NCBI GenBank assembly: GCA_036172245.1
Contig: JAYWIR010000074.1
Coordinates: 62,001-126,000 of the forward strand
DNA length: 64,000 nt
Source of the DNA: Raillietiella orientalis
Taxonomy: Eukaryota
Direction of reading: 5' to 3'
Part shown: piece after piece, positions 1 to 64,000 of the stretch
Numbering within the stretch: position 1 is the stretch's first letter
Layout: the number at the start of each line of letters is the position of its first letter
Made by a program: the position numbers and the translations under genes
The notes under the pieces: model-generated
Database searches by the model: none
The model's input: only the letters and a program-made list of their open reading frames with translations
Told to the model about the DNA's origin: nothing

Positions 1-1719
1 GGGCCGGACGGTCGGACTGGATTCGCTTGGGGATCCCCACGGGCAGGTACATCGAGTACCTTGGCGTTCCGTTGGGGGACTTCTGCTCTGCAGAAGCCTG
101 GTCCGGCCGTCTACAAAAGGTGGAGCTGGCGATCGGCCCGTTCCGGGACGGCAAGTTCCACTTGTAGGAACGGGCCACGGTATGGAACGCTTTCGCGGCA
201 CCCCTCCTTCGCCCCCTACTTTTTGTGTGCCCTACCCCGTACCAAGTCAGGACACGGACTAGGGGCCTTATACGGAAAGCCCTCTGGGGCAACCGGCGGC
301 CCCGCGTCCGGCTCAAAGACTTGTGCGCTCCACGCAGGGACGGTGGACTTGGTCTCCTGACGTTGGAGCGCATGGAGCGACAGCTCCAATTCAGAAAACT
401 TGCCCTTGTGGCAAAGTTTTAGACAGCACCCTGGTGTGCACCAGCAAGACTCCTTGCTCACAGGGCAACCGGCTGCTTCGAATTGACTTCAATCCTGGTA
501 GCCAAGGAACGCAGCCTGAACCATTGTGGTTATCAGCTGCGGGATTTGGTTGCTCTGATGAGAGACCACCCTTGGATCTCCTGCATCCCAGCGGACTGGA
601 CTACCTGGCTTCAGGAGTCCGTATCCGCATGGGCGAAGATCAATGGCACCAGCGATGAGGACTTCTCCTGCCTCTGCAGAGGGAGGCACGCTGGTCAGCT
701 ACTCCAGGAGATCGTTTCCAGCCCACGGAAACTTCTGTGGGCTTCCTTCACCCCCCTTGCCCCAGTGCTGCCCTCCCTCAGTTAAGTTCGGGACAGCAAC
801 CAACAGGCATCGTATGAAGTGTCCTGTCTCATCGGAGGCAGGAAGAAATCACTGAAGGCGTGGACGCCGAGGGAACTAGCGGACGCTAGTACCCCGAGTG
901 TCCCGCCGAACGGACTTTTACGCTGGGGCGCGCTACTCGGTATACCTCCGGAGGAGGTGAAGTGGCCCCCAGCGTCATGGGACAACGGCACCCTTCCCCT
1001 GCAGTGGCAGGAGACGACGTTGCTTCTGCCCCACTGGGGACCTTTAAGCAGAGCACGCCTGTCTCGCTGGACATCGGGGAATGTGGATGCTAGTTGTGCA
1101 GAGTGCGGGGAAAGCGAGACCTTCCCCCACTTGATTCTGGAGTGTGTTGCCCTCCACGAAATGTGGGACAGACTCTCGACGATCCTCAACATTCCGGAGG
1201 GTGACCCAAAAAATTTATTCAGACGCCTCCTGACGCGAGACGGCTTGTTAGCCTCCGGGAGCATAGCAGCACTCTGCTGCATACGCGGTATCCTGGAGAA
1301 GTGGACCGCGTCTAGGAGAGGAAGGACTAGCCGGAATGCCATCCACTGGGCAGCGATCTCCTTGGAGAAAGCGTGCCGTTGACGCCGACTTCAAAAACAT
1401 TTACCGACACTTGTTCGCATCCGAAACCGGATGCAAAGGCCTGCTCACGGCGCACCGTGATCCCCTCCCTCCCTCCTTCTCCCCAAAAACATTGCCCTTC
1501 AGACGTTTTTTTTTTTTTGTTTTGTTTTCTGTTTATTTTCCTTGTCTTGGCGCCAGTGAAGGACTTTATCGGCCTTTGGGTCGATAAACACAAGTGCTAC
1601 TGAACTTCAATGAACGTATGACGTCCAAAAAAGAAAAATTTTAACAACATAGACTTTATTACAAAATTTTGTAATGTCAAAATTTAAGTAATAAAAGCTC
1701 CGTCTAACCCGGGTGAAAA
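1..1719 (+). mobile_element. Element A (famA): 3' part of an L1/Tx1-like LINE (post-RT region, zinc finger, 3' UTR), degenerate
   Basis: YIEYLGVPLG, LKDLCAPRRDGGLGLLTLE and CAECGESETFPHLILEC across broken ORFs; stop in GTGATCCC near 1460; terminal box ccgggtgaaaa at 1709-1719. Confidence 0.93.
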
Positions 1720-4654
1720 ACCTGTGCAGGGGCTGAGCACTCATGGCCTTAAGCGTTTAGTAAGCTCGCAAAGCTGGATTGCCAGACCTGTCTCTCAGCC
1801 CCAGCTTTATATTCCGCCAGGTTGCGGACGTCGGGATTCCTGGAGTGAGTACGGGCGTGTAGGAACGCACCGACATTCCTGATTCCTAATCCGAAACCTG
1901 AAGCCTTTGCCGAAAGTCGGTGTGGGTAGACGTGTTTTTTATTCCCTCCGCCAGCGCTTGTCTAGGAAGCAACCGGAGTTTTTAGTGTAGTCAGGTGTAA
2001 AGTGTGGGTCGTCGGTGTCCAATGGCAGCCGTGCCAGAAAACACCGTAATGGATGTAGTTGTGAGAGCGGCAAGTCCTCCCACACAACCTACGGCTATGG
2101 GGGCAATAGTTCCTGGAACGTCTTCGCAGCCGGCGAAGACTTGGAGTGAAATGGTAGCCGCCCCCAGTGCAAAGGCCATGGTTGAGGAAGCCGTCTATCG
2201 GGCCTCTGAATACAAGCCATCGCTTGTATACAAGGTAGCCCTTTGTTTGAGGGAAACACGGCGCCATCTTTCAGCAGAGCGCTTCGAAATGCTTATGTCC
2301 GTGAGGAAGACCTGGAAGCTCTGTGCGTGCTCAGCGGGGCGCAGCAGATTGAGCTGGTGTGCAAGAGCATCAGCCTAGTTGATCGCCTGATAAATACCCC
2401 GCTGATCATGGACGGGCGTAAGATCTTCCCGGTGTCAATGGACCACTCGGTAGTGGTCCACTTGACAGGAATATCTAAGCGCATGACGCGCTCTGCCGTC
2501 AATGAGGAATTAAGTAAATACGGAAACGTACACGCTCTGTGGCCGAAGCCTACAATATTTGAGGGCTACGGACGCCACTTCGGGGGCCTCGCCGCAGCAC
2601 GTGTAGCCCCAAAAGACGAAGCGAAGCTTCCCTACAAACTTGAGGTTGCGGGAGAACCGGTAGTCCTCTGGTATGCGGACAAGCCACGGTATTGCGGCTA
2701 CTGCGATGCGGTCGGACACATCCGAAAGAGGTGCCCAAACAGCGTATGCTACTTGTGCGGGGAGAAAGGACACGTGCGTCGTGTGTGCCCTAAACGCCCC
2801 ACTTCGATTCCCTCGGCCGCCAAAAAGGCGCAAGAGAAACGCGCGGGGAAAGAAAAATTGGAAGACCGTGAAACTGGCCGAGAAAAGCTGCCAATAACCC
2901 AAGCTTCAAGCGCGGCATCGGAGAAAAATCTTCCCGAAACCGCAGAGAGAGAACAGGGCTGGCAGCTAGTCAAAGTTAAAAAAGAGAAAAAGGGCAAGCA
3001 TGTCCCGAAGAAAGGAGAGAAGGCGGCGGCCGGAACAAAAGCTCCACCCGTGTCGCGAGTTAAAACTCTCCGAGAATGCACGGTTACGCTGGAGCACATT
3101 GACGTTCCCGCCGACACCAACGGAGGGGATACGGCTTCGATCGATTTTCCCGCCGCGACGAATGCGCGCGAAAACCCACCCACTGCTTGCAAAGAGGGTC
3201 AGCCGGACGACCAAATTGCCGAAACCAAGGACGCAGCCTTCGAGAAGGCCGCCGAGGAGCTTGTGGCAACGCTTGCTGAACGCGAGAACCCTTCGCGAAA
3301 GGGGATGCGTAGGCCGGCATCGGCTAAAGTGGCCCCCGCAGGTGAGTCGGACCGGGAGGCAAGAAGTGCATCCTCCTCTGCGGAAGCACCATCAAGGAAA
3401 GCAAGGCCAAAATCCCAGAAACCCCGATGGTGCATTCCTCCTCCGCGCGAATGGAATCCAATGGAGGAGGATCCAGTGTATGGCAGCGTGGGAGCCCAAG
3501 TCGGGCATCACCCAAGTGCAAAAACCGACGAGCAGGCAACTCCAATGGAGGAAGGTAACCAGAGGTTAGCAATGCCCCCTAAAACCGCCGAACCTGAACC
3601 ACCCGCACCAATGGATGTGGGCCAACAGGTACGAGCAACACCACCTTCGCCCGGGCAGCCGAAGACGTCGGCACGTAAGAAGGATTGGGAGTTGGTGGGC
3701 AAGACGCCAACCCCGTCCAGCGACCCGTTCCAAAAGGTGGCGGAAGCCCCACCGCCAAGTTCCCAGGAAGAACACCTGGACTCGCCTCTCGCCGTCGGAT
3801 CCGCGCGGCCAGTTGGAATGTTAACGGGCTGCGCGACGACGGAAACAGACGAGATACAGCCGCCACCTTGCGAGATTTCGACCTGGTACTTTTGCAGGAG
3901 ATTCACGTGATCGCCGCAAAAGACGCTTAAGAGATCCAAACGATTGCGGGAGGGCGGTTGTACTGGCGATGCGGCGCCCGCAACGCTCGTGGGGTCGCGT
4001 TCTTCCTAAAGCCAGCCTTTAACGCGGCCGTGAAGGGCGTGCGCTTTGGGGACGACGGACGGATCGGCCAACTGATTCTCAGATGGTCCGATTCGATCGA
4101 CCTCATCGTCACCAATGTGTACGCTCCTAGCGGTAAACAGGGATACCAGCAGCGCAACGCGTTACTGGAAACCTTGAAGCGCGAATGGCTGGTGGAAGCG
4201 GACGTGCGAAAGGCGCATCTGATAGCAGGGGATTTCAACGTCCGTCTGCTCTCAGATCAGCCCGGAGCACAGGGGAACGCGATCAACGAGTTGTGCGCCG
4301 CCATGCGCGCGCGCAACTTGTTGACAGAAATAAGCGGGATGGTCAGCAGCGTGGACCACGTCTTCCTCGACGAAGACCTGTGCACACGGGACGGAAAACG
4401 AGAGACTCTTGGATCGACGCAGTCGGAACATTCCCGGTTATAATTCAAGATGAGCAGGCGCGACAAAGGACCGCCATCCAGGGATTGGCGTATGCCAGTG
4501 GACTGGACGCACCTGTCAGGAGCGAAAGAACATCTTCGCGAATTCCTGAGAGGCGTCATCCTCCAGAGTCTCGCGAATCGAAACCTATTTATGTACTCGG
4601 TCTGGGAGTTATGCGAACAGTTTTCTGTGCAAAGTCTGCCCCGGGGATTCGGCG
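1720..4654 (+). mobile_element. Element B: 5' half of a LINE (leader, ORF1, APE), cut in the APE-RT linker by element C
   Basis: ORF1 from ATG 2022 with knuckles CGYCDAVGHIRKRC and CYLCGEKGHVRRVC; APE motifs SWNVNG, QE, NVYAP, GDFN, VDH; ends at LPRGFG. Confidence 0.93.
2022..3910 (+). pseudogene. ORF1 (gag-like nucleic-acid-binding protein, 2 CCHC knuckles) of element B, frameshifted near 2240-2290
   Basis: ORFs 2004..2378 and 2243..3910; homologous to the other ORF1s here; the original stop was probably near 3772. Confidence 0.85.
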
Positions 4655-7600
4655 TTGTCACCCGGGTACGCCCGGGGCGTTTATTTGTAAACTCTGTACG
4701 CATGGTTCGAGGCCCCACCACGGCCCTAAACACAAGACCTGTTGGGAGACCGGGACGCAGCCCGACGTGGCACTCCCCGACAGCGAAGGGGGATGGGAAG
4801 AAAAAAAAAATAAAAATGAAAAAAGAAACAAACAAAAAGAAGTTGGAGGGCAGGGAAGGGATCACTGGTCGCTTTGGGGAGGGACCATCCGTCGAACGAA
4901 GCCCTCGAGGTCAGTCTGCATATTCTTCAGTTGTGGCCATCCGGCAGCTCTTTGCAAGAAGCGTTTGGCATACGGGATGACATCCCTCGCCTGTGGACCC
5001 ACTCCTTCGTTGTTGGCGTCGCTCCATGCCCCCACGATGCCACGGACGCAGCACAAGGCTGCGATGGCTGCGGCTGGCTGCAGTGCGTCCTTCACGAAGA
5101 GGGGCCGAAGAACGTCTCTGGGGGTGCTGCCCGTAGGGAGCCCGAGGGTCGTCCCGAACCGTTCCCAAAAGGGTCGGAGGGCAGCACAATCCACAATAAG
5201 GTGGGGAAGCGACTCCCGCTCCCCGCACCTGGCACACGCAGGATCCACAGCTCCCCTCGTCCAGTGGAAGCGGCGCGCGTTGCAGGGTAGACCCCAGTGC
5301 AACAAAAGCAACGCCGACTCTTACCACTTGAGGGGTAGGATCCTGGATTCCTTCATCACCGGGGGCCACTTCAACTCATCCCTGGGGATGGCGAGCAGCT
5401 CGCCCCATCTTAATAATCCTCTCGGCTGGACGCTCGGGGTCGTGGCGTCGGCCAGTTCTCCTGTTGTTTAGCCGCTAATCAACTTCTCGCGTCCCTCGAT
5501 GCGGCAGCAAACTTGCCAACTTGGAGTCCGGCTGCTGTGAAGTGCCCTCCTCAGGAAGGGCAGCGCCGTAGCTAGGCAGATCTTCTCTGCCCACGTGCAT
5601 CTTGCTGGACTGTCCAGGAGATTCCGCAGCGTGCAGCGGGCGTAGGGGCTGTATCGGAGACGATTCCACAATTCGTGGCTCCTCTGGTTGACCGCTGCCT
5701 ACGTTCCAATATTCTCCTCCAGCCAGGCGGGGTAGTTGTCAGTGCAGCAAACCATCCAGCTGTTCTCCTTGGCCAATGTTGCCGTGCGCCCGAGCCGTAG
5801 GCCGCATCTTCGTATCTTCCGGCCACGGCTCACAAGAAAAGATGCGAGTCCATCGCTCCTTGACACACGACTGGAGAGGAGGCGGGTCGGAGTACACCAA
5901 GGGGTGCTTCACATCTTCGCTGCGATGGCGAGGGTTCGCCACAGCAGCTGTTTTTCCACGCGCTCCAGCGTCAGAAGGCCAAGATTGCCGTCCCGATGCG
6001 GAGCGCACAAGTCCTTCAAAGGGACTCGCGGTCTCCCTTTGCCCCAAAGGGCGAAACGGAGGAGGTCCTTTGTCCTCGTCTCCGATTCCACGGTGGGGGG
6101 GCATACAAAGAGCAAATGGCGGAGGATAGGGGCCGCGAAGGCGTTCCAAACCGTTGCCCGTTCCGGCAAGTGAAACTTGCCTCCCAGGAACGACGCGATG
6201 GCCGTCTCGACTTTTTGGAAGCAGCGGGACCACGTTTCCGCAGGGGAGTAGCCCCCCAACGGCACATGAAGGTAGTTGAAGCACCTCGCCGTGGGAATCC
6301 GCAGACGGTCCCAGTCCTGCTGCCCTGCCTGCGTCGCACCTATTGTCACCACCGACGACTCTGCCCTGTTGACCTGCAGTCCTGTCCCGCGACTGGAAAG
6401 ATCGAAGAAGTCTCCGACCGCCTTTGCCGGGGTGGACATTGGCAACAAGAGCAGAAGATCGTCGGCGTACGCTGCTACGGCGGGCGTGCCGGGGCACGAG
6501 CTCGGCAAGGGGGCCAAAGTCACCCTGTACGCTCTCAGCACCAACTCAAAGTAGGTGCTGAAGAGCAGGGGGCTGAGGCTTCCTCCCTGCCTTATGCCCC
6601 GCCGCACCGGCACGCCATACACCTTGTGACCGCTGAAAGAGACGGTAATCATCGCATTCCACCAGCAAGAGCGCAGGTAGGAAATCAGGGAGGGTGGGAA
6701 GCTCATGCGACCCAGGAGCTTGAAGAGTAGTTCCTTGTCTACACAGTCGATTGCCTTGTGGAGGTCGACTGCGAGCGTTGGGGCCCCCTTCCTCGCCCGA
6801 GGTTTCCTTCTTTGCCCGGCTGGCGGCCCCAATGTGGGGTTGCCGACTTTCCCTATCCCTTTCTTCTCTCTTCTCGGCAGGTGAACCCATGTGATTGCGA
6901 AGAAGAGGTTGGCATCCATGCTTTACCCGGGAACAGCATAAGTCTGCTCCGGGCTAATTACGGATTGTGCCACCTGCCCCAGACGCGAAGCCCATAGCCC
7001 TGCTATTAACTTGGCGTTCGTATTCACGATCGTGATTGGATGCCAGTTCTTTAAATCTCTGAGGTCTCTCCCTTTCGGAAGGAGCCTCACTCTGGCTGAC
7101 GGAACCGAGGCGGGAACATCGCCTTCGTCTCGAATCAGCCTGATCAACTTAAGCAACAGGGGCGTCAGCTCTTCCGGAAAGCTCTGAAGGAACTCTGCGG
7201 GCAAGTTATGTTCCCCTGGAGCTTCGCGCCTCTTGAGCCTTTTGATACCGGCGGGAATTTCGCCGGTGGTAAAAGGCTCGTCGAGGCTTTCTATCTCCTA
7301 CTCCCTTATTGCCGGGGCGCCATCCGGAAGCAAGCGGCGAGAAGCGTCTCGATCCGGGGGCTCCCTGGCGTAAAGGGAGGAATAAAAACTCCGCACGAGA
7401 TGCCGTACCGACGCCGGGGACAAACATTCCCGCCCCTGGTCGTCCAACAAGCTGGCCGACCCGGATTGCGAGGCTTTGCGTTCGGCCCTGGCGCGGTAAT
7501 CATCCAGGCGACGAAGATTAAAGGTTCTCTCGTACCTACGAGCATGTAAATAGGCCCGATGGTTGCAAATGCCCTTGGCGAATCCGGGGGGCAGGCGGTC

Positions 7601-7672
7601 TGAGTGGAACTGTCCACAGATCTCCCGGAGCGAGGCCTTAAAAAGGTCTTAATTTCTAAGATTCTGGAGCGT
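4655..7672 (-). mobile_element. Element C (famC): LINE lacking its 5' part, linker-RT-zinc finger-3' UTR
   Basis: ORF 5909..6919 has DLHKAID, QGGSLSPLLF, YADD; CARCGERESLPHLIVDC; terminal box at 4655-4665. Confidence 0.95.
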
Positions 7673-10600
7673 CCAGCGGACGTGTCTTTTTGCTGCTTTT
7701 GAATTTCATCTCCGTTGGTGCTTTTGCGTGGTGTGGGTGGAGGATTAGGCAGCAATGTCTCATACCACCACCGGTGAGGATCCCAAGGCGATGACCTCAT
7801 TGCCGCCGGAGGAGATGGAGGTGGGGGATCCCGCATCAGTGAAGGCTACCGCCAGCACGGATGCGCCCTTGTCCCTAACCAGGGCTTAGAACGCCGAGGC
7901 TGCGGCACCTACGCCAGCGGCTATGGCGAAAATGCGCGCTTACCTGGAGGAGGTGTGTAACCCATTCCTTCTATATAAGGTAGACGGTCTATATTCTCCT
8001 GGGAACGCGCGCGCTTTCTCGCAGGCGATGCGCGTTCTAGGCGTACAAAAAGAGGAGCTTTTGGCTATGTCCGTCAGAAGCGGTGGTCAATTTGTGGAAG
8101 TTATCTGCAAGGAGGCAACTCTTGCGCAAAGACTTCTGCGGACCCTTGTAATTATGGGGAGCCGGAGGCTTCTCCCAATTACTGAAGACCGGTCGGTGAT
8201 CATTCACCTGACCGGTATCACGTTCCGGATGACGAAGGAGGCTGTCCGGAACGAATTAGAAAAATTCGCAACTGTCCGCGCGCTGTGGGGTGAGCCTACG
8301 TTTTTTGTTGATTACGACGGGGTGCTTGGCAACCTGGGTGCAGCGCGAGTAACGGTCCGCGAAGCGTGTGAGTTTTGCCACAAACTCACCGTCAACGGTG
8401 AGTCCACTGACGTCGGGTACGTGGGGACACCCAAGTTCTGCGGCTGCTGCAGCAGCTTTGGTCACCATAAAATGACGTGTCCGAGCGTGCAGTGCCAGCA
8501 ATGCAAACAAGCGGGGCACACCCGTCTGGTGTGCCCCCAAAACACAGACCGCGTCGTGTCCGCAAAAAACGCAAGGAAGAGCGCGGCTAAAAAAAGAAAG
8601 AAGATGCCAACTCGTGCTGCTGCTTAGGAGGTTAGCTCCGCCACCAAGGCGAAGGCCAGTCCCGAGACCCCGGCGAAAAACGCCGAAAAGGTCGAGGGTG
8701 AGGGTCAAGACCCAGGGTGGCAGAAGGTCGACCCCAAGAAAAACTCCCATAAGAAGGGATAGAACGTGGCGAGACGGAGCGAAGCCGCTCTGCGCCGCGA
8801 AAAAATTAAAAGCTGCTGCGTCGTTGTAGAGGGAATTGCCTCCATCGACGAATGCGGCGCTAAAGAACTCGCTGCTGCCCCTGCTCAACCCTCCGTTGAC
8901 AAAGTCAACAAGGAGGGGAGCGAGGCGGCGGCGTCCGTCATCGAGCCCACGCTCGATGACGTCGCTTTCAAGCGCGCCGCGGAGGAGCTGGCTGCCTCGT
9001 TGCAGCCGGTCGCCCCCAAGGCTGGCAAGAAGGCCGTGAGGCGTCCGGCCTCCCCTCAGGAATTCTCCACTTCCGTCCTTGAGGTGGAGGCCGGAAGCAC
9101 AGCTTCCATCTCCAGCGCAACCCGCAAAAAGGCTGTACGAAAGTCCACAAAGCCCAGGAAGATCGTCTCCTTCGACGAAGGGGAAGAGATGGCTTCCGGC
9201 TGCGAGGGTGCGATGAGCGTGGGAAACTCCCGGGACCCGTCGCCGAGAGAATCATACGCTCCGGCACGGAGGGGATGGAGGGGGTGGAGGCCGAACAAGT
9301 GCCCCTGGTGCCTGAAGAGGCCTCCGTCCCCATGGACATACCCAACACCTGCCCCGCGGCAGGTGGGGCAACTCCTCCTTCCCAGCAATAAAGCCGGGAA
9401 TCGCCTCCCGTCGTCGTCTGCTGATCGCCTGCTGGAACGTCAACGGGCTAAGTTACGACGGCAAGAGGGGTGACGTTGCCGCCACCCTGGCATCCTTCGA
9501 CCTGGTGCTGCTGCAGGAGATCCACGTGATCTCCGCAGATCAAGCCCGGGAGATCGAACGGATCTCGGGTGGTCGGCAGCTGTAACGCTGCGGTATTGCA
9601 AAATCTAGCGGTGTCGCCTTCCTGCTCCGGCCAGCCATCGAGACCACAATAAAGGACGTACGGTTTTATGACGCAGGTCGCGTCGGTCAGCTGACTCTCA
9701 GCTGGTCCGAATCAATCGACCTGGTCGTCACCAACCTGTACGCTCCTAGCGGTAAGGAAGCATTGAGGGCGAAGGCAAGAAGAGAATTCTACCTTGCCCT
9801 CGGAAGCGATTGGCTGATCGAAGCAGGTGTTCGCAAAGCGAACCTGATAGCAGGTGTCTTCAACCTGCGCCTGCTTTCAGGTGCGCCGGAGACACTGAAC
9901 GACCGCGTCAAAGAGTTGTGCGCGCAAATGCACACGTACAGCTTGCTATCCAAAGATACGGACATGGAACGGAGCATCGATCACGTGTACCTTGACCAGC
10001 ACCTATGCTCTCGCGTGGGCAGGCGCGGCAAGTTCCCGTCCCAGCTGTCGGACTATGGCCGAATCGTGTTCGAAGTGCATCCGCGCGACAAGGGTCCCCA
10101 ATCGTCAGCGTGGCGTCTACCACGGGACTGACTGAAGTACCCGGATGCGGCGAAACATCTCCGCGCGTTCATACGAAACTTAAGAATGCGCACGCTTCAG
10201 GACAGGGACCGCTTCAACCGGTCGTTCCAGGTGTTCTGCGACCGATTCCCTTTGCAACGCCTACCTGCGGGATTTGGGGAGGGGCCGCGTAACGAAAGGC
10301 GCTATCTTCAGGCCCGACGTTACGCGAGAACCCCCGACATGCGCAGGTTAGCAGTGTATCGAGCGGGAGCCGAGAGGCAAGCCTGGCAATCCGGGTCGTC
10401 CAGCTTGCTGGAGGACCAGAGCCGGGAGCACTCGGCTCCTTCTCAGAAGCGCGGGATTGTGAAGAAATTTTACTCCTCCCTGTACGCCAAGGCGCCTCCG
10501 GAGCGAGACGTCTCACGAGTTCTGCTTCCGGAAGGTGCTCCAGCGATTGGGGAGGAGGAGAAAAGGAGCCTCGACGAGCATTTCACGATAGACGAGATTA

Positions 10601-13200
10601 TCTTGGCCATCGCAAAGCTCAAGAGGCGGAAGGCTCCAGGGAAGGACAGCCTGCCCGCAGAGTTTTAGCAAACTTTCGCGGCAGAGCTTACCCCCCTGGT
10701 ACATCAGCTCACCTTGCTGATTCGCGAGACAGGTGACGTTCCCACCTCGTTTCGTTCAGGAAAGGTGCGGCTCCTACCAAAGAGAGGAGAACTAAGGAGA
10801 ATGAACAACTGACGTCCCATCCCAATAGTGAAGGCGGACGCCAAGTTGATAGCGAAGGTTTGGATAGAGAGGTTGGGACGGGTTGCCAACATTTTCATCA
10901 GCCCGAAACACACATATGCTGTTACTAGGCGAAGCATGGAGGCGAACCTGTTCCACGCTCCCAACCTGGCTAGAGCTCCAACAAGAAAGGAGCTTGGTGC
11001 GCAGCCGGAATTTCGGTGCGTCCGTTGGCGGGAAACATGACGGTCGGGTGGGGAAGGGAGCTCTTGTGGTCGCTGTCGACTTGCTTAAAGCATTCTACAG
11101 CGTCGTCCAGAATCTCCTGCTGGAGATTCTGGAACGCTTGGGCTTCCTGGCCTCTTTGTTAGCCTACCTGCGCTCCAGCTGGCGCGATGCGCTCATTAAT
11201 GTTCTTTTCAGCGGGCAAACCGTGCACGGAGTACCGGTGCGAGCGGCATACGGCAGGGAGACAGCCTGAGCCCCCTGCTCTTTAGCTCCTTTTTTGAATT
11301 GGTGCCGAGAGCATACAGGGAGACTCTGGCGCACCTGCCGCGCGTTTGTCCCGGTACGCCTGCGGTTTAGGCATACGCGGACGATCTTCTGCTACTCATC
11401 ATTATGTCCACCCCGCATTCGGCGGTCGAGGAGTTCTTCGACCTCCTGCATCAGGGAACCGGACTTATAGTGAACAGGGCGAAGTCGTCCGTAATGCCAG
11501 TCGGAGCGGCGTGGGTAGGGCAGCAGGACTGGGTCCGTTTGGGGATCACCACGGTGAGCTACTTCAAGTACCTTGGTGTGCCGTTAGGGGACTACTCCCC
11601 TGCGGAAGCGTGGTCCGGCTGCCTTCAGAAGGCTCAGGTGGCGATCGGCCCGTTCCAGGACGGCAGGCTCTACCTGCAGGAACAGGCGCGGCGTTGAACG
11701 CGTTTGCGGCACCCCTCCTTAGCCCCTTGCTTTTTGTTTGCCCCGCCCCCGTGGAATCAAAAATGCGGACGAAGGACCTTCTCCGCATAGCTCTATAAGG
11801 CAAGGGGAGGCCCCGAGTCCCTTTGAAGGACTTGTGCGCTCCGCGTCGGGACGGCGGTCTCAGCATCCTGACGCTGGAGCGCGTGGAAAGCCAGCTGCGA
11901 TGGCGAACTTTCGCCATCGCAGCGAAGATGTGGAGCACCGCTTGGTCCATTCCGGCCCGCCTCCTGGCCAGACGTGTGTCCCTCTGCGGAGGACTCGCAT
12001 CGTTTCTTCTGTGCCCTGGGCGGAAGATTCGAAGATGCGGTCTACTGCTCGGCCCCATGGCAACCCTGGCAAAGGAGAACGACTGGATGGTTTGTGGCCC
12101 CGCCAACTCCTCCTCTTGGCTGAAGTTGACTGCTGGCACCTGGGCCAAGCAGAACCAGAGTTGCGAAGACCGGATTTACTGCCTGCGAGTCGGCTTTTAC
12201 GCCCGCCGAACTCTCCCTGAAATTCTTGAATTTCCACCGAGTTGCACGTGGGAGGAAGGCACACCCCTTGTTACGGCGATGCCCTTCCTCCAAAGGGCGC
12301 TTCACGAAAGCCGGAAGCCAAGGTGGCAAGTCTGCTTCCGTATCGCAGGCAGAGAGAAGATGATGAGCGGCTGGACCATGGGAGAGTTGACAGATGCAAC
12401 GACCCCTAGTCTCCAGCCGCGTGGATTAAGAAGATGGGGCGAGCTGCTCGGCATTTGATTGGAAGACCTGGAGTGGCTTCCGGTTCTACTTGGATCCAGG
12501 ATTCTTCCCCTGAAGTGGCAAGAATCGGCGGTTCTGTGGCTGCATTGGGGTCTACCCTGCAACGCGCGCCGCTTCCACTGGACGCGGGGAAGAGTAAATC
12601 CTGCGTGTGCCAGGTGTGGGGAGCGGGAGTCGCTCCCCCACCTCTTAGTTGAATGCTCTGCCGTCCAGATTTTCTGGGATCGTCTGAAAACGGCCCTCCG
12701 GATACCGGATGGTGGCAATGTTGGATGTGTCTTCAGTCTTGTCTTCGTGCGGGACGCCCTCAGTCCAGCCGCAGCCCTGGCAGCACTTTGCTGCATTCGT
12801 GGTATCGTGGCGGCCTGGAGTGATGCCGAAGATGAAGACTGCATCGTGAGGGACGTCATTGAGCATGCTTCTTGCTTCCTGAAGAGAGCTACCCGATGGC
12901 TCAATCTAGGAAAACTGAAAATGGAACTAGAAGGCATCCTGCAAAGGATGGGCGCTCTCAGCAGTCTTCTGTGATCCCTTCCCGGCCTTCCAAACTTTTT
13001 TTTTGTGGTTTGTTTTTCTCTTTTATTTTATTTTTGTTTTCTACCCCATCCCCCTCCACTGCCGAGGAGAGCCTCACCGGGCTGCGTCTCGGTGTCCCGG
13101 AAGTTCCGGTATTGCGTGGCCGTTAGTGGGGCTTTGTACCACGTTCTGTATTGACTGTTGAAATGTTTTTAGTAAACGTCCCGGCGTATCCGGATGGCAT
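7673..13200 (+). mobile_element. Element D (famD): full-length (~5.5 kb) but degenerate LINE
   Basis: 5' motif ggacgtgtcttttt at 7678; ORF1 knuckles (7923..8627); APE ~9400-10130; RT with YADD ~11375; zinc finger; stop 12974; terminal box ccggatggcat 13190-13200. Confidence 0.95.
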
Positions 13201-15676
13201 CTCCGTAACCTGAGGGAAGACTGTCCAAGGAGAACTGTTCGCAGAACTAGCGGACTGAACTCCTCATTATATCCCAGTCCGCGAGCGTCTCAAGATGGAT
13301 TCCTCGCAGGAATCTGCGTAGGTGTTCTGCTGCTCCTGCGAGGCGCAAGCAGTCCCCTAGCAAACGCCACGTTTAAGAGGGTGGGCCTCTTTCTCTAGGA
13401 TGCATCTCGAGCACAAGTCGAGGTTGGGTGGATAACGCGGAAAGCAATGTCCCCTGATTTCCCGCCCGCGTGCACAGGTGATGGTCGAGGAACACGTGGT
13501 CTATCCTTGTCTCCGTCCCATCGTCACTGGCCAACAAGTTGCGCGCTTTCATTGCTGCGCACATCTCGTTGACCAGTTGTGCTTGTGATCCGGGCGCACG
13601 TGCCAGCAAACGGACGTTAAAGTCCCCGGCAATCAGGTGTGCCCTTTTTATGTTCGTTTCGGCCAGCCAACCTCGCCGCAGACCTTCGAAGAACGGAGTG
13701 CGTTCGGCGGAGCTGTGGCTATCGCCTGGCGCGTACAAGTTCGTAATCACGAGGTCGATCGCGTCGGACCACTTGATCACAAGCTGCCCGATTTGATCTT
13801 CCCTGTCGAACTGCACGTCGCGCAGCGCCTGATCGACGGCTGTCTTGATAAAGAACGCTACACCGCGGGTGTGGTTTTGTCCGTTACGCCATGTGAGGTG
13901 CCCTCCTGCGATCGTTTCAATTTCCTGAACCTCTTTAGGATGGAGCACGTGCTTCTCCTGCAGGAGTGCCAGATCAAAATCTCACAAGATGGCGGCTATT
14001 GCTCTCCTCTTTCCGACTTCACGCAATCCGTTGACGTTCCAACTGATTACGCGCAATCGCCGGCGAGAGGAGAGTCCACGCGACGGTGTATTTATAATGA
14101 TGGGGTGATTGCCGCCTCCTGTTCAGGAGGCGGGAGAAGTGCATTAATTTCGACGGCTTGAGCCTCGCATGGAGGCTGTGCGTCCATCAAGAGAGGTGTA
14201 TCTTGATTAGGCAAGACCGCTTCCGGCGAGGTGTTGCCCTGCACTTTCGAAGATCGACGGAAGGTGCGTTGCCGGCTTCGGCTTCGGACTCGCTAGACTC
14301 TGGTCCTTTTGCCTCAGCCGGGAAGATCAAGGCATTTTCCTCGGCCTTGGGTGGCTGCTGGAACATGGCCACCAGTTCTTCCGTCGCTTTCCTGAAAGCT
14401 CCGTCTTCGCTGCTTACGCTCGATTCGCGACTTGGTAGCGGCGTCGGCTCATGCGCGACAGCAGGTTCAGCGGGAGTGACGTCATTGCATATGGATTTCG
14501 TAGCGGAGCGGTTGTCGATCTCCGGGACGCATCGAATTCTCACGCGGCATTCCTTAATGACCTGCCGAGGCGCGGCCTTGGCCTTGCCTTTGGAGATCGT
14601 CGCAGGGGCGGGCGCAGTTTTTTTAATAAATTTAATTTTTCGGGAGACCAGCTGCCAGCCTTCCTCGTCGGCAGTCTGTTTCGCATTCTCTTTTAATGAG
14701 TCCGCTGCTTGCTACACGACTTTTTCGGTCGACGGTCTTTCCGCGATTATATTTCGATTTATTTTAGCCGCTGTCTTCTCCTCAATGTTCTGGGAAGATT
14801 CCGACGGCAGTGGGGCGACGTTCATCAGGCACACCACTTTGGTGTGGCCCTTAGCGCCGCACGTGGGGCATAATGCGTCCGGGCATCTCTTTTTGAGATG
14901 CCAGAACGTCTTACATATGCCGCAAAACTTCGGCTTCCCCACATACCATACAACGACAAACTCGGTGCCGATCTGGAGTTTGTGGGGAAGTTCGCACCCC
15001 TCGCGACGAATCACGCGTGCGGCGACGAGCCCGTCAAAGGCAGCTCTAATACCGAAAGTGTTCTGCTTTCAGCACGTGGCATGAATCGCCGGGTATTTTT
15101 CAATTTTGGCGCGAATGGAGGTATCGTCCATTCGCACCGTTGTTCCCGTTAGGTGCATCACAATAGAACGGTCCACTGTGTAGGGAAGGATGTTGCGACC
15201 CTCCATCTGCACAGGCGTGCAGAGCAGTTTGTTAGTCAGAGCTGCATCTTTGCAGATTAACTCGGCAAACTGTCCGCCGCTGCGCACGGAGAGGCACGCA
15301 ATCTCCTCTTCCTTAATGCCCAACCTAAGGATGGCATTCCCAAATTTTCGCGCTCGGAGAGGCGAATATAAATTGTCTACCTTGTACAAGAGGGCGGGAT
15401 TATAGCACTTCTGTATGTAGGCCGCAATTTCCGCGGCAACGTCTGGCGTTCCGGCCACTGCCACCGCGCTCCATGCCCTCGCAGGGGCGGCGGGAATCGA
15501 TTGGGTGGTGGGGCGAGACCTCACCTCAGCAGGCTTGGAAGGCGGAGCTTTCCCGCCTCCCTTGCCTTTAACGCCTGCGTTTCCAGGCATCGCTGCCCGT
15601 CAAGAGCCGCGAAAGCACACGACACAATACAAAGGAACCCTTCTCTTGACGGAGCGCTTCGAAACACTTCCGTCGT
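13201..15676 (-). mobile_element. Element E (famE): 5' half of a LINE (leader, ORF1, APE), cut at LPSGYG by element D
   Basis: ORF1 pieces 15069..15590 and 14712..15014 with knuckles; APE 13373..13948 (NLYAP, GDFN, RIDH). Confidence 0.93.
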
Positions 15677-15755
15677 TTGTCAACCGGATATGCCGGGGCA
15701 TTTTTTATTCTAATTTGTTACAAAAATTAGATAATAAAGTCTTTTAAAAGATTTC
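15677..15755 (-). mobile_element. Element A2: ~80-bp 3'-terminal remnant of a famA LINE
   Basis: Reverse complement resembles the last 80 nt of A4 (48341-48420), including tgccccggcatatccggttgacaa. Confidence 0.85.
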
Positions 15756-18620
15756 TGTGTCTCCAGCTGGTATTCGCCGCATCGTAAGACGCTATTACTC
15801 CTCGCTATGCGTGGAAGCGCCTACGGAAAATATCTTTTCGGAGATACTTCTGTCCCAGGATGCTCCCGTTGTTAGCGAAGAAGAACGCGTATGTCTCGAC
15901 GTGTCCTTCTCGGTAGAGGAAATTTCCTCGGCTATCGCGGGAATCAAGATACGAAAAGCACCAGGTAAGGACGGGCTATCCGCGGAGTTCTATCAGAGCT
16001 TCTCTGAGGAACTCTTCCCTCTGGTGCTTAGCCTCTCCTCGTTGATGAGGGTCTCGGGGGATGTCCCCAATTCCTTCTGCTCAGCGAGGATGCGTCTCCT
16101 GCCGAAAGGTGGAGACGCACGCCATCTCAACAACTGGAGTCCCACCACCCTGGTGAACTCGGACGTCCAGTTGTTCTCTAAGCTGTGGGTTTCGCGGCTA
16201 GGGAGAATCGCGCAGTCCTTGATAAGGCCGGAGCAGACTTACGCTGTTCCCGGGACGTCCAGGTACGCGAATCTCCTGTTTGCCCGCACCTGGATGCAGC
16301 TGCAGGAGCGCGTAGCGCAGCAAAGCCGATCCGTGTCCAAGGCCGCTGCCAAAGGCATACGGTATCGACACAAGCGGCAGAACGGTACGCCAGGTGCCTT
16401 GGCAGTCGCAGTAGACCTGCACAAGGCGTTCGATTTGGTAAACCAAGGGCTCTTATTAAAGCTCTTGGAACCCCTGGGTCTCCCGGCGCATCTCCTGAAG
16501 TACTTACGCGCTTGCTGGCGCCACGCGCTAACCTGCATTTCTTTTAGCGGCTGCCACGTGTACGGTATTGCCGTGCGCAGGGGCATCACACAGGGTGACA
16601 GCTTCAGCCCGTTGCTCTTCAGCATCTTCTTCGAGTTGGTGCTGAGGGCGTACAGGCTAACGCTGGAGTACCTGCCTAGCTCCTACCCGGGTACGCCTGC
16701 CGTGGCTGCCTATGCAGATGACCTGCTTTCTCTGCTCCCTGTGTCCACCCCGGCGTCCAGTGTCGAAGATTTTTTCGAACAGATTCGTCGGGGAGCGAGC
16801 GGGGGTGTGAACCTGAAGAAGAGCGTGGTCGTACCTGTAGGAGCATCGTGGATGGGGCATTACGACTAGATACGCCTCAAGATCCCCACGGCAGGGAATT
16901 TGAAGTATCTTGGTGTTCCGCTGGGTGAGAGCGGTTCTGCTGAGGCGTGGTCAGACTGCATTCCAAAGGTAGAGTTGGCAACCTGCCCGTTCACTAACGG
17001 CAAGCTCACTTTGCTGGAACGGGCAACTATTTTTAACACCTTCGTAATTCCCCTCCTTCGACCCCTGTTTTTTCTCTCGGATGTCCCCTACGCTGGCAAA
17101 GAGCAAGCAAAACTCCTGCTAAGGAACGCTTTCTAGGGTCCAACGCGATTCAGGATCAGCCTGAAAGACCTAGCAGCACCACGTCGGGATGCTGGTCTTG
17201 GCATCCTTACGATGGAGAGAATCGGACTGCAGGTGCAGTTTCGGATAATCGCACTGTGTGCCGAGCTATGGACTTATCCTCTCTGTGCGCCTCCGCGCAT
17301 ACTCCTAAAAAGGTGTGCAGGCTGTGAAGAACTTCTTCCCTTGGTGCCTGGCATGCGTCACAGGAAACAGGGATTTGGCCATCCTCTGAGGCAAATCGCC
17401 TTCCTATTGGATGACAATGCGTGGATTTCCTGATGCCCGATGAACTACAATGCTTGGCGGCAGGAATCTATTGATTCTTGGGCTGCATTCTTAGGAATGA
17501 GCCGTGAAGATCTCTAGCCCCTGCGTCGATTTCAACTTTGGTCCCACCAAGATGTAATGCAGGACACGCTGAAGTTTTCCTACCTAGCCGCCACGCCCCT
17601 CGACGAAGCACTCTCTGCACTCGAGGATGGAGATGACAGTAGCCAGCCTGTGAACTGGCAGTTCTCCTGCACCATTGCAGGAAGAACAAAACCAGTTGGA
17701 GAATGGGCCGCGAACGAGCTTGCGGATGCCGCCACTCCTCGTGCAACACCAAAGGGACTACTTCGGTGGAGAGAAGCACTAGGTGTTGCTCCCGAGGAAC
17801 TTACAATCCCTCCTTGGTGTTTGGACGGTTGGTGTTTACCTTTGCATGGAAGCAAGACGTCTTGCCGTTCTTGCACTGGGGCTTGCGCTACAACAAGCGG
17901 CGCCACCGAGTTTCCGGTGCGGTGGCTTCTCCCTACTGTGCCCGGTGCGGGGCGACGGAGTCGTTCCCGCACCTTTTTATGGACAGCGGTGCCCTCCTCG
18001 AACCCTAAAGGAGGCTAGCAGCAGCTCTCCCTCCTCCGGATGACACTGCTCGAGAAGTGCTGCGACGGTTCTTCCAGCCACAAGGACTATCGATGGCTGC
18101 GACGATTTCCACTGTTGGTTGCATCCACGCCATCGTCACGGTCCGAGACGTGCAGGAGAACACTGGACAGCAATGTTGTGTCACCAGGAAGGCAGCTGAA
18201 TTCATCAGGTCGGCTGCTGGGTGGCGACACATATATGAAGACACAATGGAGCAGCTAACCGGTATCCATCGCCGGATGAGCAACGGCTTAGAACGAAGAA
18301 CCCGGTGATCCGCCCTCATTTTATTTTTAATTTTGTTCTTTTCTCGCATCTTTTTCCCTATACACTTCGCAGTGGTTTTGGTGCTAAAACTTTTGACTTT
18401 AACAGGGACTGCACAGCGTCACCAAAGTTCCCTGGCCCACTCCTCCCATTAACAATTTTTTTTTTTTTTTTGGACTCCCCTCAGTCGTCCATGTTCTTCC
18501 GTTTTCCTGGTCTTCGTGCCAGTAGTGGAACTCCGCTGCATGTTTTGATAGTCCTGTGCTGGAAACAACTATTTCTAGCTCGTTTATATAGATAAACGTA
18601 CCGGCGTGAGCGGGTAAAAA
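15756..18620 (+). mobile_element. Element F (famF): 5'-truncated LINE, RT to 3' end
   Basis: ORF 15757..16869 has KAPGKDG, DLHKAFD, QGDSFSPLLF, YADD; CARCGATESFPHLFMD; stop 18308; terminal box gcgggtaaaaa 18610-18620. Confidence 0.95.
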
Positions 18621-20502
18621 ATTTCAACGTTCACTTAAAACCAAATCGGCAGAATCACGAGCGCAACCTGGTCAACGAGGTGTGCATGACGGTGCACACC
18701 TGTAATTTGTTGGCTAGTGCACCGGGAATGGAGGACAGTATCGACCACGTGTTCCTTGATCAGCATCTGTGCACTCGCGTGGGCAGGCGCGGCAAAGTAC
18801 CATGCGAGCTGTCCGACCAACGATAGTTCTCGAAATCCATCCGCGCGACAAGGACCCTCCTCGTCAGCGTTGCGTCTCCCAAAGGACTAACTGAAGCTCT
18901 TGGACGCGGCGAAACATCTCCGCACGTCCATACGGAGCATCAGACTACGGACACTCTAGGATTGGGACCGCTTCAAGCGGTCGCTCCAGGAGTTCTGCGA
19001 CCAGTTCCCTATGCACCGCCTACCTACGGGTTGCGGGACAGGGGTCCGCAACGAACGAGCCTATCTGCAAACCCGTCGTTACACCAGGACTTATAACATC
19101 CGCAGTCTGACTGAATACGAAACAGGAGCGGAGAGACAATTCTGGCAGTCCGGATCGGCCAGCTTGCAGGAGTCAGAAACACTCGCCACTCGCCCAAATC
19201 CGCGGCCTCCCGCGGAGATACAACTCCTCCCTGTATGCCAGAGTACCTTCGGAGAGGAACCTCTCACGACTCCTGCTTCCGGCAGGCGCTCCAGCGATCA
19301 AGGAGGAGCAGAGACAGACCCTCGACGAGCCTTTCACCATGCACGATCTCTTCTCGGCTATCGGAAAGCTCAAGAAACGCAAGGCTCCAGGAAACGACGG
19401 CCTGCCCGTGGAGTTTCACTAAACTTTCCCGGCTGAGCTTATCACCCTGGTACAACAACTCTCCTTGCTGATACGCGAAACAGGTGAGGTTCCCGCCTCG
19501 TTTCGTTCGGCAATGGTGCGCAATGCTGCTCCTCCCTAAGGGAGAAGATCTGAGGAGCATGAACAATTGGCGTTTCATCACAATAGTCAATCCGGACGCC
19601 AAGTTGCTAGCGCAGGTTTAAGCGGAGCGGCAGGGACGGGTTGCAAACGCCTTCATCAGATCGGAGCAGACGCCTGCTGTTGCCGGGCGAAGAATAGAGG
19701 CGAACCTGTTCCACGCTTTCACCTGGCTAGAGCTCCAACAAGAAAGGAGCTTGCTGCATAGCCGAAATTTTGATGCGTGCGCAGGCAAAGGGTCGGATGA
19801 TCGGGTGGGGGAGGGAGCCTTTGCGTTCGCAGTCGATTTGCGGAAAGCATTCGATTGCGTCGACAAGAATCTCCTTCTGGAGCTTCTGGAACGCTTGGGA
19901 TTTTCGGTTTCTTTGCTGACCTACCTGCGATCCTGCTGGCGCGACGCGCTCATCCAGATATTTTGCAGTGGACACACCGTCCACGGCGTACCGGTGGGAC
20001 GTGGCATACGGCAGGGAGACAGCCTGAGCCCCCTGCTCTTCAGCGCCTTTTTCGAATTGGTGCTGAGAGCATACAGGGAGACTCTTGCGCACCTTCCGCG
20101 CGATTGTCCCGGTACGCCTGCGGTTTAGGCATACGCGGACGATCTTCTGCTACTGATCATTATGTCCACCACGGCTTCGGCGGTCGAGGAGTTCTTCGAT
20201 CTGCTGCATCGGGGAACCGGACTTATGGTGAACAGGGCGAAGTCGTCCGTGATGCTAGTTGGTGCGGCGTGGGCAGGGAACCAGGACTGGGTCCGTCTGG
20301 GGATTCTTACGGCGAGGTACTTAAAGTACCTTGGTGTGCCGTTGTGGGACTACTCACCTGCGGAAGCGTGGTCCGGCTGCCTTCAGAATGTTGATACGGC
20401 TATCGGCCCGTTCCGAGGCGGCAGGTTTTTCCTGCCTGAACGGGCCGCGGTTTGGAACACGTTCGTGGCTCCTCTCCTCTGCCCTCTGCTTTTTGTTTGC
20501 CA
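18621..20502 (+). mobile_element. Element G (famD, N-type APE): internal ORF2 fragment from APE (D)FNV to LLFVC
   Basis: Starts atttcaacgtt, matching N 58702; DLRKAFD, QGDSLSPLLF, YADD; many stops. Confidence 0.9.
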
Positions 20503-21578
20503 CACGTTCGAACGGTAGTGCCTGGTTGCAGGAAACCGTTCGAACGTGGGGACAGTTCGGAATGCAACGCTCCCCACAGGGACGAAGGTTCCTGTTTGGA
20601 GGTTACAGAAGTTGCACGCTTTGTGAGTTCCTGGAGGATCCAAAGAAGAGAGCGTGGGCATGAAGAACCCCCCTTGCTGCCGCGCTGCCCTACCTGATGG
20701 AAGATCTGGACAGCGATGTTGCGGCGAAGTGAGAGGTTACAGTTGCAATCTTCGGGAAGGAGAAGAAGATAGGAGAGTGGAAGGCGGGTTAGCTATCTGA
20801 CGCTGCCACCCCGAGTATGCCTTCTAATAGACTTCTTCGCTGGGGCGCGCTGCTTGACGTTCCCATCGAATGTCTGAAGTGGCCCCGGTACATATGGACA
20901 CCTTCACTGTCCCCTTCAAATGGCAGTAGTTGGCTCTCCTGGTGCGGCACTGGGGACTCTTCTGCAACGCCTGCCGACGCCAATGGACCTGTGGAACGGT
21001 GGACCTCAATTGCGTCCGGTGTGGGGAACGGGATTCCCTTCCCTACCTGCTTTTGGATCGTGTTGCCCTTTGGCCCCTTTGATTCCGCTTCGCCGCGGCC
21101 ATTCGAATCCCCTCCGACAACCCCAGGGACGCTCTGAAATCCCTCTTCGTTGCCGACGCCCTTTGGCCAGCGGCCTTGTTAGCAGCCCTGTTCTGCCTAC
21201 GCGGGATCGTCGCCGCCTGGAGCAAGGCTACGGGAGGACCACACGACCAGGGTGTTATCCAGCCAGCCTCCGAATTCCTGAGGAGGGCGTCGCGATGGCG
21301 TCACCCGGATCCAAGCATACAGCATGAGCTTGCCGGCATCCTGCAAAGGATGGAATGGCTCCACTAGCTACAGTGATCCCTTCCTGGTCGATCTCAATCA
21401 TTCTTTTCTTTTTGTTTTGTTTCTTGTTTTTTTCCTCTTTCCCCCTCCGCCGTGGTGGACCGTACCTTTCTGCGAACTCTGTGTTTCTTCGTTCGTTGCT
21501 GGGCAATGGTCCAGCCACTGCACTTCTTTTTTAAAGTTTATTGTTTCTGTAAAGGCCCCAGGAAAATCCGGGGGAAAA
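20503..21578 (+). mobile_element. Element H (famH): 3' part of a LINE
   Basis: Collinear with element O (62430-63519); zinc-finger remnant; terminal box ccgggggaaaa 21568-21578. Confidence 0.9.
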
Positions 21579-22095
21579 TCGAACGCCTTATCGTCTGCGA
21601 GCGCTAGGGTTCCCTTCCCCTCCCGGGGATACGTTTCCAGCCCGGCATGCGGCCCCAATGTTGGGTTGCCGATTTTTCCTTTCCCTTTCTATTGTCTCCT
21701 CTGCAAGTGCACCCATGTGCTTGCTAAGAAGAGGTTGGCATCCATACTTTGCCCGGGAACAACATTATTCTGCTCCGGGCTAATTACGGTTTCTGTTACC
21801 TGTCCCAGACGCGAAGCGCGTCGCCCTGCTAGAAGCTTGTCGTCCGTATTCACGATGGTGATCGGACGCCAGTTCTTTAAATCTCTGAGGTATCCCCCTT
21901 TCGGAAGAAGCCTCACTCTGGCTGACCGAAACGAGGCGGGAACATCGCCTTTGTCTCCGATCAGCCTTATCAACTGAAGCAGCAGGGGTGCCAGCTCTTC
22001 CGCGAAGCTCTGAAGGAACTCCGCGGGCAAGCCGTCTTCCCCTGAAGTTCTACGCTTCTTGAGATTTTGATACCGGCGAGAATTTCGTCGCTGGT
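21579..22095 (-). mobile_element. Element I (famC): internal RT fragment from TSDEIL to KAFD
   Basis: ORF 21689..22120 (GLPAEF, LLPKGG, NWRPITIVN) is nearly the same as C and L. Confidence 0.9.
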
Positions 22096-24340
22096 TTGCC
22101 ACCCGGATATGCCGGGGCATTTAATAATCTAATCTTTACAGAATTAGTTATTAATCATTAAACAGTTTGTTGTGGGAAAACACTCGGCTTTTCTACGCTA
22201 GCAGACGTGTCGGGAGCGGATTCCTGAACCGGCAAGGTCCTCTCCCGAGGCGCAGGGGAATGGAAACCTGAAAAAAAAAGAAACAAAAAGAGAAATAATA
22301 GGGAGGGAAGCAGTTATATGGGGGAGCGGGAAGCAGGGGAGATATCAATTGTAGCCTGGGTTGGGGCTCGGCATCCTATTCAAAATGCAGACAAGTTCTG
22401 TTGTTGTGATGGGAGGTAGACGCTACAATTCCGCCGTCTCCTAAGAGATCGTCGTCCAGTGGATGGCGTCCCTGCATCTTGGGCCTCTTCTTCTGGCGTG
22501 CACCCTTTGCACGATGCCGCGCACTCAGCAGACGATTCCTAGAGATGTAGCGGGGCGCAGGCCCTCACGCAGAAAGAAGTGACGGAAAGCTTCCTTCGTG
22601 ACGTCTACTGGAATATGGTGGATTGGGCGATTCTACTCCAGAGTCCAACCAGGGCGACATACTCGAGGGTAAGAGGCGGAAGTTCTCCCTTTTATTGCAC
22701 TCCACGCATAGGGCATCCACGTTCCCCAGTGTCCAGTGAGACAGGCGTGCTCTCCTTAACAGTCCCCTGTGCAGAAATAGCAACGCCGTATCCTGCCACT
22801 TTAACGGAAGGGTGCCGCAATCTCAACACGCAGGTGGCCACTTTACCTCCCCCGGAAGTATACCGAGCAGCTCTCCCCAGCGTTGAGTTTTTGAGACAAA
22901 CACTCGGGCTGGTTACGTTTGCTAGCTCCCGAGTCGTCCACGCTTTTAAAAGTTTTTTCCTTCCTTAGATGATGCAGGACACTTTCCACATTGCTCCTTC
23001 GCTGCTGCTCTCAATGTTCTCCCGGGAGCATAGAACGGGGGCTGGAGGAGTAAACGAAGACCACAGAAGCATCCTGGGAGTGTAGATAATCTCCTGCAGC
23101 GGCAGTCGAACGTACGGTCCTCGACGTAGGGAGCGTAGGGAGTTTATTCCGTTTCGCTCAAGTTGTTGATCTTAGCCCACGCAGAGACTGACACCTGGAG
23201 CCAGGCAGTGCAGTTCGCGGGGAGGCAGGAGATCCAGGTATTCTCCCTCATCAGGGCGACCATCTGGCGCAAATGAAGGCCACAGTTGGAGAGGCTGTGC
23301 TTGTAGGCCACGAGGATCGAGGACAATCCTTCGCAGCCAGTCGCTCTTCTGGCGAGGAGCCGTGCCGGATCGCACCATTGCGTCATCCATAAGCTAGCCG
23401 CAAGGGCTAACTTTCGAAGTGTTGTTTGTAGTTCGATGCTCTCCAACGTAAGGAGGCCCAAGCCACCATCCCTGCGTGGAGCGCACAAGTCTTTCAATCG
23501 GACTTGCGACCTCGCTGTGCCCCAAAGGGCAGTCCTCAAGAGGGCTTCGGTCCGTCTCTGTATGATGGCAGGGGCAGGGCAAACAAAAAGTAAGGGGCGA
23601 AGGAGGGGGGCCGCGAACGCGTTCGACACCGCGGCCCGCTCCTGCAAGTAAAACTTTCCGTTCCGGAACGGGCTGATCGCCAACTCCACCTTTTGCAGGC
23701 GGTCGGACCAGGCTTCTGATTGATAGAAGGCGCCCAACGGAACGCCAAGGAACTTGAAGCTCCTTCCCATGGAGATCCCCAAGCGGATCCAGTCTGACCG
23801 CCCGGCCCACGCCGTAGTCGAAGATGTCGGAACAATCATGGATTTTTCCCTGTTCACCTCGAGGCCCGTCCCGCGGCGCAGCAACTCAATTCAATCTTCG
23901 AGCGCCGACGACAGGGTGGACCCGGGGAGCAGGAGCAGAAGGTCGTCGGCGTAGACCGACACGGCAGTCGTGCCGGCACACGAGCTCGCCAGGGTTGCCA
24001 GAGTCTGCCTGTATGCCCTCGAAGTAGCTCGAAGTAGATGCTAAAGAGCAAGGGGCTCAGACTGTCACCATGTTTTATGCCACGCCGAACCGGCACGCCG
24101 TACTCTCACCGCCCGCTGAAAGTGATGTTGATTAGAGCGAAGCGACAGCAGGAGCGCAGGAAAGCCCTGAAGACGGCCAGGAATCCCAAGCGTTCCAAGA
24201 GCTTCAGGAGGTGTTCCTGGTCAACGCAGACGAACGCTTTACGCATATCGACTGTGACCGCAAGGGTTACGGGCTCGGCTCTTCCACCAAGGGCTTTCTC
24301 ACCCTCGTCAGCGGAGCGACAATGAAGAATGCGCCGTGAT
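22096..24340 (-). mobile_element. Element A3 (famA): 5'-truncated LINE, RT to 3' end
   Basis: VDMRKAF, HGDSLSPLLF, YADD, FKFLGVPLG (23144..23884); terminal box at 22096-22106; 5' boundary approximate. Confidence 0.9.
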
Positions 24341-24379
24341 TCATGTGTAGTGGCGTATGCTTAACCGTTTTAGGTTCAG

Positions 24380-24630
24380 GGCCGCTTTCAGTGGACGTGT
24401 TGCAAAACGCGCGACCTTGCGCAATGGTTTCGAACTTTCCAGCTCAGAGGCGAGTTCGCCGACATCGAAGGAGTGAGTAAGTCAGAGTTTTGCGTAATCC
24501 GTAAGACGTTCGGGCATCTCAAAAAGAGATGCGTAGACGCACTATGACCCACTTGTGGCAAGAAGGGTGATACCAAAGTGGTGTGCCCCAATAACGTCGC
24601 TCCGCCACCGTCGAAATCTTCCCTAGAAAA
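24380..24630 (+). mobile_element. Old ORF1 zinc-knuckle fragment (famE)
   Basis: Translates FCVIRKTFGHLKKRCVDAL*PTCGKKGDTKVVCPNNVAP, matching ORF1 of E and K. Confidence 0.85.
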
Positions 24631-27600
24631 TAAGGAATTCTTACTTTGCATTAAGTTGGCATTAAAGAATGCACAAAAATAAGAAAAAATTAAAGTTTTC
24701 TCTACAGAATGGATTTGAACATTTCAAGTTGAAATGCATTTTTTATTTTCGCAAGGATACTTAGAAATTCAGACCCCTGTTCTCCTGGATCAATCTACCT
24801 AAAATTTTGACTTTCCAAACGAGTGTGTTTATGTCTCTGTGAAGACTAGTGAATGGGTATTCGGAGGTTACCAGAAAGTAAGTAAAGTTACCGGTGGCCT
24901 GGTATTGGTTGCGAGGATGAAAAATGAACAGTTGGTGTATTGATATCAAACGCATTTTTGTACATTAAGAGGTTTTGGTAGAAAAGCTGTAAGCTTGAAT
25001 AAGTTCTACAGTTGAGTCCATGGCATCAAGTGGGAATTAGGGTATGAGGATGATGGGACCATTTTAGAATGCCTAGGAGAGAATTTTTTCTGTGGTGGTG
25101 ATGATGAAACGATGTGGGTTGAATTTTGAGATTTGTGCTTCTATGAGTGAAGGGAGAGGAAATGATGCGTTTCGTTTCCACGTTGCGTGCATTGGATAAG
25201 CCATATTGCAGAAATGTGATGGATGGAGATAGTTGTATGGAAGGTCGCAATGGGATGGTAAATCAGAAAGGTTCGGAGAGGAGAGTAGGTGCCGAGAATG
25301 TTTATGTGCAGATGACAGGAGACAAGAGGGTCCAAAACAGAGCAACGAAGACATTGGGAGATACTTCAGAGAAGTCATCGGAAAGAAGAATCGCTAACAG
25401 ATTGTCTCTGCTCACCTGAGTGGTGTACGCAGGGCGCACGAAAACTTGCCATCGCCCCTGGAATCCCGAGATGAAAATAACTTGGTGAGAAGGAGTGGAT
25501 TTATGCCGTCGTGATCCATCAAAAATTTTTCTTAACTACTTCCTTCAGAACACATTCGTTGCGACAATTCTTTCAATTCACCGTGAAGACGCCTACGATG
25601 CATCCTCTGTGGGAAGTATGGAAGCTCCAGGAGACATGCTTGCGATGTTCTACCTGCATGATCTGCAGGAAAGCTCGCACGTTTCAAGTGGAAACTCGAA
25701 TTGGGAGCATATCGTTGCAAGAACTGAGGTGCCTGCTGCAGTAGCCTGACTCAGCCGTTGTGATTTCCTGAGTGTTGTTTTCAAACCTGGCTCCGAACAC
25801 ATGAGATTACTGGAGACGCATCCTGAAGTTTATATTCACCCACAGTTCTAAGAGTAGTCCACGTACGGCTCAAACTTCTGGCTCATCTCAAGATTGCAAT
25901 TCTGAGTATGCAGGCTCAATACTTTACAGAAACACATAACTTTGGTTGTTTTCAAGTGTTACAAAAGCTAAAGCACTTATGATTTGATTTCGCAGATGCA
26001 ATTCCAGATTGCATACAAAAAAGCAGGAGAAGGTAGAAAGCGCTCATCTTAGATTTAAATGAAACTCAAGAAATTTGAAAGCAATTATTCTCAAGTTTTC
26101 TGTGCAGATTATGATCACCATTCGCATACAAGTGACACAAGCTGCAGCATTCGCCTTTCTCGTAACAGTTCACGTATTTTCGGAGATGCTCGGCAGCAGT
26201 GTAGGGCCGTGACTGCTTCTGCATCGCGGATGTTATCCTAGCTGGTCAGCTTCGTTCCCTTCCGTCCATTCATTCTTCGCTATTGAGCTGCTTGCCTCAG
26301 GCTGCAGATTCTGGAAACTCACCCATCGCCGCGTGTGCTTTACAACGGCGAAGCCTCGAGTTCGCTCCCCATTCATCGAGCAATGCGCTGTGCTTCTGCC
26401 GAGAAATATCCTTGTAGGGAGCCATCAGTTAAACTCATCTGAAAGCTTTCAGTAACAGTACTGATTTCTGTGCATGAACAGGTCAGATGATCAGGTGACA
26501 TTTGACTCGCATGCACCGCGCTTGCGACCTGGCTTTAATGTGTGCACTGCAGTTCGTGAGGACAAGAAACGAAAGACACCGACCTAATGGTCTTACGTTT
26601 GAAAGCTCTGCTGATTGATGGGCGTCTTTGGTGGTTCCTCTATTTTAGGAAATGAGAATAAATGAGAACGAAAAACTGTTTATTTCTTCACTACAAAGAA
26701 AAAAATGATAAGTCTTTCTCTCATTATCAGTTGCTTGCATGGTATTCTTCGGGAGCGTATTATACGAAGTCTACACGAAAGGAAGCACCTGGCGTGAATT
26801 CCAGCCAGCATGAGGAGTGTTTATTGAAACTGCACGTTACACTGAACGGAGTTATTATTGACATGTGATCGTCCAACTCTATGACGGAACTGGAATAAAT
26901 AAAGTTAGGGTTATAATGAAAAACATGAACTTTGAAAATGAAGGCTCTCTATGAATGGTAGTTTATGTGCTTTTATTCCGTGAATTCTGTGAACGCAATG
27001 GATGATTCTCATGAGAAGTTTGGATTAGGGCTTTAACATTTGCGTCTCTGGAACTGTGTTGAGATCAAGAAAAATTGTTATGTGCAGTTTGCCACCCCGA
27101 GCCACCCAATTAGGTTGATAATCGTTGCGAGGCTCCATTGCCTTGCAAGTTTATCAAAGGTGATATAAAAATCACGAAAAGACAACATCGTTGATCATCG
27201 ACATGCTTTTATGCCTTTCAAAATGCGGAAGATGGAAAGCACCGAGTTGCGCGTTCATACTGTGATGAAAATCGCATTTAGACGCAGCACAGATGTCCCC
27301 GTTTGAATTGCATGTCGTATTTGTGAGGGAACTAAGCAACGTCCAGTCTTAGATGCCGAAATGGAGGCAAAGCACAGTCTCTTACCCAACTATAGGTGTG
27401 AATGTGCAAGTAGTGTAACAGGGAGTTCCCATTAAGGAAACTTTAACATACTGCGGGAATCCGTCGTCAGTCTGACAAAATCGATATGGCATTTCTCAGA
27501 GCGTATTGTCATCTTACCGTGAAATCGATCGAGCATCGTTCGGTACGGTCTGTTCTCCATAAATTAGGTCCCCATCGTAGCTTGCAAGCATCCAGAGACG

Positions 27601-29530
27601 TACTTCGAATTTCGAGGATTTTCATTGCACAGTTTCCAGTGAACTTCCGAAATTTCAAGTGATCCCAGTTCTCGTGGGGATTAAGACTGTTTGCGGCAGG
27701 CATGCTGATTGCCAAGAAAAGAACTGAGGCCTGCAGAAGCAGCTGAAACGCGTCATTTATCTCTTTGCAAAGTCTTCTAACATGTTGCATGAACCATGGA
27801 AGGATTTACGATACGGGTTACCAAAAGAACCCAATTGCCATGCACCCACCTCGATTCCCTACGCGCGTGGGAGTCTTCGACGGAGGCGTAGAACCTTTAT
27901 TCGCATAGCAGCCAAGCGTTTGCACCTCAGCAACGCAAGGATTTCAGCTAAGACATGCACTTTTTCGTCCCTGCACTTCGGAGTCTCCTACGAACCCATC
28001 CCGAGATGCACCTTCCTCACAGAAGCCTTCCCATGTTTTGCGTTTCACTGGTAAGGCGTTTCGAGCATCGGACTGCTTGGCTATGAATCTGCTTGTCGTG
28101 ATGGCTTACCTTCTTCAGTATTGGTCCCGTGAGTGCACCTTCGACATTAGCCACAGACATCAATAAGAAACGCCCTTAAACACACTTCTAGCTCATGGTG
28201 ATGCAAGAGATTAACAAAGATGAGGTTAGCCCGCATCTCACGGTGCTACCTCTGAGTAGTGGCAACGCGCGCGCCGCGGATCGAGAAACGCTTTGGAGAA
28301 CCAATCCACAAATAAGGACCGAGCTGTCACCTGTAACGAATCGCGGTTGGCAACCCTGAAAGTAGGAGCCTCCGACTGTGCAAGCATCCCAAGATGCAGG
28401 CCGAAGAGCATGGATTCGCTTTCATTGTGTCGTTCAGGAGGGAAGGAGGAGGACAAGCAGTCAACCAGCCGAAGCTGCGCTCCCATGCGCTCGTTGCTCT
28501 GAAGAGTGGCCAGGAGGCTTTTTTCCGTCCGCCTGACTGAAGAGTAAGGAATACGGAAGGCTCTTACCATGTGCATCCTGAGAAGAAACATTTTGTTTGA
28601 TTTCTTGTGCATTGCCAACAGATGCCTACTGTACACTCCGATGAAGCAGCAAGACGCCACGTACACTGGAAAGGTGAACTGAGAAGTAAGAGCTGTTTCC
28701 AGAGAATAAATGAAGATTTCGCCGATGTACAAGTGTTTCCGGCTACACGATTAGGTCACCTCATATGCAGTTATCGCGAAATGCATAAACCTGGACGCAA
28801 GTGCTGGAAAAAAAAAACAGGCATCATCTTCACAGATGTCAATCACATTTTCTAAGATTTGTTTGTTCTTTGTTGGAGAGAATTCTCGCAAATGTTTCAG
28901 GTCCACAGCTGCATTTTGCTGCGCAGTTGGTCAACATTTATATTAGCGTGGTCTATGCACAGCACTGTTCTCACACGTTCCGTGAAAGCAGCACCTCATT
29001 CACAGCACTCCCGAATAGAAGGTGAGCAGCGGACGAGGGGATTTCTCCCTTACGTAGAGAGAACATATGTTTTCCAGATATGCGTATTTTGTGGTGCATC
29101 ACATAGATTTTAAAGATTTTACTGTTTCGGAATTACTTTAGCAGATTTGCTTCGCTGAATGAGATTCCGGTGAAAGAAGCGAATCAGTCCGTATTGGGAT
29201 CCGCTTCCTTTGTGCCCTCATGCAGTTTCTTTAAAGATATCGTAATGTTCTTCGAAGCATACAGTCTTACAAGCAAATCATTCTACTGTGAGGCCTTACG
29301 TTCGAAGGAGTCCTTCGTTCTTCTAGCTCTTGCTGAGCCAGGTCTCCTTTGAATAGTAGCAGACCAAGTGCTGCGCAGACCGAAGTGATAAATACCTTCT
29401 CCGTCGGGACTTCCGTCGATGGATTGATGATTCTTCTCGATGACCATAGACCTCTCATGTTTGTTTGTTTTTTCTTCCACCACTTAGGCAAAAGCTTTTC
29501 ACAGTCCGGCCTGCGCTAAGAGAAACACGT

Positions 29531-29977
29531 TCAGCCGGTGGGGTAGTGGTTCTTCCGAATGGAGGGAGGTGCGGAAAGAGCTAAGAGCCGAGGAGCGGGG
29601 GAGCTGGAGAACGCTGCAACTCCACATTCTCGGGCAATGGGATACGCTCTGGTGGTTGGGAATGTTGAGTCGTGCTCTATAAGAAGCGCCTTTTCACCAG
29701 GTTGTGCCCGAGACTCCAGCGTGTTTCTCGCCCTCCCTGTGGCCGATCCCCCAGGGTGAGCAACGGCTTTTAATCCAAGAGTGACCACGATAGCGAAAAG
29801 AGGTTTTACATTACGGATGACCCTTGAACGTGAATAGACTCTGATGCAAATTTCAACAGTTGGGCCTGACGGATTCCCTGTAGCAAAAATCGTAACGGAG
29901 ACGTCTCCAGGAGCAGAGGTTGCTACGCCGAGCAGGGATAAAAACATGAGCTCGCTGATTAGAAGTTTTTTGTCCAT
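29531..29977 (-). pseudogene. Possible start of a host secreted-protein gene or pseudogene
   Basis: ATG at 29977 gives MDKKLLISELMFLSLLGVATSA, which resembles a signal peptide; no recognisable domain. Confidence 0.25.
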
Positions 29978-32949
29978 GGGTGCAGCAGTTGCCCATAAAT
30001 ACAAGTAGATATGATTTCTAAATCCTTTCTTATTTTGTTCCTTCAGAAAATTCAACGTTTCCGTGTGCGCTCGACGAATGCTGGTAACGCCTGCAAGCGG
30101 CATCTGGGAAGAGCTATGCAGTGCAAATGTAGTGTTGGTCCACCGCCCACTGGAGAAGCCAATGTTCTAGAAAGGTGAGATGTGACCTATCCTATCCTTA
30201 AGGGCGATTCCGTGTGGATCCATCCGAATTGGGTTTGCTGACGATGTGTGCAAGGTTGTGGACTATCAAATTGTGGTTCTGTTTATGCTATTTTGCGGAA
30301 AACAGGTGCTGTACCAGCCTTTGATTACATTTAGTGGGCTGGAAGGAACACGTACGCGTATAGCAAATAGGTCGTTCATCTTAAAAGTACTAGGCATCAA
30401 CGACGAAATCAAAGAGATGTGGTAGGTGGTCAGGCCTAATGTTGTACACTCTGCAAGGTCACGGGAAACGAACATCAGTCGTACTCGCTGCGGTCAAGCT
30501 GCGATAATCTGGCATTTGCAGGCAAACTCTTGCAAGAGAAAAGGGTCCACACGTACAGCCACAACTTCCCGCAAAAAGAACGCGAGCACAAAAAAGGGAC
30601 TCGCCCTCACATCGTCTAAAGAATCGGAAGATGCAACGGATGCTTCCGGCTTACCTAGGAGGCAAACAGACTTCGGGAAGCGAACTGCCTCAAGAAAGTG
30701 ACGCACCAAATTCCGTAATACAGAAGTCTTCCAGAAAGAGCATTGCATACAAAGAAAATGGTGCCATGAAGAAGACAAAGGAATAAAGTGAACTGCGTGC
30801 AATGCGGGCAGAAACGGTCAACACGATGGCTAGGCAGGAAACCAAATAACGAGACTACTGATATATTTGTCCTTGCACGCAAAGTTCTGAGAGCTGGTTC
30901 TGCCGAAGGGAGAAACATCCCTTCGAAAAGGTTTTCACGGGCTCTGGAGCATTTAATCGCCTTACGCGACTTCGTATTTAAGTACTTTAGAACGACAAAA
31001 TCGCTTGCACCGGACCCTTGAGGGTGCTTGAAGGCTCCCAAGGGGAAAATCGTTTTCAGTGACAAAGAGTCGGGAAACGTACGAGTAGCTGACGGAGCGT
31101 ACAAGGAATCGTGTTCGGCCGCAGCCTTGCCTCCTCCGAAGATGAGTCCCTTGCTACTGTTCCTCCAGCGGCTGTGCGACCTACCACCCCACGTGAAAAG
31201 GCGTGCAAGCAGAAGTCTTCTTTGCAAACACACTGATAAGATCAACCGCTGTGTCCATCTTTGACTATCGCTTTCCGATCCATCCAGAGATGTTTTTATT
31301 TGCCTTTTTTTTCTTGCTTTTGTTTCATTTTCTTGCCCCTTATTCCTATGCTGCCGAGGTGAATTTGTGTGCTCTCCGTCCCGACATGTCGGTGGACTTT
31401 GCATGCGAGGAACGTGGCAGAACCGAGCGTGTTGCCATGCTTTGATACGCTTGCTTTTAGAAAAAGGAAAAGTATCCACCCGGGTACAAACCAACGTGAA
31501 TGCAACTCTTTGGAATGCGTGGAGCGTCAGCGGACTACGTGCAAGAGCACCACGTTGTAACTGCAAGCGGGGCACCTCTGGAATTCTTACCTCATTCTCC
31601 TGCAGAAGGTGCATTCTATCTCCATGCAGAGCATTAGCGAGGACCAACAATCCTCAGGTGGAATCCTCTGATGCAAAGTGCGATTTTGCATATATCTTTG
31701 GAGTCGCATGCGTCTTTCCGATCTTCACCTGAGTTGGATGATTCCGCTTGCTGTCTTCGACGAGGAAAGACAGACAAGTCGACGGTCATCCAGAGACCTC
31801 GCGCAATGAACCACATCATAACAAGCGACCACGCTTCATTCTACTGTGTATACTATCAGAACTAGTTTCAATTTCTGGAGGGGTTGAGATGAATATTCAT
31901 TGCAACCAACGCACTCTGGGATGACACCACACGTCAGGGAAAATCCCTTTTCTTTTATCTGCATTCAGACGAAGTCCTTTCTAGGTCTGCTCCAAAAAGT
32001 CAATAAAATATGGGCGGAGGTATACGTCACTATTCCGTGGACAGGGAAGCGGCAAAGGTCCGACTCCTTTTACCAATCATGCCCAGGTGCTTACCTCTGT
32101 TCAGAAATGAGATGACCAGAACAAACAAGGCCTACCCTTGTGAGATCACAACAGCATGAAATTTGATAAGGCAAATGCAAAAAAGAAGACACGCAACATG
32201 TCCGGAGTCCTCATCAGCCATCGGAAAGGTAAGAGGAACTGCGAACCATCCAGAAGGTTTTTTCAATCGATACGGTTATCGATTGAAATCGACCACAATG
32301 ATTCCTTCCCAATGGCATCCTCTGCATAACTCACCGGTTCTGCGGGAAAGAATTCTGTCAGGGAAACTTTTTGCAAGAGGATTGCAGTTTCTGGAGGGCA
32401 GCCCGATGCTGCACGACTCCGGCGAGACAACATCCCTGGCAGACGATGCAGCAGGCCTTCCAGAACCCTGACTGTCAATTCTGTTGTGCGACGAGGCGCG
32501 CAGGTCGCGTGGTAAGGCCGCACTGTGTGCAAGTGCGCCTCTTGATCAGGAATGAGCTATAGGGCAGCTGGAGGAAGCTATGCGCACGCGGACGTTGGAT
32601 GAGGCTTCTAGCCGGCTGGCGCCACCCTTCCCGATCAAACGAATGCAGCGGCCTTTGGAGGTGGACAGGGAAATTTCCTTCCTTGCGCACGAGCTCCCTG
32701 CAGAATTTGCGAAACACTTTGCAGCAGAACTCGCTTACACAGATTGGCGCTAAGGATCGGGAGACGGGCAAAACACCTGGCTCGTAGTCATCAGCCAGCT
32801 TTCCACTGTTTACGAAAAAGAACGCCCGGGACTGCTTGAGCAGCCTCCGCTTCACATCTCAGTCGTTAACACTGACAATTCACTCTGCTGCCTACTTCGC
32901 ACTGAGCTCAGTGCTAAGTAGGCAACAAAAAGCGGGCTAAAGACTCCTA

Positions 32950-33560
32950 CAGGGGATTAATACTAGGTGCACATAGAGTTCCCGTGTTCCAATTGTAGAA
33001 TTGTGTGTTGCGCGCTGGAATGGTGGACACAGTATACTTACGCTGGAGAGATTGGAGCTTCAGCTTGAGTTCAGAGAGCTTGCCTTTGTGGTGAAGTAAA
33101 GGACCACGCCTTGGTGAGCACAGTAAGAAGTGTCTCTCTGGAAGAGCGCCCTCATGCAATGTACTTTCGCCGATTCCCGTACGAAGGAGATTATTTTGAG
33201 GTTATGCGGCCATCAGCTGATGCAAATGGTTTCTTTGATTCAAGAGAACACCTGAATCTCCCTAATTTTCGCCAACTGCACTGCCATGATCCACGAAACA
33301 GTTTCGGTGTGCGAAAAGATTTACGGCTGTAGCGGGTTGGATACGCCTGGATCCGGAAAAAGAGGCGCTGTCGACAGCCAACACAGGAAATGGGATGCTT
33401 AGCCCACGCAAGCTGCTGCGGATCTCGTTTACACCACTTGTTGCAGAGCTGCGCTCCCTAATCTCGAGTGGTGCTACTCAAGTACCAAAGTGGGAAGTAG
33501 CCTGCCTCCTTTAAAGGAGGAAGAAACTGCACGAAGCGGGACGAGTGGCGTCTTCAGTGG
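32950..33560 (+). mobile_element. Heavily decayed famA LINE relic in the spacer
   Basis: PRVPIVELCVARWNGGHSILTLERLELQLEFRELA, HQLMQMVSLIQENT*IS and SPRKLLRISFTPL align with element A. Confidence 0.8.
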
Positions 33561-36500
33561 CAGCGGCTGGGCGCATGGGGCGATGATCGCAGCTCTCTGG
33601 CGCCTACTCGGCTCTCCTTTCTGGTTGACTCATTCAGATCAATCCGAAGTGGTGGGTATGTCATCAGGTTATCCATTCAGCTGTTTCCTCGAGTTGCATT
33701 AAACAGTTGCGAAGTTCATGGAAAGATTTATGTACATCGAAAACAGAATTCGTTTCAGTCATCGGGTGAACAGAGGGTGAACAGCAGAAGATTTAAACGC
33801 GATCTCATAGAGGATGAATTGCATTTCATTTCAGAAGTTAACATAAAACTGAGTGCAGCATACGAACCTTTTACTCCTGGTCATCCTTTACTTCGCAACG
33901 AGGAGCTAGAAGGCTGGCTGCCTCGAGGTGGTGTGCCCATGTCACTGCAAGTCTGCGAGTGAGACGTAAAAAAGTGGGCGATTCGGACTCCAACACTTCT
34001 TCCCCTAGCCGAGTGCTTCTCTTCAAACGGTTCACTTATAAGCATCTCCTGAGTCTGCTTTTTACAGTGGACTTCTTGCAAGAAACAATCGCGAGCCCCA
34101 TGGACCCCGCATTAAAAAGGGGACACCGCAAAAACCGAGCTTTGTAATTGCGGCATCCAGGAATTCGTCTTGCTTCCATGATTACACCAGAGGGGAAAAA
34201 TTGGATAATATCGTGTTTACACTGCAGTGCTGAATTGAGTATACGCTTCGCATGATAATTCATTTAAGAAGCTGTGATTCTTGGAAAGAAAGAGGAACTG
34301 CCCAAGAAAACTTCATGAAACGCTGCATCAATCCCTCTTAAGTACGCATCAACACTTCGCCAAAAGGGAACATGAAATACACGATTCAGATTCTGCTGAA
34401 ACATTACTCGCAAATGTGAACCTGGAAATGGATTTCTCAAATGATCTCTTGAGAAACACATACAAGTAGGTCTGTATGCATTCTGAAGACGAATGAGCGC
34501 TTTTTGCTGCATTTGCTCACTTGCAAACGTATCCGTGATTCTCACGCAAGAAGTACTGTAAACAGAATGCACCCTCGTAAGTGTTAGCACATAGCAATAC
34601 AAGATTCCAATGCGAGCAAAGAAAATCATTAATGTGGTCATTGGTTGCCTCGTGAATGATTATTGAATTCGCGTATCGGGGTTTCGCAGCATGCTAGTCG
34701 TGAAGAGTCCTATAAAGTGTTCCGACGCGATAGGCGGAATCATGATATGTCCTAAAGGTGGGATTCCCATTTGGATGGTTTGTGAAGACAACGACGAAAT
34801 AAAGACTTCCGAGAAGAAGCATTCGGAGACATGAAAAATTTCAATTTCGTAGTCGCAAAGGAACGAACACTTAGACGGATGCGCAAGGATGCATTGTCAC
34901 ACCAAAAAGAAAGAACGCATGGATTCCGTTTTCCACGAGAACTGCACGTTCCTATTTCCCGTCAAAATGAAAACGTCGTTCCAGAAGAAACTTTGGTTCG
35001 CTCCAAAGCACATGAAATCCTTCAACGGTAGCGAATCGATCACCTCCGAACTCGAAAGGACATGTGGAAAGGAATTTCGAGGCTTCAGGGTGCTTCCATG
35101 GATAGGTATCAGCATTACGAGCGTTTGCGTGTCAATTGAAGAGCCACAATGGTAAATCCAGAAACGGTAAAGAGTAGGATATGCGACGTAATCTTAATTG
35201 GGATACACAGTCAAGTGCCTTCACTCTGTCAGTGCCTGCTCTTCTTGATCTCTTCTGGTGAGACGGAAATTGACCTTTCAGTATGCTGTTGTCGTAGAAA
35301 TGCACGCTCCCCTTGATCGCGGACAGTGACGCAGATTTATGCGGACGTCTTTTCAAAGAATAGAAAATGCAGTGCGCGCGAGTTCATTGTTCATGGAAAT
35401 ATGCACACGTTCCTATGCATCTTCCTCATCCGGAATCCATGCGCACACAAGAAGCAGTCTCATCATGAGGACGGGAAGCGGAGGGAAGGAGAACCGAAGA
35501 ATGGAAACGCGCGGTGTTCGAAACGCGTGCAGCGAGTGAAAATGAAAGAGAGCAAGAAGGAAAGTCGGAGTAGAAAAATGGCAGAAAGACGCAACACCGG
35601 GATGATTAAGGGTTAATGACAAGGGCGACGGAGGAAGAGGCAAAATGGAGAGTGAGAATGGTTTGTGTATAGCAGCACATTGGAATGGAAAAAAGAAGAA
35701 GGAAGAAAGCCAGGAGGAGAACGAAGAAGGAATGGAAAGGTGAACACAAGAAAAAGGACAGTGTTTGGAACGATCACGATAGTCGGGTGAGGGAAGGAAG
35801 GAATAACGTATGCAAATGACATAAGGGAGGGGAAGATCATGAATGAGCTAATCCGCTGTGGAGCGTGGGTGGGACGAGGGCGAAGGGATGCTGAGGCTGT
35901 AGAAGTAAGTAAAATGACGGTGATGGAGACGCAAAGAGAAAAGGAACACCGAGAACTCTAACCAAACTTACACCGAATAAGATCCAAAAGATCCGAGGTA
36001 TGCGGGCTTGTGGATGTCTGTAAAAGTGAAGATTACGAGTTGCGTACGAGCGAGCAGAGCGACGTGTATCCTGAGAAAAAAAAAAGGTGCGCGCACGCAA
36101 TGAAGAAAGAGGGCTGCTTGCCTTCCTTATACATTCGCGTACTTTGAATTCAGTAGCGCACGCCTCTCCGAAGTGACCCGTCAACTTGCATTTGTTTTTC
36201 ACACTTCGCAACGTTTTCGCCGCGCGGACAAGCGCGCGCTTGGTAGCACAAATCGGAATGTACATCAGGTGGATTCTCGAGAACGAAGTTCGTGTGCTTC
36301 TCGTGGATGCTTACGAAATCAACGGTCAGTGCCACAGACAGCTGGAACCAGAGTTTCTGCTTACAAACCGAGATCTCAGAAAGATCATGGGAAACAGATG
36401 ATGCGAATTCTCCTGTTGCCACGAAAGCGGAAAAATAGATGGAATTATATTTAGGGAGGCGCATGTTGCAAGCATCACGAAAGATGAACGTCCATTCGAT

Positions 36501-39310
36501 GAGTGCTCAGGCATACCCATGGCCACTCCGGTAAATCAGCATGCAAGATAATTCTCTTGCGAACGTCAACAAACGAAAAGATAGAATCACTGTGAACGAC
36601 AAGGCAGAAAAGGAAAATATGTAGAGCTGCTCGCACACGCTTTTACGTTGGATGCACCCACATGGATTCTAGAATCCGGTAATCAGGGCATTCATAAGTG
36701 CAGCAATCTCCAAAAGATGACGGTTGCTGTTTCTTGTAACCCTCCTCTTCCCGGTAAAACCATTACGTTAGAAGCAGTTCCAGTTGTCGATCACTAGATA
36801 AGGCAGCAATGCAAAGGAAGAGTAGAAGATGAAGGAGGAGGATGTAGAGGAGAATAAAAATGGGGGAGATCTGGCAGAGTGAAAGAGATGGACGGTGTAT
36901 GGAAAAGGAAAAGAAGAAGCGTACTAAAAGAAAGAGAGGGAGTAAAAGGATTGCTTACGTACAAAGAGGAGTAGAGGATGAATCAGAAATTAAACAAAGA
37001 GGGTAAATGAAAAATAAGAATTCATAAAATTCTGCACATCGAAACGAAGAAAGAGGCTGTTGAGACAAATGGGACTTCAAGTTGAATAACGCCTCTAAGT
37101 AGACGCAAAGTGCAGAAGCTTCTCTTTAGACATCAGATGGTAGGTGGACATGAGACGTCAAAACTATGAAAGCTTCCTGCCATAAAGGAGAATCGTACGC
37201 TCCCAATGAAGTAACAGTGCTTCTCTCGTTACTTTTTGGTTTCACAATTTTGTTTTAGTGGTTTCCAGAGGAAGAAGTTGGACGAATACCTAAAATGCAG
37301 GTTGAACTGGATCCCAGGGAAAGACATAGAAGCGCTCTCCACAGTTCCCATATTATCCAAAGATTTCGTGCAGGAAGCACCAGGGGATTTAGAAAGCGAT
37401 GTTACGGCGTTACAAGCTATACGAGGGTCTCATTCTACTTCAGGAAGTCATCCCGCACTACAAAAGCTTGGGAATGTCAATTTCCTCCGAGTAGATATCG
37501 AGCTGCCCAATTTGAGACGATCCAGCCACACGTCGCGATCCAGCAGTCCATCCCAGAGACCTTAGCAAGAAGATGCAGATTGGATGCGCATCTTTGAGGT
37601 CAATCAGCCAAGATCAGTTTCTCCAGGCTAAGAACAACAAGCTTTAAGAAACCTGCCTACCTTACTTTTCCTGGTCCTGGCGACAAGATGCTGTCTTCTC
37701 TATGTCTACTGATGCCCGATTTCGAAGACGTTCAGACCAAATTGGATGAAGAGACCGTACCTCTTCTCTCGTGCTCGTTTTGGTCCTCCACTGGTGGACT
37801 GAGGTGCGGATGTCGCGGACTATAGAGACATCTATTTGTCTGTGCGTGAGCGGTCAGCCGACGAAACCATCAGTTGCAGCCCACTCGCAAGTCTTGTCGA
37901 TCTCGTCGTTTCCTGGATCGCAACGACTGTCAGGTGATTGCATCCGGCTTCTGCGTTCGCCACGTCCACTTCTCCTGCCAGCGACCAGTCCGAAGAGTTC
38001 GATCAACGGTAATATAGAGGTACTTGCAGATTCTGGGAAGGCTCCTGGGGATGCGTTTTGCTGCTGAGACTGCTCCTTTTGCCTTAACGCATCCAACCAG
38101 CTAAGGAGGACGGAAAGGGAAATGTACAAGTGGGTAGAATTTGAAGGAATATTTTTTTTCGCGAATGCTTCTTATTTTTTCGAGGCTGCTTTCGAAATGA
38201 AAAAACAGCCGCAGCAAACAAACAGAGGTTTGAACGAGGGATGCGCTTTTCGAGGTGTGGAGACGGCTGGTGGGTCTTAAACGCAGAACTTGTAGTCTTA
38301 AATTCTTTCTGGCTTGCCATGGACTGCTATTATCTTCGCTTCCTTCGTTTTCCAAGAAATCAAATCGTCTTCGCTCTTGTGTTTCCTTCCTCCATCTACA
38401 CGTAAAAGCTACCCCTGCCTGCACGGCAAGAGCCCTGTGCAAGAACCGTGCGTTCCTTGAAGGGAAGATCATAAAAAACAAAGGAACTCGCAAAGCCTGT
38501 TTTTTACCCTTTTGTCTCACTGTTATTTTCACTCACGCCTTGCTAAGGAGGGACTTTCAAAAACATTTTCCAAAGACATGTTTCCTTCTTTTATTTCCTG
38601 GTCGCTGGCGTGCTTGGAAGGAGACCTTCTCAGCCTGGATCGGCGTCGACTGACAAGTGGCGCTTTTGAAATTCGCATCCCTCATATAAAATAAAACCCT
38701 CGCTGTGTGGCCTCTATACTGCGTGTGTTGCAAAACAAATAGAAGAAAATGCAAAGGAAATAGAACGAGTTGGGGCACGAAATCCCGTGAAGCGTCCACT
38801 TTCCTTTCTTCCTCATTCCCTTCTTCTGTTCCTTGTATTCACAGTCCATTCCTTTCATCGTTTTCTTTCTCAACTTCTTCTTTTTCTTTCCTGCGAGTCC
38901 TTCTAGATTACTATTACTTCTCCTAAATTACTATTAGTCTTGTCCTCTTCCTCCCCTCATTCTTGCGTTCTCTCCTTGCTTCCCCACCGTCGTCCTCTAT
39001 CTACCTCTCTTGGTTCCCCCTTCTCTCGATTGCCCTTTTCTGCTTCCCAATCCTTTTCTACAACAGCAGCACCCCTCATGGAATCCTATCTGCATCATGC
39101 GCCTGTAGCAGACCTTTCCTTTCCCGCCTTAGATCATGCAACGCGATTAAAGGAAGCGCAGCCTTCTGCATCCTGGGCGCTCGCTCTGAAAATGGAAATT
39201 CATGAGAAGCGCGCACTGACCCGGGCACGCTGATGACATGATATTTGCCGGGAAAGACGGCATGGAGACGGCCTTCATGCTCATCCTAGACCGACGGAGA
39301 CTAAGCAGCT

Positions 39311-39342
39311 AAAATCCGGCTTTAGGACTAAAGCCGGATTTT
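39311..39342. repeat. Perfect 15-bp inverted repeat with a 2-nt spacer
   Basis: aaaatccggctttag-ga-ctaaagccggatttt. Confidence 0.95.
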
Positions 39343-40713
39343 CAGGAGAGCTCGACGTTCTGTAATTCGTCTTGGGCTGAAAAATGTTGCGTTTAACGAC
39401 GTGATTGGTCCAGCATGCGGGATGAGTTGAATCCTTGAGGCATCACGTTCCCACGGAGGGGTCCAATCAGCGTGCGGCAGGAGGAGCAGCAATGTTCCCG
39501 CAGAAGTCTCCCCCGGTTCTCCTCCCCACTTGCGTGCATCTCAGCTGCAAATGCACGAGAAACGCGCGGGGAGTTCCTTGCGTGGCTCACTGTAAAGCAG
39601 CCCCCGACCACTCGCCAGATTTGTTCCGGTGCGCATGCGCGTGTTGCGCCGAGGAAGAACGTGCTTGCAGAGCGATTTCCAAGCCCGGATTCGTGGTCTT
39701 CCAGCGGTTTGGCAGGTGATATTTCGATAAGCCTCAGAGTGTGCATTAGCAATTCATTTTCGAAATTTCTTCGTCTTCAATGCAAAAGTTCACGCGCTGG
39801 AAGCTCATCCCCTTGGCACTTAACGAACGAGTCCACAGTTTCGAAACTTGCCAGTCTGTAGACCAAATCAGTCAGCGATAGCACTCTTCAAGCTCTCTGT
39901 TTATGCACCTGAGATGTTTAGGATAATAAAAGCGCAGCTCCGCCATCGTGGGACGAGTGACCAACGTTGCAGTGTTCTTGATAATGATAGTGTCCAGGCT
40001 GCAGTGACGCTGCATGCTGATTGGTTTTTGAAACTCCACATGGATAGACTTCGTCTGTCAATTGAAATAAACGTAGGAATATATAAACAAGAAAATTGTT
40101 TTCGCGTGGCTGAGCACCTTGGCTCACATATTTGTAAACCGTGTCAACATTCTACTAGGACTCCAGCCCTGAGCCCTTAAAGGCGACGTACAGTTCCGAA
40201 AGAAGGAATCTTGGAGCAACACCAGGAAATGTCGTCTGATACTCTTTCTAATTTTTAGATGGTCTTGCAGATCATTTGGAAGCAACAATCACGCGAAGTA
40301 CACGAAGCTGAATACGTTTTGAAAACCAACCCGTGCTTAGGTCGTCATCAGAGGGTGCAGGTCAGATTGCAGGAAGAATTTCGTGATCGAGAATCTACAG
40401 ATCTTCCCAACGAGCAATCGTTAAAATGCTAAACACAGTGAAGACGTCTGTCTGAGATTGTGTGCACTATCTGCTCCGAATAGCAATGTCTGTAGAAAGC
40501 AGAGAAGTGCCTCATATCCCGACAACCTGGCCAAATGAAACACAAGACAACAACAGAAGCAATAAAAGAACATCCGAAGACTATGTAGAAGTGGAATGCG
40601 CTGACACGTGCAACAAGATTACTCGGAAAGACGCGAACTCTATGGTGTTTGTTTAGTAGACCATGTCTTAAAACATAGCATCCTTATGAAGAAGAAATAG
40701 GAGATCCTAAACA

Positions 40714-41520
40714 GATGCGCGCTCTCGATGTGAAAGAGGAGGAGCTCAGCGCTATGACCATCCGCAGCGGAGGTCAGTACGTTGAGGTCATCTGCAAACA
40801 AGCAGAGCTGGACCAACGACTGCTAAAAACCCCTGTGGTGATAAGGACGCGCAGGTTCCTCCCTATTACGGCGGACCGCAGCATGGTGGTCCACCTGTTA
40901 GGTGTTACCGCGCGGATGCGCAAGGAACAGGTTCCCGCCGCGTTGGAGGAATACGGAACGGTCCACGCGCAGTGGACGAAAGTTAGTCCTTTCGAGGACT
41001 ACACGGAGCTGCAACACATCCTCACTGCTGCGCGCGTGACCGTTCGGGAGGGCTGCACTCATCCCCACAAACTGGTGGTCGAAGGCGGAACCGTCGACCT
41101 CTGGTATGTGGGGAAGCCGAAATACTGTGGCTTCTGCAATACGTCGGGCCACCTCAAAAAGAGGTGTCCCAATGTGCAGTGCCAAGTATGCGGAACTATG
41201 GGACACACGAAGGAGGTGTGCCCTAAAGCAGCAGTGCGGGTGGTTTCTAAGAGAAAAATTAAAAAACGTGCCCGGCTTCTGCAGAAAAGGCTGGCGGCGA
41301 AAGCTACCGCGAAGGCTGTGCCACCCGCGCCCAAGGCCCAGGTCGCACCCTAGACCCCGGCGAACAACGCCGAACAAGTCGAGGGAACTAGCCAGGAGCC
41401 TGGGTGGCAGGTGGCTACGGCCAAAAAATCAAAGAAGAAGAGGAGGATGGAGAAAAAGCTCGCGTACCGCCAGAAAAAACAGCAGGCAAGCGAGCAAATT
41501 AAAAAATGCAGCGTTGTCGT
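40714..41520 (+). mobile_element. Element Q (famD, N-type ORF1): ORF1 fragment, outermost element of the right cluster
   Basis: ORF 40715..41353 has CGFCNTSGHLKKRC and CQVCGTMGHTKEVC; closely matches N 56873-57675. Confidence 0.93.
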
Positions 41521-43965
41521 TTATTACTTGGTTTCGCCGGGACGTTTATTCTTAATATCAACTGAGAACTGTGTTCCCAGGCAAGGGGAACTGAAAATGA
41601 AGAGTAGATTTCCCGACACGCAGGCCGGGTGCACTGAGATTTCGGAACGATAGGGGGTGGGACAATAGATAAATACATTGGGTAGGAGGGCGGGGATAGG
41701 GGTATACAGTCTATCCGTTCCTGTTCTCAGAACCATCGGTGAATGCCGCCGATCTCCGTCCTCACTTCTGCTTGCAGGTGTGGGAACCCGGCAGCCATTT
41801 GCAGGCTGCAGGCTGCGGTCTCGGGGACGAATGCTGGGACTGCTCGTATCTGCAATACGTGGCGGGCCCTGACAATGGCGCGGACGCAGCAGATGATTAC
41901 GACGATCGCTCCAAGAGAAAGTCCGCCACGCGTGTAGAAGCGGCGCATCCAATCCAGTGCGGTGTGTCCGGGGTGCAGGAACGCTAAAGACAGCCCCTGC
42001 CACAGATCCTGGAGGGCACTGCACTCAAACAGCAAATGCTGAAGCGATTCCACAGCTCCGCATTCGGCACAGTTCGGGGACCCAACTCTCCCGGAAATCA
42101 GGTGCGCCCGCTTGTTGCAGTACAAACCCCAATGCACCAGCAGAAAAGCGTCCTGCTTCCACCGAAGGGGGAACAGAGTCGCGTTTAAACACGCAGAAGG
42201 GACCACAAGTTCATCGGTGGGCACCCCGAGGAGCTCACTCCACCGGAGAAGTCCCTTGGCACGAAGGCGTAGTGTGGCAGCGTCTGGCACTTCGCAAGTC
42301 CGCCAGCCGCCCAGCAGTCGGGTATCGCCTGCGATATCGCAAGTGATCTCTCACCTCCCTGGCAGGTCACTGTCCTCTCGCACCATTAGTGCACACAGTG
42401 CTTCGGCGAGTGGCGTAGCGGATAACCGTGTCCACTGGTCCTGGTCTACCAGCACCTTTCCCACAGGACAGTATGGATAAAGATCAAGCAACGGAGTTCT
42501 AAACGGGACACATCCTGTTGCGCTGCCCAGGACGATAAGACTTCCTGCCTCCAGGCGTAGAAGTTCGTCGGCCGGCAGTAGATCCACTCATGCTTCCGCA
42601 GAAGCGTGGCGAGCCGCTTCTAAGGGAAGCCGAATCCTCTCTGGGCGCGCTCCGTGCGCAGATGAAACGAACGTAGCCCGTAGCCACCCGTGCAGCGCCG
42701 CAGCAGCAGCCGCGCTGCAGCACACCAGGGAGTAGTATAGAGCTGCGAACAAAGTGCCAGCATGCGGTACTGAACAAGCAGTCCGATTTGCTCCAGCGTC
42801 AGGATGCGAAATCCTGCATCCCGCCGAGGAGCCGCCAAGACCATCACACGTATCCTGGACCACGCCGGTCCCCACAGGGCGTTCCGCAACAGGCGTTGCG
42901 CCCGACGCTTAGCCAAGTAGGGAGAAGGTCAAACAAAAAAGAGGAGAAGGAGGAGGGGGCAACGAAAATGTTATACACGAAGGCCCGTTCCGACAGGAGA
43001 AACCTGCCGCCTTGGAATGGGCCAAGAGCAGTCTCGGACTACTGAAGGCAGTTCGAACACGCTTCTGCTGGACGCAAGGCGCCCAAGGGAACGCCGAGGT
43101 ACTTCATGCACCTGCCCGTGGGGAACCCTAGGCGTATATAGTCGGACTGAATCTCTCACGTAAATCCAACCGGTACAACGGTTGATTACGTCCTGTTGAA
43201 GCTCAGGCCCGCTCCCCGACGAATGAGCTCGAAGAAGTCCTCGAGCCTGGACGCCGGGGTGGACATGGGCAGCAGCAGGAGAAGGTCGTCAGCATAGGCG
43301 GCCACGGCCGATGTTCCCGGGCAGGAGCTCGGCAGGTTGGCCAGCGTCAGCCTGTACGCCCTCAGCACCAACTCAAAGAAGATGCTGAAGAGCAGGGGGC
43401 TTAAGCTGTCTCCCTGCCTGATACCCCGCCGTATGAAAATGCCGTACACGTGGTGCCCGTTGAAAGAGAGACAGCATAACGAGTGACGTCAGCAGGAGCG
43501 CAAGTAGGCGATGAGGTGCGTTGGGAGGCCTAGGCGTCGCAGAAGCTCCAGAAGGAGGTCCTGGTTTACACTGTCGAACGCTTTGCAGAGATCGACGGCG
43601 ACCGCTAAGGCTCCTGGCGTTCCATCGTGCCCTGTACACCGCCGCTTACCTTTGGCAGCGGCGATTTTGGCTGCCTGCCTCTGCTGCACCACGCGCTGCT
43701 GCAACTCGAACCATGTTCGCGCGAAAAAGAGATTCGCGTCCATGGGCCGCTTCGGAGAAGCATACGTCTGCTCGGGACTTACCAAGGACTCCGCGATTCT
43801 CCCCAGGCGCGCGACCCATAGCCTGGAGAACAACTTGACGTCCGAATTCACCAAGGTGATCGGACGCCTGTTGCTGAGGTGGCGCAAATCACCGCCTTTC
43901 GGCAGGAGTCGCACCTTTTCTGAGCGGAAAGAAGCGGGAACATCTCCCGTCTCACGCATCAGCGA
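41521..43965 (-). mobile_element. Element R (famF-like): RT to 3' end, inserted antisense into ORF1 of Q
   Basis: DLCKAFD, QGDSLSPLLF, YADD, CAECGAVESLQHLLFEC; degenerate terminal box ccaagtaataa at 41521-41531. Confidence 0.93.
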
Positions 43966-46895
43966 CGGTCGCGTACGGACGTGCTTTTGCGTCGCTCCGC
44001 GGTAGATTGGCTCTTGTGTGTTTTTGTTCTGCTGTGCTTCTGTGCTGCAATGGGAGCAAGGAAGAACATCAGCAGCAAGGGAACGCCACCTGCTCCTGAG
44101 ATGGCTGCTTCGGCTGCTAGCAAGGAGCCTCTGTCCTCGCCGACGGCGAAGACATTCGCTCAGGTCGCTGCCCTAGCGGCTACGATGGAACCTTCGTCCG
44201 AGAGCCCTGAGCTTCAGGCGTATGTAGCAAATGGCTACACGCCTGCACTCAGGTATAAGTTAAGTGTCCTTATGCCTGAGCGGGTTGGGCGCGAGTTTGG
44301 CCAGGAACCACAACGGATTGGAGTTCAAAAAGGCCAACTGGAGTCCATCATGCCCATGAGTGGGTGCGGATACTGGGAGGTGTCAAGTAAGGACGCTCTC
44401 CTTACGCAGCGTTTGCTGCACACGCCGCTGCTCATTCGTGGGCAGGAAATACTCCCTGTCACAACGGACCAGTCGTTCGTTGTCCGGCTCAGTGGGGTGT
44501 GTAAGGGCCTTTCGGACCGCCAGATCGTGGAGGCCCTTGAAAAATTCACTACCGTCCACGCGCTTTGGAGGCTGCCAAACCCTGCTGAAGGGTTCGAAAA
44601 CCACCACAGCGGGCTCGCGCAAGTGCGAGTGAGGATGACGGATCGCCGTGCAATGCCCACGCGACTGCAGGTGGATGGAATGACCGTCCGCCTGTGGTTT
44701 GCCGGGCAAACGCGTGTATGCCCGGAATGCGGGCAGGAGGGTCATTGCATTACGAAGTGTCCCTCGGCCACTTCTCGTTACTGCCACGAGCACGGGCACA
44801 CTAAAGGAACGTGCTCGGAGCTCCTTTTAAAAAACGAAAAGCGCAGGAACGAATCGCGTTCCGCATTGCGTAATAATCGCCGCGAATCGAGAGAAAGAAA
44901 CATCAAAGCTCCGAAAAGCGTTGCGAAAACCGCGACCACGCACGTGCAGAAAACTGTTTCTCGCCCCCACAAAGAAGGGGTGGAAAACACAAAAAAACTC
45001 GTCGCGGCAAAGCCTCCGGCTATCGACCCGAAGGAAGCTCGCGAAGAATGCGACCTTTCTACGAAACCTCGCAGCCAATTGTTGAATGCAGAAGACATTG
45101 TGTCGAAGGTCAAAAAGCCTCCTACTTTCGGCATCACGACCGCGAAGCCTCCTACCAAGGCCTCGACGAGCGGCGCAGAATGCGGTTGTTTGCCCGATAC
45201 GGGAAAAACGCGCCCGCGAGCAAAGAACACCGCGCTGTCTGAAGCTACCGCGGCCAAGGTGCCCCAGGCGCCGAATGCTGCGAAGAAACAGCCGGCAAAC
45301 CCGCAGTACTCGCGCGCTGATGCAGCGCCTACTGCGTCCAAGGAAGAAACTGCTAGGGCGAGCACAACCGTTACAGCAGTGCCCCCAACGGTCGCAAAGG
45401 CAACGCGCGAACCCTCCTATCTGGAAGAGGCAGCGCCTCTCGCGATCGCTAAAGTTGTTGCTCACGCCTGCGTGGAGGCAGCACTCCAAGAGGCAGCCAA
45501 GGCAACGCCTCTCACATCCGTGGAAGCAGCGCCATCTCAGGATGGCAAAGATAACTGCGACGCGAAGGAAGACGGCTGGATGCAGGTGAGAAAGATCATT
45601 AAAAAGAAACCAACCAGGTCTTCGCAGCTCTGTGTAAAGGCGAGTGGGCAAAAGCAACCAGCGAAAGCATTCCAGAAAAAGATTGCGATTCTTTCCCCTG
45701 CGCAGTCGTCCTCTGGAGGATGGAGCGGGAAGCTGCTGCAGGGGCTAAAAGGACGAAAGTCCCAGCCGCAGTAGCAGAAAGCGCTAGAAAACATGCAGCG
45801 AACGATTTCCCTAATTTAGGGAAACAGCAGCAGCGCCTGGCAAGCCCTCGACTGTCGGATTCTGATCCAGAGTTCGCCAGAAAGAGCACACAGAGCGACA
45901 ACCGCCCGAAACCGCGCAATCGCCACCCAAAGACCCGCAAGTGCGTGGTTGCCGAAGAGGAACAGTTGCTAAGGAGCAAAGAGGAGAAAAAGGACCTCAC
46001 CTCTGAGCTACCGGCAAAAAGCAGTGCGGCTTCGAATGGAGATGTCCAGTCTCCGAGATCGACCGCTCTGTCTCTTGACCACTCTCCGGACAAGGCAAGA
46101 AATCTGTGCTCACCTTCAAAGCCTTAATGCAGGAAGTCGCCTCTTTTCGTCGATTCAGCGTAGCCTGCTGGAACGTCAATCGGCTGCGCAGGGACGAAAA
46201 GAGGCGCGACGTGTCAGACACCCTGCGACATTTCGATTTGGCGATCCTTCAGGAGATGCATTACATATCCGATGCGGAGGTAGCGGAAATCGAACAGCGC
46301 GCGGATGGCACCCTGTACTAGCGAAAAGGTACTGCACAATCGTGCGGAGTCGGTTTCCTCGTCAATAGAAGGATGGCGGGAGCGGTGCGCAGCGTTCGAT
46401 TCGACCAGGAAGGGCGAATGGGCCAACTTGTACTCAAGTGGTCAGATTCAATCGACCTCGTCGTAACGAACGTCTACGCGCCGAGCGGTTTTCATCGGCG
46501 TGTCGAAAGAATCGAGTTCTTCGACGTGCTGGAGAGCCAATGGCTCAGAAACTCCGAAGTCAGAGTGGCGCATCTCGTCGCTGGAGACTTCAACGTCCAC
46601 CTTCTTTCCAACGAGACGCGGTCCCTGGCGGAACGGTCGCGGGTGGAAGAGGCATGCGCGTCGGTGCGCGCGCGTAACTTGGAAGCCGGCGAGCCTGGAC
46701 TGGAAAGGTGCGTGGATCACCTCTACCTCGATTAACACCTACTCTCTCCAGTGGGAAGGAGAGGCAGGGTGCCGTCCACGTTATCGGACCATGATAGGCC
46801 GGAGTTCGAGCTACTCCCGCCTGGCAAAAGACCTCCAAACATTGTTTGGAGGATACCGGCAATTTCTCTGAGTCACTCGGAAGCGGCGAAGCATC
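43966..46895 (+). mobile_element. Element J: 5' half of a LINE (leader, long ORF1, APE)
   Basis: ggacgtgctttt at 43977; ORF1 from ATG 44050 with CPECGQEGHCITKC; TAATG at 46125-46129; APE WNVN, QE, NVYAP, GDFN, VDH, SDH. Confidence 0.93.
44050..46127 (+). pseudogene. ORF1 of element J (zinc knuckles, long Lys/Ala/Pro-rich tail), frameshift near 45730
   Basis: ORFs 43981..45774 and 45720..46127; stop overlaps the ORF2 ATG. Confidence 0.85.
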
Positions 46896-48420
46896 TTCGC
46901 GGCCCCCCTCTTTCGCCCCTTACTTTTTGTTTGCCCCGCCCCTCCCATCATACAGAGACGGACCAAAGCCCTCTTGAGGACTGCCCTTTAAGGCACAGCG
47001 AGGTCGCGATTCCGATTGAAAGACTTGTGCGCTTAACGCAGGGATGGTAACTTGGGCCACCTTCAGTTGGAGCGCATCCAACTACAAACAACACTTCGAA
47101 AGTTAGCCCTAGCAGCTAGCTTATGGCTGACGCCATGTTGCGATCGGGCACGGCTCCCCGCCAGAAGAGCGACCGGTTGCGAAGGATTGTCCTCGATTCT
47201 CGTGACCTACCAGCGCAGCCTCTCCAAATGTGGACCCGATTTACGACAGATGGTCGCCCTATTAAGGAAGAATACCTGGATCTCCTGCTTCTCCGCGAAC
47301 TGCACTGCCTGGCTTCAGGAGTCAGCTTCCGCGTGGGCTAAGATCAACGGCACGAGTTAGGCGGAATACAACTGCCTACGACGAGGACCGTACGCTCGAC
47401 AGCCGCTGCAGAAGATTATCAACACGCCCCGGAACTTTCTGTGGGCTTCTTTCAGCCCCCTTGCCCCCGTTTTGTCCTTCCTAAAAAACACTAGGAGCAG
47501 CAACGAGCGGGCATCGTGAGAAGTGTTCTGCCTCATCCGAGGCAGGAAAAATCCTTTAAAGGCGTGGACGACTCGGGAGCTCACGGACGCTGCCACCCCG
47601 AGCGTCCCGCCTCACGGACTTGCGCGCTGGGGAGAGCTGCTCGCAATACCTCCGGAGGAGGTGAAGTGGCCCCCAGAGTGTTGGGATTGCGGCACACTTC
47701 CGTTTTAGCAGCAGGAGACGGCGTTGCTATTTCTGCACTGGGGACTGTTAAGCAGAGCACGCCTGTCGCACTGGACACTGGGGAATGTGGATGCCCGCTG
47801 TGTCGAGTGCGGAGAAAGAGAAACCTTCCCGTATCTCACCCTCGAGTGTGTCGCCCTGGATGGACTCTAGATTTGAATGGCCCCAATCCTCCATCTTCCA
47901 GTAGACGACCCTAAGGAAATTTACCGTCGCCTCTTTCTGCGTGACGGCCTGCGCCCCGCTGCGTCTCTAACAGTCCTCTGCTGCGTGCGCGGCATCGTGC
48001 AAAGGTGGCACGTCAGAAGAAGAGGCTCAAGATGCAGGGACGCCATCCTCTAGACGACGATCTCTTTAGAGACGGCGACAAGGTGGCGTCTACCTTTCAC
48101 AATAAAACCCGAACTTGACTGCATCCTTGACAGGATGCGGAGGAACGAGCCAGTCGCCCAGTGATCCCTTCCCTGCCCCCCCCCCTCCCCATTTAACTGT
48201 TTCCCTCCCCGTTATCTCTCTTTTTGTTTGTTTTTGTTCTAGTTTTCCCTTCCCATGCGCCTCGGGAATGGACCTAACTGGTCTATGCACCGGCAACCGA
48301 CACGTCGAGCAAGGTGGGACAACCCAGTGTTTCCCCACAGAAAACATCTTTTTAAAGAATTTTTATCTAATTTTTGTAAAAAATTAGAATGTTAAATGCC
48401 CCGGCATATCCGGGTGACAA
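46896..48420 (+). mobile_element. Element A4 (famA): 3' part of a LINE, possibly the 3' end of J after an internal deletion
   Basis: Homologous to A and A3; joined to J through ttcgcg microhomology; terminal box ccgggtgacaa 48410-48420. Confidence 0.9.
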
Positions 48421-51013
48421 ACTCCGGATGCAATTGTTGTGAGCTCCGTGGATAGGGAGTTTTTTGTCTGGAGTTTCGTGTGTGTTTCGCGGCCGTTGAC
48501 AGGCAGAAACGCCTGTGAACGCCGCAGTTTTAGGTGAGGGATGCGGAAAGACCGCGTCTCCCAAGCCAAAGGAGGTGGGATCACGTCCAATTACTACTTC
48601 TGTACCCGCCACTACGGCGAGGGCCTGGAGTGCGTTGGCAGCGGCGGAAGCGCCCGATGTCTCCGCCGAAATCCAATCCTACATCCAGGAGGGCTACAAT
48701 CCGGAACTCCTGTACAAGGTAGGAAATTTATATCCCCCGTTAAGGGCGCGAAAGTTCGGCAATGCCATCAAAAAGATGGGCATTACCGACCATGAAATTC
48801 TTTGCCTGTCAATACGAAGCGGAGGGCAGTTGGCAGAGCTTATCTGCAAGGATCCAGCTCTTACCCACAAGATGCTCTGCACGCCCGTACAATTTGAGGG
48901 CAGGAAATTACTCCCACACACGGTGGATTACTCCATTGTGGTCCACATAACTGGGAGAACAGTGCGGATGGAAGAGAACGCCATCCGCGCTGAACTGGAA
49001 AAATTCGCTAGCATTTACGCGATTTGGAGAAAGCCCAACACCTTCAGAGTGACTGGTGCATTTAGTGGGCGAGTAGGCGCGCGCGTGACGCTTCGAAAAA
49101 GCGTACAGCTTCCCCACAAGCTCTAAATTGTCAACGAGTTCGTCGACATTTGGTTTGTGGGGAAACCTAAATTTTGTGGAAACTGTAAGTCGTTCGGGCA
49201 TTTGAAAAAGCGGTGCCCGGACGCGGTTTGCCCAACGTGCGGCGCGAAGGGCCACACCAAAGTGGTGTGCCCGATTAACGTCGCTCCAATGCCGGAACTT
49301 CCGCAAAAGAAGGAAGGGAAGGCAAAAATAGTGATAAACCCCATAAAAGGGGATCAGACGTCGGCTCCGACAAAAGTCGCGCAGCAGGAAAGGGACTCGG
49401 TACAGGAGCTCCCGGAAAAGACTGCCGACGAGGAAGGCTGGCAGCTGATCACCCGTAAAATAAAAATCATTAAAAAAACCGCGCCCGCACCGGCGAAAGT
49501 GGTGAAGGGCAAGTTGAAGATCGCGCCACGCCCAACAATCAAAGCGTGCAGCGTGGCCATGAAACGCGTGCCGGCGATTGATACTCGCTCTGCTGACGGA
49601 TCGTTGCGATGTCAGGTCATGTCAGCTGTTCAACCCGTCGCCGCGCGAACGCTGACGCCTCGACAAAGTCGTCAGCCCATCTTGAGAAGCGACGACCGCG
49701 ACTTCAATAAGGCAGCGGAAGAGTTGGCAGCCATGCTCCAGCAACCTCCCAAGGCCGAGAACAAGACCTTGAGGCGTCGGGCTTTCGCGAAAGGACCGGA
49801 GACTTCCGAGTCCGAAGCCGAAGCCGGCAATGGTATGCCTGTCGCTCTAACGAAACGCAAAGCGGGCTGCAAGGTAGGCAACCCGCGGCGCTCCACACAT
49901 CCACCGGCGGAAGAGGAAATGCGGTCGGACCACGACGACAAGGAGGCGATGTCCGCGAGGTCTCGCCGCTCCTCGCCGGAGACGGCTTTGGCCAAGCAGG
50001 ATCCTCCAACTACCACCACAACCACCGACGGACCGCCTCCTTGCGAGAAACATCCCGTCGCAATGCACACAATACTCCCGCCTGCTGAACAGCAGGCGGA
50101 GGACGGTAAGCAAACACCATAAACACACCAACGCGTGGACTCTCCTCCTGCCGGCGACTGCGCGTAATCTGTTGGAACGTCAACGGGTTGCCCGACGACG
50201 GCAAGAGAAGAGAAGTGGCCGCCAGCCTGCGGGACTTCGATCTGGCGCTTCTGCAGGAGACGCACGTGCTCCACGCAGAGGACGCCCAGGAAATCGAACG
50301 GACCGCAGGCGGGCGGCTCATATACGAGAACGGGAGAGACCGCACCCGCGGTGTGGCTTTCATGCTGAAGAAAAACGTCGTTAATGCGCTGCGCGACGTG
50401 CACTTCGACGGGGTTGGTCGAATCGGGCAACTTGTTCCCAAGTGGTCCGACGCGATCGACCTCGTCGTAACCAAAGTTTACGCGCCCGGCACGAGCCACA
50501 GGCGCGGGGAACGCACTGCGTTCTTCGAAGGCCTGCGGCGAGATTGGCTGGCCGAAGCAGACATGCGAAAGGCGCACCTCATTCCCGGGGAATTTAACGT
50601 CCGCCTGCTGGCAGGTGCGCCCGACATTCGCGCACAGCTGGTCAACGAGATGTGCGCTGCCATGCACGCGCGCAACTTGTTGGCCGGTGACACCGGGACG
50701 GAGACGAGGATCGACCACATGTTCCTCGACAACCACCTGTGTTCGCGGGTGCGAAATCGAAGGGTAGTGCCAATTGAACTTTACGACCATCCACGGCTCG
50801 TGCTAGAAAAACACCCGCGCGGTAGAGGTCCACCCTCCACAGCATGGCGTTTTCCAAGGGACTAATTGCGCCTCGCAGGAGCAGCGCAACATCTTCGCTC
50901 GTTCCTGCAAGGCTTCCATCTGCAGTCGCTCGCGGACTGGAACGACTTGAAGAGCAGAGTCCGCGAGTTCTGCCACCAGTTTCCCCTGAACCGTCTTCCT
51001 CCAGGTTTCGGCG
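48421..51013 (+). mobile_element. Element K (famE): 5' half of a LINE, cut at LPPGFG by element L
   Basis: ORF1 48515..50122 with knuckles; APE 50188..50865; homologous to E. Confidence 0.94.
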
Positions 51014-54000
51014 TTGTCACCCGGGTACCCCCGGGGCATTTATTTGTAAACTTTACATGCGTGGTACGAGGCCCCACCACGGCCGTAAACAGAGGACCTG
51101 TCGGGACACCGGGACGCAGCTCGGCGTGGCACTCCCCGACAGCGAAGGGAGTTGTGGATAAGACAAAAAGAAAAATAAAAAGAAACAAACAAAAGCAAGT
51201 TGGAGGGCAGGGAAAAGATCACTGGTCGCTGTGAGGAAAGTCCATATGTCGAACGAAGCCCTTGAGGTCTGTCTGCATATTCCCCAGTTAAGGCCATTCG
51301 GCAGCTCTTCGCAAGAAGCGTTGGGCATACGGGATGACATCCCTTGCATGTGGACCCACTCTTACGTTGTTGGCATCCCTCCATGCCGCCACGATGCCAC
51401 CGACGCAGCACAAGGCTGCGATGGCTGCGGCTGGCTGCAGTGCGTCCTTCACGAAGAGAAGTCGAAGAACGTCTCTGGGGGTGCTGCCCGTAGGGAGCCC
51501 GAGGGTCGTCCCGAACCGTTCCCAAAGGGGTCGGAGGGCAGCACAATCCACAATAATTTGGGGAAGCGACTCCCGCTCCCCGCACCTTGCACACGCAGCA
51601 TCCACAGCTCCCCTCGTCAAGTGGAAGCGGCGCGGATTGCAGGGTAGACCCCAGTGCAACAAAAGCAACGCCGACTCTTACCACTTGAGGGGCAGGATCC
51701 TGGATTCTTTCATCACCGGGGCTACTTCAGCTCATCTCTGGGGATGGCGAGCAGCTCGTCCCATATTACTAATCCTTGCGGCTGGACGCTTGGGGTCTTG
51801 GCGTCGGTCAGTTCTCCTGTTGTCCAGACGCTAATCAACTTCTCGCGTCCCTCGATGCAGCAGGAGACTTGCCACCTTGGCGTCCGGCTGCTGTGAAGTG
51901 CTCTCCTCAGGAAGGGCAGCGCCGTAGCTAGGCAGGTTGTCTCTGCCCACGTGCATCTTGCTAGACTCTCCAGGAGATTCCCCAGAATGCAGCGGACGTA
52001 GGAACTGCATTGGAGACGATTAGAAGTTTCGTGGCTCCTCCGATTAACCACTGCCCACGTTCCAATATTCTCCTCCAGCCAGGCGGGACAGTTGGCAGGG
52101 CAGCAAACCATCCACCTGTTCTCCTTGGCCAATGTTGCCATGCGTCCGAGCACTAGGCCGCATCTTCGCGTCTTCCGGCCACGGCTCAGAAGAAAATACG
52201 CAAGTCCATCGCACCACGACAACCGGCTGGCCAGGAGGCTGGCCGGAGTGCACCAAGGGGTGCTCCACATCTTCGCTGCGATGTCGAGGGTTAGCCACCG
52301 CAGCTGCTTCTCCACGCGCTCCAGAGTCAGGACGCCAAGACCGCCGTCCCGACGCGGTGCGCACAAGTCCTTCAGAGGGACTCGGGGCCTCCTCTTGCCC
52401 CAAAGGGCGATACGGAGGAGGTTCTTTGTCCTCTTCTTCGATTCCACGGTGAAGGGGGCAAACAAAAAGCAAGAAGCGGAGGATGAAGGCCGCGAAGGCG
52501 TTCAAAACCGCGGCTTATTCCAACAAGTGAAACTTGCCTTCCAGGAACGGGCCGATCGCCGTCTCGACTTTTTGGAGCCAGCTGGACCACGCTTCTGCAG
52601 GGGAGTAGTCCCCCAAGGGCACACCAAGGTACTTCAAGCACCTCGCCGTGGGGATCCCCTGACGGACCCAGTCCTGCAGCCCGGCCCACGTTGCACCTAT
52701 TGGCACAACCGACGACTTCGCCCTGTTAACCTAGAGTCCGGTCCCGCGGCTGAGCAGATCGAAGAAGTCTCCGACTGCCTTTGCCGTGGTGGACATAGGC
52801 AACAAGAGCAGAAGATCGTCGGCGTACCCAGCTACTACAGGCGTGCCTGGGCACGAGCTCGGCAAGGGGGTTAAAGTCACCCTGTGCGCTCTCAGCACCA
52901 ACTCAAAGTAGGTGCTGAAGAGCAGGGGGCTGAGGCTACCTCCCTGCCTTATGCACCGCTGCACCGGCACGCTATACACCTTGTGACCGCTGAAAAAGAC
53001 GGTAATCATCGCATTCCATTAGCGAGAGCGCAGGTAGGAAATCAGGGAGAGTGGAAACCCCATGCGACCCAAAAGCTCCAAGAGGAGTTCCTGGTCTACA
53101 CAGTCGAACGCCTTGTGGAGATCGGCTGCAAGCGCTAGGGCCCCATTCCCCGTCCAGGGGTATCTTAACAGCCCATCTGGCGGCCCCAATGTTGGGTTGT
53201 CGACTCTCCCTATCCCTTTCTTCTCTCCTCTCTGCATGTGCACCCATGTGCTTGCGAAGAAGTGGTTGGAATGAATACTTCGCCCGAGAACAGCATAAGT
53301 CTGCTCCGGGCTAATTACGGATTCTGCCACCTGCCCCAGACGCGAAGCCCATAGCCCTGCTATCAACTTGGTGTCCGTATTCACGATCGTGATCGAATTC
53401 CAGTTCTTTAAATCCCTGAGGTCTTCCCCTTTCGGAAGGAGCCTCACTCTGGCTGACCGAAACGAGGCGGGAAGATCGCCTTCGTCTCGGCTCAGCCTCA
53501 TCAACTTAAGCAGCAGGGGTGCCAGCTGTTCCGCGAAGCTCTGAAAGAACTCCGCGGGCAACCTATCTTCCCCTGGAGCTTTACGCCTCTTCAGCCTTTT
53601 GATACCGGCGAGAATTTCGCCGGTGGTAAAAGGCTCGTCGAGGCTTTCCATCTCCTCCTCCCCTATTGCCGGGGCGCCATCCGGAAGCAAGCGCTGAGAG
53701 GCGTCTCGATCCGGGGGCTCCCTGGCGTAAACGGAGGAATAGAAACTCCGCACGAGATGCCGTACCGACGCCGGGGACGAACATTCCCGGCCCTGGTGGT
53801 CCAGCAAGCTGGCCGACTTGGATTGCCAGGCTTGGCGTTCGGCCCCGGCGCGGTACTCGGCCAGGCGACGGACATTAGGGGTTCTTTCGTACCAATGAGC
53901 CTGTAAATTGGCCCGATGGTTGCAAGGATCCTTGCCGAATCAGGCAAGCAAGTGTTTTAGGGGGAGCTGCTCCCAGAACTCCCGGACCGAGGCCTTAAAA

Positions 54001-54355
54001 AGGGCCAGAACCGTAAGATTCTGGAGCGTGACGCCTCTCAGAATTTGCAAAGGTGTTCCTTCGCATCTGACAGTCGCTTTTAGTCCCCCGAAAGACGCCA
54101 ATCCCTAAATAACGGTCCCTTGTCGCGAGGCCGCATCTCGGAAATTAGCCAAGAATGGTGCGACAGCGTCGACGCAATCTTCCTACATTTGCCGACCCGT
54201 GAACATAGGTCAGCTACGGGGAAGAGTGTGGTCGATGCTGCAGTCCATTCACCTCTCTCCCTCGAACAAGTTGCGCGCACGCATGGAGGCGCACAACTCG
54301 TTCATCGCGTTCTCTTGTGTTTCTGGCTCACCTGTTAGCAGACGGAGATTGAAAT
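51014..54355 (-). mobile_element. Element L (famC): ORF2 from APE (D)FN to 3' end
   Basis: ORF 53019..53807 (KAPGEDR, DLHKAFD), YADD, zinc finger; terminal box 51014-51024; closely similar to C. Confidence 0.95.
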
Positions 54356-56521
54356 TTATCACCCGGTCACGCCTCGGCGTTTATTAATAATAATAAACTG
54401 GTCAGACACAATGTCCTCAACCAACAGAACGACAGAGAACATAGAAAAATTACCGGCACGCAGGCGTGGGAGGAATGAGGGGAAACAATCAAAAATCAAA
54501 AACTGGAGGGAAGGGTAACAAATTTTTGGATAGGCTCCGTACTCACGGGGATTTATACGATGAGCACCTGAAATTTTCCGGAGCCTATAGGGACGCGGGT
54601 GTAAAATGAAAATACAAAATTAGTTCATGGAGGGTGAGGCAATGATCACCGGGTTGTCCGCTGCTGAGGGTGTGTAATCAGGCGGTGTATTGCGGCGAGA
54701 TTCCTTTTTGTCTCTTCTGTCAAATGAGGTTATCTAACGCATGCTCCTATATAGAAGGATGCTTTGCTGATTACCTCTTGGTGCTGTCCGTTGATTGCCA
54801 ACGCCTGGCGGACGGAAACTATCGCGCGTTTGCAACCGATGGTTGCAATCCTTGCGCTTAGGGACAGCCCGCTCGGCGTGAAGAACCGTCGCAGCAAGTC
54901 TCTTGCGCTGTCCACGGGATGCATTAGTGCTGTTGCCAGCCTACGGCACAGTCCTTGTAGGACACTGCAGTCCAGAAGTAGGTGCGGAATCGACTCCGAC
55001 GATCCGCACCGAACGCAGTTCGCAGACGTAAGTCCCCCGGAGTCACGATGCCAACGCTCGTTGCACTGAAAACCCCAGTGAACAAAAAGCAGCACGGCTT
55101 GTTTCCAAGCAAGGGGGAGCAGCGAACTGTCAATACACTGTGGAGGGACTACAAGTTCTTCGGGGGGGGCAGCAAGTTCTTCTGCCCACCGGAGGAGTCC
55201 CTTTGCAGTAACACGAGGAGTGGCGGCGTCCGCCTACTCACTCGTCTTCCAGGCGCCAAGGAGTTTGGTTTTTCCCGCTATCGTGCAACTCGCCGGTAAG
55301 TAACTGTCGTTTCTCGCCCTGCGGGCAGACAGCGCTGCGGCAAGAGGCGTGGCAGCCAGAGTAGAAAACTTCACCTCGTCCTGCAGTACTTCTTCCAAGG
55401 ATCGTGGAAAATATTGGCGCAAAAGGCGAAGATCTTCAGGGCGTATTTCTTGGAACGCCGTCCAGGATTCAACAGACTCCTGCCGCCCAGCTTGAAAGTT
55501 CATTGGGCGGCAGGAGATCCACGAGTGAGCTTCCAGAAGTGCGGTCAACTGCCGCAATGGAAACCGAAACCCCGCTTCCTGTATTGAGTGCCCGGCAAAA
55601 GCAAGAGAAATCCTCCGCTGCCGTCGCATCTCCGCAGGAGAATGCCAGCTGACACACACAGAAGGGATGTCCATAGCTGGGCACACAGTGCCAGCAGTCG
55701 GAACTGCACCTGCAGTCCGATTCGCTCCATTGTCAGTAAACCCAAAACAGCAGCCCAACGCGGAGCTAACAAATCTTTAAGGCGGATCCTGGATCTCGCC
55801 GGACCCCAGAGAGCGTTCCTGAGCAGGCGTTTAGCCCGCTGTTTCGCCGTATAGGGGGACTCCAAAACAAAAAACAGGGGACGGACGAGCGGGGCCACAA
55901 AGGTGTTCTAAATAGTCGCCCGTTCCTGCAAGGTGAACTTGCCGTTAAAGAACGGTCTGATGGCCAAATCTGCTTCCCGAAGACAGTCCGCCCACGCTTT
56001 GCCTGCGCCGAAAGCACCCGACGAAACGCCAAGGTACTTGAAGTACCCGCCCGTAGGGATCCCCAGGCGGATCCAGTCGGACTGCCCCTCCCACGACGTA
56101 CCCACAGGAACGATCGCGCTCTTCTCTCTGTTCACGCTCACGCCCGCTCCCCGACGAATCAGGTCGAAGAAATCCTCGACACTGGACGCCGCGGTGCACA
56201 TGGGGTGCAGAAGAAGCAGGTCATCAGCGTAGGCGGCCACGGCAGGCGTTCCCGTGCAGGAGCTTGGCAAGTGAGACAGCGTCAGCCTGTATGCTCTTAG
56301 CACCAACTCAAACAAGATGCTTCATAGCAACGAGCTTAAGCTGTCGGCCTGGCGGATGCCCCTACGAACGGGAATACCATACACGCGGCAGACGCTGAAA
56401 GTGATGCAGTCTAGCGCGTGGCGCCAGCACGCGCGCAAATATCAGCAGGAGTTGCGCCGGGAACCCAAGGCGTTCCACATGCTCTAAAAGCAGCTTCTGG
56501 TTTACGCGGTCGAACGCCTTG
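54356..56521 (-). mobile_element. Element M (famF): 3' half (KAFD to 3' end) of an element whose upstream part is P
   Basis: YADD (55908..56315), CVRCGSSESIPHLLLDC; terminal box ccgggtgataa at 54356-54366. Confidence 0.93.
56510..56521. repeat. Target-site duplication, left copy
   Basis: tcgaacgccttg versus tcgaactccttg at 63520-63531. Confidence 0.8.
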
Positions 56522-59500
56522 CGTCCTTCACGGTGGACGTGTTTTCTCGGTGCTCCTCGTGCCAGGAAGTCTCCTTCAGAGCGAGCGTCGTATGTTTCAG
56601 AGGTGGATCAGGCCGCGATGCCTGACGCGAACATCAGGGATGGCCAGGGGGCAGCGGCAACGCCGTCCCAAGAGGAGATGGAGGTGGGGGCATTCGCCCC
56701 CACAGAATCGGTTCCCGCTGCAGGGCGGGCGTGGAGCGCCGTTGTGTCGGCGCCATCGCCTACAGCCGCGGCGGAATTGTCGGCCAATGTAGAGGAGGGG
56801 TACAACCCCTCATTGTTCTACAAGGTAAGCAATTTATATTCTTTAGAGAGCGCGCGCGCATTTTCGAAAGGCATGCGCGCTCTCGATGTGAAAGAGGAGG
56901 AGCTCAGCGGTATGACCATTCGCAGCGGGGTCAGTACGTTGAGGTCATCTGCAAACATGCAGAGCTGGCACAAAGACTGCTTAAAATCTCCTTGTGATGG
57001 AGACGCGCAGGCTCCTCCCCACTACGGCGGACCGCAGCGTAGTGCTCCACCTGTTAGGCGTAACTGCGCGAATGCGCAAAGAACAGGTTCGCGCAGCTTT
57101 GAAACAGTTCGGAACGGTCCAAGCGCAGTGGACGAAAGTAAGTCCTTTCGAGGACTACACGGGGCCGCAACACGGCCTCACTGCTGCGCGCGTGACCGTT
57201 CGGGAGGGCTGCACTCTTCCCCACAAACTGGTGGTCGAAGGCGAAACCGTCGACTTCTGGTATGTGGGGAAGCCGAAATACTGTGGCTTCTGTAATACGT
57301 CGGGCCACCTTAAAAAGAGGTGTACCAATGTGCAGTGCCAAGTATGCGGAGCCATGGGACACACGAGGGAGGTGTGCCGTAAAGCAGCAGTGAGGGTGGT
57401 TTTTAAGAGAATCCTTAAAAAACGTGCCCCGCTTCTGCAGAAAAGGCTGGCAAGGAAGCTGCCGCGAAGGCTGTGCTACCCGCGCCCAAGGCCCAGGCCG
57501 CACCCGAGACCCCGGCGAACAACGCCGAACAAGTCGAGGGAACAAGCAGGGAGTCTAAGTGGCAGGTATCTACGGCCATAAAATCAAAGAAGGAGAGGAG
57601 GATGGAGAAAAAGCTCGCGTATTGCCAGAAAAAACAGCAGGCAAGCGAGCAAATTAAAGAATGCAGCGTTGTCGTCCAGCGTATTCCTCACCGCTGCGAA
57701 AAAGAACTCGTCGCTACCGACGACAACCCCTCTGTTGACTCTGTCAACAGCGAGGGGAGCGAGCCGGCGGCGGCGTCCGTCATCGACACCACCATCGATG
57801 ACGTAGCCTTCGCGCGAGCCGCGGAGGAGCTGGAAGCCTCGTTGCAGCCAGAACCCTCCAAGGCTGGCAAGAAGGATGTAAAGCGTCCGGCCTCCCCTCA
57901 GGAGTCCCCCACTTCCGACCCCGAGTTGAAGACCGGAAGCGCAGCCTCCGTTTCCACGGCACCGCGCAAGAAGGCTGGACTTAAGTCCACAAAGCCAAGG
58001 AAGCTCGTCTCCCCCGTCGAAGGGGAAGAGATGGCTTCCGCAAGCGAGGGTGCCATGAGCGTGGGAAAATCTCGGGACCCATCGCCCGAGAGACTTTCAC
58101 GCGCGGACACGGAGGGATGGAGGGAGTAAAGGCCGAACAGGTGGCTCAGTTGCCTGAGAAGGCCGAAACCCCCATGGACATCCCGCCTGGCTCGCAAGAG
58201 GAGGGCTCCATCACACCTTAATCTTCCCAGCAGTAATGCCGGGAATCTCCTCCCGCCGTCGTCTCCGCATCGCCGTTTGGAACGTGAACGGCATGACAGA
58301 CACCGGTAGGAGACCAGACATGGCCGCCCTTCTGGAGTCCTACGACCTTGCGCTGCTGCAGGAGATCCACGTGATCTCTGCAGAACAAGCGCAAGAGATC
58401 GAACGGATCTCCGGAGGGCGGCTGTGGTACAGGTGTGGGAGAGCGAAAAGTTGCGCTGTCGCCTACCTGCTTCGGCCAGCCGTCGAGGCCGCGGCTCGGG
58501 GCGTGGGGTTCGACGATCACGGTCGTGTCGGCCAGCTGACTCTCAGGTGGTCCAAATCGATCGATCTGATCGTCACGAACGTGTGCGCACCGAGCGGCGC
58601 GGACCTGATGACCAGGAGGGCAAGGAAAGACTCTTTCTTTGCCCTCCGGCAAGACTGGCTGACCGAAGCAGGCGTGCGGGATGCCCATCTGGTTGCAGGC
58701 GATTTCAACGTTCGCCTGAAACCAGATGGGCAGAATTTCGAGCGTGACCTGGTCAACGAGGTGTGCATGGCGGTGCACACCTGTAAATTGTTGGACAGTG
58801 CACCGAGGATGGAAGACAGCATTGACCACGTGTTTCTTCACGAGCACCTGTGCCCTCACGTGGGCAGGCGCCGCAAGTTACCGTGCGTGCTGTCGGACCA
58901 TCGCCCGCTGGTCCTCGAGATCCATCCGCGCGACAGGGGCCCCCCTCGTGAGCGTTGCGTCTCCCAGGGGACTGGCTGGAGCTCCCGGACGCGGCGGAAC
59001 ATCAGCACACGTTCATACGGAGCTTCAGACCGCGAAAACTCCAGGATTGGGACCGCTTCAAGCGGTCGGTCCTGGAGTTCTGCGACCAGTTCCTTCGGCA
59101 CCGCCTACCTACGGGTTTTGGGACCGGGGTCCGTAACGAACAAGCCTACCTGCAGGCCGGTCGTTACGCCAGGACCCACGACATCCGCAGGCTGGCAAAT
59201 TACAAAGCGGGAGCCGAGAAGCAAGCCTGGCAGTCCGGATCGGCCAGCTTACTGGACGATCAGGGCCAGGAGCACTCGGCACCTGCCCAAATCCGCGACC
59301 TGCTGCGGAGTTACTACTCCTCCCTGTATGCCAGGGCACCTCCGGAGAGGAACGTATCACGAATCCTGCTTCCGGAAGGCGCTCCAGCGAACGGGGAGGA
59401 GCAGACAAAGACCATCGACGAGCCTTTCACGATGGACGAGATCCTCTCGGCCATCGGAAAGCTCAAGAGGCGAAAGGCTCCATGAGAGGACCGCCTGCCC

Positions 59501-62051
59501 GCGGAGTTTTATCAAACTTTCGCGGCTGAGCTTAGCCCCCTGGTACAGCAACACACCTTGCTGATACGCGAAACATGTGACGTTCCCGCCTTGTTTCGTT
59601 CGGCAAAGGTGCGGATCCTCCCTAAAAAAGGAGATCTGAGGAGCATGAACAACTGGCGTCCGATCACAATAGTGAATTCGGCAGCCAAGTTGATAGCCAA
59701 GATGTGGGCAGAGCGTTTGGGACGCGTTGTCAACATCGTCATCAGCTCGGAACAGACATATCCTGTTCCCAAGCGAAGCATGGAGGCGAACCTGTTCCAC
59801 GCTTCCACCTGGCTAGAGCTCCAACATGAAAGGAGCTTGGTGCGCAGCCGGAATTCCGGTGCGTGCGCCGGCAAGGGGTTGGATGGTCGGGTGGGGAAGG
59901 GAGCACTTGCGGTCGCAATCGACTTGCGGAAAGTATTCGATTGCGTCGACCAGAATCTCCTTCTAGAGCTTCTGGAACGCTTGGGCTTCTTGGACTCATT
60001 AGTGGCCTATCTGCGCTCCTGCTGGCGCGAAGCGCTCATCAATGTTACTTTCAGCGGGCAGACCGTGCACGGCGTGCCGGTGCGGCGTGGGATCCGGCAG
60101 AGAGACAGCCTGAGCCCCTTGCTCTTCAGTACCTACTTTGAGTTGGTACTGAGAGCGTACAGGGGAACTCTGGCGCATCTGCCGCACGACTGTGCCGGTA
60201 CGCCGGCCGTTTCAGCATACGCGGACGACCTTCTGCTGCTGCTCCCTATGTCCACCCCGGCTGCGGCGGTCAAGGAGTTCTTCGACCTGCTGCATCGGCG
60301 AACCGGACTTACGTTGAACACGGCGAAGTCGTCCGTGATGCCAGTTGGTGTGGCGTGGGCAGGGCAGCAGGACTGGGTCCGTCTGGGTATCCCCACGGTG
60401 AGGTGCATCAAGTACATCGGTGTGCCGTTGGGGGACTTCTCTCCTGCGGAAGCGTGGTTCAGCTGCCTCCAGAAAGTCGAGACGGCGATCGGCCCGTTCC
60501 TGGAAGGCAAGTTTCACTTACCGGAACAAGCCGTGGTTTGGAACGCCTTCGCGGCCCCCAACCTCCGCCCCTTGCTTTTTGTTTGCCCCGCCCCCGTGGA
60601 ATCAAAAAAGCGGACTGAGGACCTCCTCCGCATAGCTCTTTGGGGCAAGGGGAGGCCCCGAGTTCCTTTGGAGGACTTGTGCGCTCCGCGTTGGGACGGC
60701 GGTCTCAGCATCCTGACGCTGGAGCGCGTGGAAATCCAGCTGCGATGGCGGACCCTCGCCATCGCAGCGAAGATGTGGAGCACCGCTTGGTGCATTCCGT
60801 CCCGCCTCCTGGCCAGGCGTGTGTTCCGCTGCGAAGGACTCGCATCGTTTCTTCTGTGCCCTGGCCGGAAGATTAGAAAATGCGGTCTAATGCTCGGCCG
60901 CATGGCATCCCTGGCAAAGGAGAACGACTGGATGCTTTGTTACCCTGCCAACTCCTATGCTTGGCTGGAAGAGACTGCTGGCACCTGGGCGAAGCAGAAC
61001 CAAAGGTGCGAAGACCGGATGAACTGCCTGCGAGTCGGCTTATACGCCCGCCGCACTCTTCGTGAAATTCTTGAATTTCCACCGAGTTGCACGTGGGCGG
61101 AAGGCACACCCCTTGTTACGGCGATGCCCTTCCTCCAAAGGGCGCTTCACGGAAGCCGGAAGCCAAGGTGGCAAGTCTGCTGCCGTATCGCAGGCAGAGA
61201 GAAGATGATGAGCGGCTGGACCATGGGAGAGTTGACAGATGCAACGACCCCTAGTCTCCAGCCGCGTGGATTAAGAAGATGGGGCGAGCTGCTCGGCATT
61301 CGATTGGATGACCTGAAGTGGCCCCCGGTTCTACTTGGATCCAAGATTCTCCCCCTGAAGTGGCAAGAATCGGCGCTTCTGTGGCTGCATTGGGGTCTAC
61401 CCTGCATCGCGCGTTGCTTCCACTGGACGCGGGGAAGAGTAAATCCTGCGTGTGCCAGGTGTGGGGAGCGGGAGTCGCTCCCCCACCTCTTAGTCGAATG
61501 CCCTGCCGTCCGGATTCTTTGGGATCGTCTGAAAACGGCCCTCCGGATACCGGATTTGGTGGCAATGTTGAATGTATCTTCAGTCTTGTCTTCGTGCGGG
61601 ACGCTCTCAGTCCAGCCGCAGCCCTGGCAGCACTTTGCTGCATTCGTGGTATCGTGGCGGGCTGAAGTGATGCCGAAGATGAAGACTGCATCGTGAGGGA
61701 CGTCATCGAGTATGCTTCGCGCTTCCTGCAGAGAGCTACCCGATGGTCCCATCTAGGAAAGCTGAAAATGGAACTAGAAGGCATCCTGCAAAGGATGGGC
61801 GCTCCCAGCAGTTTTCTGTGATCCCTTCCCGGCCCTCCAAACTTTTTTTTTTTTTGTGGTTTGTTTTTCTATTTTATTTTATTTTTGTTTTTTCCCCCTT
61901 CCCCCTCCACTGCCGAGGAGAGCCACACCGGGCTGCGTCCCGGTGTCCCGGCAGTTTCCGCATTCGGTGGCCGTCAGTGGGGCCTTGTATTACGTTCTGT
62001 ATTGACCGTTGAAATGTTTTTAATAAACGTCCCGGCGTATCCGGGTGGCAT
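56522..62051 (+). mobile_element. Element N (famD): full-length (~5.5 kb) LINE, best preserved copy in the window
   Basis: ggacgtgtttt 56535; ORF1 knuckles; TAATG 58234-58238; APE; 712-codon RT stretch; stop ~61820; terminal box ccgggtggcat 62041-62051. Confidence 0.96.
58236..61820 (+). pseudogene. ORF2 of element N: APE endonuclease, reverse transcriptase, CCHC zinc finger; a few frameshifts and stops
   Basis: WNVNG, QE, GDFN, IDH, SDH; NWRPITIVN, DLRKVFD, QRDSLSPLLF, YADD, KYIGV; CARCGERESLPHLLVEC. Confidence 0.94.
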
Positions 62052-63519
62052 CGCCCCCTGCTTTTTGTTTGCCCCATCAGAGAGAGAATTAAAAAGCGGA
62101 CAAAGGACCTCCTCCGTATCGCTTTTTGGGGCAACGGGAGGGCCCGAGTCCCCTTAAAGGACTTGTGCGCTCCTCGTCGGGATGGTGGTCTAGGCCTCCT
62201 GACGCTGAAGCGGCTGGAACTTCAGCTCCAGTACCGATTGTCGGCACTGGTTCCAGAGTTGTGGTGCACCTGTTGGTGTCTCCGTGCACGTCTCCTTCTC
62301 CAGCAAGCCACCGGCAAGACGGGACTGACGTCGTTTCTTGCACTCCGTCGCCGCGTCAACCGATGCGGACTCCAGCTACGGAGGGTGGCTGCGCTGTACC
62401 GGGAAAACCCAGGATTGCTTACCTGTCGCCCTTTGAACGGTTGTGCCTGGTTGCAGGAAACCTTTCGAACGTGGGAACAGTTCGGCATGCAACGCTCCGA
62501 ACAGGAACGAAGGTTCCTGTTTGGGGGTTACAGAAGTTGCACGCTCCGCGAGATCCTTTAGGATCCTAAGAAGAGGGAGTGGACAGGAAGAACCCCCCTC
62601 GCTGCTGCGCTGGACTCCTTAGTGGAACATCAGGACAGCGATGCTGAGGCGAAGTGGGAGGTTACAATAAAAATCTCCGGGAAGGAGAAGAAGCAGAGAG
62701 AGTGGAAGACGGGCCAGCTAACTGATGCTGCGACCCCGAGTACGCCTCCTAATGGACTTCTGAAGTGGGAAGCGCTGCTGGATGTTCCGATTGAACATCT
62801 GAAGTGGCCCCTGATTCTTATGAACACTTCCATCCTCCCCCTAAAATGGCAAGAGTCGGCATTCCTGTTGCAGCACTGGGGACTCCCCTGCAACGCCCGT
62901 CGACACCACTAGACCTGGGGAGCGGTGGATCCCAATTGTGTAAGGTGCGGGGAACGGGAGTCCCTCCCCCACCTCCTAGTGGATCGTGTTGCCCTTCGGC
63001 CCCTTTGGTTCCGCTTTGTCGAGGCCATGGGAATCCCCTGCGGCAACCCCAGGGACGCACTGAAAGCCCTCTTCGCTGCTGACGCCCTTCGGCCAGCGGC
63101 CTCGTTAGCAGCTTTGTGCTGCCTACGCGGGATTGTCACCGTTTGGAGCAAGGCTACGGCAGGACAACGCGATCAGGCTGCCATCCAGCCAGCCTCCCAG
63201 TTCCTGAGGAGGGCGTTCCGATGGCCCCACCTGGATCCAGGAATACAGAAGGAGCTTGCCGACATCCTGCAAAGGATGCAACGTCCCAACTAGCAACTGT
63301 GATCCCTTCCCTTACCCTGCCAACTTTTTTTTTCTTTTTTGTTTTGTATTTTGTATTTCTTCCTTCCCCTCCTGCCGTAGTGGACCGTACGGGTCTGCGA
63401 ACCGGAGACCCGGCAGGCTCCGTGTTTGTTCGTGCGTGGCTGGAGCAATGGTCCAGCCACCGCACGTCTTTGTAAAAGTTTATTTTACAATAAACCCTTC
63501 GGATAAATCCGGGTGAAAA
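62052..63519 (+). mobile_element. Element O (famH): 5'-truncated LINE
   Basis: RPLLFVCP, LKDLCAPRRDGGLGLL, CVRCGERESLPHLLVD; terminal box ccgggtgaaaa 63509-63519. Confidence 0.93.
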
Positions 63520-63531
63520 TCGAACTCCTTG
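63520..63531. repeat. Target-site duplication, right copy
   Basis: Matches 56510-56521 at 11 of 12 positions. Confidence 0.8.
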
Positions 63532-64000
63532 TGGAGATCGACCGCGAATGCCAACGCTCCCGGCGTTCCGTCCTGCCGTCGGGGCCTGTTCTCGCCTGCG
63601 GCAGTGACTTTTTGAGCAGCCTGGCTTTGCTGCGCCACAACTTCCTGCAGCTGCATCCATGTACGCGCGAACAGCATGTTCCCTTCCATGGATTGTCCCG
63701 GAACGGCGTACGTTTGTTCCGGGCTCACCACAGATTTCGCGATACTTCCTAACCGCGCGACCGACAGCTTCGAAAACAACTTGACGTCCGAGTTCATCAA
63801 GGTGATAGGACGCCAGCTGTTAAGTTGACACAAGTCTCCGGCTTTCGGCAAAAACCGCACCTTCGCTGAACGGAAGGAATCCGGGACATTCCCGGATTCA
63901 CTCATCAGCGTCGCGAGTTTCAGCATCAAGGGAATGAGCTCCACTGCAAAGCACTGATAAAACTCTGCAGGAAGCCCATCCTCGCCTGGCGACTTTCGTC
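63520..64000 (-). mobile_element. Element P (famF): RT N-terminal part continuing beyond the window; upstream half of M
   Basis: KSPGEDG, SWRPITLMNSD, GTPGALAFAVDLHKEFD; reading continues into M at KAFDRVNQ. Confidence 0.92.

Follow-up and report, generated by a model that had tools for sequence, protein, structure and literature searches.

The question raised by this locus is whether the LINE copies stacked within it have landed at sites particular to each family; the initial annotation had proposed that several families target conserved coding motifs of one another. In the 64-kb window (the whole stretch of DNA analysed here), two GC-rich LINE clusters were delineated, at 1-24345 and 40715-64000, which together contain exactly 13 3' ends marked by the same terminal hairpin box in degenerate form. 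Family identity matrices distinguished at least six families (A, C, D, H, F and R), with a short 3' stem-loop box common to all. LINE sequence adjoins every one of the 13 ends, indicating that new copies land in older LINE copies, and the guest is antisense to its neighbour at six ends and in sense at seven. Three head-to-head 5'-5' joints are also present in the clusters, and a search for telomeric repeats in the window found none.

Within an explanation that is, taken as a whole, probably correct, the clusters are piles of APE-type LINEs in which ORF1 carries a CCHC knuckle and ORF2 comprises APE and RT. An APE-like domain of ORF2 was matched at 58158-59564 (PF03372, E=5.5e-9), followed by an RT at 59486-61696 (PF00078, E=1.5e-18), and the ORF1 at 2210-3910 was matched by the CCHC knuckle model PF00098; a Pfam search of the ORF1 at 43924-45774 returned no match. 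Strings of the form CX2CX4HX4C are visible in several ORF1 translations. Database searches found 55 relatives, the nearest at 64% identity and the others at 29% or less, several of which carry zf-RVT (PF13966). A metagenome scan yielded 14 loci, none of them LINE-related, and no clean additional junction was found in sequencing run X1. The elements, and the 13 junctions formed by their 3' ends, are as follows.

1-1721, plus: A0, A family, RT from about aa 292 to the 3' end, 5' part beyond the window (tblastn, family matrix); terminal box and tail 1708-1721; junction at 1721 with the 5' end of G.
1722-4656, plus: G, comprising leader, ORF1 with a CCHC knuckle (2210-3910) and APE; interrupted just past the G[FY]G codons, directly after GGATTCGGCGTT.
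4657-7676, minus: C1, C family, in which 5' truncation leaves about 97 nt ahead of its own G[FY]G; the 3' box reaches 4657, forming the junction with antisense G at G[FY]G.
7677-13198, plus: D, full-length mosaic, H-like to about 11700, then C-like; 5' start CGGACGTG at 7677; 3' box 13189-13198; junction at 13198 with antisense h3 at G[FY]G.
13199-15672, minus: h3, 5' part of a full-length element (ORF1; APE), 5' terminus at 15672; cut at G[FY]G after GGTTACGGAGAT.
15675-15759, minus: A2, 85-nt 3' fragment of the A family; junction at 15675, 2 nt from the h3 5' terminus.
15760-18621, plus: F1, F family, RT from about aa -70 to the 3' end; box and tail 18610-18621; junction at 18621 with H1, in sense, between GD and FN.
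18622-21578, plus: H1, H family, beginning at (GA)TTTCAAC of GDFN, internal deletion at 20501/20507; 3' box 21567-21578; junction at 21578 with antisense Cx at KAFD.
21579-22093, minus: Cx, C-family RT fragment, about aa -18 to 152; interrupted directly after TTCGAT of KAFD.
22094-24345, minus: A3, A family, forming the right edge of cluster 1, RT from about aa 114 to the 3' end; junction at 22094, where it meets the truncated 5' end of the like-oriented Cx.
40715-41520, plus: H-like fragment of ORF1, sharing 90% identity with 56873-57675 and forming the left edge of cluster 2.
41520-43962, minus: R, F-related, RT from about aa 26 to the 3' end, variant box; junction at 41520 with the antisense H-like ORF1.
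43976-48422, plus: M followed by A1; M has its 5' start at 43976, ORF1 at 43924-45774 and APE to about 46840.
From 46896, plus: A1, A family, RT from about aa 355 to the 3' end; box and tail 48409-48422; junction at 48422, 2 nt short of the h2 5' terminus.
48425-51015, plus: h2, 5' part of a full-length element, APE 75% identical to that of h3; cut at G[FY]G after GGTTTCGGCGTT.
51016-54354, minus: C2, C family, beginning at TTTCAAT of GDFN; 3' box ends at 51016, the junction with antisense h2 at G[FY]G.
54355-56521, minus: K, F family, its downstream part, running from KAFD to the 3' end; box and tail 54366-54355; junction at 54355 with C2, in sense, between GD and FN.
56522-60589, plus: H2-full, 5' part, with leader, ORF1, APE and RT to a conserved 24-nt block (60566-60589).
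60590-62051, plus: Y, 5'-truncated D-family copy joined colinearly at the block; box 62040-62049; junction at 62051 with H2-full, in sense, at the RT block.
62052-63519, plus: H2-full, 3' part, opening with a second copy of the block (62052-62075); box and tail 63508-63519; junction at 63519 with antisense K at KAFD.
63520-64000, minus: K, upstream part, RT about aa 1-152, running off the window.
56510-56521 and 63520-63531: 5' and 3' copies of the TSD around H2-full, the 3' copy being TCGAACTCCTTG.

The shared terminal box on which this map depends was borne out at all 13 ends, although in degenerate form. Each 3' end consists of AATAAA, a stem-loop of 4-6 bp, CCGGGTGR and 1-6 A-rich bases, with 23-24 nt from AATAAA to the end of the box; the box differs from CCGGGTGA by 0-2 mismatches at 12 of 13 ends, and that of R is a variant in which the second half is missing. 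A profile trained on 12 ends located by eye recovered all 12 and also detected the end of R (41555-41530, E=0.0025), which lay outside the training set, together with one extra weak match (7567-7588, E=0.024). The bare 10-mer of the box was not enriched (90 matches against 71 expected), and single terminal stem-loops were no better than shuffled sequences (z of +0.56 to -2.25).

As the initial annotation had described, 10 of the 13 junctions fall into four recurrent classes: G[FY]G (C1, C2 and D), KAFD (H1 and H2-full), GDFN between GD and FN (F1 and K) and host 5' termini (A0, A1 and A2), with A3, R and Y (at 62051) as exceptions. The family previously designated 'N' proved not to be one family: it is an H element, H2-full, that carries the D-family copy Y. 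In the three coding classes, the 3' ends of C/D, H and F elements have independently joined one fixed ORF2 nucleotide of LINEs belonging to other families. C and D elements lie antisense, directly after sense-strand GG(N)TTYGGNGWT in the G[FY]G linker; H elements lie antisense after AAGGMGTTCGAT in the KAFD motif of the RT; and F elements lie in sense between GA and TTTCAAY, in the GDFN of the APE. Alignment with uninterrupted copies confirmed that the register is identical to the nucleotide within each class (3/3, 2/2 and 2/2 for G[FY]G, KAFD and GDFN, respectively), and counted by family, same-nucleotide, same-orientation hits amount to 2/2 for C, H and F and 1/2 for D. Guest and host families differ in all seven coding-site events, as the family matrices also bear out, and five of the seven are antisense; self-insertion of one family in tandem orientation was not observed among these seven events, in a setting of six families. 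A few junction bases (AAC, ATC and A-runs) can be assigned to neither guest nor host.

Coincidences of this kind are hardly expected by chance: 13 uniformly placed junctions would give 0.007 coincident pairs, and the probability of four or more pairs is about 1e-10, or 2e-7 if a tolerance of +-3 nt is allowed. The sample is one window with 13 junctions and 2-3 events per class, and the assortment of families to sites, over seven events, gives p=0.029. That the coding classes represent independent, family-associated insertions is supported by the family matrices, by steps in guest and host identity, and by a TSD. The proposal that the targets are the most conserved codons did not hold, since the sites are conserved, yet only at the 34th to 87th percentile of a 12-nt conservation scan (G[FY]G 34th, KAFD 80th-87th, GDFN 72nd-87th). 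Multi-family targeting is supported for the three coding classes, and not for the 'leader' class; the 'most conserved' wording and 'N' as a family are likewise unsupported.

An alternative in which segmental duplication or gene conversion multiplied one ancestral junction per class, with later divergence, is very improbable, as the earlier reading had argued, and is contradicted by the window itself. Identity drops from guest to host at the junctions of the C and H pairs. Between C1 on G and C2 on h2, guest windows are 79-97% identical and host windows 52-74%; between H1 on Cx and H2-full on K, guests are 72-88% identical (about 80%) and hosts 42-68% (about 57%), with the step in both cases at the junction itself. 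Duplication would explain blastn alignments that run colinearly through the junctions (3771-7672 against 50130-54029 at 82.8%, and 10222-14184 against 53990-50027 at 71.3%), and the similar identity of both sides (about 71%) when D on h3 is compared with C2 on h2. Against it, the ORF1s of G and h2 are just 33% identical, and GDFN is uninterrupted in H2-full, which is 84% identical to H1; hosts at 57-64% identity are also probably too diverged for gene conversion. The two F hosts, H1 and C2, are themselves from diverged families (C2, of the C family, is 56% identical to H1), and the junction between GD and FN therefore postdates the family split. D is a mosaic whose breakpoint lies near 11700-11800; over its last 1450 nt it matches Y at 93-96% identity although the flanks differ, from which it follows that the junction of D with h3 is younger than the split between D and C (70-73%). 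Least probable of all is an assembly artefact produced by contigs mis-joined in repeats: the colinear switch between H2-full and Y does occur at a conserved 24-nt block, where assemblers err, but H sequence resumes at the same block once the 3' box of Y has been passed, something no mis-join would yield. The antisense junctions, moreover, have a complete 3' box beside unrelated sequence, and the 3' end of K, with 20 nt of the same flank, also occurs in contigs of run X1, although these may derive from the same locus.

The 12-nt TSD, TCGAAC[G/T]CCTTG, covers KAFD and flanks H2-full, and the reading frame of K is continuous across it. It is the only TSD found: host sequence resumes across the guest 5' end in one of four testable guests (C1, D, F1 and H2-full), the other three testable 5' junctions having no host remainder. 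Nor does h3 supply the 5' half of C1: over their 97-nt overlap the two are only about 55% identical. Specificity is likewise not strict, as Y, the second D-family insertion, occupies a site other than G[FY]G, where it is flanked by the 24-nt direct repeat (60566-60589 and 62052-62075). D itself has an H-like APE, yet it occupies C's target and has a C-like 3' module; for that reason the target determinant may reside in the 3' module rather than in the APE, an argument that concerns a single junction (D with h3).

The A family requires a different account. All four A ends are oriented like their neighbour, three at a 5' terminus and one (A3) at a truncated end; the tails of A1 and A2 are separated by 2 nt from the conserved 5'-terminal motif (C)GGAYGTG, at which the full-length D, M, H2-full, h2 and h3 all begin. 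The three A ends assigned to a 'leader' target class lie at host 5' ends, in the case of A0 a putative one, but the A0 host leader could not be aligned to the other two A-host leaders, so that 'leader' denotes a category and not a common register. Their position at 5' termini, in the neighbour's orientation, can be accounted for without targeting by an RT jump, which explains the class better: within a single insertion event, RT would have reached the end of one LINE RNA and then taken up an A RNA at its 3' end.

The favoured mechanism, which can be considered likely, combines target-primed reverse transcription by C/D, H and F elements at nicks particular to each family with template jumps in the A class. 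Because such insertion would place LINEs in LINEs, disabling them, the cluster would grow by the same process; the absent host halves and head-to-head joints may reflect large target deletions, or two broken ends that each primed cDNA. A more generic possibility, which is rather improbable, is that the sites are hot spots defined by local structure and a weak APE consensus ending in RWT at the junction, and that the match of family to site is an accident of small numbers. All classes do have similar primer-strand ends (GGCGTT, GGAGAT, TTCGAT, GGCGAT and TGAAAT), the assortment over seven events reaches only p=0.029 and the D family occurs at two sites; however, a 5-nt consensus would recur an estimated 190 times or so per 12 kb, yet C, H and F each struck one nucleotide in 2/2 cases and share no site in the window.

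Two further alternatives can be weighed. Sense insertions of F elements and Y could be template switches, in which RT on an H or C RNA halts between GD and FN and picks up an F RNA at its 3' end; this is possible, if on the unlikely side. Both F junctions are oriented like the 'host', the upstream half of H1 is absent 5' of F1, the A class behaves likewise and microhomology (AAATTTCAA) is possible at the F joint, but two families with 56% identity would both need an RT stop or RNA end at one nucleotide, and the direct repeat around Y fits insertion with a homology-mediated 5' join. More doubtful is homing guided by flanks, in which an RNA tail extending past the box and derived from the flank of a master copy (C AACGCCGAA; H AAATCGAAC; F AAATTTCAA) anneals to a nicked homologous LINE site, the target being inherited through the master's position and not through protein specificity. 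Despite differing hosts, C copies agree in their first 9 flank bases and H and F copies each in their first 7, and GCGTT is found at both C junctions and in 0/5 uninterrupted copies at the same position; AATAAA, 23-24 nt before the box end, makes cleavage some bases beyond it plausible, the target in D follows the 3' module, and R1Bm, which uses read-through 28S sequence in a homing-like fashion, provides a precedent. These common bases nevertheless belong to conserved codons and may stem from the host, and comparison of the guests' last 400 nt with 60-nt flanks found no further similarity or complementarity (p >= 0.06 in each of 24 tests). The 5' copy of the TSD in K also matches the 3' copy, so that the target already held the flank sequence.

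A broader interpretation, which is tentative and doubtful, extends family-specific priming to a hyperparasitic LINE community in which each family would have a heritable address, a single short motif in its rivals' ORF2, escape its own attack and contribute to the birth of mosaic families. The endonuclease may not encode this address, which could instead lie in the 3' module or a handful of read-through bases, and synonymous differences may shield each family from its own address: H's own KAFD site reads AAAGYATTCGAT against the site of its hits given above, and h2 and h3 have TTTAAC where hit sites have TTCAAC. Sense hits resolved by homology, as in H2-full with Y, would create mosaic families like D. 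Targeting, competition and family birth would then be one process that also builds clusters.

If the pattern holds genome-wide, a site-specific LINE can have its 'safe haven' within the coding regions of other LINEs, transposon families compete through direct insertional knockout, and clusters like those proposed as green-algal centromeres gain a mechanism of growth. It would also provide a natural set of related elements with differing, precise targets, useful for engineering targeted insertion; mosaic D, in which endonuclease and 3' module are separated, is useful for finding the target determinant of APE-type LINEs, and the arrangement of H2-full and Y directly shows a possible origin of a recombinant family.

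Among known systems, the available portions of the literature describe GC-rich clusters of nested L1-type LINEs that resemble those found here, namely Zepp in Chlorella and Coccomyxa and ZeppL in Chlamydomonas, with nested Zepp clusters present once per chromosome (Blanc et al. 2012, PMC3446292). As far as those portions extend, Zepp and ZeppL clusters are formed by single families as tandem arrays of 3' ends, whereas here at least six families occur in mixed orientation with junctions at fixed nucleotides in coding motifs. Cnl1 of Cryptococcus is, in the available parts of its description, one subtelomeric family in tandem orientation, with no cross-family or coding-motif targets described there.

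Site-specific APE LINEs such as R1, TRAS/SART and the Tx1 group (Tx1L in Tx1D; Keno in U2) offer another likeness, in nucleotide-precise, orientation-specific insertion into a multicopy target that spares host genes; they insert into genes for rRNA or snRNA, into telomeric repeats or microsatellites, or into a DNA transposon, unlike the elements here, which strike ORF2 codons of competing LINEs. Drosophila HeT-A, TART and TAHRE similarly place several LINE families in one niche, with head-to-tail joints like those of A elements at 5' termini, but attach at the ends of chromosomes and are not known to insert into coding motifs. Template-jump chimeras, known from R2 RT in vitro and from U6-L1 retrocopies, resemble the A joints in having one RNA's 3' end joined to another's 5' end in the same orientation with few extra bases (2 nt at A1 and A2), and differ in that the acceptor here is an A-family LINE RNA in 4/4 cases. 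A mixed LINE community with such targeting was not seen described, the habit being known for single families; on the 13 junctions of this one window, the clusters are a real and unusual variant of site-specific or self-nesting LINEs.

The window divides into two GC-rich parts (54-60% at 1-24 kb and 42-64 kb) and an intervening stretch of 45-50% GC. Searches by tblastn with ORF1, APE and RT sequences translated from the window itself found LINE fragments, on both strands, filling both GC-rich parts, and Pfam matches were obtained to Exo_endo_phos, RVT_1 and a CCHC knuckle. The RT resembled 55 database proteins, one of them 64% identical and the remainder at most 29%; several carried the zf-RVT domain of L1-type elements. 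Scans of the window for Rfam families, tRNAs and tandem repeats returned no matches, and no convincing gene was found among the spacer ORFs at 24.3-40.7 kb. The edges of the LINE clusters are abrupt, and correspond to the truncated 5' end of A3 and to a truncated H-like ORF1. A degenerate RT-like remnant within the spacer (32980-33529, + strand; 32-38% identical to RT amino acids 391-574) seems to derive from a LINE that is older or unrelated.

The 3' ends of the elements were traced from the coordinates of three junctions that the initial annotation had set aside as exceptions, together with pattern scans. Each end follows the same layout: AATAAA, a stem-loop of 4-6 bp, the sequence CCGGGTGR and a brief tail rich in A. 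When 12 of the ends were used to build a profile, it recovered all 12 and, as a thirteenth, that of R, which lay outside the training set (E=0.0025); because only one further, weak match was returned across the window (7567-7588, E=0.024), the 13 ends counted initially represent the full complement. Folding of 12 ends predicted the stem-loop in 11 (singly no better than in shuffled sequences), and the bare 10-mer of the box was not enriched in the window. The weak nhmmer match (+ strand, AAATGCCC..ATCCGGGGGG) lies on the strand opposite to the G[FY]G region of C1 itself, and the flank of G, a 5' host part, also reads ATCCCCGGGG, as that match does; its likeness to the box may be due to chance.

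The elements were grouped into families using identity matrices for three regions, and their junctions (in which the 3' end of a guest element abuts a host or neighbouring LINE) were classified as follows.

Spacer, families and junction classes in the window
24346-40714: low-GC spacer, 16 kb, GC 45-50%, longest ORF 332 aa, no recognisable gene
Family A: A0, A1 and A3, 69-78% identity
Family C: C1 and C2, 89-90% identity
Family D: D and Y, 95% identity
Family H: H1 and H2, 81-84% identity
Family F: F1 and K, 67-77% identity
R: a group of its own in the identity matrices
4657, 51016 and 13198: antisense junctions at the linker motif G[FY]G, of C1 on G, C2 on h2 and D on h3, respectively
21578 and 63519: antisense junctions at the RT motif KAFD, of H1 (host Cx, a fragment from family C) and H2 (host K, an element of family F), with TTCGAT at the end of each host
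18621 and 54355: sense junctions at the APE motif GDFN, split GD/FN, of F1 (next element H1) and K (next element C2), the next element starting TTTCAAY in each case
5'-end class: A0, A1 and A2, placed before the 5' ends of G, h2 and h3, respectively

The junctions of A3, R and Y fell outside these four classes. For G, h2, h3 and M, all of them 5' halves, the identity matrices gave no link to an RT family; h2 and h3 are 75% identical. M (ORF1 plus APE) passes straight into A1 (RT from amino acid ~355 onward) on the same strand at 46840-46896, and they may be two separate elements or a single A-family one that has lost 1.6 kb internally.

The KAFD junction in K provides a complete insertion event. 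The upstream part of K ends in DLHKEFD at 63520 and the part downstream of the insert starts with KAFDRVNQ at 56521; because K is split in this manner, and because TCGAAC[G/T]CCTTG flanks the 6998-nt insert on both sides, the full-length copy of H2 (H2-full) is a true insertion of an H element with a 12-nt target-site duplication. At the linker motif, an alignment with five uninterrupted copies placed the ends of G, h2 and h3 at an identical column.

Such agreement might have arisen by duplication of an old junction, and several comparisons bear on that explanation. In the C1|G and C2|h2 pair, the hosts are 52-74% identical across eight 120-nt windows and the guests 79-97%, with a step at the junction; in the H1|Cx and H2|K pair, the guests are 72-88% identical and the hosts 42-68%. 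The F pair displays divergence on both sides of the junction, and its hosts are a C element and an H element (84% identical to H2-full, which has an uninterrupted GDFN). The final 1450 nt of D are 93-96% identical to Y, whose flank differs, as compared with 70-73% between D and C, so that the D|h3 junction is younger than any ancestor it could have in common with the C junctions. Because of these four comparisons, duplication of old junctions is excluded within the window, as the initial annotation had argued. Under uniform placement, four independent coincidences of this kind have a probability of ~1e-10, and assortment of family to site gave p=0.029 across seven events. The repeated junctions are thus real, non-random and not due to duplication, and the core of the original interpretation, namely the three coding-site classes, stands for this window, with the five antisense events on the firmest ground.

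The further proposal that the most conserved codons serve as targets proved to be overstated: in an alignment unweighted for relatedness, the 12-nt conservation percentiles were 34 for G[FY]G, 80-87 for KAFD and 72-87 for GDFN, and the Y block ranked ninth overall. No guide-like pairing was found between guest 3' regions and the flanks. The KAFD site that H-lineage copies themselves carry reads AAAGYATTCGAT and the two sites that were hit read AAGGMGTTCGAT; similarly, h2 and h3 read TTTAAC where the GDFN sites that were hit read TTCAAC. In this very small sample, these differences may correspond to a synonymous 'self-immunity'.

Three of the A-family junctions had been considered a 'leader' targeting class, a designation that is wrong or overstated. 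D, M, H2-full, h2 and h3 all start with (C)GGAYGTG (7677, 43976, 56535, 48425 and 15672), a 5'-terminal motif common to full-length elements of different families; H2-full carries 13 additional bases ahead of it (CGTCCTTCACGGT), with an inverted copy of GGACG. The tails of A1 and A2 (ending GACAAAC) stop 2 nt short of that motif, all four A ends lie in the neighbour's orientation, and no host leader was found upstream of any A copy in the window. An RT that reached the end of one LINE RNA and then jumped to an A RNA, at its 3' end, would suffice to produce such joints, with no need for targeting; alternatively, the same nick may have received a second insertion. The sense junctions of the F class could in principle have arisen by a similar template jump, but this would require a stop at one and the same nucleotide in two families.

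A host remainder is present for only one (H2-full) of the four guests with an examinable 5' end (C1, D, F1 and H2-full). Three head-to-head joints unite 5' ends in opposite orientations (C1|D at 7676/7677, A2|F1 at 15759/15760 and R|M at 43962/43976), and the host remainders expected there are missing. Both observations would fit with extensive deletion at the target, or with a pair of cleaved LINE ends each priming a cDNA, with subsequent joining. The possibility that h3 and C1 are a single element split by D, with h3 as the 5' half of C1, was ruled out by a 97-nt overlap of ~55% identity.

The separate family 'N' of the initial annotation was found to be composite. Identity between D and 'N' is 70-87% as far as ~60590 and 93-96% beyond, with the switch located inside a conserved 24-nt block, CGCCCCYTGCTTTTTGTTTGCCCC; that block lies at 60566-60589 and again at 62052-62075, immediately after the 3' box. 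Because H1 aligns colinearly first to 58702-60587 and next to 62432-63530, 'N' is H2-full bearing Y, a 5'-truncated D-family copy in sense orientation, the 5' end of which would have been attached through homology within the duplicated block. A 736-aa ORF (59486-61696) spans the joint. D itself (7677-13198) is a mosaic, 75-86% identical to H before ~11700 and thereafter 58-88% identical to C versus 45-65% to H, and is a recombinant family, H-like in its 5' two thirds and C-like in its 3' third. In H2-full with Y (56522-62051), this architecture is seen in statu nascendi, the breakpoint lying in the same block. The APE of D is 72% identical to that of H and 59% to that of C2, yet D occupies the site of the C family; the choice of target may therefore depend on the 3' module, as judged from the single junction D|h3. 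Near the same block, the internal deletion of H1 (20501-20507; RT amino acids ~367 to 488) begins ~10 nt past it, and the 5' truncation of A1 (46896) lies ~25 nt ahead of it. RT amino acids 355-370 were considered as a further exact hot spot, the fourth, and rejected: the A1, H1 and Y breakpoints fall within ~60 nt, not at one nucleotide.

A metagenome scan with the box pattern returned 14 loci, which were judged to be chance matches, none being LINE-similar by tblastn or blastn. The sequencing run X1 contained 10% of the words; mapping at 80% likeness placed 681 contigs, 405 of them less than 90% alike. The joints listed from it were mostly colinear switches between paralogues, along with 62046>54016 and 48416>49631. 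One contig stops 7 nt from the KAFD site and another spans the 3' end of K and the next 20 nt of flank, but each of the two may derive from the locus already in the window; no clean new junction was found in the run, and no support was drawn from it.

The literature search found no case in which several LINE families each insert at one fixed coding motif in other families; primary accounts of Zepp lay outside its reach, so Zepp may have a fixed internal site. Zepp and ZeppL clusters are attributed to nested insertion that targets existing copies (PMC8226300, PMC3446292), and Cnl1 is described as preferring to insert within itself, in tandem (PMC9942834). The behavior observed in this one window is rated as a variation on that of site-specific or self-nesting LINEs.

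Follow-up and report, generated by a model that had tools for sequence, protein, structure and literature searches.

Thirteen copies of non-LTR retrotransposons (LINEs) in the window, the whole 64-kb stretch of DNA analyzed here, close their 3' UTR with the same 35-nt module: an AATAAA-like hexamer, CCCGG, a loop of 4 to 5 nt, CCGGG, and a 6-nt tail. In all 13 cases, the module ends an APE-plus-RT LINE copy, the first foreign base lies exactly 6 nt past the 3' arm, and no poly(A) follows. We consider it rather likely that the module is a cis-acting signal by which the ORF2 protein chooses its RNA and fixes the first copied nucleotide, which would make these LINEs of the stringent type. The ORF2 protein would pick the RNA of its own element via the terminal module, and the module would set the first nucleotide copied in target-primed reverse transcription. 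Copies would thus end at one fixed base without poly(A), a microsatellite tail, or annealing to the target. A stringent start of reverse transcription, positioned by the protein, predicts just such a fixed 6-nt spacing from the stem. We infer that the module folds as a hairpin in the RNA and is bound by ORF2p, and that the AAUAAA-like hexamer also serves in forming the 3' end of the transcript. L1-clade LINEs with a 3' hairpin or without poly(A) are already published (PMC3472496).

Presence and make-up of the terminal module

The first-pass annotation had listed 13 coordinates with a shared terminal motif. We recovered the module at every one of them (Table 1), with no other match at an E value of <0.1 in the window. 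A search for CCCGG-N5-CCGGGTGACAA with up to 3 mismatches gave 11 matches, compared to 0.50 expected, and none of 100 shuffled sequences reached 11. Ten of the matches were at the coordinates listed earlier, and the sites at 18620, 41521, and 63519 are recognizable degenerate versions. The eleventh match, at 50677, lies inside a coding sequence without AATAAA; it is probably a chance match and was not counted as an end. A covariance model trained on the 13 termini returned these same 13 at E values of 2e-8 to 4e-5, a circular result given how it was trained. With filters off and both strands of the 64 kb searched, the model found no 14th module. Its next-best matches, at 7559 to 7594 (E value of 0.23) and 40061 to 40090 (E value of 3.5), were inspected and not counted as ends.

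Table 1. Position and state of the terminal module in the 13 LINE copies (pattern, found by the pattern search; model, found by the covariance model)
Copy	Module	Strand	Body	Score or folding energy	Module features	Flank, boundary, or other feature
D-like	1685..1719	+	1-1719	34.9 bits, E 1.3e-5	5' arm degenerate	RT aa 292-690 at 3-1199
A1	4655..4690	-	4655-7672	46.7 bits, -12.3 kcal/mol	6-bp stem CCCGGG/CCCGGG, loop CGTA; also pattern	
C1	13166..13200	+	7673-13200		3' arm G>A, leaving 4 pairs; pattern and model	Homology with C2 stops at 13204/62055
D1	15677..15711	-	15677-15759 (85 bp, 5'-truncated)		Pattern and model	15675-15759 matches 22094-22174 (D3)
F	18586..18620	+	15760-18620	35.9 bits	Degenerate	Flank begins at DFN codons of C-type endonuclease
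H1	21543..21578	+	20507-21578		Pattern and model	Flank is antisense A-type RT from aa 152
D3	22096..22130	-	22096-24345	44.4 bits		Boundary fixed by intact A1/A2 paralogues
x	41521..41555	-	41521-43962	38.3 bits	3' arm decayed to CCAAG	Boundary fixed by intact C2 at 57675
D2	48386..48420	+	About 43963-48420		0 mismatches to core consensus	
A2	51014..51049	-	51014-54355	-14.0 kcal/mol	6-bp stem, loop GGTA	
G	54356..54390	-	54356-56523	41.7 bits	5' arm degenerate	Flank begins at DFN codons of A2
C2	62017..62051	+	About 56530-62051	45.4 bits	Best-preserved copy	Boundary fixed by intact RT paralogues
H2	63484..63519	+	62052-63519	32.9 bits	5' arm TTCGG pairs via two G-U	Flank is antisense F/x-type RT from aa 152

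The AATAAA consensus proposed in the first-pass annotation stands as a hexamer-like element in all 13 copies, but exact AATAAA occupies the aligned position in only seven. It is displaced by 3 nt in the copy at 15677, and the remaining five carry the one-base variants ATTAAA, GTTAAA, AGTAAA, GATAAA, and TGTAAA. The hexamer is separated by 3 nt from the 5' arm of a GC-rich inverted repeat of 5 to 6 bp. The loops are family specific (CATAT, CGTAT, CGTA/GGTA, CGTGA, and A(T)AAAT), and the tail is TGACAA with variants.

The module is far better conserved between families than the remainder of the 3' UTR. In successive 28-nt windows, cross-family identity was 69.1% over the last 28 nt, 49.4% over nt 29 to 56, and 38 to 47% farther upstream, compared to 42% for random 28-mers. 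For the three terminal-most windows, 72 cross-family pairs were compared; farther upstream the number was 62, since the 85-bp copy at 15677 was left out. The earlier claim of family differences in the remaining 3' UTR (38 to 49% upstream versus 69% in the last 28 nt) is therefore borne out. No partner SINE with the same tail was found in the 64 kb with the covariance model, a weak test in a single window. The sole short module-bearing copy, that at 15677 to 15759, is a truncated LINE 3' UTR.

Elements and proteins

In the window lies a nest of non-LTR retrotransposons, all old and dead, from at least six or seven LINE families. Their coding regions specify an APE endonuclease, an RT, and an ORF1 protein bearing a CCHC knuckle. 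Stops or frameshifts interrupt all of the copies examined, and 15 of 16 RT segments contain 1 to 7 internal stop codons. In C2, the endonuclease and RT frames are offset, with Pfam matches to Exo_endo_phos at 58158 to 59564 (5.5e-9) and RVT_1 at 59486 to 61696 (1.5e-18). Among solved structures, the RT is closest to human L1 ORF2p (3e-19), compared to 1e-11 for R2. The zf-RVT domain falls below the Pfam cutoff in C2 (E value of 0.024; 15.7 bits versus a cutoff of 27.5) and gives an E value of 0.0013 in copy x; the nearest protein clusters carry RVT_1 together with zf-RVT. One close protein, P0001, is 64% identical. The proteins appear L1-like by sequence, and membership in the L1 clade is weakly suggested. 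Between 24 and 42 kb, ORFs had no Pfam match except for LINE pieces, and no homologue was found for a 332-amino-acid ORF at 30655 to 31653.

The module and its copies are known from this one 64-kb window. One DNA sequencing run contained 13% of the sampled sequence words, and its contigs yielded only short pieces, 85 to 95% alike, whose end points are not informative. Among metagenomes, 27 loci matched by the DNA motif lay in unrelated contexts and showed no LINE protein by tblastn, and they were dismissed as chance matches. A 5-row RT alignment matched 100 metagenome stretches, none of which was confirmed by tblastn; 10 RT pieces aligned for the same purpose had diverged too far to be of use.

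Exact 3' ends without a tail

At 10 of the 13 ends, the boundary was placed to the exact base by comparison of the flank with an uninterrupted paralogue, and that of the three D|E ends was set by analogy with 22096. The longest A run over any junction is 6, in agreement with the earlier observation that poly(A) is missing; it occurs at 18620, where one of the A's is a target base. Both C-family ends finish in ...GGCAT, indicating that the last bases are templated rather than the remnant of an A tail. The module is also part of the elements. Target DNA as the source of the motif, which the first-pass annotation had named as a refuting outcome, is ruled out, since in the D family (22096 versus 48420 and 15677) and in the C family (13200 versus 62051) the same 3' UTR and module precede flanks that are unrelated to each other.

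Two other routes to a precise junction were considered and rejected. Microhomology-guided priming is not supported, since the last base of the element never equals the lost target base in any of the six junction classes with an intact reference. Twin priming was rejected because the 3' terminus is found at the inner junction rather than the outer edge.

The module might instead chiefly form the 3' end of the transcript, by cleavage about 25 nt after AAUAAA near a CA or by a histone-like stem-loop, with reverse transcriptase simply copying from the RNA end. AATAAA or a one-base variant does lie 24 to 25 nt before the end in all 13 copies, and the tail contains CA in 7. With its stem, short loop, and end 6 nt past the stem, the module may also resemble histone mRNA ends. 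However, cleaved and polyadenylated RNA should leave A tails, which are found at none of the 13 ends, and the CCCGG/CCGGG arms are unlike the histone stem. No Rfam family, including the histone 3' stem-loop, matched at the gathering score over the window, and a search of two termini at an E value of ≤10 gave only unrelated chance matches (E values of 0.29 or higher). We therefore regard a mainly transcript-end role as unlikely.

Independent events are fewer than the 13 ends, which group into seven junction classes, so that the fixed start is supported by about seven independent events. Redundancy of this kind is what would be seen if the module had no present function and had been spread within one nest by common descent, segmental duplication, and gene conversion. 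The D|E|A-C block is present three times, and C1 is a mosaic relative to C2 (56% protein identity in the N-terminal half of the RT and 85% in the C-terminal half). Yet cross-family identity reaches 69% in the final 28 nt and is at the random level in the 3' UTR next to them, and this would need selection on master copies or repeated capture of the module. Moreover, the distance from the stem is 6 nt at each of seven different junctions formed de novo. A module without function is accordingly very improbable, and we continue with the reading of the module as a signal for ORF2p.

Pairing, folding, and covariation of the stem

The CCCGG/CCGGG stem described in the first-pass annotation is only partly upheld. 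An inverted repeat is present in all 13 termini, but the loop varies between 4 and 5 nt, all five pairs form in only six copies (four pairs in four copies and three pairs in three copies), and none of the five pairs changed on both sides. The covariation score was 0.067, a value reached by 439 of 500 shuffles, and 84.6% of cells were paired, compared to a shuffled mean of 85.9%. RNAalifold on the termini gave only 4 pairs at -1.56 kcal/mol. Because the stems barely vary, the covariation test has no power, and the absence of covariation is not a refutation.

The intact copies (4655, 51014, 22096, 48420, and 62051) fold at -8.8 to -14.0 kcal/mol, and 0 to 8.5% of 200 mononucleotide shuffles were equally stable. 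Several of the seven copies with 3 or 4 pairs fold no better than shuffles, as expected under neutral decay; their weak folding adds no support. The A family has gained an extra closing pair (G inserted and T>C) with the loop CGTA kept, and the H2 stem retains its pairing despite its altered 5' arm.

Both arms contain the palindrome CCGG, so that an inverted repeat cannot be told from a direct repeat. The conserved letters could therefore work as a plain sequence site instead of a hairpin. Its two CCGG half-sites, spaced by roughly one turn of the helix, could be recognized on double-stranded DNA or on single-stranded RNA by a self-targeting endonuclease or a host factor. The near-invariant stems, the variable loops, and the lack of compensatory change are compatible with this, as is the setting, since LINE DNA adjoins all 13 ends and 7 of them stand head-to-tail with another LINE, like self-targeting clusters. 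On the other hand, at the junctions examined no target-site duplication or nick-site consensus ties new insertions to the motif, and the sole structural change, that in the A family, adds a pair and not a half-site. We judge a pure sequence site to be quite improbable and retain the hairpin as the form in which the module would be recognized by ORF2p.

Recurrent LINE-in-LINE junctions

The nest has 54 to 60% GC, compared to 45 to 50% in neighboring DNA, and the followers in head-to-tail pairs begin at their own 5' end or are truncated. A separate observation, more unusual than the main finding, is that the same junction nucleotide recurs within conserved codons of other LINE families. The H 3' end is joined before TCGAACGCCTT, the antisense of the RT K-A-F-D codons, and the F and G 3' ends are joined before ATTTCAA, which encodes D-F-N in the endonuclease. 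The A and C 3' ends are joined before CGCC, and the D 3' end is joined before AC, which is often the 5' terminus of a full-length element.

Simple segmental duplication alone was rejected as the cause of these repeated junctions. The A1 and A2 copies are 83 to 95% identical and their flanks are 57 to 74% identical; H1 and H2 are 68 to 91% identical (about 80% overall), and their flanks, which come from different families, are 59.5% identical. Such sharp changes of identity at the junction suggest that different families may have been hit independently at one and the same site. In addition, ORF1 of E1 has no nucleotide similarity to E2 or E3. The far half of each target was never found beyond the insert.

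One tentative explanation, which we hold to be possible but doubtful, is that LINE families home onto one another, with each 3' end rejoining one nucleotide in the conserved codons of other families. Homing could be caused by a family-specific endonuclease preference or by annealing of the flank of read-through transcripts to the conserved site. Alternatively, the reverse transcriptase could jump onto the shared 3' module. The constant loss of the far target half would mean that unfinished insertions were joined together, rearranging the nest.

The R2, R1, SART1, and Tx1 group starts its cDNA precisely without an A tail and inserts site specifically into rDNA, telomeres, or snRNA genes. The elements studied here resemble that group in the precise cDNA start, in needing no A tail, and in reusing a target nucleotide. 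Their targets, in contrast, are coding motifs of other LINEs.

Comparison with other LINEs

A parallel in recognition comes from the L2 clade. The ORF2p of ZfL2/UnaL2 binds a 3' stem-loop whose stem is recognized generally and whose loop is recognized specifically, the loop giving cognate specificity in zebrafish ZfL2 (PMC4176376). The loops in the window also differ by family, and the cross-family mobilization suggested in the first-pass annotation is hypothetical. UnaL2, ZfL2-1, and ZfL2-2 are described there as ending in a conserved short stem-loop without poly(A), with a stem common to families and a family-specific loop (PMC4176376), which the putative stem-loop of the present elements matches. 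Unlike the present elements, which have only the fixed 6-nt tail, UnaL2 and ZfL2 carry short tandem repeats, such as (TGTAA)n, for slippage (PMC3747384). The proteins encoded here also look L1-like by their sequence, rather than L2-like.

Within the L1 clade, Ohshima (2012) described a monocot lineage with a conserved 3' hairpin and compensatory changes, and only 2 of 15 green-algal L1 families end in (A)n, with 13 lacking poly(A) and 5 lacking any 3' repeat (PMC3472496). The premise of the first-pass annotation that the L1 clade relies on poly(A) was therefore too broad. Monocot 1a and LINE1-1_ZM combine L1-type proteins with a conserved terminal stretch of about 45 nt that folds into a hairpin at roughly -11 to -13 kcal/mol (PMC3472496 and PMC3747384), much like the L1-like proteins and putative hairpin in our window, and the missing poly(A) is shared with the green-algal families without (A)n (PMC3472496). 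In the monocot lineage, however, the stem varies while the loop and 3' flank are conserved; the present elements show the opposite, an invariant stem and a variable loop.

The nest itself resembles those of the green-algal L1 elements Zepp and ZeppL, which are described as GC-rich, built by insertion into existing copies, and arranged as head-to-tail 5'-truncated arrays (PMC3446292 and PMC8226300); for Zepp, 61% GC is given there, compared to 53% in the genome (PMC3446292). Zepp and L1-1_CR end in (A)n (PMC3472496), unlike the tailless elements studied here, and in contrast to Zepp/ZeppL, several families are intermixed in both orientations in our window.

Significance

The immediate value of the finding is modest, because all copies in the window are dead. 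A small, sharply bounded module whose loops differ among families is nevertheless a natural series for distinguishing stem recognition from loop recognition. Junctions of one LINE with another that recur in this way could throw light on how self-targeting LINE nests, which are candidate centromeric DNA in some algae, are built and rearranged. If the module acts as proposed, these elements would add to the L1-like lineages that choose their RNA through a terminal stem-loop and copy from a fixed base. They would also strengthen the published proposal that, within the L1 clade, stringent recognition is ancient and dependence on poly(A) is the derived state (PMC3472496).

Shared terminal module of the LINE copies

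The first-pass annotation had claimed that 13 LINE copies share a 3'-terminal signal, lack poly(A), and differ between families in the remainder of the 3' UTR, and these claims held throughout. Alignment of the last 35 nt gave (A/T)ATAAA-YGY-CCCGG-loop-CCGGG-TGACAA. The core pattern, with up to three mismatches, occurs 11 times in the window versus 0.5 expected; 10 of the 11 matches fall at annotated ends, and the remaining three ends are degenerate versions. A covariance model built on the 35 aligned columns of the 13 ends and searched against the 64 kb with filters off recovered all 13 sites, the next best match having an E value of only 0.23. That match (7559-7594, plus strand, 16.7 bits), which weakly resembles the module, lies antisense to the endonuclease of A1, an A-family copy, at the equivalent of the A/C-type junction site. 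Five stem pairs are intact at 6 of the 13 ends, four at 4, and three at 3, and the aligned hexamer is exactly AATAAA at 7. The longest A run spanning an element/flank junction is 6. Between-family identity is 69% over the last 28 nt, 49% over the preceding 28 nt, and 38 to 47%, the level of random pairs, farther upstream. TGTAA, the polyadenylation signal of green algae, lies ~45 to 50 nt before the 3' end in 6 of the 13 3' UTRs (1719, 15677, 22096, 48420, 51014, and 63519), and TGTAT in two others, a possible clue to the host.

Element boundaries and junction classes

The module is the element end: homology between the C-family copies C1 and C2 stops at 13204/62055 and that among D copies at 22094/48422 and 15675. 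At 10 ends, an uninterrupted paralogue of the flank within the window shows the foreign start to the base; the 3' arm and the flank lie exactly 6 bases apart at all 13. The C-family tail finishes in T (GGCAT), so that its last bases come from the template rather than from an eroded A tail. In the six junction classes for which a reference exists, the last element base always differs from the lost target base, and thus no microhomology was seen. The 13 ends are not independent events, as they group into only seven junction classes. About seven de novo junctions therefore underlie the fixed 6-nt start, which is still a consistent pattern.

LINE pieces (tblastn map; letters denote families, el1 is D-like), 5' motifs, and 3'-end junction classes
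Feature	Position	Strand	Flank (paralogue)	Recurrent junction
el1	1-1719	+
E1	1720-4652	+
A1	4655-7672	-
C1	7673-13204	+
E2	13205-15676	-
D1	15677-15759	-
F	15760-18620	+
C'	18621-20501	+
H1	20507-21578	+
A-type fragment	21579-22095	-
D3	22096-24345	-
ORF1 fragment	40715-41520	+
x	41521-43962	-
D2	~43963-48420	+
E3	48421-51011	+
A2	51014-54355	-
G	54356-56523	-
C2	~56530-62051	+
H2	62052-63519	+
RT fragment	from 63520	-
5' motif	7673-7690, 43960-43975, 56525-56545
5' motif	15660-15676	-
D-type end, at 5' start of E-type element	1719, 15677, 48420
A/C-type end, in antisense of E-type endonuclease near aa 263	4655, 13200, 51014		C(G/T)CCG.AACC... (aligns to C2 at 59123 and C' at 19038)	4652/4655, 13204/13205, 51011/51014
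F/G end, in endonuclease DFN codons	18620, 54356		ATTTCAA... (intact in C2 at 58702 and E1 at 4232)	18620/18621, 54355/54356
H end, in antisense of RT at aa 152	21578, 63519		TCGAAC... (intact in A2 at 53104)	21578/21579, 63519/63520
Singleton end	22096		ACCA... (intact in A1 and A2)
Singleton end	41521		ACGACAAC... (intact in C2 at 57675)
Singleton end	62051		CGCCCC... (intact in C2 at 60566)

Hairpin potential of the module

Predicted fold energies of well-preserved copies lie between -8.8 and -14.0 kcal/mol, a stability that shuffles seldom reached. RNAalifold kept four pairs at -1.56 kcal/mol with no compensatory change; in the five-pair stem, no pair had both sides changed, and the covariation score was equalled by 439 of 500 shuffles. 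The first-pass annotation had regarded a stem without covariation as evidence against the signal; covariation is indeed absent (0 pairs), but trivially so, with nothing to covary in arms that are near-invariant. Two single events are structure-compatible variants, an additional closing G-C pair around the CGTA/GGTA loop of the A family and two G-U pairs in the H2 stem. Because the arms are near-invariant, covariation is absent, and CCGG is palindromic, so that the arms read equally well as a direct repeat, an RNA hairpin is plausible but unproven.

Composition of the retrotransposon nest

A nest of non-LTR retrotransposon copies makes up the GC-rich parts of the window (54 to 60% at 1-24 kb and 42-64 kb; 45 to 50% between). 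A tblastn search with the proteins of the best copy, C2, mapped ~19 pieces in alternating orientation. By Pfam, four ORFs carry RVT_1, Exo_endo_phos lies at 58158-59564, and an ORF1 at 2210-3910 has a CCHC knuckle. Internal stops (1 to 7 each) interrupt 15 of the 16 RT segments checked; only C2 has an open RT frame, and its endonuclease frame is offset from it, indicating that the copies are old and dead. The C2 endonuclease (58158-59564) and RT (59486-61696) are read in different frames across a 79-nt overlap, owing to a frameshift mutation or else to programmed frameshifting. Copies of one family diverge by 10 to 30%. The lower-GC stretch at 24700-40700 is without recognizable genes and includes a decayed RT remnant (32980-33529); for a 332-aa ORF at 30655-31653, neither a Pfam match nor a homologue was found.

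Full-length C1, D2, C2, and E2 share a 5' terminal motif close to GGACGTGTYTTTT. Three E-type elements have their 5' start directly against a D-type 3' end. C1 is a mosaic relative to C2 (10642-12846 versus 59486-61696), with protein identities of ~44% in ORF1, 57% in the endonuclease, 56% in the N-terminal RT half, and 85 to 89% in the C-terminal half, which suggests recombination or conversion between families. The end of C' (20481-20506) matches C2 at 60567 plus the H2 start at 62053, and H1 then picks up where position 62432 of H2 would correspond; a C-then-H pair thus seems to be present in two copies, one with an internal deletion.

Recurrent LINE-in-LINE junctions

The same junction nucleotide was used again in targets of different LINE families. 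Simple duplication does not account for this, as identity jumps at the junction. A1 and A2 are 83 to 95% identical versus 57 to 74% in their E1/E3 flanks, and at the nucleotide level the E1 ORF1 is not similar to E2/E3. H1 and H2 are 68 to 91% identical (~80% overall) versus 56 to 65% in their flanks, which are mutually 59.5% identical and come from different families (identities of 82 to 84% with A1/A2 for one and 70% with F for the other). The breaks fall in conserved codons (endonuclease DFN and RT K-A-F-D) and in 24 nt that every RT copy has conserved, and the far half of each target was never found beyond the insert in the tblastn map. Three candidate explanations are family-specific target preference, homing via read-through flanks, and junction-bounded gene conversion. 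Zepp/ZeppL offer a precedent for LINE nests that target themselves (PMC8226300, PMC3446292).

Affinity and proposed mechanism

The encoded proteins have an L1-like look: among solved structures, human L1 ORF2p is the best relative of the RT, zf-RVT scored under the cut-off, and the nearest protein clusters contain RVT_1 and zf-RVT. Earlier work describes both L1-clade LINEs that use a 3' hairpin and L1 families of green algae that lack (A)n (PMC3472496, PMC3747384). An Rfam search matched no family.

Stringent-type LINEs, whose own ORF2p recognizes the 3' tail, show the combination seen here: a selectively conserved module at the terminus, a fixed first nucleotide, neither an A tail nor a repeat tail, and no target annealing. 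The AAUAAA-like hexamer, 24 to 25 nt before the end, may additionally direct cleavage, in which case the RT would have to disregard the A tail. In ZfL2 elements, ORF2p uses its EN-RT linker to bind the 3' stem-loop, with general recognition of the stem and specific recognition of the loop (PMC4176376). At the 13 ends, stems are common to the families and loops are family specific, which fits the same recognition logic and calls for caution about free cross-family mobilization.

Follow-up and report, generated by a model that had tools for sequence, protein, structure and literature searches.

How do retrotransposons come to be joined, in one orientation, to exactly the same nucleotide of several of their relatives? 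The question is raised by a 64-kb stretch of Raillietiella orientalis DNA (the window), from which all of the joint evidence below is drawn, and which contains two blocks of decayed L1-like LINEs at approximately 1–24.6 kb and 40.7–64 kb. The G+C content is 0.54–0.60 in these clusters versus 0.45–0.50 across 24–40 kb. The elements carry an ORF1 containing a CCHC knuckle, and their ORF2 encodes an APE endonuclease followed by a reverse transcriptase (RT); they are APE-type non-LTR retrotransposons of the L1-like kind (L1/Tx1 superfamily). Copy L, for example, matches Pfam Exo_endo_phos with 36.5 bits (58158–59561) and then RVT_1 with 67.7 bits (59486–61693); Exo_endo_phos is also matched at 50110–50862 and 13376–13981. 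A zf-CCHC match of 25.5 bits at 2210–3907 corresponds to the plant/Tx1-type ORF1 with a CCHC zinc knuckle, and ORF1 homologues are present in D, E, J, K-host and L. A zf-RVT match in A (786–1379) reaches 21.6 bits, under the cut-off of 27.5, while PF13966 is carried by the nearest atlas clusters and several distant matches, and a C..C..H..C pattern ends L. The best protein match is a metagenome protein with 64% identity and the remaining matches are at most 30% identical (55 matches); no copies related to the window elements were found in the public collections searched.

Poly(A) is absent from all of the elements, which instead share a conserved 3' tail resembling AATAAAyGyCCCGGnnTAnCCGGGTGACAA. 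All 13 tails end in a motif like CCGGGTG(A/G)CA(A/T) followed by at most 2–6 A, and the A-rich end of L1 proper is not seen among them. Each of the 13 tails is joined to another element of the same group, in antisense at seven joints and in sense at six. Five of the copies in the window are 5' portions or full-length elements.

The sequence-only reading had drawn attention to three antisense joints in the linker between APE and RT, and the sequences it quoted are present at all three. In each case, the complete 3' tail of an insert lies antisense against the final base of a host's LPxG(F/Y)G-coding linker. Host B (1925–4654, plus strand, 5' limit approximate) consists of a 5' UTR, ORF1 with its CCHC knuckle, APE and the linker to LPRGFG, and its strand reads ggattcggcg up to 4654 and ttgtcacccgg from 4655. 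K-host (48421–51013, plus strand; 5' UTR, ORF1 48500–49981, APE 50059–50835, linker to LPPGFG) reads ggtttcggcg up to 51013 and ttgtcacccgg from 51014. Host E (13201–15677, minus strand; 5' UTR, ORF1 15599→14208, APE 14119→13379, linker to LPSGYG) reads ggttacggag and then atgccatccgg on the minus strand; read on the plus strand, the joint lies between 13200, the last base of insert D, and 13201, so that the 13201 of the sequence-only reading is the first base of E. In a three-way alignment all three joints fall in a single column, with host frames running up to it as ..SLPRGFG (B), ..RLPPGFG (K-host) and ..SLPSGYG (E). The proposal that two host families and two inserting families share this register also holds: B differs from E and K-host by a K2P distance of 0.51 and E from K-host by 0.29, while the inserts C and K-ins (family famC) differ by 0.12, and D (famD) from both by 0.34–0.35.

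The inserts have constant and complete 3' ends and variable 5' ends, and in this they behave like target-primed reverse transcription (TPRT) products. C (4655–7672, minus strand, complete tail at 4655, RT 7213→5135) has lost its 5' part up to a point in the linker 95 nt ahead of its own site, and K-ins (51014–54356, minus strand, complete tail at 51014, RT 53570→51435) starts at APE aa 182, at the FN of GDFN. D (7673–13200, plus strand) is full length, with ORF1 at 7743–9281, APE at 9319–10717, RT at 10642–12846 and a tail to 13200; it is a mosaic, its 5' part unlike L and its 3' part close to L, with the switch near 11697–11751. All four famC/famD flanks begin with C, and the tail may extend to include this base, which would shift every joint by one base and keep the register.

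The linker joints are separate joins and not copies of one composite, as the insert versus host distances, the tree placement and the terminal branches indicate. Between the B/C and K-host/K-ins pairs the inserts differ by only 0.12 and the hosts by 0.51. In the tree, K-ins groups with C (100/100) and D pairs as sister with L (100/100), whose own joint is at another place and in sense; the terminal branches of the inserts (0.026–0.077) are shorter than those of the hosts (0.12–0.20). For E/D and K-host/K-ins the divergence of hosts (0.29) and inserts (0.35) is similar, therefore descent from one composite is excluded for this pair by the tree argument and not by the distances. Beside the joint, consecutive 20-nt bins have 15/20, 12/20 and 13/20 positions identical between B and K-host, as in other host pairs, with no extra identity beyond the conserved motif. 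Chance is a poor explanation of the coincidence: with 13 tail joints and a 5.5 kb element, 2e-6 triples sharing a nucleotide and orientation would be expected, and a simulation that took only the 3.4 kb ORF2 as target and tolerated ±1 nt gave a probability of 4e-5 for a triple. Two different coincident sites had a simulated probability of 4e-4 (13 tail joints).

Six linker sites in the window are unoccupied, and relatives also have an 'empty' site, as a contig of run X1 passes from the K-host linker (to 51011) straight into an N-host-like RT in sense. Unoccupied sites differ from the used ones by as little as one base (TTCGGCA in K-ins itself, TTCGGAT in R), a difference that, with three target sequences at the joint, could come from the insert. 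Homology or complementarity between tail and flank able to place the joint by annealing was found at none of the 13 joints (0/13 with p<0.05).

The pattern is wider than first noted, since a second antisense site is used twice and two sense joints recur. The second antisense site lies after KxFD of RT motif A, where two famG copies are joined after AAGG(C/A)GTTCGA(T). One is G (20508–21578, plus strand), a 3' part running from RT aa 488 to the tail, joined after KAFD to P (21579–22095, minus strand), a famC-type fragment whose start lies about 25 aa ahead of RT aa 1 and which stops at ..KAFD. The other is N (62052–63519, plus strand, RT aa 361 to tail), joined to N-host (63520–64000, minus strand), a famF-like RT N-terminus that ends in ..KEFD and runs off the window. 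The inserts G and N differ by 0.22 and the hosts P and N-host by 0.70, and K-ins and M contain, without an insert, the same 11-mer that lies beside the joint of P. In sense, the tails of two famF copies meet the GD/FN motif of another element: F (15748–18615, plus strand, linker aa ~395 to tail), with its A-run, is joined there to G1, and M (54357–56523, minus strand, RT aa 148 to tail) to K-ins. G1 (18622–20501, plus strand) is famD-like and runs from the FN of GDFN to RT aa 367, within the conserved CTTTTTGTTTGCC block. The second recurrent sense joint places a famJ tail before a host: s15678 (15678–15745, minus strand), a 68-nt famJ-type tail fragment, lies directly before the 5' end of E, and the famJ element J (43963–48420, plus strand), which lacks an internal stretch between the linker and RT aa 355, deleted at a CTTCGC microhomology near 46895, has its tail against the 5' end of K-host. 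Partner distances at these sense joints are 0.50 and 0.50 for F/G1 versus M/K-ins, and 0.19 and 0.29 for s15678/E versus J/K-host. All of the recurrent joints sit in the most conserved motifs, namely GDFN, LPxGFG, KxFD and PLLFVCP.

The remaining tail joints are these. A (1–1715, plus strand), a famJ-like copy 5'-cut at RT aa ~292 and defined by tblastn, its tail, distances and flank identity, is joined by its tail in antisense to R (1716–1905, minus strand, 5' limit approximate), a short linker fragment recognized by blastn and translation that begins about 30 nt ahead of an unoccupied site (..SGFGLGIRN..) and stops about 170 nt past it. The famF-like copy I (41521–43962, minus strand, RT aa 26 to tail) is joined in antisense to I-host (40709–41520, plus strand), an ORF1 fragment with 90% identity to L that ends at ..GTTGTCGT. 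The famJ copy H (22096–24345, minus strand, RT aa 114 to tail) adjoins the 5' end of P with its tail, and L (56524–62051, plus strand, 5' limit approximate), a full-length famD element with an APE ORF at 58158–59561 and an RT ORF at 59486–61693, is joined by its tail in sense to N.

Site use is associated with the family: the linker site is used by 2/2 famC and 1/2 famD copies, that is by three of the four scorable copies in the window, and the KxFD site by 2/2 famG copies. The exception, L, is the closest relative of D and is joined elsewhere and in sense (at RT aa 361). A rough estimate, with partners drawn from five families, places this association at ~0.03 by chance. The C(G/T)CC start proposed earlier as common to the 3' flanks is found in 4/4 famC/famD flanks, including the cgccccc that follows the tail of L at 62051/62052, but does not extend to the other nine tail flanks, which start with CGAC, CCAG, CTCC, CCTG, ACGAC, TCGAAC (twice) and TTTCAA (twice). 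As other families have recurrent joints of their own, the picture shifts from one site to a family-by-family rule.

On the 5' side the joints depart from nested insertion. The host resumes past the 5' end of the insert at 0/13 tail joints, its other half is present in the same orientation on the far side at 0/7 antisense joints, and no target-site duplications (TSDs) were seen at the tail joints in the window. Therefore, these are not ordinary nested insertions, and of the antisense insertions read earlier from the sequence what stands is the independent joining of complete 3' tails. C, which lies past the 5' end of D, has a 95-nt overlap with E. It is a member of another family, however, and on inspection of the alignment a poor match, so the overlap is not a TSD. 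Copies meet head-to-head at R/B, C/D, I/J, M/L, s15678/F and H/Q, tails are joined in sense to 5' ends without homology, and uniform head-to-tail runs occur (M to K-ins, L to N, F to G1 to G). The E side (11163–15752) and the K side (53038–48346) are colinear over three pieces, famJ tail, host and insert, at ~73–76% identity throughout, while, taken as a whole, the two halves of the window do not have their pieces in colinear order.

We favour, with moderate confidence, family-specific, site-directed TPRT into sister elements, followed by a non-canonical resolution of the 5' side. The sense strand of an older sister element would be nicked right after ..T(T/A)CGG(C/A)G, at the end of the LPxG(F/Y)G codons, and the 3'-OH so produced would prime a cDNA on a famC or famD RNA, starting from the extreme 3' end of that RNA, which would fix both the nucleotide and the antisense orientation. 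The cDNAs may then be extended by end-to-end template jumps, yielding a tail followed by a 5'-cut element on the same strand, and joined head-to-head, in a manner akin to twin priming, with a cDNA chain from another nicked host, with loss of the downstream host half. Because site choice seems to belong to the incoming family, the determinant is most likely the endonuclease or RNP of the incoming element itself, directed to coding motifs conserved across sister families. Several observations tell against this reading: the hosts that never resume and the lack of TSDs, the near-identical unoccupied sites set against three target sequences, the uninterrupted 11-mer in K-ins and M, and the sense joint of L.

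A less probable alternative is that the hosts determine the ends. The fixed position would then be a recurrent 3' end of host sense-strand DNA, produced by cDNA synthesis on an antisense host RNA with its 5' end at the site or by a stall or break in second-strand synthesis, from which the RT jumps to the 3' end of any available element RNA. This would account for hosts that are always 5' portions stopping at the joint and never resuming, and for the famJ tail that immediately precedes the 5' ends of both E and K-host, as though upstream DNA had been copied along with them; the six sense joints of a tail to a 5'-cut element also suggest that end-to-end jumping, or something similar, is common here. 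It would also fit the recombinant and deleted elements, which break at conserved blocks (in the D mosaic, at the J deletion and at the G1 end), and the recurrent joints, which all sit in conserved motifs. However, the partner family is not arbitrary, being only famC or famD at the linker (3/3) and only famG at KxFD (2/2), and the sequence gives no sign of an antisense start or structure at the sites; the CCCCGGGG palindrome at the linker site is found in B alone. The position of the recurrent joints in the most conserved motifs is in itself also in line with processes that depend on the host and not on the invader.

Two further explanations appear improbable. If one or two ancient joins had been multiplied as ready-made composites, by segmental duplication, gene conversion or read-through (3' transduction) retrotransposition, the shared register would be inherited. 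The colinear E and K sides would fit such copies, and the similar partner distances of the sense joints are compatible with descent there, but the inserts are far closer than the hosts both at B/C versus K-host/K-ins and at P/G versus N-host/N, B and K-host share no extra identity beside the joint, and the two window halves lack overall colinearity. Moreover, the placement of D with L and of K-ins with C, on short terminal branches, implies that D and K-ins do not go back to a single insertion, barring new copies made from dead, 5'-cut ones. It is similarly doubtful that elements became attached to double-strand breaks or chromosome ends with no endonuclease selecting the site, the coincident joints marking fragile points in the hosts. 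The chain-like build with 13 tail joints, uniform head-to-tail runs and no TSDs would suit such healing, and self-accumulating LINE arrays at ends are described in the portions available of reports on Zepp (PMC3446292, PMC8226300) and CNL1 (PMC12810828). Random breaks nevertheless fail to explain the nucleotide-exact recurrence or the family-to-site rule, the other host half, which a break inside one host should leave in the same orientation on the far side, is missing there at all seven antisense joints, and no tandem repeats, telomere-like or other, occur in the 64-kb window.

Among known systems the nearest are Zepp/ZeppL and CNL1, which are LINEs inserting into copies of themselves. According to the text available of PMC8226300 and PMC3446292, Zepp/ZeppL are L1-type LINEs of Chlorella, Coccomyxa and Chlamydomonas that form clusters through insertion into existing copies, many of them 5'-cut; the Coccomyxa clusters have 61% G+C versus 53% in the surroundings, and Zepp was added to new Chlorella minichromosomes. 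No nucleotide-exact target is described in the same text (PMC8226300, PMC3446292), whereas the joints in the window are nucleotide-exact. The clusters here are likewise built of joins to existing copies, G+C-richer (~58% vs 45–50%) and rich in 5'-cut copies. By contrast, Zepp arrays, as far as described, are tandem, in the same orientation and mostly made of 3' ends, an arrangement not seen in the window, where 7/13 joints are antisense and sister families are mixed. The likeness lies in behaviour; among the 55 protein matches, none is a named green-algal one. Zepp elements also have a poly(A) tail, which the window elements lack. CNL1 of Cryptococcus neoformans, in the available text, is a non-LTR element that inserts preferentially into its own copies in arrays, and is placed with R2-type elements, having a single ORF, a restriction-like endonuclease and a location near telomeres (PMC12810828). 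The window elements differ in being APE-type with an ORF1 and in having no telomeric repeats. MoTeR of Magnaporthe is grouped with CNL1 as a comparison.

Site-specific APE-type LINEs include R1, TRAS/SART and Tx1-group elements such as Keno, Mutsu and Tx1L. As described in the portions available of PMC1919474, PMC4640811 and PMC7265360, these elements join a multicopy target by their 3' end precisely at one nucleotide and in fixed orientation, and have no long poly(A), and their specificity is carried by the APE domain. Like R1/Tx1-type LINEs, independent copies in the window share the nucleotide and orientation of the 3' joint (three at the linker, two at KxFD). Unlike them, the targets are coding motifs of LINEs of the same superfamily, and not rRNA, snRNA, telomere or microsatellite; there is no matching 5' joint or TSD, and several families, each with another site, occupy one cluster. 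The head-to-head joining of two cDNAs resembles L1 twin priming and 5' inversions, and the sense joins of tails to 5' ends without homology resemble RT template jumping. In L1 twin priming there is a single RNA, and the two nicks lie a few bases from each other, whereas the two chains here would come from different RNAs and two different host elements, with kilobases of host lost. Taken as they stand, the exact joins of 3' ends to the same nucleotide of sister LINEs point to site-directed integration among jumping genes.

The two LINE blocks of the window (~1–24.6 kb and 40.7–64 kb), delimited by self-comparison, Pfam scans of every stop-to-stop frame of at least 110 aa (193 frames) and tblastn with the best-preserved copy (L) as query, consist almost entirely of fragments from one group of non-LTR retrotransposons, in which an ORF1 with a CCHC knuckle is followed by an ORF2 with Exo_endo_phos (APE) and then RVT_1. 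Their G+C content is 0.54–0.60 compared to 0.45–0.50 in the intervening 16 kb. The closest public protein is one metagenome fragment with 64% identity, and the remaining matches, which are L1-like with zf-RVT, do not exceed 30%. All copies have decayed through stops and frameshifts, and the least decayed one, L, still has its APE and RT in separate frames. The blocks were divided into 22 pieces, and the C-terminal part of the RT distinguishes five families: famD (L and D; K2P 0.07), famC (C and K-ins; K2P 0.12, and 0.3 from famD), famG (N and G; 81% identical, K2P 0.22), famJ (J, H and A) and famF (F, M and I).

The left block is closed by Q (24369–24640, plus strand), which consists of 270 nt of ORF1 from the E/K-host family. 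Q and the truncated 5' end of H are arranged head-to-head, and the low-G+C DNA begins immediately beyond Q. The 5'-end motif GGACGTGT at 24393 was rejected as a full-length 5' end beside H, since the sequence belongs to an ORF1 fragment. Between 24640 and 40700, neither a Pfam match (frames of at least 110 aa) nor an Rfam match was found, and the Rfam and tandem-repeat scans across the window gave no matches. The low-G+C middle holds a weak, distant RT fragment (32980–33529, 37% identity to L) and a 332-aa frame at 30658–31653 that looks non-coding.

Three of the copies are joined to the same nucleotide of other LINEs. The sequence-only reading had described three antisense insertions in the APE-RT linker, and these joints, B/C at 4654/4655, D/E at 13200/13201 and K-host/K-ins at 51013/51014, are present exactly as it quoted them and fall in a single column of a three-way alignment. 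In all three cases the host (B, E or K-host) can be translated in frame as far as LP(R/P/S)G(F/Y)G and one further base, and across the joint follows a complete tail in reverse complement, contributed by famC (C and K-ins) or famD (D). Among the 13 joints of the window at which a complete 3' tail abuts another element, such a triple at one nucleotide and in one orientation is expected 2e-6 times, and simulation with a deliberately small target space yielded a frequency of 4e-5, confirming that the observation is far from chance. Six more linker sites in the window are unoccupied, which are the elements' own linkers in C, K-ins, D, G1 and L, and that of R, a 190-nt minus-strand linker fragment (1716–1905) flanked by the A tail and the B 5' end, with the site ..SGFGLGIRN... 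Furthermore, the contigs of run X1, 509 of which were placed, include relatives at 85–99% identity, and in at least one of them a K-host-like linker leads straight into an N-host-like RT without an insert, representing an empty site.

The linker joints are separate events. The K2P is 0.12 over 2 kb between the inserts C and K-ins and 0.51 over 900 nt between the hosts that carry them, B and K-host, and maximum-likelihood trees unite C with K-ins and D with L, both at 100/100, L being located at another joint. The terminal branches of the inserts (0.049, 0.077, 0.048 and 0.026) are shorter than those of the hosts (0.15, 0.12 and 0.20), which indicates that every insert is younger than its own host. 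The raw distances of the pair E/D versus K-host/K-ins are similar (0.29 and 0.35), hence the independence of that pair rests on the tree. A host flank transduced by the invader was also considered and rejected, because B and K-host have no excess identity beside the joint.

A second independent instance of this type of rule, with a different family and a different site, is found at the KxFD of RT motif A. Here the famG tails of G (to 21578, joint 21578/21579) and N (to 63519, joint 63519/63520) lie antisense to P, a famC-type host, and to N-host, which is famF-like, respectively, and both are joined to the base after AAGG(C/A)GTTCGA(T). The K2P between the two hosts is 0.70 and that between the inserts is 0.22. 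A run X1 contig of 3755 nt, in which K-host-like APE and linker continue into an N-host-like RT, stops 7 nt past the position of the joint at 63520, which may reflect a graph branch point there or chance.

Overall, seven of the 13 tail joints are antisense and six are sense. Two of the sense joints are found at the GDFN motif, where a famF tail is followed by an element starting at FN (F to G1, 18616–18622; M to K-ins, 54353–54357). The 5' cut points of G1 and K-ins agree within 1–3 nt, and since both pairs of partners are equally distant (0.50 each), these two joints may descend from a common one. In two further cases famJ tails directly precede complete host 5' ends, namely J before K-host and the 68-nt piece s15678 before E. 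The single joints are L to N (sense, N starting at RT aa 361), H to P (sense), I to the ORF1 fragment I-host (antisense) and A to the linker fragment R (antisense). In addition, break points that lack a tail cluster in or near the very conserved block CTTTTTGTTTGCC (PLLFVCP, RT aa ~355–367), including the family switch of the mosaic D (11697–11751), the end of G1 (20489–20501) and an internal deletion of J that ends at a CTTCGC microhomology ~25 nt before the block (46880–46900). The start of N, at its joint with the tail of L, also falls in this break-point hotspot, 7 nt before the block (62052–62075).

The 3' ends of all 13 elements carry one type of tail, which consists of AATAAA, a short CCCGG..CCGGG motif and then GTG(A/G)CA(A/T) or a few A (for example 4655–4704 on the minus strand, and 13151–13200 and 48371–48420 on the plus strand), and none of the 13 is a poly(A) tail. 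The motif is common to families with RTs that are only ~50% identical and thus probably serves as the recognition signal of the RT. A hairpin with a 4–5 bp stem is possible in the tail, but covariation gives it almost no support (1 of 5 pairs; energy -0.37). Neither microhomology nor base pairing between tail and flank, direct or reverse-complement, reached p<0.05 at any of the 13 joints.

The tail was also searched for in public sequence. A degenerate 27-nt tail pattern had no match in metagenome contigs, and the RT relatives found in these contigs are five distant loci with 22–32% identity. One such contig (L001, 5642 nt) contains two distant L1-like elements tail-to-tail on opposite strands, with a plus-strand RT with zf-RVT reaching ~2566 and a minus-strand RT at 4208–2868; it was rejected as a joint of the window type because both elements look complete at the 3' side. 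A 20-nt tail pattern matched 6 viral and 40 prokaryote loci, and at all 46 the similarity ends with the pattern and an RT relative is absent, thus they are chance matches.

At all 13 tail joints the host fails to resume past the insert's 5' end, and target-site duplications (TSDs) are absent, therefore ordinary nested insertion does not fit. Instead, the 5' ends of the inserts adjoin an element of the opposite strand at its own 5' end. These head-to-head junctions bring together a cut copy and a full-length 5' end (R/B, C/D, I/J and M/L) or two cut copies (s15678/F and H/Q). The overall build is a host that runs into the tail of an antisense insert, optionally backed by another insert of the same orientation, followed by a head-to-head junction and the mirror image of this arrangement up to a second host, as exemplified by B→←C / D→←E and by K-host→←K-ins←M / L→N→←N-host. 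Attempts to restore split hosts were rejected; E and C, as one element divided by D with a 95-nt TSD, are from different families and match poorly in the 95-nt overlap, and the pairs B with F and K-host with N are incompatible by family distances. Taken together, the interpretation of the sequence-only reading is partly supported. Site-directed joining is well supported, which is not so for the enzyme, for an insertion in the narrow meaning of the word or for the suggested flank consensus.

Target-primed reverse transcription leaves a complete RNA 3' end attached to a DNA 3' end, and the differing 5' starts of the linker inserts C (linker), K-ins (APE aa 182) and D (full length) are compatible with it. 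At the linker joints, the primer would have been the sense strand of the host, which stops at ..T(T/A)CGG(C/A)G. Given that tail and flank share neither homology nor complementarity and that nothing indicates a carried-over flank, annealing does not set the position of the joint. Within the 64-kb window, the site follows the incoming family (linker for famC/famD, 3/3; KxFD for famG, 2/2), which points to the invader's own endonuclease or RNP as what may pick the site, a proposal to which we give even chances. A strictly site-bound nickase without a nearby second site could leave the cDNA to be finished by template jumps, after which it might be joined to a chain primed at another, oppositely oriented nicked host, with deletion of the intervening DNA. 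Such joining of two chains, which we infer as a long-range form of twin priming, would explain why host halves are missing as well as why elements meet head-to-head.

In a wider and only tentative model, the endonuclease of each family would cut a different conserved ORF2 motif of its competitors, namely GDFN in the APE, LPxGFG in the linker and KxFD in RT motif A. New copies would land inside other LINEs and disrupt them in antisense, and since such a nick affects one strand and is confined to its site, integration would be completed by joining two converging cDNA chains, so that host DNA is deleted and the cluster is built. A somewhat unlikely alternative is that the ends are determined by the host and followed by template jumping, which accounts for the 5' portions that never resume and for joint positions within motifs, but leaves the family-to-site rule unexplained; if it holds, the window would preserve a natural and rare trace of a LINE reverse transcriptase jumping from template to template in series. 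The spread of ready-made composites may apply to the sense joints, but it is contradicted by the comparisons of B/C with K-host/K-ins and of P/G with N-host/N, and is improbable as a general explanation. Equally improbable is the healing of broken DNA ends, since it does not explain the exact recurrence of the joints and the other host halves that it predicts are absent.

To our knowledge, how LINEs that pile up on themselves find their own copies is not known. The window adds a family-to-site rule and target positions, exact to the nucleotide and independently reused, that lie in conserved motifs of ORF2, thus the question becomes testable. Insertion of LINEs into their own copies has been reported for Zepp/ZeppL at algal centromeres (PMC8226300, PMC3446292) and for CNL1 at fungal chromosome ends, where the authors call the target specificity undefined (PMC12810828), and R1 and other APE-type site-specific LINEs form a precedent for specificity encoded by the endonuclease (PMC1919474). 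In contrast to these systems, the targets in the window are coding motifs in the ORF2 of sister LINEs, the joints are in antisense orientation, and several families with a site of their own share one cluster, which would be three new aspects. In the literature searched, which did not include the two original Zepp reports, no account turned up of one LINE being attached to a fixed nucleotide in the ORF2 of another.

If the model of families cutting the ORF2 motifs of their competitors is true, it would represent site-specific parasitism of LINEs on LINEs and provide a concrete mechanism by which LINE clusters that target themselves, as in the Zepp or centromere type, grow. The coding sequence of another LINE would then join the short list of site-specific LINE targets, sister families would compete by direct disruption, and a mechanism would be at hand for the growth and rearrangement of chromosome domains built by retrotransposons.

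Follow-up and report, generated by a model that had tools for sequence, protein, structure and literature searches.

Among LINEs with a fixed insertion site, the known targets are rDNA, telomeres, small RNA genes and one DNA transposon; Tx1L lands in the Tx1D transposon. Nests of LINEs within LINEs are known from the centromere-like clusters of green algae, and the 3' ends of the Zepp element carry poly(A) tails. In the portions of the literature available to us, the Zepp and ZeppL clusters of Coccomyxa and Chlamydomonas are described as nests, mostly of 5'-truncated copies, in which L1-type LINEs enter existing copies. A nucleotide-level target of Zepp is not described in these portions, and no description of a rule of growth for LINE-in-LINE nests was found in the sources that our literature search covered in part. 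Here we analysed a 64-kb stretch of DNA (the window) in which decayed non-LTR (LINE) elements, coding for ORF1, an APE endonuclease and a reverse transcriptase (RT), are nested. As mapped across the window, the cluster consists of LINE copies that were inserted into one another and are mostly 5'-truncated. Its likeness to Zepp is one of nest structure.

The LINEs of the window matched the Pfam families Exo_endo_phos and RVT_1. Named relatives of their RT were generic L1-type proteins with only 20-29% identity, and a metagenome scan with the RT alignment returned five loci with only 22-32% identity, too distant for a comparison of flanks. Between the LINE families of the window, identity was 65-75%. 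All 13 LINE 3' ends in the window are closed by CCGGGTGRNA plus 1-2 nt, and 12 of the 13 are adjoined by other LINE sequence. Poly(A) was absent from all 13. RNAalifold produced no convincing hairpin on these 3' ends, and a 5-bp 3' stem named by hand was weak (81.5% paired, one compensatory pair). At gathering scores, Rfam gave no matches in the window, neither a ribozyme nor another RNA family.

An earlier note on this DNA had claimed that one family, famF, was inserted twice, in sense and in the same register, within the Asp codon of the APE GDFN motif. The junctions bear this out. On the + strand, the famF copy F (15760-18620; 5'-truncated, from the linker through the RT to the 3' end) meets the famG host G at 18620/18621 in ...GGCGTGAGCGGGTAAAAA|ATTTCAACGTT. 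On the - strand, M (54356-56523), which is the 3' part of a famF element MS from RT residue 147 to the 3' end, meets the famC host L at 54356/54355 in ...GGCGTGACCGGGTGATAA|ATTTCAATCTC. Since all 13 3' ends carry one tail motif, the left sides of both joints (...GGGTAAAAA at 18620 and ...GGGTGATAA at 54356) are true LINE 3' termini. After each of them a LINE begins in sense at ATTTCAA, within the GAT codon of GDFN, with insert and host on the same strand. G (18621-21578, + strand) extends from the A of this codon (residue 182 of the APE of copy N) to its own 3' end and has a 355-nt internal deletion at 20504/20507; L (51013-54355, - strand) extends from ATTTCAAT (APE residue 182) to its 3' end. 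Both junction positions are directly seen; a run of A leaves them ambiguous by 1-2 nt, still inside the GAT codon.

The intact reference for this site, J1, is GGC GAT TTC AAC in N (58698-58709), in frame of an APE ORF (58158-59561). In alignments with the copies whose J1 is intact (N, D, B, E, P and Q1), homology opens at the same column for G and for L. J1 was occupied in two of eight cases, the six homologous sites of these copies being empty, and the empty sites of N and B carry the identical ATTTCAAC. Within the window, famF is represented by its RT only (15748-16866, RVT_1 2e-13), and its APE part is absent. F starts in the linker, that is, the 5' end of the insert is not at the point homologous to J1. 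Upstream of F lie the segments x and E, an unrelated flank on the opposite strand, and for neither J1 event is a 5' junction or a target duplication visible. The 5' end of MS lies outside the window, which cuts the element at 64000.

That G and L belong to different families, as also claimed earlier, was confirmed by trees. For APE residues 182-330, the sister of G was N (100/99, 84% identity) and that of L was B (100/99, 71% identity); at J1, neither N nor B is interrupted. A clade of G and L was rejected at a cost of 90.9 lnL (p-AU 8.7e-81). In the famF tree, (J,(F,M)) with support of 100/100, F and M are sisters. Identity around the J1 junction was 22/30 on the left and 16/30 on the right (hand count), and no conversion tract was found. 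That is, F in G and MS in L are two independent events.

Exact landing sites recur in the window beyond J1: J2 lies in the linker between APE and RT, J3 in RT motif A, and a further class comprises 5' ends. At J3, a complete insertion is directly seen. A full-length famG element, O (56524-63520, + strand), lies antisense in RT motif A of MS, between M and its 5' continuation S (63521-64000, - strand; RT residues -5 to 152, cut by the window end), which are the two host halves. They carry a duplication of 13 bp, 11 of them identical (CGAACGCCTTGCG at 56511-56523 and CGAACTCCTTGTG at 63521-63533), and removal of O together with one copy of the duplication restored a single reading frame, ..AVDLHKEFDRVNQKLLLEHVERLGFP... 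The same site was found at both famG 3' ends: in RT motif A of H2, the 3' end of G adjoins CGAAC(G/T)CCTT in antisense, and so does that of R, the 3' part of O, in S. H2 (21579-22094, - strand; RT residues -18 to 147) is a famC-like host fragment, interrupted at the J3 base where G ends. S grouped with famF and H2 with famC, and a clade of the two was rejected (98.6 lnL, p-AU 1.4e-40). The order of nesting is reversed across the window, famF lying inside famG at 18620 and famG inside famF at 56524-63520.

O is itself composed of the 5' part N (56524-60569) and R (62053-63520), with a 5'-truncated famD fragment (60570-62052) between them at a homologous point, J5. This fragment starts at exactly the base homologous to the insertion point, which gives a mosaic ORF in N, and R resumes at the homologous base. 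At J5 the 3' end of the insert is followed by the host 3' part on the same strand, and the host 5' part is still present.

At J2, three copies end antisense at one position of the linker: the famC copy C (4654-7673, - strand) in B (+ strand, ending at 4653), L in P, and the full-length famD copy D (7690-13201, + strand) in E (13202-15675, - strand). P (48422-51012, + strand) is a host 5' part, from ORF1 to about APE residue 322, and at J2 it breaks off against the 3' end of L. On its other side, P is preceded tail-to-head by Q, whose 3' end is at 48421; this joint (48421/48422) and that of x with E (at about 15676) are the tail-to-head joints of full-length 5' ends. Trees of J2 inserts and hosts were incongruent, C and L being 89% identical and their hosts B and P 68%. 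The other host halves of the J2 pairs were absent. Of two candidate reconstructions, that of E and C as one element split by D was rejected: the overlap of about 96 nt showed only 61% identity (36/59, hand count) and E grouped with P rather than with famC. Joining B and F into a single famF element interrupted at J2 was not supported; compared with N, B is nearer to famC and F is farther from it, and B and F do not overlap. Disabling mutations per kb were used as a rough age proxy, in which the count is biased by region and the outcome was mixed overall. By this rough count, J2 hosts were less mutated than their inserts (B 1.9 versus C 4.1, P 1.1 versus L 3.5), the reverse of what nesting predicts.

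Six coincident pairs of 3' junctions were seen (one at J1, three at J2, one at J3 and one in the 5'-end class), whereas we roughly estimate about 0.007 pairs by chance, given 13 3' junctions (78 pairs) and a 6-kb host that offers about 12,000 combinations of position and orientation. Each site is represented by two to three events, all from one 64-kb window. The 3' junctions at the same base amounted to 2/3 for famF, 2/2 for famG, 2/2 for famC and 1/2 for famD. No nick motif shared across the four recurrent sites was found. In nucleotide conservation, J1 ranks at percentiles 84-92, J3 at about 80, J5 at about 90 and J2 at 21-50; the idea that the targets are merely the most conserved stretches thus holds only in part.

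The exception within famF is its third copy, J (41521-43974, - strand, 3' end ...GTAATAA at 41521). It sits antisense in the ORF1 of K (an N-like ORF1, 40709-41520) with the flank ACGACAACG, outside J1, and therefore the site specificity of famF is not absolute. The first base of all three famF flanks is A. The strand predicted to be nicked reads CGTTGnnnT^C at J1 (in G, N and B) and at the site of J, a partial motif only; 12 further intact copies of this loose motif in the window are all unoccupied. For the earlier note, a survey of famF flanks was to decide on sequence-specific targeting, and its outcome was divided: two of three copies lie at J1, and the flank of J is different. Precise, independent repeat landings in the nest speak for such targeting, but the position of J and the mostly empty loose motif speak against an absolute specificity. 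The copy R, which had been cited there as famF-like, belongs to famG in the tree. Targeting of the active-site Asp codon as such was not upheld, with J1 only moderately conserved and J2 recurring in a poorly conserved linker.

We consider it probable that the LINE families use target-primed reverse transcription to enter other LINEs, and that they do so at preferred nucleotide positions. At J1, the famF endonuclease would nick the antisense strand of the resident LINE at 5'-..GTTGAAAT^C-3', after GAAAT in the predicted target duplex ..GCAGGCGATTTCAACGTT... The free 3'-OH would then prime reverse transcription of the famF RNA, which would end in the conserved tail ..AAACGnnnnGGCGTnnCCGGGTGAYAA without poly(A), and the new copy would land in sense and split the GAT (Asp) codon of GDFN in its host, once in famG (F in G) and once in famC (MS in L). 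The site preference may stem from the endonuclease of famF itself or from read-through flank RNA guiding the priming. The missing 5' half of G would have been lost, and that of L would lie beyond base 64000.

The reverse order of events is conceivable but unlikely. G and L would be the newer copies, primed at the half-sites J3 and J2 of H2 and P beside a resident famF element, and the fact that both are 5'-truncated at the GDFN codon would reflect joining of the cDNA end to the famF tail. Indeed, both end at the usual sites of their own families, the famF tail CCGGGTGAT is similar to GG(N)GAT, the host sequence directly before the junction, and the absent host 5' halves would require no additional deletion. 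However, the famF tail retains its additional AA(A), which leaves no more than 1-2 nt of microhomology to act on, too little to place the joint at one identical base in two elements that are about 6 kb long and come from different families. Moreover, this order would give famF three different targets. In disabling mutations per kb, the same rough proxy, F has 2.4 and G 4.15, which fits F as the younger of the two; for MS and L (2.9 and 3.5) it gives no clear ordering of M as younger than L, a point in favour of the reverse order.

A junction made at the RNA level appears more doubtful still. An RT copying host RNA with a 5' end or break fixed at GDFN would jump to the 3' end of famF RNA, making F with G and M with L one integration each. 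Such end-to-end template jumping would match the tail-to-head joints of Q with P and x with E, and mosaic elements such as N are present, but nothing points to a processing site within the APE coding sequence of two families. With no Rfam match in the window, the required RNA break lacks the support of a ribozyme, and the antisense J2 and J3 junctions together with the 13-bp J3 duplication indicate DNA-level insertion in the same nest. We give very little weight to a common origin of both junctions in one ancestral composite, whether its copies arose by segmental duplication or by read-through retrotransposition (3' transduction). Nucleotide identities in the RT region are alike for F and M (about 73%) and for G and L (74%; inverted repeat I4), as a copied composite would have it, but G and L do not form a clade, N and B are intact at J1, S and H2 are likewise separate at J3, and the nesting order differs between the two halves of the window. 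A chance coincidence or an assembly artefact is highly improbable as well, even in a region this repetitive: an assembler that jumps between repeats would link positions that are homologous, whereas here a 3' terminus is linked to an internal codon, and four classes of exact recurrence, one with a target duplication, lie far above the rough expectation.

Insertion at preferred positions can be taken one step further, though only tentatively. The LINEs may form a guild in which each lineage has a heritable, base-precise landing site that lies in coding sequence of the other families. The site would be inherited within a lineage (J1 by the sisters F and M, J2 by C and L, J3 by G and R), with reciprocal parasitism and disabling. 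If true, this would provide a base-resolution mechanism for the build-up of Zepp-like nests of self-targeting LINEs. If LINE families do recognise fixed sequences in each other, the clustering would be explained, competition between retrotransposons would act directly on catalytic motifs, and new natural endonuclease specificities would be on offer.

Among described systems, site-specific APE-type LINEs such as R1 and TRAS/SART, in the parts of the literature available to us, share with this locus the combination of APE and RT, 3' ends that join a multicopy target at a single base in independent copies, and short target duplications (R1Bm, SART1). In contrast to R1, TRAS/SART and Tx1L, insertion here is into other LINE families, within their coding sequences (APE GDFN, RT motif A and the linker between APE and RT) and in either orientation, and occupancy is low (2/8 J1 sites), with one of three famF copies elsewhere. 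Mosaic, homology-resolved insertions of LINEs into LINEs resemble the famD fragment in O, behind which the host 3' part has been displaced, but at J1 the 5' end of the insert is not at the homologous point. The nest is best read as Zepp-like with nucleotide-level sites: unlike in Zepp, several diverged families insert into each other at defined bases, and their copies end in a conserved GC-rich 3' tail rather than in poly(A).

About 20 related fragments of non-LTR retrotransposons (LINEs) are nested in the window, as recognised by Pfam searches of open frames (matches to zf-CCHC, Exo_endo_phos, RVT_1 and zf-RVT) and by tblastn, for which the proteins of copy N (56405-61693), the most complete one, served as queries. 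The nest occupies 1-24.6 kb and 40.7-64 kb on both strands, and every copy is decayed, a rough count giving 1-6 stops or frameshifts in each kb. The nearest database reverse transcriptase (RT), an unnamed one, shows 64% identity; the named matches are L1-type proteins at 20-29%. A tree of RT residues 175-630, with 100% bootstrap at all forks, resolved five families: famF (J,(F,M)), famQ (A,(H1,Q2)), famG (G,R), famD (N 3' part, D) and famC (C,L), where capital letters denote copies. Full-length 5' ends carry GGACGTGTTTT, and every 3' end has a common tail, ..AAA(C/T)Gnnnn(G)GC(G/A)Tnn CCGGGTGRNA plus 1-2 nt, without poly(A). At the 13 LINE 3' ends, for example 4654-4700 (-) and 62010-62052 (+), this terminus is common to all families and consists of an AATAAA-like sequence, a weakly supported 5-bp stem ACGCC/GGCGT (UA in famQ; 81.5% paired, one compensatory pair), a palindrome-like CCGGGT and GRNA(N). 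A 616-aa open frame upstream of the APE domain of copy Q (43924-45771, +) has neither a Pfam match nor another copy in the window and is probably ORF1 of Q. The 3' end of A (1720) is separated from the 5' motif of B (~1926) by about 200 nt (1721-1920) that belong to no assigned element. The ~16-kb block at 24650-40700 (G+C 45-50% versus 54-60%) is unrepeated within the window; 13 ORFs tested there gave no Pfam match, and a single weak RT similarity was found at 32980-33529.

The earlier note had claimed that two famF copies lie in sense at the same base of the Asp codon of the APE GDFN motif, in hosts of different lineage, and both points were borne out. Copy F (+) has its 3' terminus ..GGGTAAAAA at 18620, followed by ATTTCAACGTT, while copy M (-) ends with ..GGGTGATAA at 54356, followed by ATTTCAATCTC. 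When compared with six uninterrupted copies (N, D, B, E, P and Q1), the downstream elements, G (famG, +) and L (famC, -), start at one alignment column, the A of GAT in GGC GAT TTC AAC (N, 58698-58709), in the APE ORF frame; a run of A leaves this junction (J1) ambiguous by 1-2 nt. Insert and host share one strand in either case. In N, the motif VAGDFNV lines up with ICGDFNT and IGGDYNI in structures of exonuclease III; this Asp is catalytic in the APE/ExoIII family.

A tree of APE residues 182-330 pairs G with N (100/99, 84% identity) and L with B (100/99, 71% identity) as sisters, and both N and B are uninterrupted at J1. Enforcing a G+L clade was 90.9 log-likelihood units worse (p-AU 8.7e-81). 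We therefore rejected the possibility that the two J1 junctions are copies of one event. G and N are 82.4% identical over 1894 nt, L and C 89%, and no rise in identity towards the J1 junction was seen by hand count (left 22/30, right 16/30). Furthermore, the nesting order is reversed between the window halves, with famF in famG at 18620 and famG in famF at 56524-63520.

Recurrent landing was also found for famG. The 3' ends of G (21578/21579) and R (63520/63521) both run into CGAAC(G/T)CCTT, which is ..KAFD of RT motif A read antisense (site J3). The two hosts are not of one family: S falls with famF and H2 with famC (85% identical to L), and a clade of S and H2 was rejected (98.6 lnL, p 1.4e-40). 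The R-side case keeps both host halves, M (54356-56523) and S (63521-64000). Here the famG element O (56524-63520, +), to which R belongs, is flanked by a 13-bp duplication (CGAACGCCTTGCG at 56511-56523, CGAACTCCTTGTG at 63521-63533), and removal of the insert and one duplication copy restores a single frame, ..AVDLHKEFDRVNQKLLLEHVERLGFP... O represents target-primed insertion in its complete form, 13-bp duplication included, within a single famF element (M + S).

At a third site (J2), the 3' ends of C (4653/4654), L (51012/51013) and D (13201/13202) adjoin B, P and E, respectively, in antisense at a single position of the APE-RT linker, with the host sequence ..GG(A/T)T(T/A)CGG(C/A)|. The C and L inserts are 89% identical, whereas their hosts B and P are only 68% identical. 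The insert tree, ((C,L),(N3',D)), is incongruent with that of the hosts, ((L,B),(E,P)), and so, on these phylogenies, at least two J2 events out of three are independent. The other halves of hosts B and E are absent, and are not where simple nesting predicts. We also considered E and C as one element; this was rejected, as their overlap is just 61% identical by hand count.

N is a mosaic: it is famG-like to 60569 and famD (92% to D) over 60570-62052, after which R, the displaced famG 3' part, begins at the homologous base (62053 onward). Our interpretation is that a famD copy, truncated at its 5' end, went in sense into the famG element O (the N 5' part plus R) and that its 5' junction was resolved by homology. 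Here (J5) the arrangement is the one proposed for J1, and the 5' part of the host has been kept. G carries a 355-nt deletion (20504/20507) about 20 nt downstream of the J5-homologous point, and Q2 starts 19 nt upstream of it. Two tail-to-head joints, Q|P (48421/48422) and x|E (~15676/15675, x being a famQ tail), connect a famQ 3' end with a full-length P/E-type 5' end in the same register. They could stem from end-to-end template jumping, from 5' transduction or from famQ tails serving as a landing site; common descent would also be compatible with both sides diverging alike. Head-to-head (5'-5') joints on opposite strands occur at C/D (~7673-7690), x/F (15759/15760) and J/Q (~43967-43975). 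The insertion of O accounts for the M/N joint (56523/56524) but leaves these three unexplained.

The proposal of sequence-specific targeting of an active-site codon held in part: exact landing was repeated in independent events, but a third famF copy lies elsewhere, six homologous J1 sites are empty (two with identical ATTTCAAC) and no nick consensus exists across the four recurrent sites. That third copy, J, ends ..GTAATAA at 41521 and adjoins K (90% identical to N) antisense in ORF1, with the flank ACGACAACGCTG, so that a survey of famF flanks within the window went against a uniform target. On the nicked strand, its site and J1 have CGTTGnnnT^C in common (7/11 positions), and the first flanking base is A for all three famF copies; 12 more copies of this loose motif in the window are unoccupied. 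J1, J3 and J5 are moderately conserved in nucleotide sequence (80th-92nd percentile) and J2 poorly (21st-50th); aiming at the most conserved sequence is thus at best a partial account.

Based on one 64-kb window with two to three events per site, the observation is confirmed and its interpretation partly supported. Site-preferring target-primed insertion of LINEs into LINEs is the reading we consider reasonably probable from the sequences. The host antisense strand would be nicked after GAAAT, and the 3'-OH would prime on the famF tail; the preference may lie with the endonuclease of the element or with read-through RNA of the flank that guides priming. The sites by lineage (sisters F and M at J1, the outlier J elsewhere; C and L at J2; G and R at J3) would fit a heritable site preference with occasional switches.

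The 5' junction is visible at neither J1 event. The 5' end of the M + S element lies beyond 64000, and upstream of F there is the 82-nt famQ tail x, then E on the opposite strand, rather than the 5' half of the host, so that one has to assume either a deletion or another insertion. The main rival, a reversed order in which G and L arrived later by re-use of the J3 and J2 half-sites and were cut short at the same codon, seems unlikely; it has just 1-2 nt of microhomology to draw on and leaves the base-exact identity unaccounted for. Disabling mutations per kb, although these counts are small and region-dependent, fit the nesting for L 3.5 >= M + S 2.9 >= O ~2.4 >= famD fragment 1.6 and for G 4.15 > F 2.4, but run opposite to it in the J2 pairs (B 1.9 vs C 4.1; P 1.1 vs L 3.5). 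Template jumping at an RNA break is less plausible still, as an Rfam search of the window at gathering scores gave it no ribozyme support and it is unable to produce the antisense junctions. Descent from one composite is rejected by the APE tree (p-AU 8.7e-81 for G+L) and hardly credible, and we give equally little weight to artefact or chance; by our rough estimate, 13 3' junctions would yield ~0.007 coincident pairs, and six were observed.

Site-specific APE-type LINEs are well known, with Tx1 as an example. Full-text literature searches of main articles, and the passages retrieved (PMC8226300, PMC3446292, PMC9940879), yielded no description of multiple LINE families that land at fixed bases in each other's coding sequence. 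What these passages do describe is LINE nests that target existing copies, for Zepp and ZeppL (PMC8226300, PMC3446292, PMC9940879).

Follow-up and report, generated by a model that had tools for sequence, protein, structure and literature searches.

A LINE 3′ module that probably inserts site-specifically into the reverse transcriptase KAFD codons of other LINEs

Introduction

LINEs that insert at specific sites are already known, and their targets include rRNA genes, snRNA genes, repeats and a few transposons. Tx1L, for example, inserts into the Tx1D DNA transposon, and the biochemistry of R2 has revealed that its reverse transcriptase (RT) can jump from its template onto a second RNA. In excerpts of PMC4640811, the early-branched, Tx1 and R1 groups are given as the main target-specific groups, and transposons are counted among the known LINE targets. 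Zepp clusters are described in passages of PMC3446292 as GC-richer than their surroundings, and one table of PMC3747384 (Table 3) has both Zepp and L1-1_CR ending in (A)n.

Here we analysed a stretch of 64,000 nucleotides of DNA, referred to as the window, in which a first-pass annotation had noted two copies of a retrotransposon family, famH, placed antisense at the KAFD codons of LINE RT genes. We propose that famH probably enters the RT motif-A KAFD codons of other LINE families, in antisense orientation, by site-specific target-primed reverse transcription (TPRT).

Results

We located 13 LINE 3′ ends in the window and observed that, outside 24.4–40.7 kb, it consists almost wholly of LINEs inserted in LINEs. 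Pfam matches over these LINEs were to Exo_endo_phos, RVT_1 and zf-CCHC. The low-GC middle region gave no Pfam match in 16 ORFs, the longest of which looks non-coding, and Rfam gave no match either. Poly(A) or simple-repeat tails are not a feature of these elements: all 13 of the 3′ ends read ...CCGGGTG followed by 4–7 nt, with no A-run longer than 6.

Two of the ends belong to famH. At locus 1 (21578/21579) the junction joins ...aaaatccgggggaaaa to tcgaacgccttatcg, and at locus 2 (63519/63520) it joins ...taaatccgggtgaaaa to tcgaactccttgtgg. We observed that both famH 3′ ends, at 21578 and 63519, directly abut the antisense K-A/E-F-D codons of a broken RT gene. Read in frame on the minus strand, the flank at locus 1 is GTLALADD-KAFD (KAFD codons at 21579–21589, AAGGCGTTCGA) and that at locus 2 is GALAFAVDLH-KEFD. 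The claims of a common register and of an antisense orientation to the host RT are therefore borne out. This flank corresponds to RT motif A: its counterpart in the neighbouring full-length LINE E1, AIDLRKVFD, aligns with SIDAEKAFD of human L1 ORF2p (chain 8c8j_A). Both famH ends are of the form ...CCGGGKGAAAA, without poly(A), and both junctions are exact to the base and lack shared microhomology.

The two sides of the junction are rare words in the window. TCGAACKCCTT was found 5 times (0.12 expected), namely at the two famH junctions, in the left copy of a target-site duplication (TSD) at locus 2, and at two unoccupied sites, one in the RT of element G (16423–16433, plus strand, AAGGCGTTCGA) and one in the RT of element C (53104–53114, minus strand, AAGGCGTTCGA). 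CCGGGKGAAAA was found 3 times (0.11 expected), at both famH ends and at one end from another family. The window holds only two famH copies, and both are in the KAFD register. By our own arithmetic, two independent random insertions into a LINE consensus of ~6 kb, in either orientation, would meet at the same base about once in 10^4.

The host at locus 1, host C (21579–22094, minus strand), is a 516-bp fragment of a B/C-family LINE that extends from just upstream of the RT to the KAFD codons and is bounded by the famH end at 21579 and by the 3′ end of element J at 22095. It is 84% identical to an uninterrupted relative at 53104–53622 and to 6765–7265, and the alignment breaks off at precisely 21579 (= 53104). 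For locus 1, the window yielded neither a TSD nor a recognisable remainder of the host. At locus 2, both parts of host F, a G-family LINE, are present on the minus strand, 7 kb apart. The 5′ part (63520–64000; translation P0001) runs from the RT N-terminus to K-E-F-D and leaves the window; it is 72% identical to G 15951–16433, with the alignment stopping exactly at 63520 (= 16433). The 3′ part (54355–56521) begins at the KAFD codons, terminates in the element's own 3′ end, ...GGGTGATAAA, and is 72% identical to G 16422–18074 (frame KAFDRVNQKLLLEH). The two halves are equally close to G, at 72.4% and 71.6% identity, and they join across the site without a break in the reading frame. Each half carries the 12-bp TSD, TCGAAC[G/T]CCTTG, which corresponds to G 16422–16433; the left copy lies at 56510–56521 (tcgaacgccttg) and the right copy at 63520–63531 (tcgaactccttg; 1 mismatch). 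As both host halves and the 12-bp duplication are present and no host bases are lost, locus 2 bears the signature of staggered nicks. The earlier interpretation of the junctions as TPRT events thus gains support from the shared register, the differing hosts, the antisense orientation and the 12-bp TSD at locus 2, all of which TPRT predicts.

Could a single ancestral insertion, segmentally duplicated and since diverged, have given rise to both junctions? Two features would suit such an origin: the high repeat content of the window, and the age of the famH copies, which share only 80% identity. However, the hosts do belong to different families, as the first-pass annotation had stated: host C shares 84% identity with the B/C family, for host F the figure is 72% with the G family, and the two align with each other over 110 bp only, at 69% identity. 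The left sides of the two loci are also wholly different, with G next to the famH-bearing copy at locus 1 and the F remainder followed by two elements, E1 and E2, at locus 2. Moreover, the famH inserts are 79–82% alike, whereas the hosts are 67–69% alike, and hosts so much less alike than their inserts argue against one duplicated junction. We therefore regard a single duplicated insertion as highly improbable. False joins made by the assembler at repeats, a concern in any region that is a dense repeat like this one, are scarcely credible to us: the junction occurs twice, with the insert side 20% diverged and the hosts unrelated, and the junction contains no long shared word that could mislead an assembler.

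famH had been treated as an orphan fragment, and this has to be revised, as at locus 1 it forms the 3′ portion of a LINE copy, H1 (18622–21578, plus strand, mapped by tblastn; 3′ end ...CCGGGGGAAAA), that carries both RT and APE. H1 spans the APE from about aa 182 and then the RT; the first ~181 APE residues are absent. Its segment 19000–20501 is 82% identical to E1 and its segment 20507–21578 is 80% identical to the second famH copy, E2, relative to which it has an internal deletion of 360 bp at 20501/20507. E2 (62053–63519, plus strand; 3′ end ...CCGGGTGAAAA) has 2 stops in 413 codons. The 5′ extent of the two copies differs, H1 starting at APE aa ~182 and E2 at RT aa ~361, so that 5′ truncation is seen in both and is accompanied at locus 2 by the 12-bp TSD.

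E1 (56522–62052, plus strand) is a full-length LINE with ORF1, APE and RT, in which Pfam recognised Exo_endo_phos (PF03372, in 58158–59564) and RVT_1 (PF00078, in 59486–61696). Its ORF2 contains one frameshift and an in-frame TGA, and its 5′ junction has 13 extra nt. The 3′ module of E1 is of a family other than famH, with a tail of the same type as that of copy A, and this tail is joined directly to the 5′ end of E2, which is an internal point of famH. Hence, the TSD described for the second insertion is real, with its 12 bp present, but it encloses E1 (56522–62052) together with E2 (62053–63519) and not famH alone. The enclosure of both elements in one TSD may reflect a two-step history. We also considered whether APE and RT are separated by a conserved −1 frameshift, and rejected this: element C is one continuous ORF across the linker, and the apparent shift is an artefact of the E1 query, which has the frameshift and the in-frame TGA.

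The composite at locus 2 also bears on the proposal that no sequence-specific nick is involved at all, and that, while a dense LINE array is being repaired, cDNA is captured or templates are switched at points where LINE DNA or cDNA repeatedly breaks or causes pausing, the register then marking fragile sites. The direct joining of the E1 tail to an internal famH point would fit this, as would the missing host remainder at most recurrent junctions, the 5′ ends that lie head-to-head at about 7690 and about 15757, and the recurrence of breakpoints and module exchanges at one conserved block of 19 nt close to RT aa 361. On the other hand, locus 2 is a clean insertion with both host halves, a 12-bp duplication and no loss of host bases, and the two famH junctions are base-exact, and we hold capture during repair to be quite improbable.

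On the evidence of its sequence, famH is the 3′ module of an L1-like LINE lineage with APE and RT. An APE domain lies upstream of the RT (by Pfam in E1, and by alignment of H1 to APE aa 182–468 and RT), and the nearest solved structure is human L1 ORF2p (E 3e-19), which indicates a general L1-like affinity. The translations contain C-x2-C...H-x4-C, which we take to be the C-terminal Cys/His motif of L1-group ORF2, and database relatives carry PF13966 (zf-RVT). In protein searches the E1 RT found one metagenome protein with 64% identity (P0002), all others being at most 29% identical, and an exhaustive search with P0001 found only P0002 and the unrelated fish-like LINE proteins P0057 and P0058. 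P0001 was also the query for read-through ORFs ending in KAFD-F-x-P-D, none of which was found at near lengths. A scan of metagenome contigs with the RT alignment yielded 4 loci of only 26–31% identity, and pattern scans of genome contigs (9 loci) and viral contigs (10 loci) returned only fortuitous bacterial or phage hits that lack homology to LINEs. The DNA sequencing run X1 (share 0.14) contained related contigs, mostly less than 90% identical; one of its contigs ends 7 nt beyond the KAFD junction and another spans an F-like element without the insert, and neither bears on the famH flanks.

From these observations we suggest the following course for a site-specific, target-primed insertion of famH. 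A ribonucleoprotein of the famH element would nick the host-sense strand right after 5′-...AAGG(C)GTTCGA-3′, the position to which the junction and the TSD point. The freed 3′-OH would prime reverse transcription from the last base of the famH RNA (...CCGGGKGAAAA), and a nick in the opposite strand 12 nt away would yield the 12-bp duplication seen at locus 2. The 5′ side would be completed in one of two ways: the copy would end early, as a 5′ truncation, or the RT would switch to the 3′ end of a second LINE RNA, as the direct junction of the E1 tail with E2 within a single TSD suggests. The host RT, split at its catalytic motif, would thereby be inactivated. Targeting guided by RNA was tried as an explanation and rejected, as the famH 3′ UTR matches the target flanks over 8–9 nt at most, which lies within the shuffled distribution. 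The only stem at the 3′ end is one of 5 bp (CCCGG/CCGGG) with little covariation; we rejected a conserved 3′ stem-loop as a proven structure and take the end as a conserved sequence block.

How much of the KAFD register would a simpler preference explain? LINE-rich chromatin or DNA might attract the element, as in centromere-seeking proposals, and an endonuclease preferring a short (G)TTCGA would then find that motif at KAFD by mere supply. The sample is two famH copies, and G and C each have an empty exact 11-mer target, which leaves 2 of the 10 RT copies spanning the site occupied. Element a (3′ end at 1719), which has the same tail as famH (CCGGGTGAAAA), sits at a different insertion site; it belongs to another 3′-module family, 63–68% identical. 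TTCGA occurs 155 times in the window with 8 occurrences at KAFD, and GTTCGA 37 times with 6 at KAFD positions. Two KAFD insertions nevertheless have a chance of about (7/154)^2 = 0.2% under a preference for TTCGA only and of about 2% under one for GTTCGA. In addition, three further lineages in the window reuse one exact register, which a short-motif model does not predict. Weak specificity combined with neighbourhood is thus unlikely in our judgement. Site-specific insertion of famH, for which independent copies in differing host families share target and register (2 of 2 famH ends), is the likely explanation.

The neighbouring LINE lineages seem to follow the same logic, each with its own register: 9 of the 13 3′ ends fall into four recurrent registers, and the target class tracks the 3′-module family. 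Class I comprises A, B and C, at the antisense GG(A/T)TTCGGC of the APE–RT linker; its inserts B and C are 86% alike, whereas their hosts are 65% alike. B was considered as the remainder of host Q and rejected, since the families differ and B contains an intact site. Class II is famH. Class III comprises G and F, inserted in sense orientation at the APE catalytic GD|FN codons; as identity is equally low among its inserts (63%) and among its flanks (64%), this class may be an old duplicated composite. In class IV, formed by K and m, the site is the 5′ end of a full-length element. A verifiable TSD was found at only 1 of the 9 recurrent junctions. We tentatively raise the possibility that these LINEs form a guild of co-resident lineages, each homing to its own fixed site within fellow LINEs (KAFD antisense for famH, APE GD|FN sense for G/F, the GG(A/T)TTCGGC linker antisense for A/B/C, and the 5′ terminus for K), in which the choice of target might travel with an exchangeable 3′ module (ORF2 C-terminus and 3′ UTR) and not with the APE.

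Discussion

If famH is indeed fixed on the catalytic-motif codons of other LINEs, it would plainly exemplify the parasitism of one transposon on another, in which the victims' need for a working RT conserves the target and every insertion disables a competitor. Should the wider pattern hold, it would offer a sequence-level mechanism by which LINE-only nests are formed and confined, for example the Zepp-type clusters that are thought to mark algal centromeres, and nature would have supplied retargeted APE/RT systems in which module swaps could map the determinants of specificity. A true guild would mean that LINE-on-LINE hyperparasitism alone builds and maintains LINE-only islands of the Zepp/centromere type, and that conserved transposon enzyme motifs serve as an 'rDNA-like' safe target. 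Our full-text literature searches, in the portions of text they returned, found no LINE that targets the RT or APE codons of other LINEs.

Three known systems are close enough to compare. Zepp and ZeppL of green algae resemble the window in that their L1-type LINEs form nests nearly free of other sequence. Outside 24.4–40.7 kb, the window likewise consists of clusters nested by insertion into existing copies, and it has a GC contrast (57–59% versus 45–50%) like that of Zepp clusters. In contrast to Zepp, the elements here have no A-tail and lack the terminal (A)n. In the portions of the Zepp literature that we searched, which comprised papers other than the original Zepp descriptions, no fixed register in RT or APE codons is reported.

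R2 of 28S rDNA is similar in its precise site within a conserved multicopy gene, in its 5′-truncated copies and in not needing poly(A), and template jumping as known for the R2 RT would explain the E1–E2 composite. R2 has a restriction-like endonuclease and N-terminal zinc fingers, whereas the elements here carry an APE, and in the structure comparison L1 ORF2p outscores the R2 proteins by a wide margin.

LINEs of the Tx1 and R1 clades are APE-bearing and reuse a base-precise target in multicopy sequence, as famH appears to do. The elements described here display only a general L1-like affinity. The known targets of these clades are rRNA and snRNA genes, microsatellites, telomeric repeats and other transposons. 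Here, in contrast, the target is a protein-coding sequence, the catalytic RT motif A of other LINE families, approached in antisense orientation, and several co-resident lineages each appear to own a site inside LINEs.

Junctions of famH in the KAFD codons

The window holds two copies of the LINE 3' module famH, one in H1 (18622-21578, +, locus 1) and one in E2 (62053-63519, +, locus 2). Their 3' junctions were recovered as first annotated, ...ccgggggaaaa/tcgaacgcctt at 21578/21579 and ...ccgggtgaaaa/tcgaactcctt at 63519/63520. On the minus strand the flanks read in frame as ...LALADD-KAFD at locus 1 and ...AFAVDLH-KEFD at locus 2. The equivalent of this region in the full-length LINE E1, AIDLRKVFD, aligns with SIDAEKAFD of human L1 ORF2p, and therefore the junction site corresponds to RT motif A. 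We also observed that the homology of each interrupted host to an uninterrupted element ends at the junction base, both for host C against element C (21579 = 53104) and for host F against element G (63520 = 16433). The target 11-mer TCGAACKCCTT occurs five times in the window against 0.12 expected, and the tail CCGGGKGAAAA three times against 0.11. The KAFD site is occupied in two of the ten RT copies that cover it.

Target-site duplication at locus 2

The remainder of host F (54355-56521, -) begins with KAFDRVNQKLLLEH. On the coordinates of G, the 5' half of this host corresponds to 15951-16433 and the 3' half to 16422-18074, and because of this overlap 12 bases are present twice, as a left copy at 56510-56521 (tcgaacgccttg) and a right copy at 63520-63531 (tcgaactccttg) with one mismatch between them. 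Such a duplication is the staggered-nick signature of target-primed reverse transcription (TPRT). The target-site duplication proposed for the second site thus stands, but it encloses a composite of E1 and E2 and not famH by itself. From the position of this duplication, the first nick is predicted to follow ...AAGGCGTTCGA on the host-sense strand, between the second and third bases of the Asp codon. As this codon is GAC in host F, target and famH tail share no microhomology there.

Between the two copies, full-length E1 comes first and terminates in its bona fide 3' end, which has the same tail as that of copy A, whose flank differs; E2 is joined to it directly. The 5' junction of E1 has 13 extra nucleotides, cgtccttcacggt (56522-56534), lying between the left copy and the conserved E1 start (GGACGTG...); the first five are the reverse complement of this start. 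We read the composite as the probable product of a single TPRT event, in which RT came to the end of a famH template that was truncated and then switched to the 3' end of an E1 RNA. Two successive insertions are a possible alternative. At locus 1, neither a host remainder nor a duplication was found within the window, and other elements border the left side of the G/H1 unit.

Independence of the two insertions

The two junctions had been assigned to different host families, and this was borne out. Host C (21579-22094, -) shares 84% identity with the B/C family and both halves of host F (54355-56521 and 63520-64000, -) share 72% with G, whereas the two hosts can be aligned with each other over 110 bp only (69%). 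The famH copies are 80% identical over ∼1090 bp. Counted from the exact junction coordinates, identity is 79% between the terminal 300 nt of the two inserts and 67% between the 300 nt that follow in the two flanks. Their 5' sides also differ: H1 reaches APE residue ∼182, while E2 starts at RT residue ∼361 and is preceded by the E1 tail. As the hosts are unrelated, the flanks are less alike than the inserts and the 5' sides differ, a single duplicated junction behind both sites was excluded.

By simple arithmetic, two random insertions into a ∼6-kb LINE would coincide in base and strand about once in 10^4. A weaker preference for a short motif, within a LINE-seeking lifestyle, is the main rival explanation. 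It draws on the small number of famH copies (n = 2), on the exact 11-mer that stays unoccupied in the RT copies G and C, and on element a, which has the same CCGGGTGAAAA and lies elsewhere. However, the chance of both famH ends falling at KAFD would be ∼0.2% for an endonuclease recognising TTCGA alone (8 of its 155 sites in the window lie at KAFD positions) and ∼2% for one recognising GTTCGA (6 of 37), and we regard this explanation as unlikely. Site-specific antisense TPRT into the KAFD codons, as the first-pass annotation proposed, is supported by the same register in both copies, the different hosts and the duplication at locus 2, and is probably the best explanation for the two copies in the window. 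As an example of LINE-on-LINE targeting it is striking and can be tested, but it is limited by there being two famH copies.

Composition of the LINE nest

G+C content is 55–60% at both ends of the window versus 45–50% in the middle (24.4-40.7 kb). Self-comparison and tblastn mapping, for which the ORFs of the best-preserved element served as queries, revealed that each of the two GC-rich parts consists of densely nested non-LTR retrotransposons in both orientations. The lower-G+C 16-kb stretch (24400-40700) has one short RT fragment (32980-33529), and no tandem repeats, Rfam match or Pfam match among its 16 ORFs. In the reference element, E1 (56522-62052, +), Exo_endo_phos (APE) and RVT_1 domains were identified besides pieces of ORF1, and the ORF1 of a related copy carries a CCHC knuckle. 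Human L1 ORF2p is the nearest solved structure (E 3e-19), with R2 proteins far behind, and database relatives have RVT_1 and zf-RVT. On these domains and matches, the elements are L1-like APE-type LINEs. Their closest relative in the protein and contig collections searched is one metagenome protein of 64% identity. A single sequencing run contained related contigs, mostly of less than 90% identity; one breaks off 7 nt beyond the KAFD junction and one spans an F-like element that lacks the insert, and neither informs on the flanks of famH.

None of the 13 LINE 3' ends located in the window has a poly(A) tail; all 13 have a conserved terminal block, TAAA-N-CCCGG-N4-CCGGGTG, followed by 4–7 lineage-specific bases. 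An (A)ATAAA-like motif with CCCGG-N4-CCGGGTG lies ∼25 nt from each terminus (e.g. 63480-63519, 62013-62052 and 4654-4693). The structure predicted for the last 40 nt is just a 5-bp stem with little covariation.

The idea of famH as an orphan 3' fragment had to be dropped, since the locus-1 module (20507-21578) continues upstream into RT and APE sequence, 82–84% identical to E1. The LINEs of the window are mosaics (see 59030-62052, 10180-13201 and 18880-21578). E1, A and H1 have a common linker/RT-N module (81–83% identity). The 3' module of E1 is 94% identical to that of A, while that of H1 is of the famH type (82% to E2, 65–68% to E1 and A), and the APE of A differs again (73% to E1). H1 has a 360-bp deletion next to a conserved, CTTGCTTTTTGTTTGCCCC-like block of ∼19 nt. 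This block (RT residue ∼361, PLLFVCP) has kept its DNA sequence in families that have diverged elsewhere (60566-60590, 11722-11745, 20481-20501, 62056-62075, 46880-46900 and homologues), and coincides with the E2 5' end, the H1 deletion and the 5'/3' module switch of A.

Recurrent registers of other 3' ends

Four reused registers take in nine of the 13 located 3' ends. Class I comprises A (13201/13202, +), B (4654/4653, -) and C (51013/51012, -), with tails TGRCAWC (TGGCATC or TGACAAC) adjoining antisense GG(A/T)TTCGGC in the APE-RT linker of three different hosts, Q, P and R, of which the 5' part alone is retained. Inserts B and C are 86% alike, compared with 65% for their hosts. The two famH ends (21578 and 63519) form class II.

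Class III, G (18621/18622, +) and F (54355/54354, -), ends in ...GGGTAAAAAA and ...GGGTGATAAA and is joined in sense orientation to another LINE at .../(A)TTTCAAY, the APE catalytic GD/FN codons. It could reflect targeted insertion or a recurrent 5' end plus template jump; an old duplicated composite is also possible, because inserts (63%) and flanks (64%) are equally diverged. In class IV, the K-family ends (...CCGGKTGACAAA) of K (48421/48422, +) and m (15676/15675, -) form head-to-tail pairs with the full-length elements R and Q, on whose 5' terminus they directly sit; 5'-end targeting and an RT template jump at the RNA 5' end are compatible with this equally well. The singletons are a, J, M and E1. 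Element a (1719/1720, +) has the same CCGGGTGAAAA as famH but is of another 3'-module family (closest K, 72%), and the antisense site that it adjoins is a different one, at residue ∼375 of the APE-RT linker region.

Target class follows the 3'-module family. In the comparable part of APE (residues ∼182–290), A of class I is closer to E1/H1 (73–74%) than to C (68%). Both observations hint that specificity may be linked to the ORF2 C-terminus or the 3' UTR, although action in trans is possible; complementarity between 3' UTR and target did not exceed shuffled controls. Two points speak against the targeted reading: host remainders are absent at most junctions, and oppositely oriented LINEs meet head-to-head at their 5' ends at ∼7690 (B/A) and ∼15757 (m/G), which may reflect aberrant resolution in a dense array. 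The result is a mirror arrangement, P> <B A> <Q, with a class I site at each of its two outer junctions.

Comparison with known systems

LINEs with a specific target are a familiar class, and transposons figure in the list of their targets (PMC4640811). In our full-text literature search, no report came up of a LINE that targets the motif-A codons of RT in other LINEs. Within the Zepp literature covered, that beyond the original descriptions, no fixed register in RT/APE codons is described. As tabulated in PMC3747384 (Table 3), Zepp and its relative in Chlamydomonas have (A)n at their 3' ends, unlike the elements of the window, whose 3' ends are without an A-tail. The famH lineage is accordingly set apart from Zepp by its 3' end, and is not assigned to Tx1 or R1.
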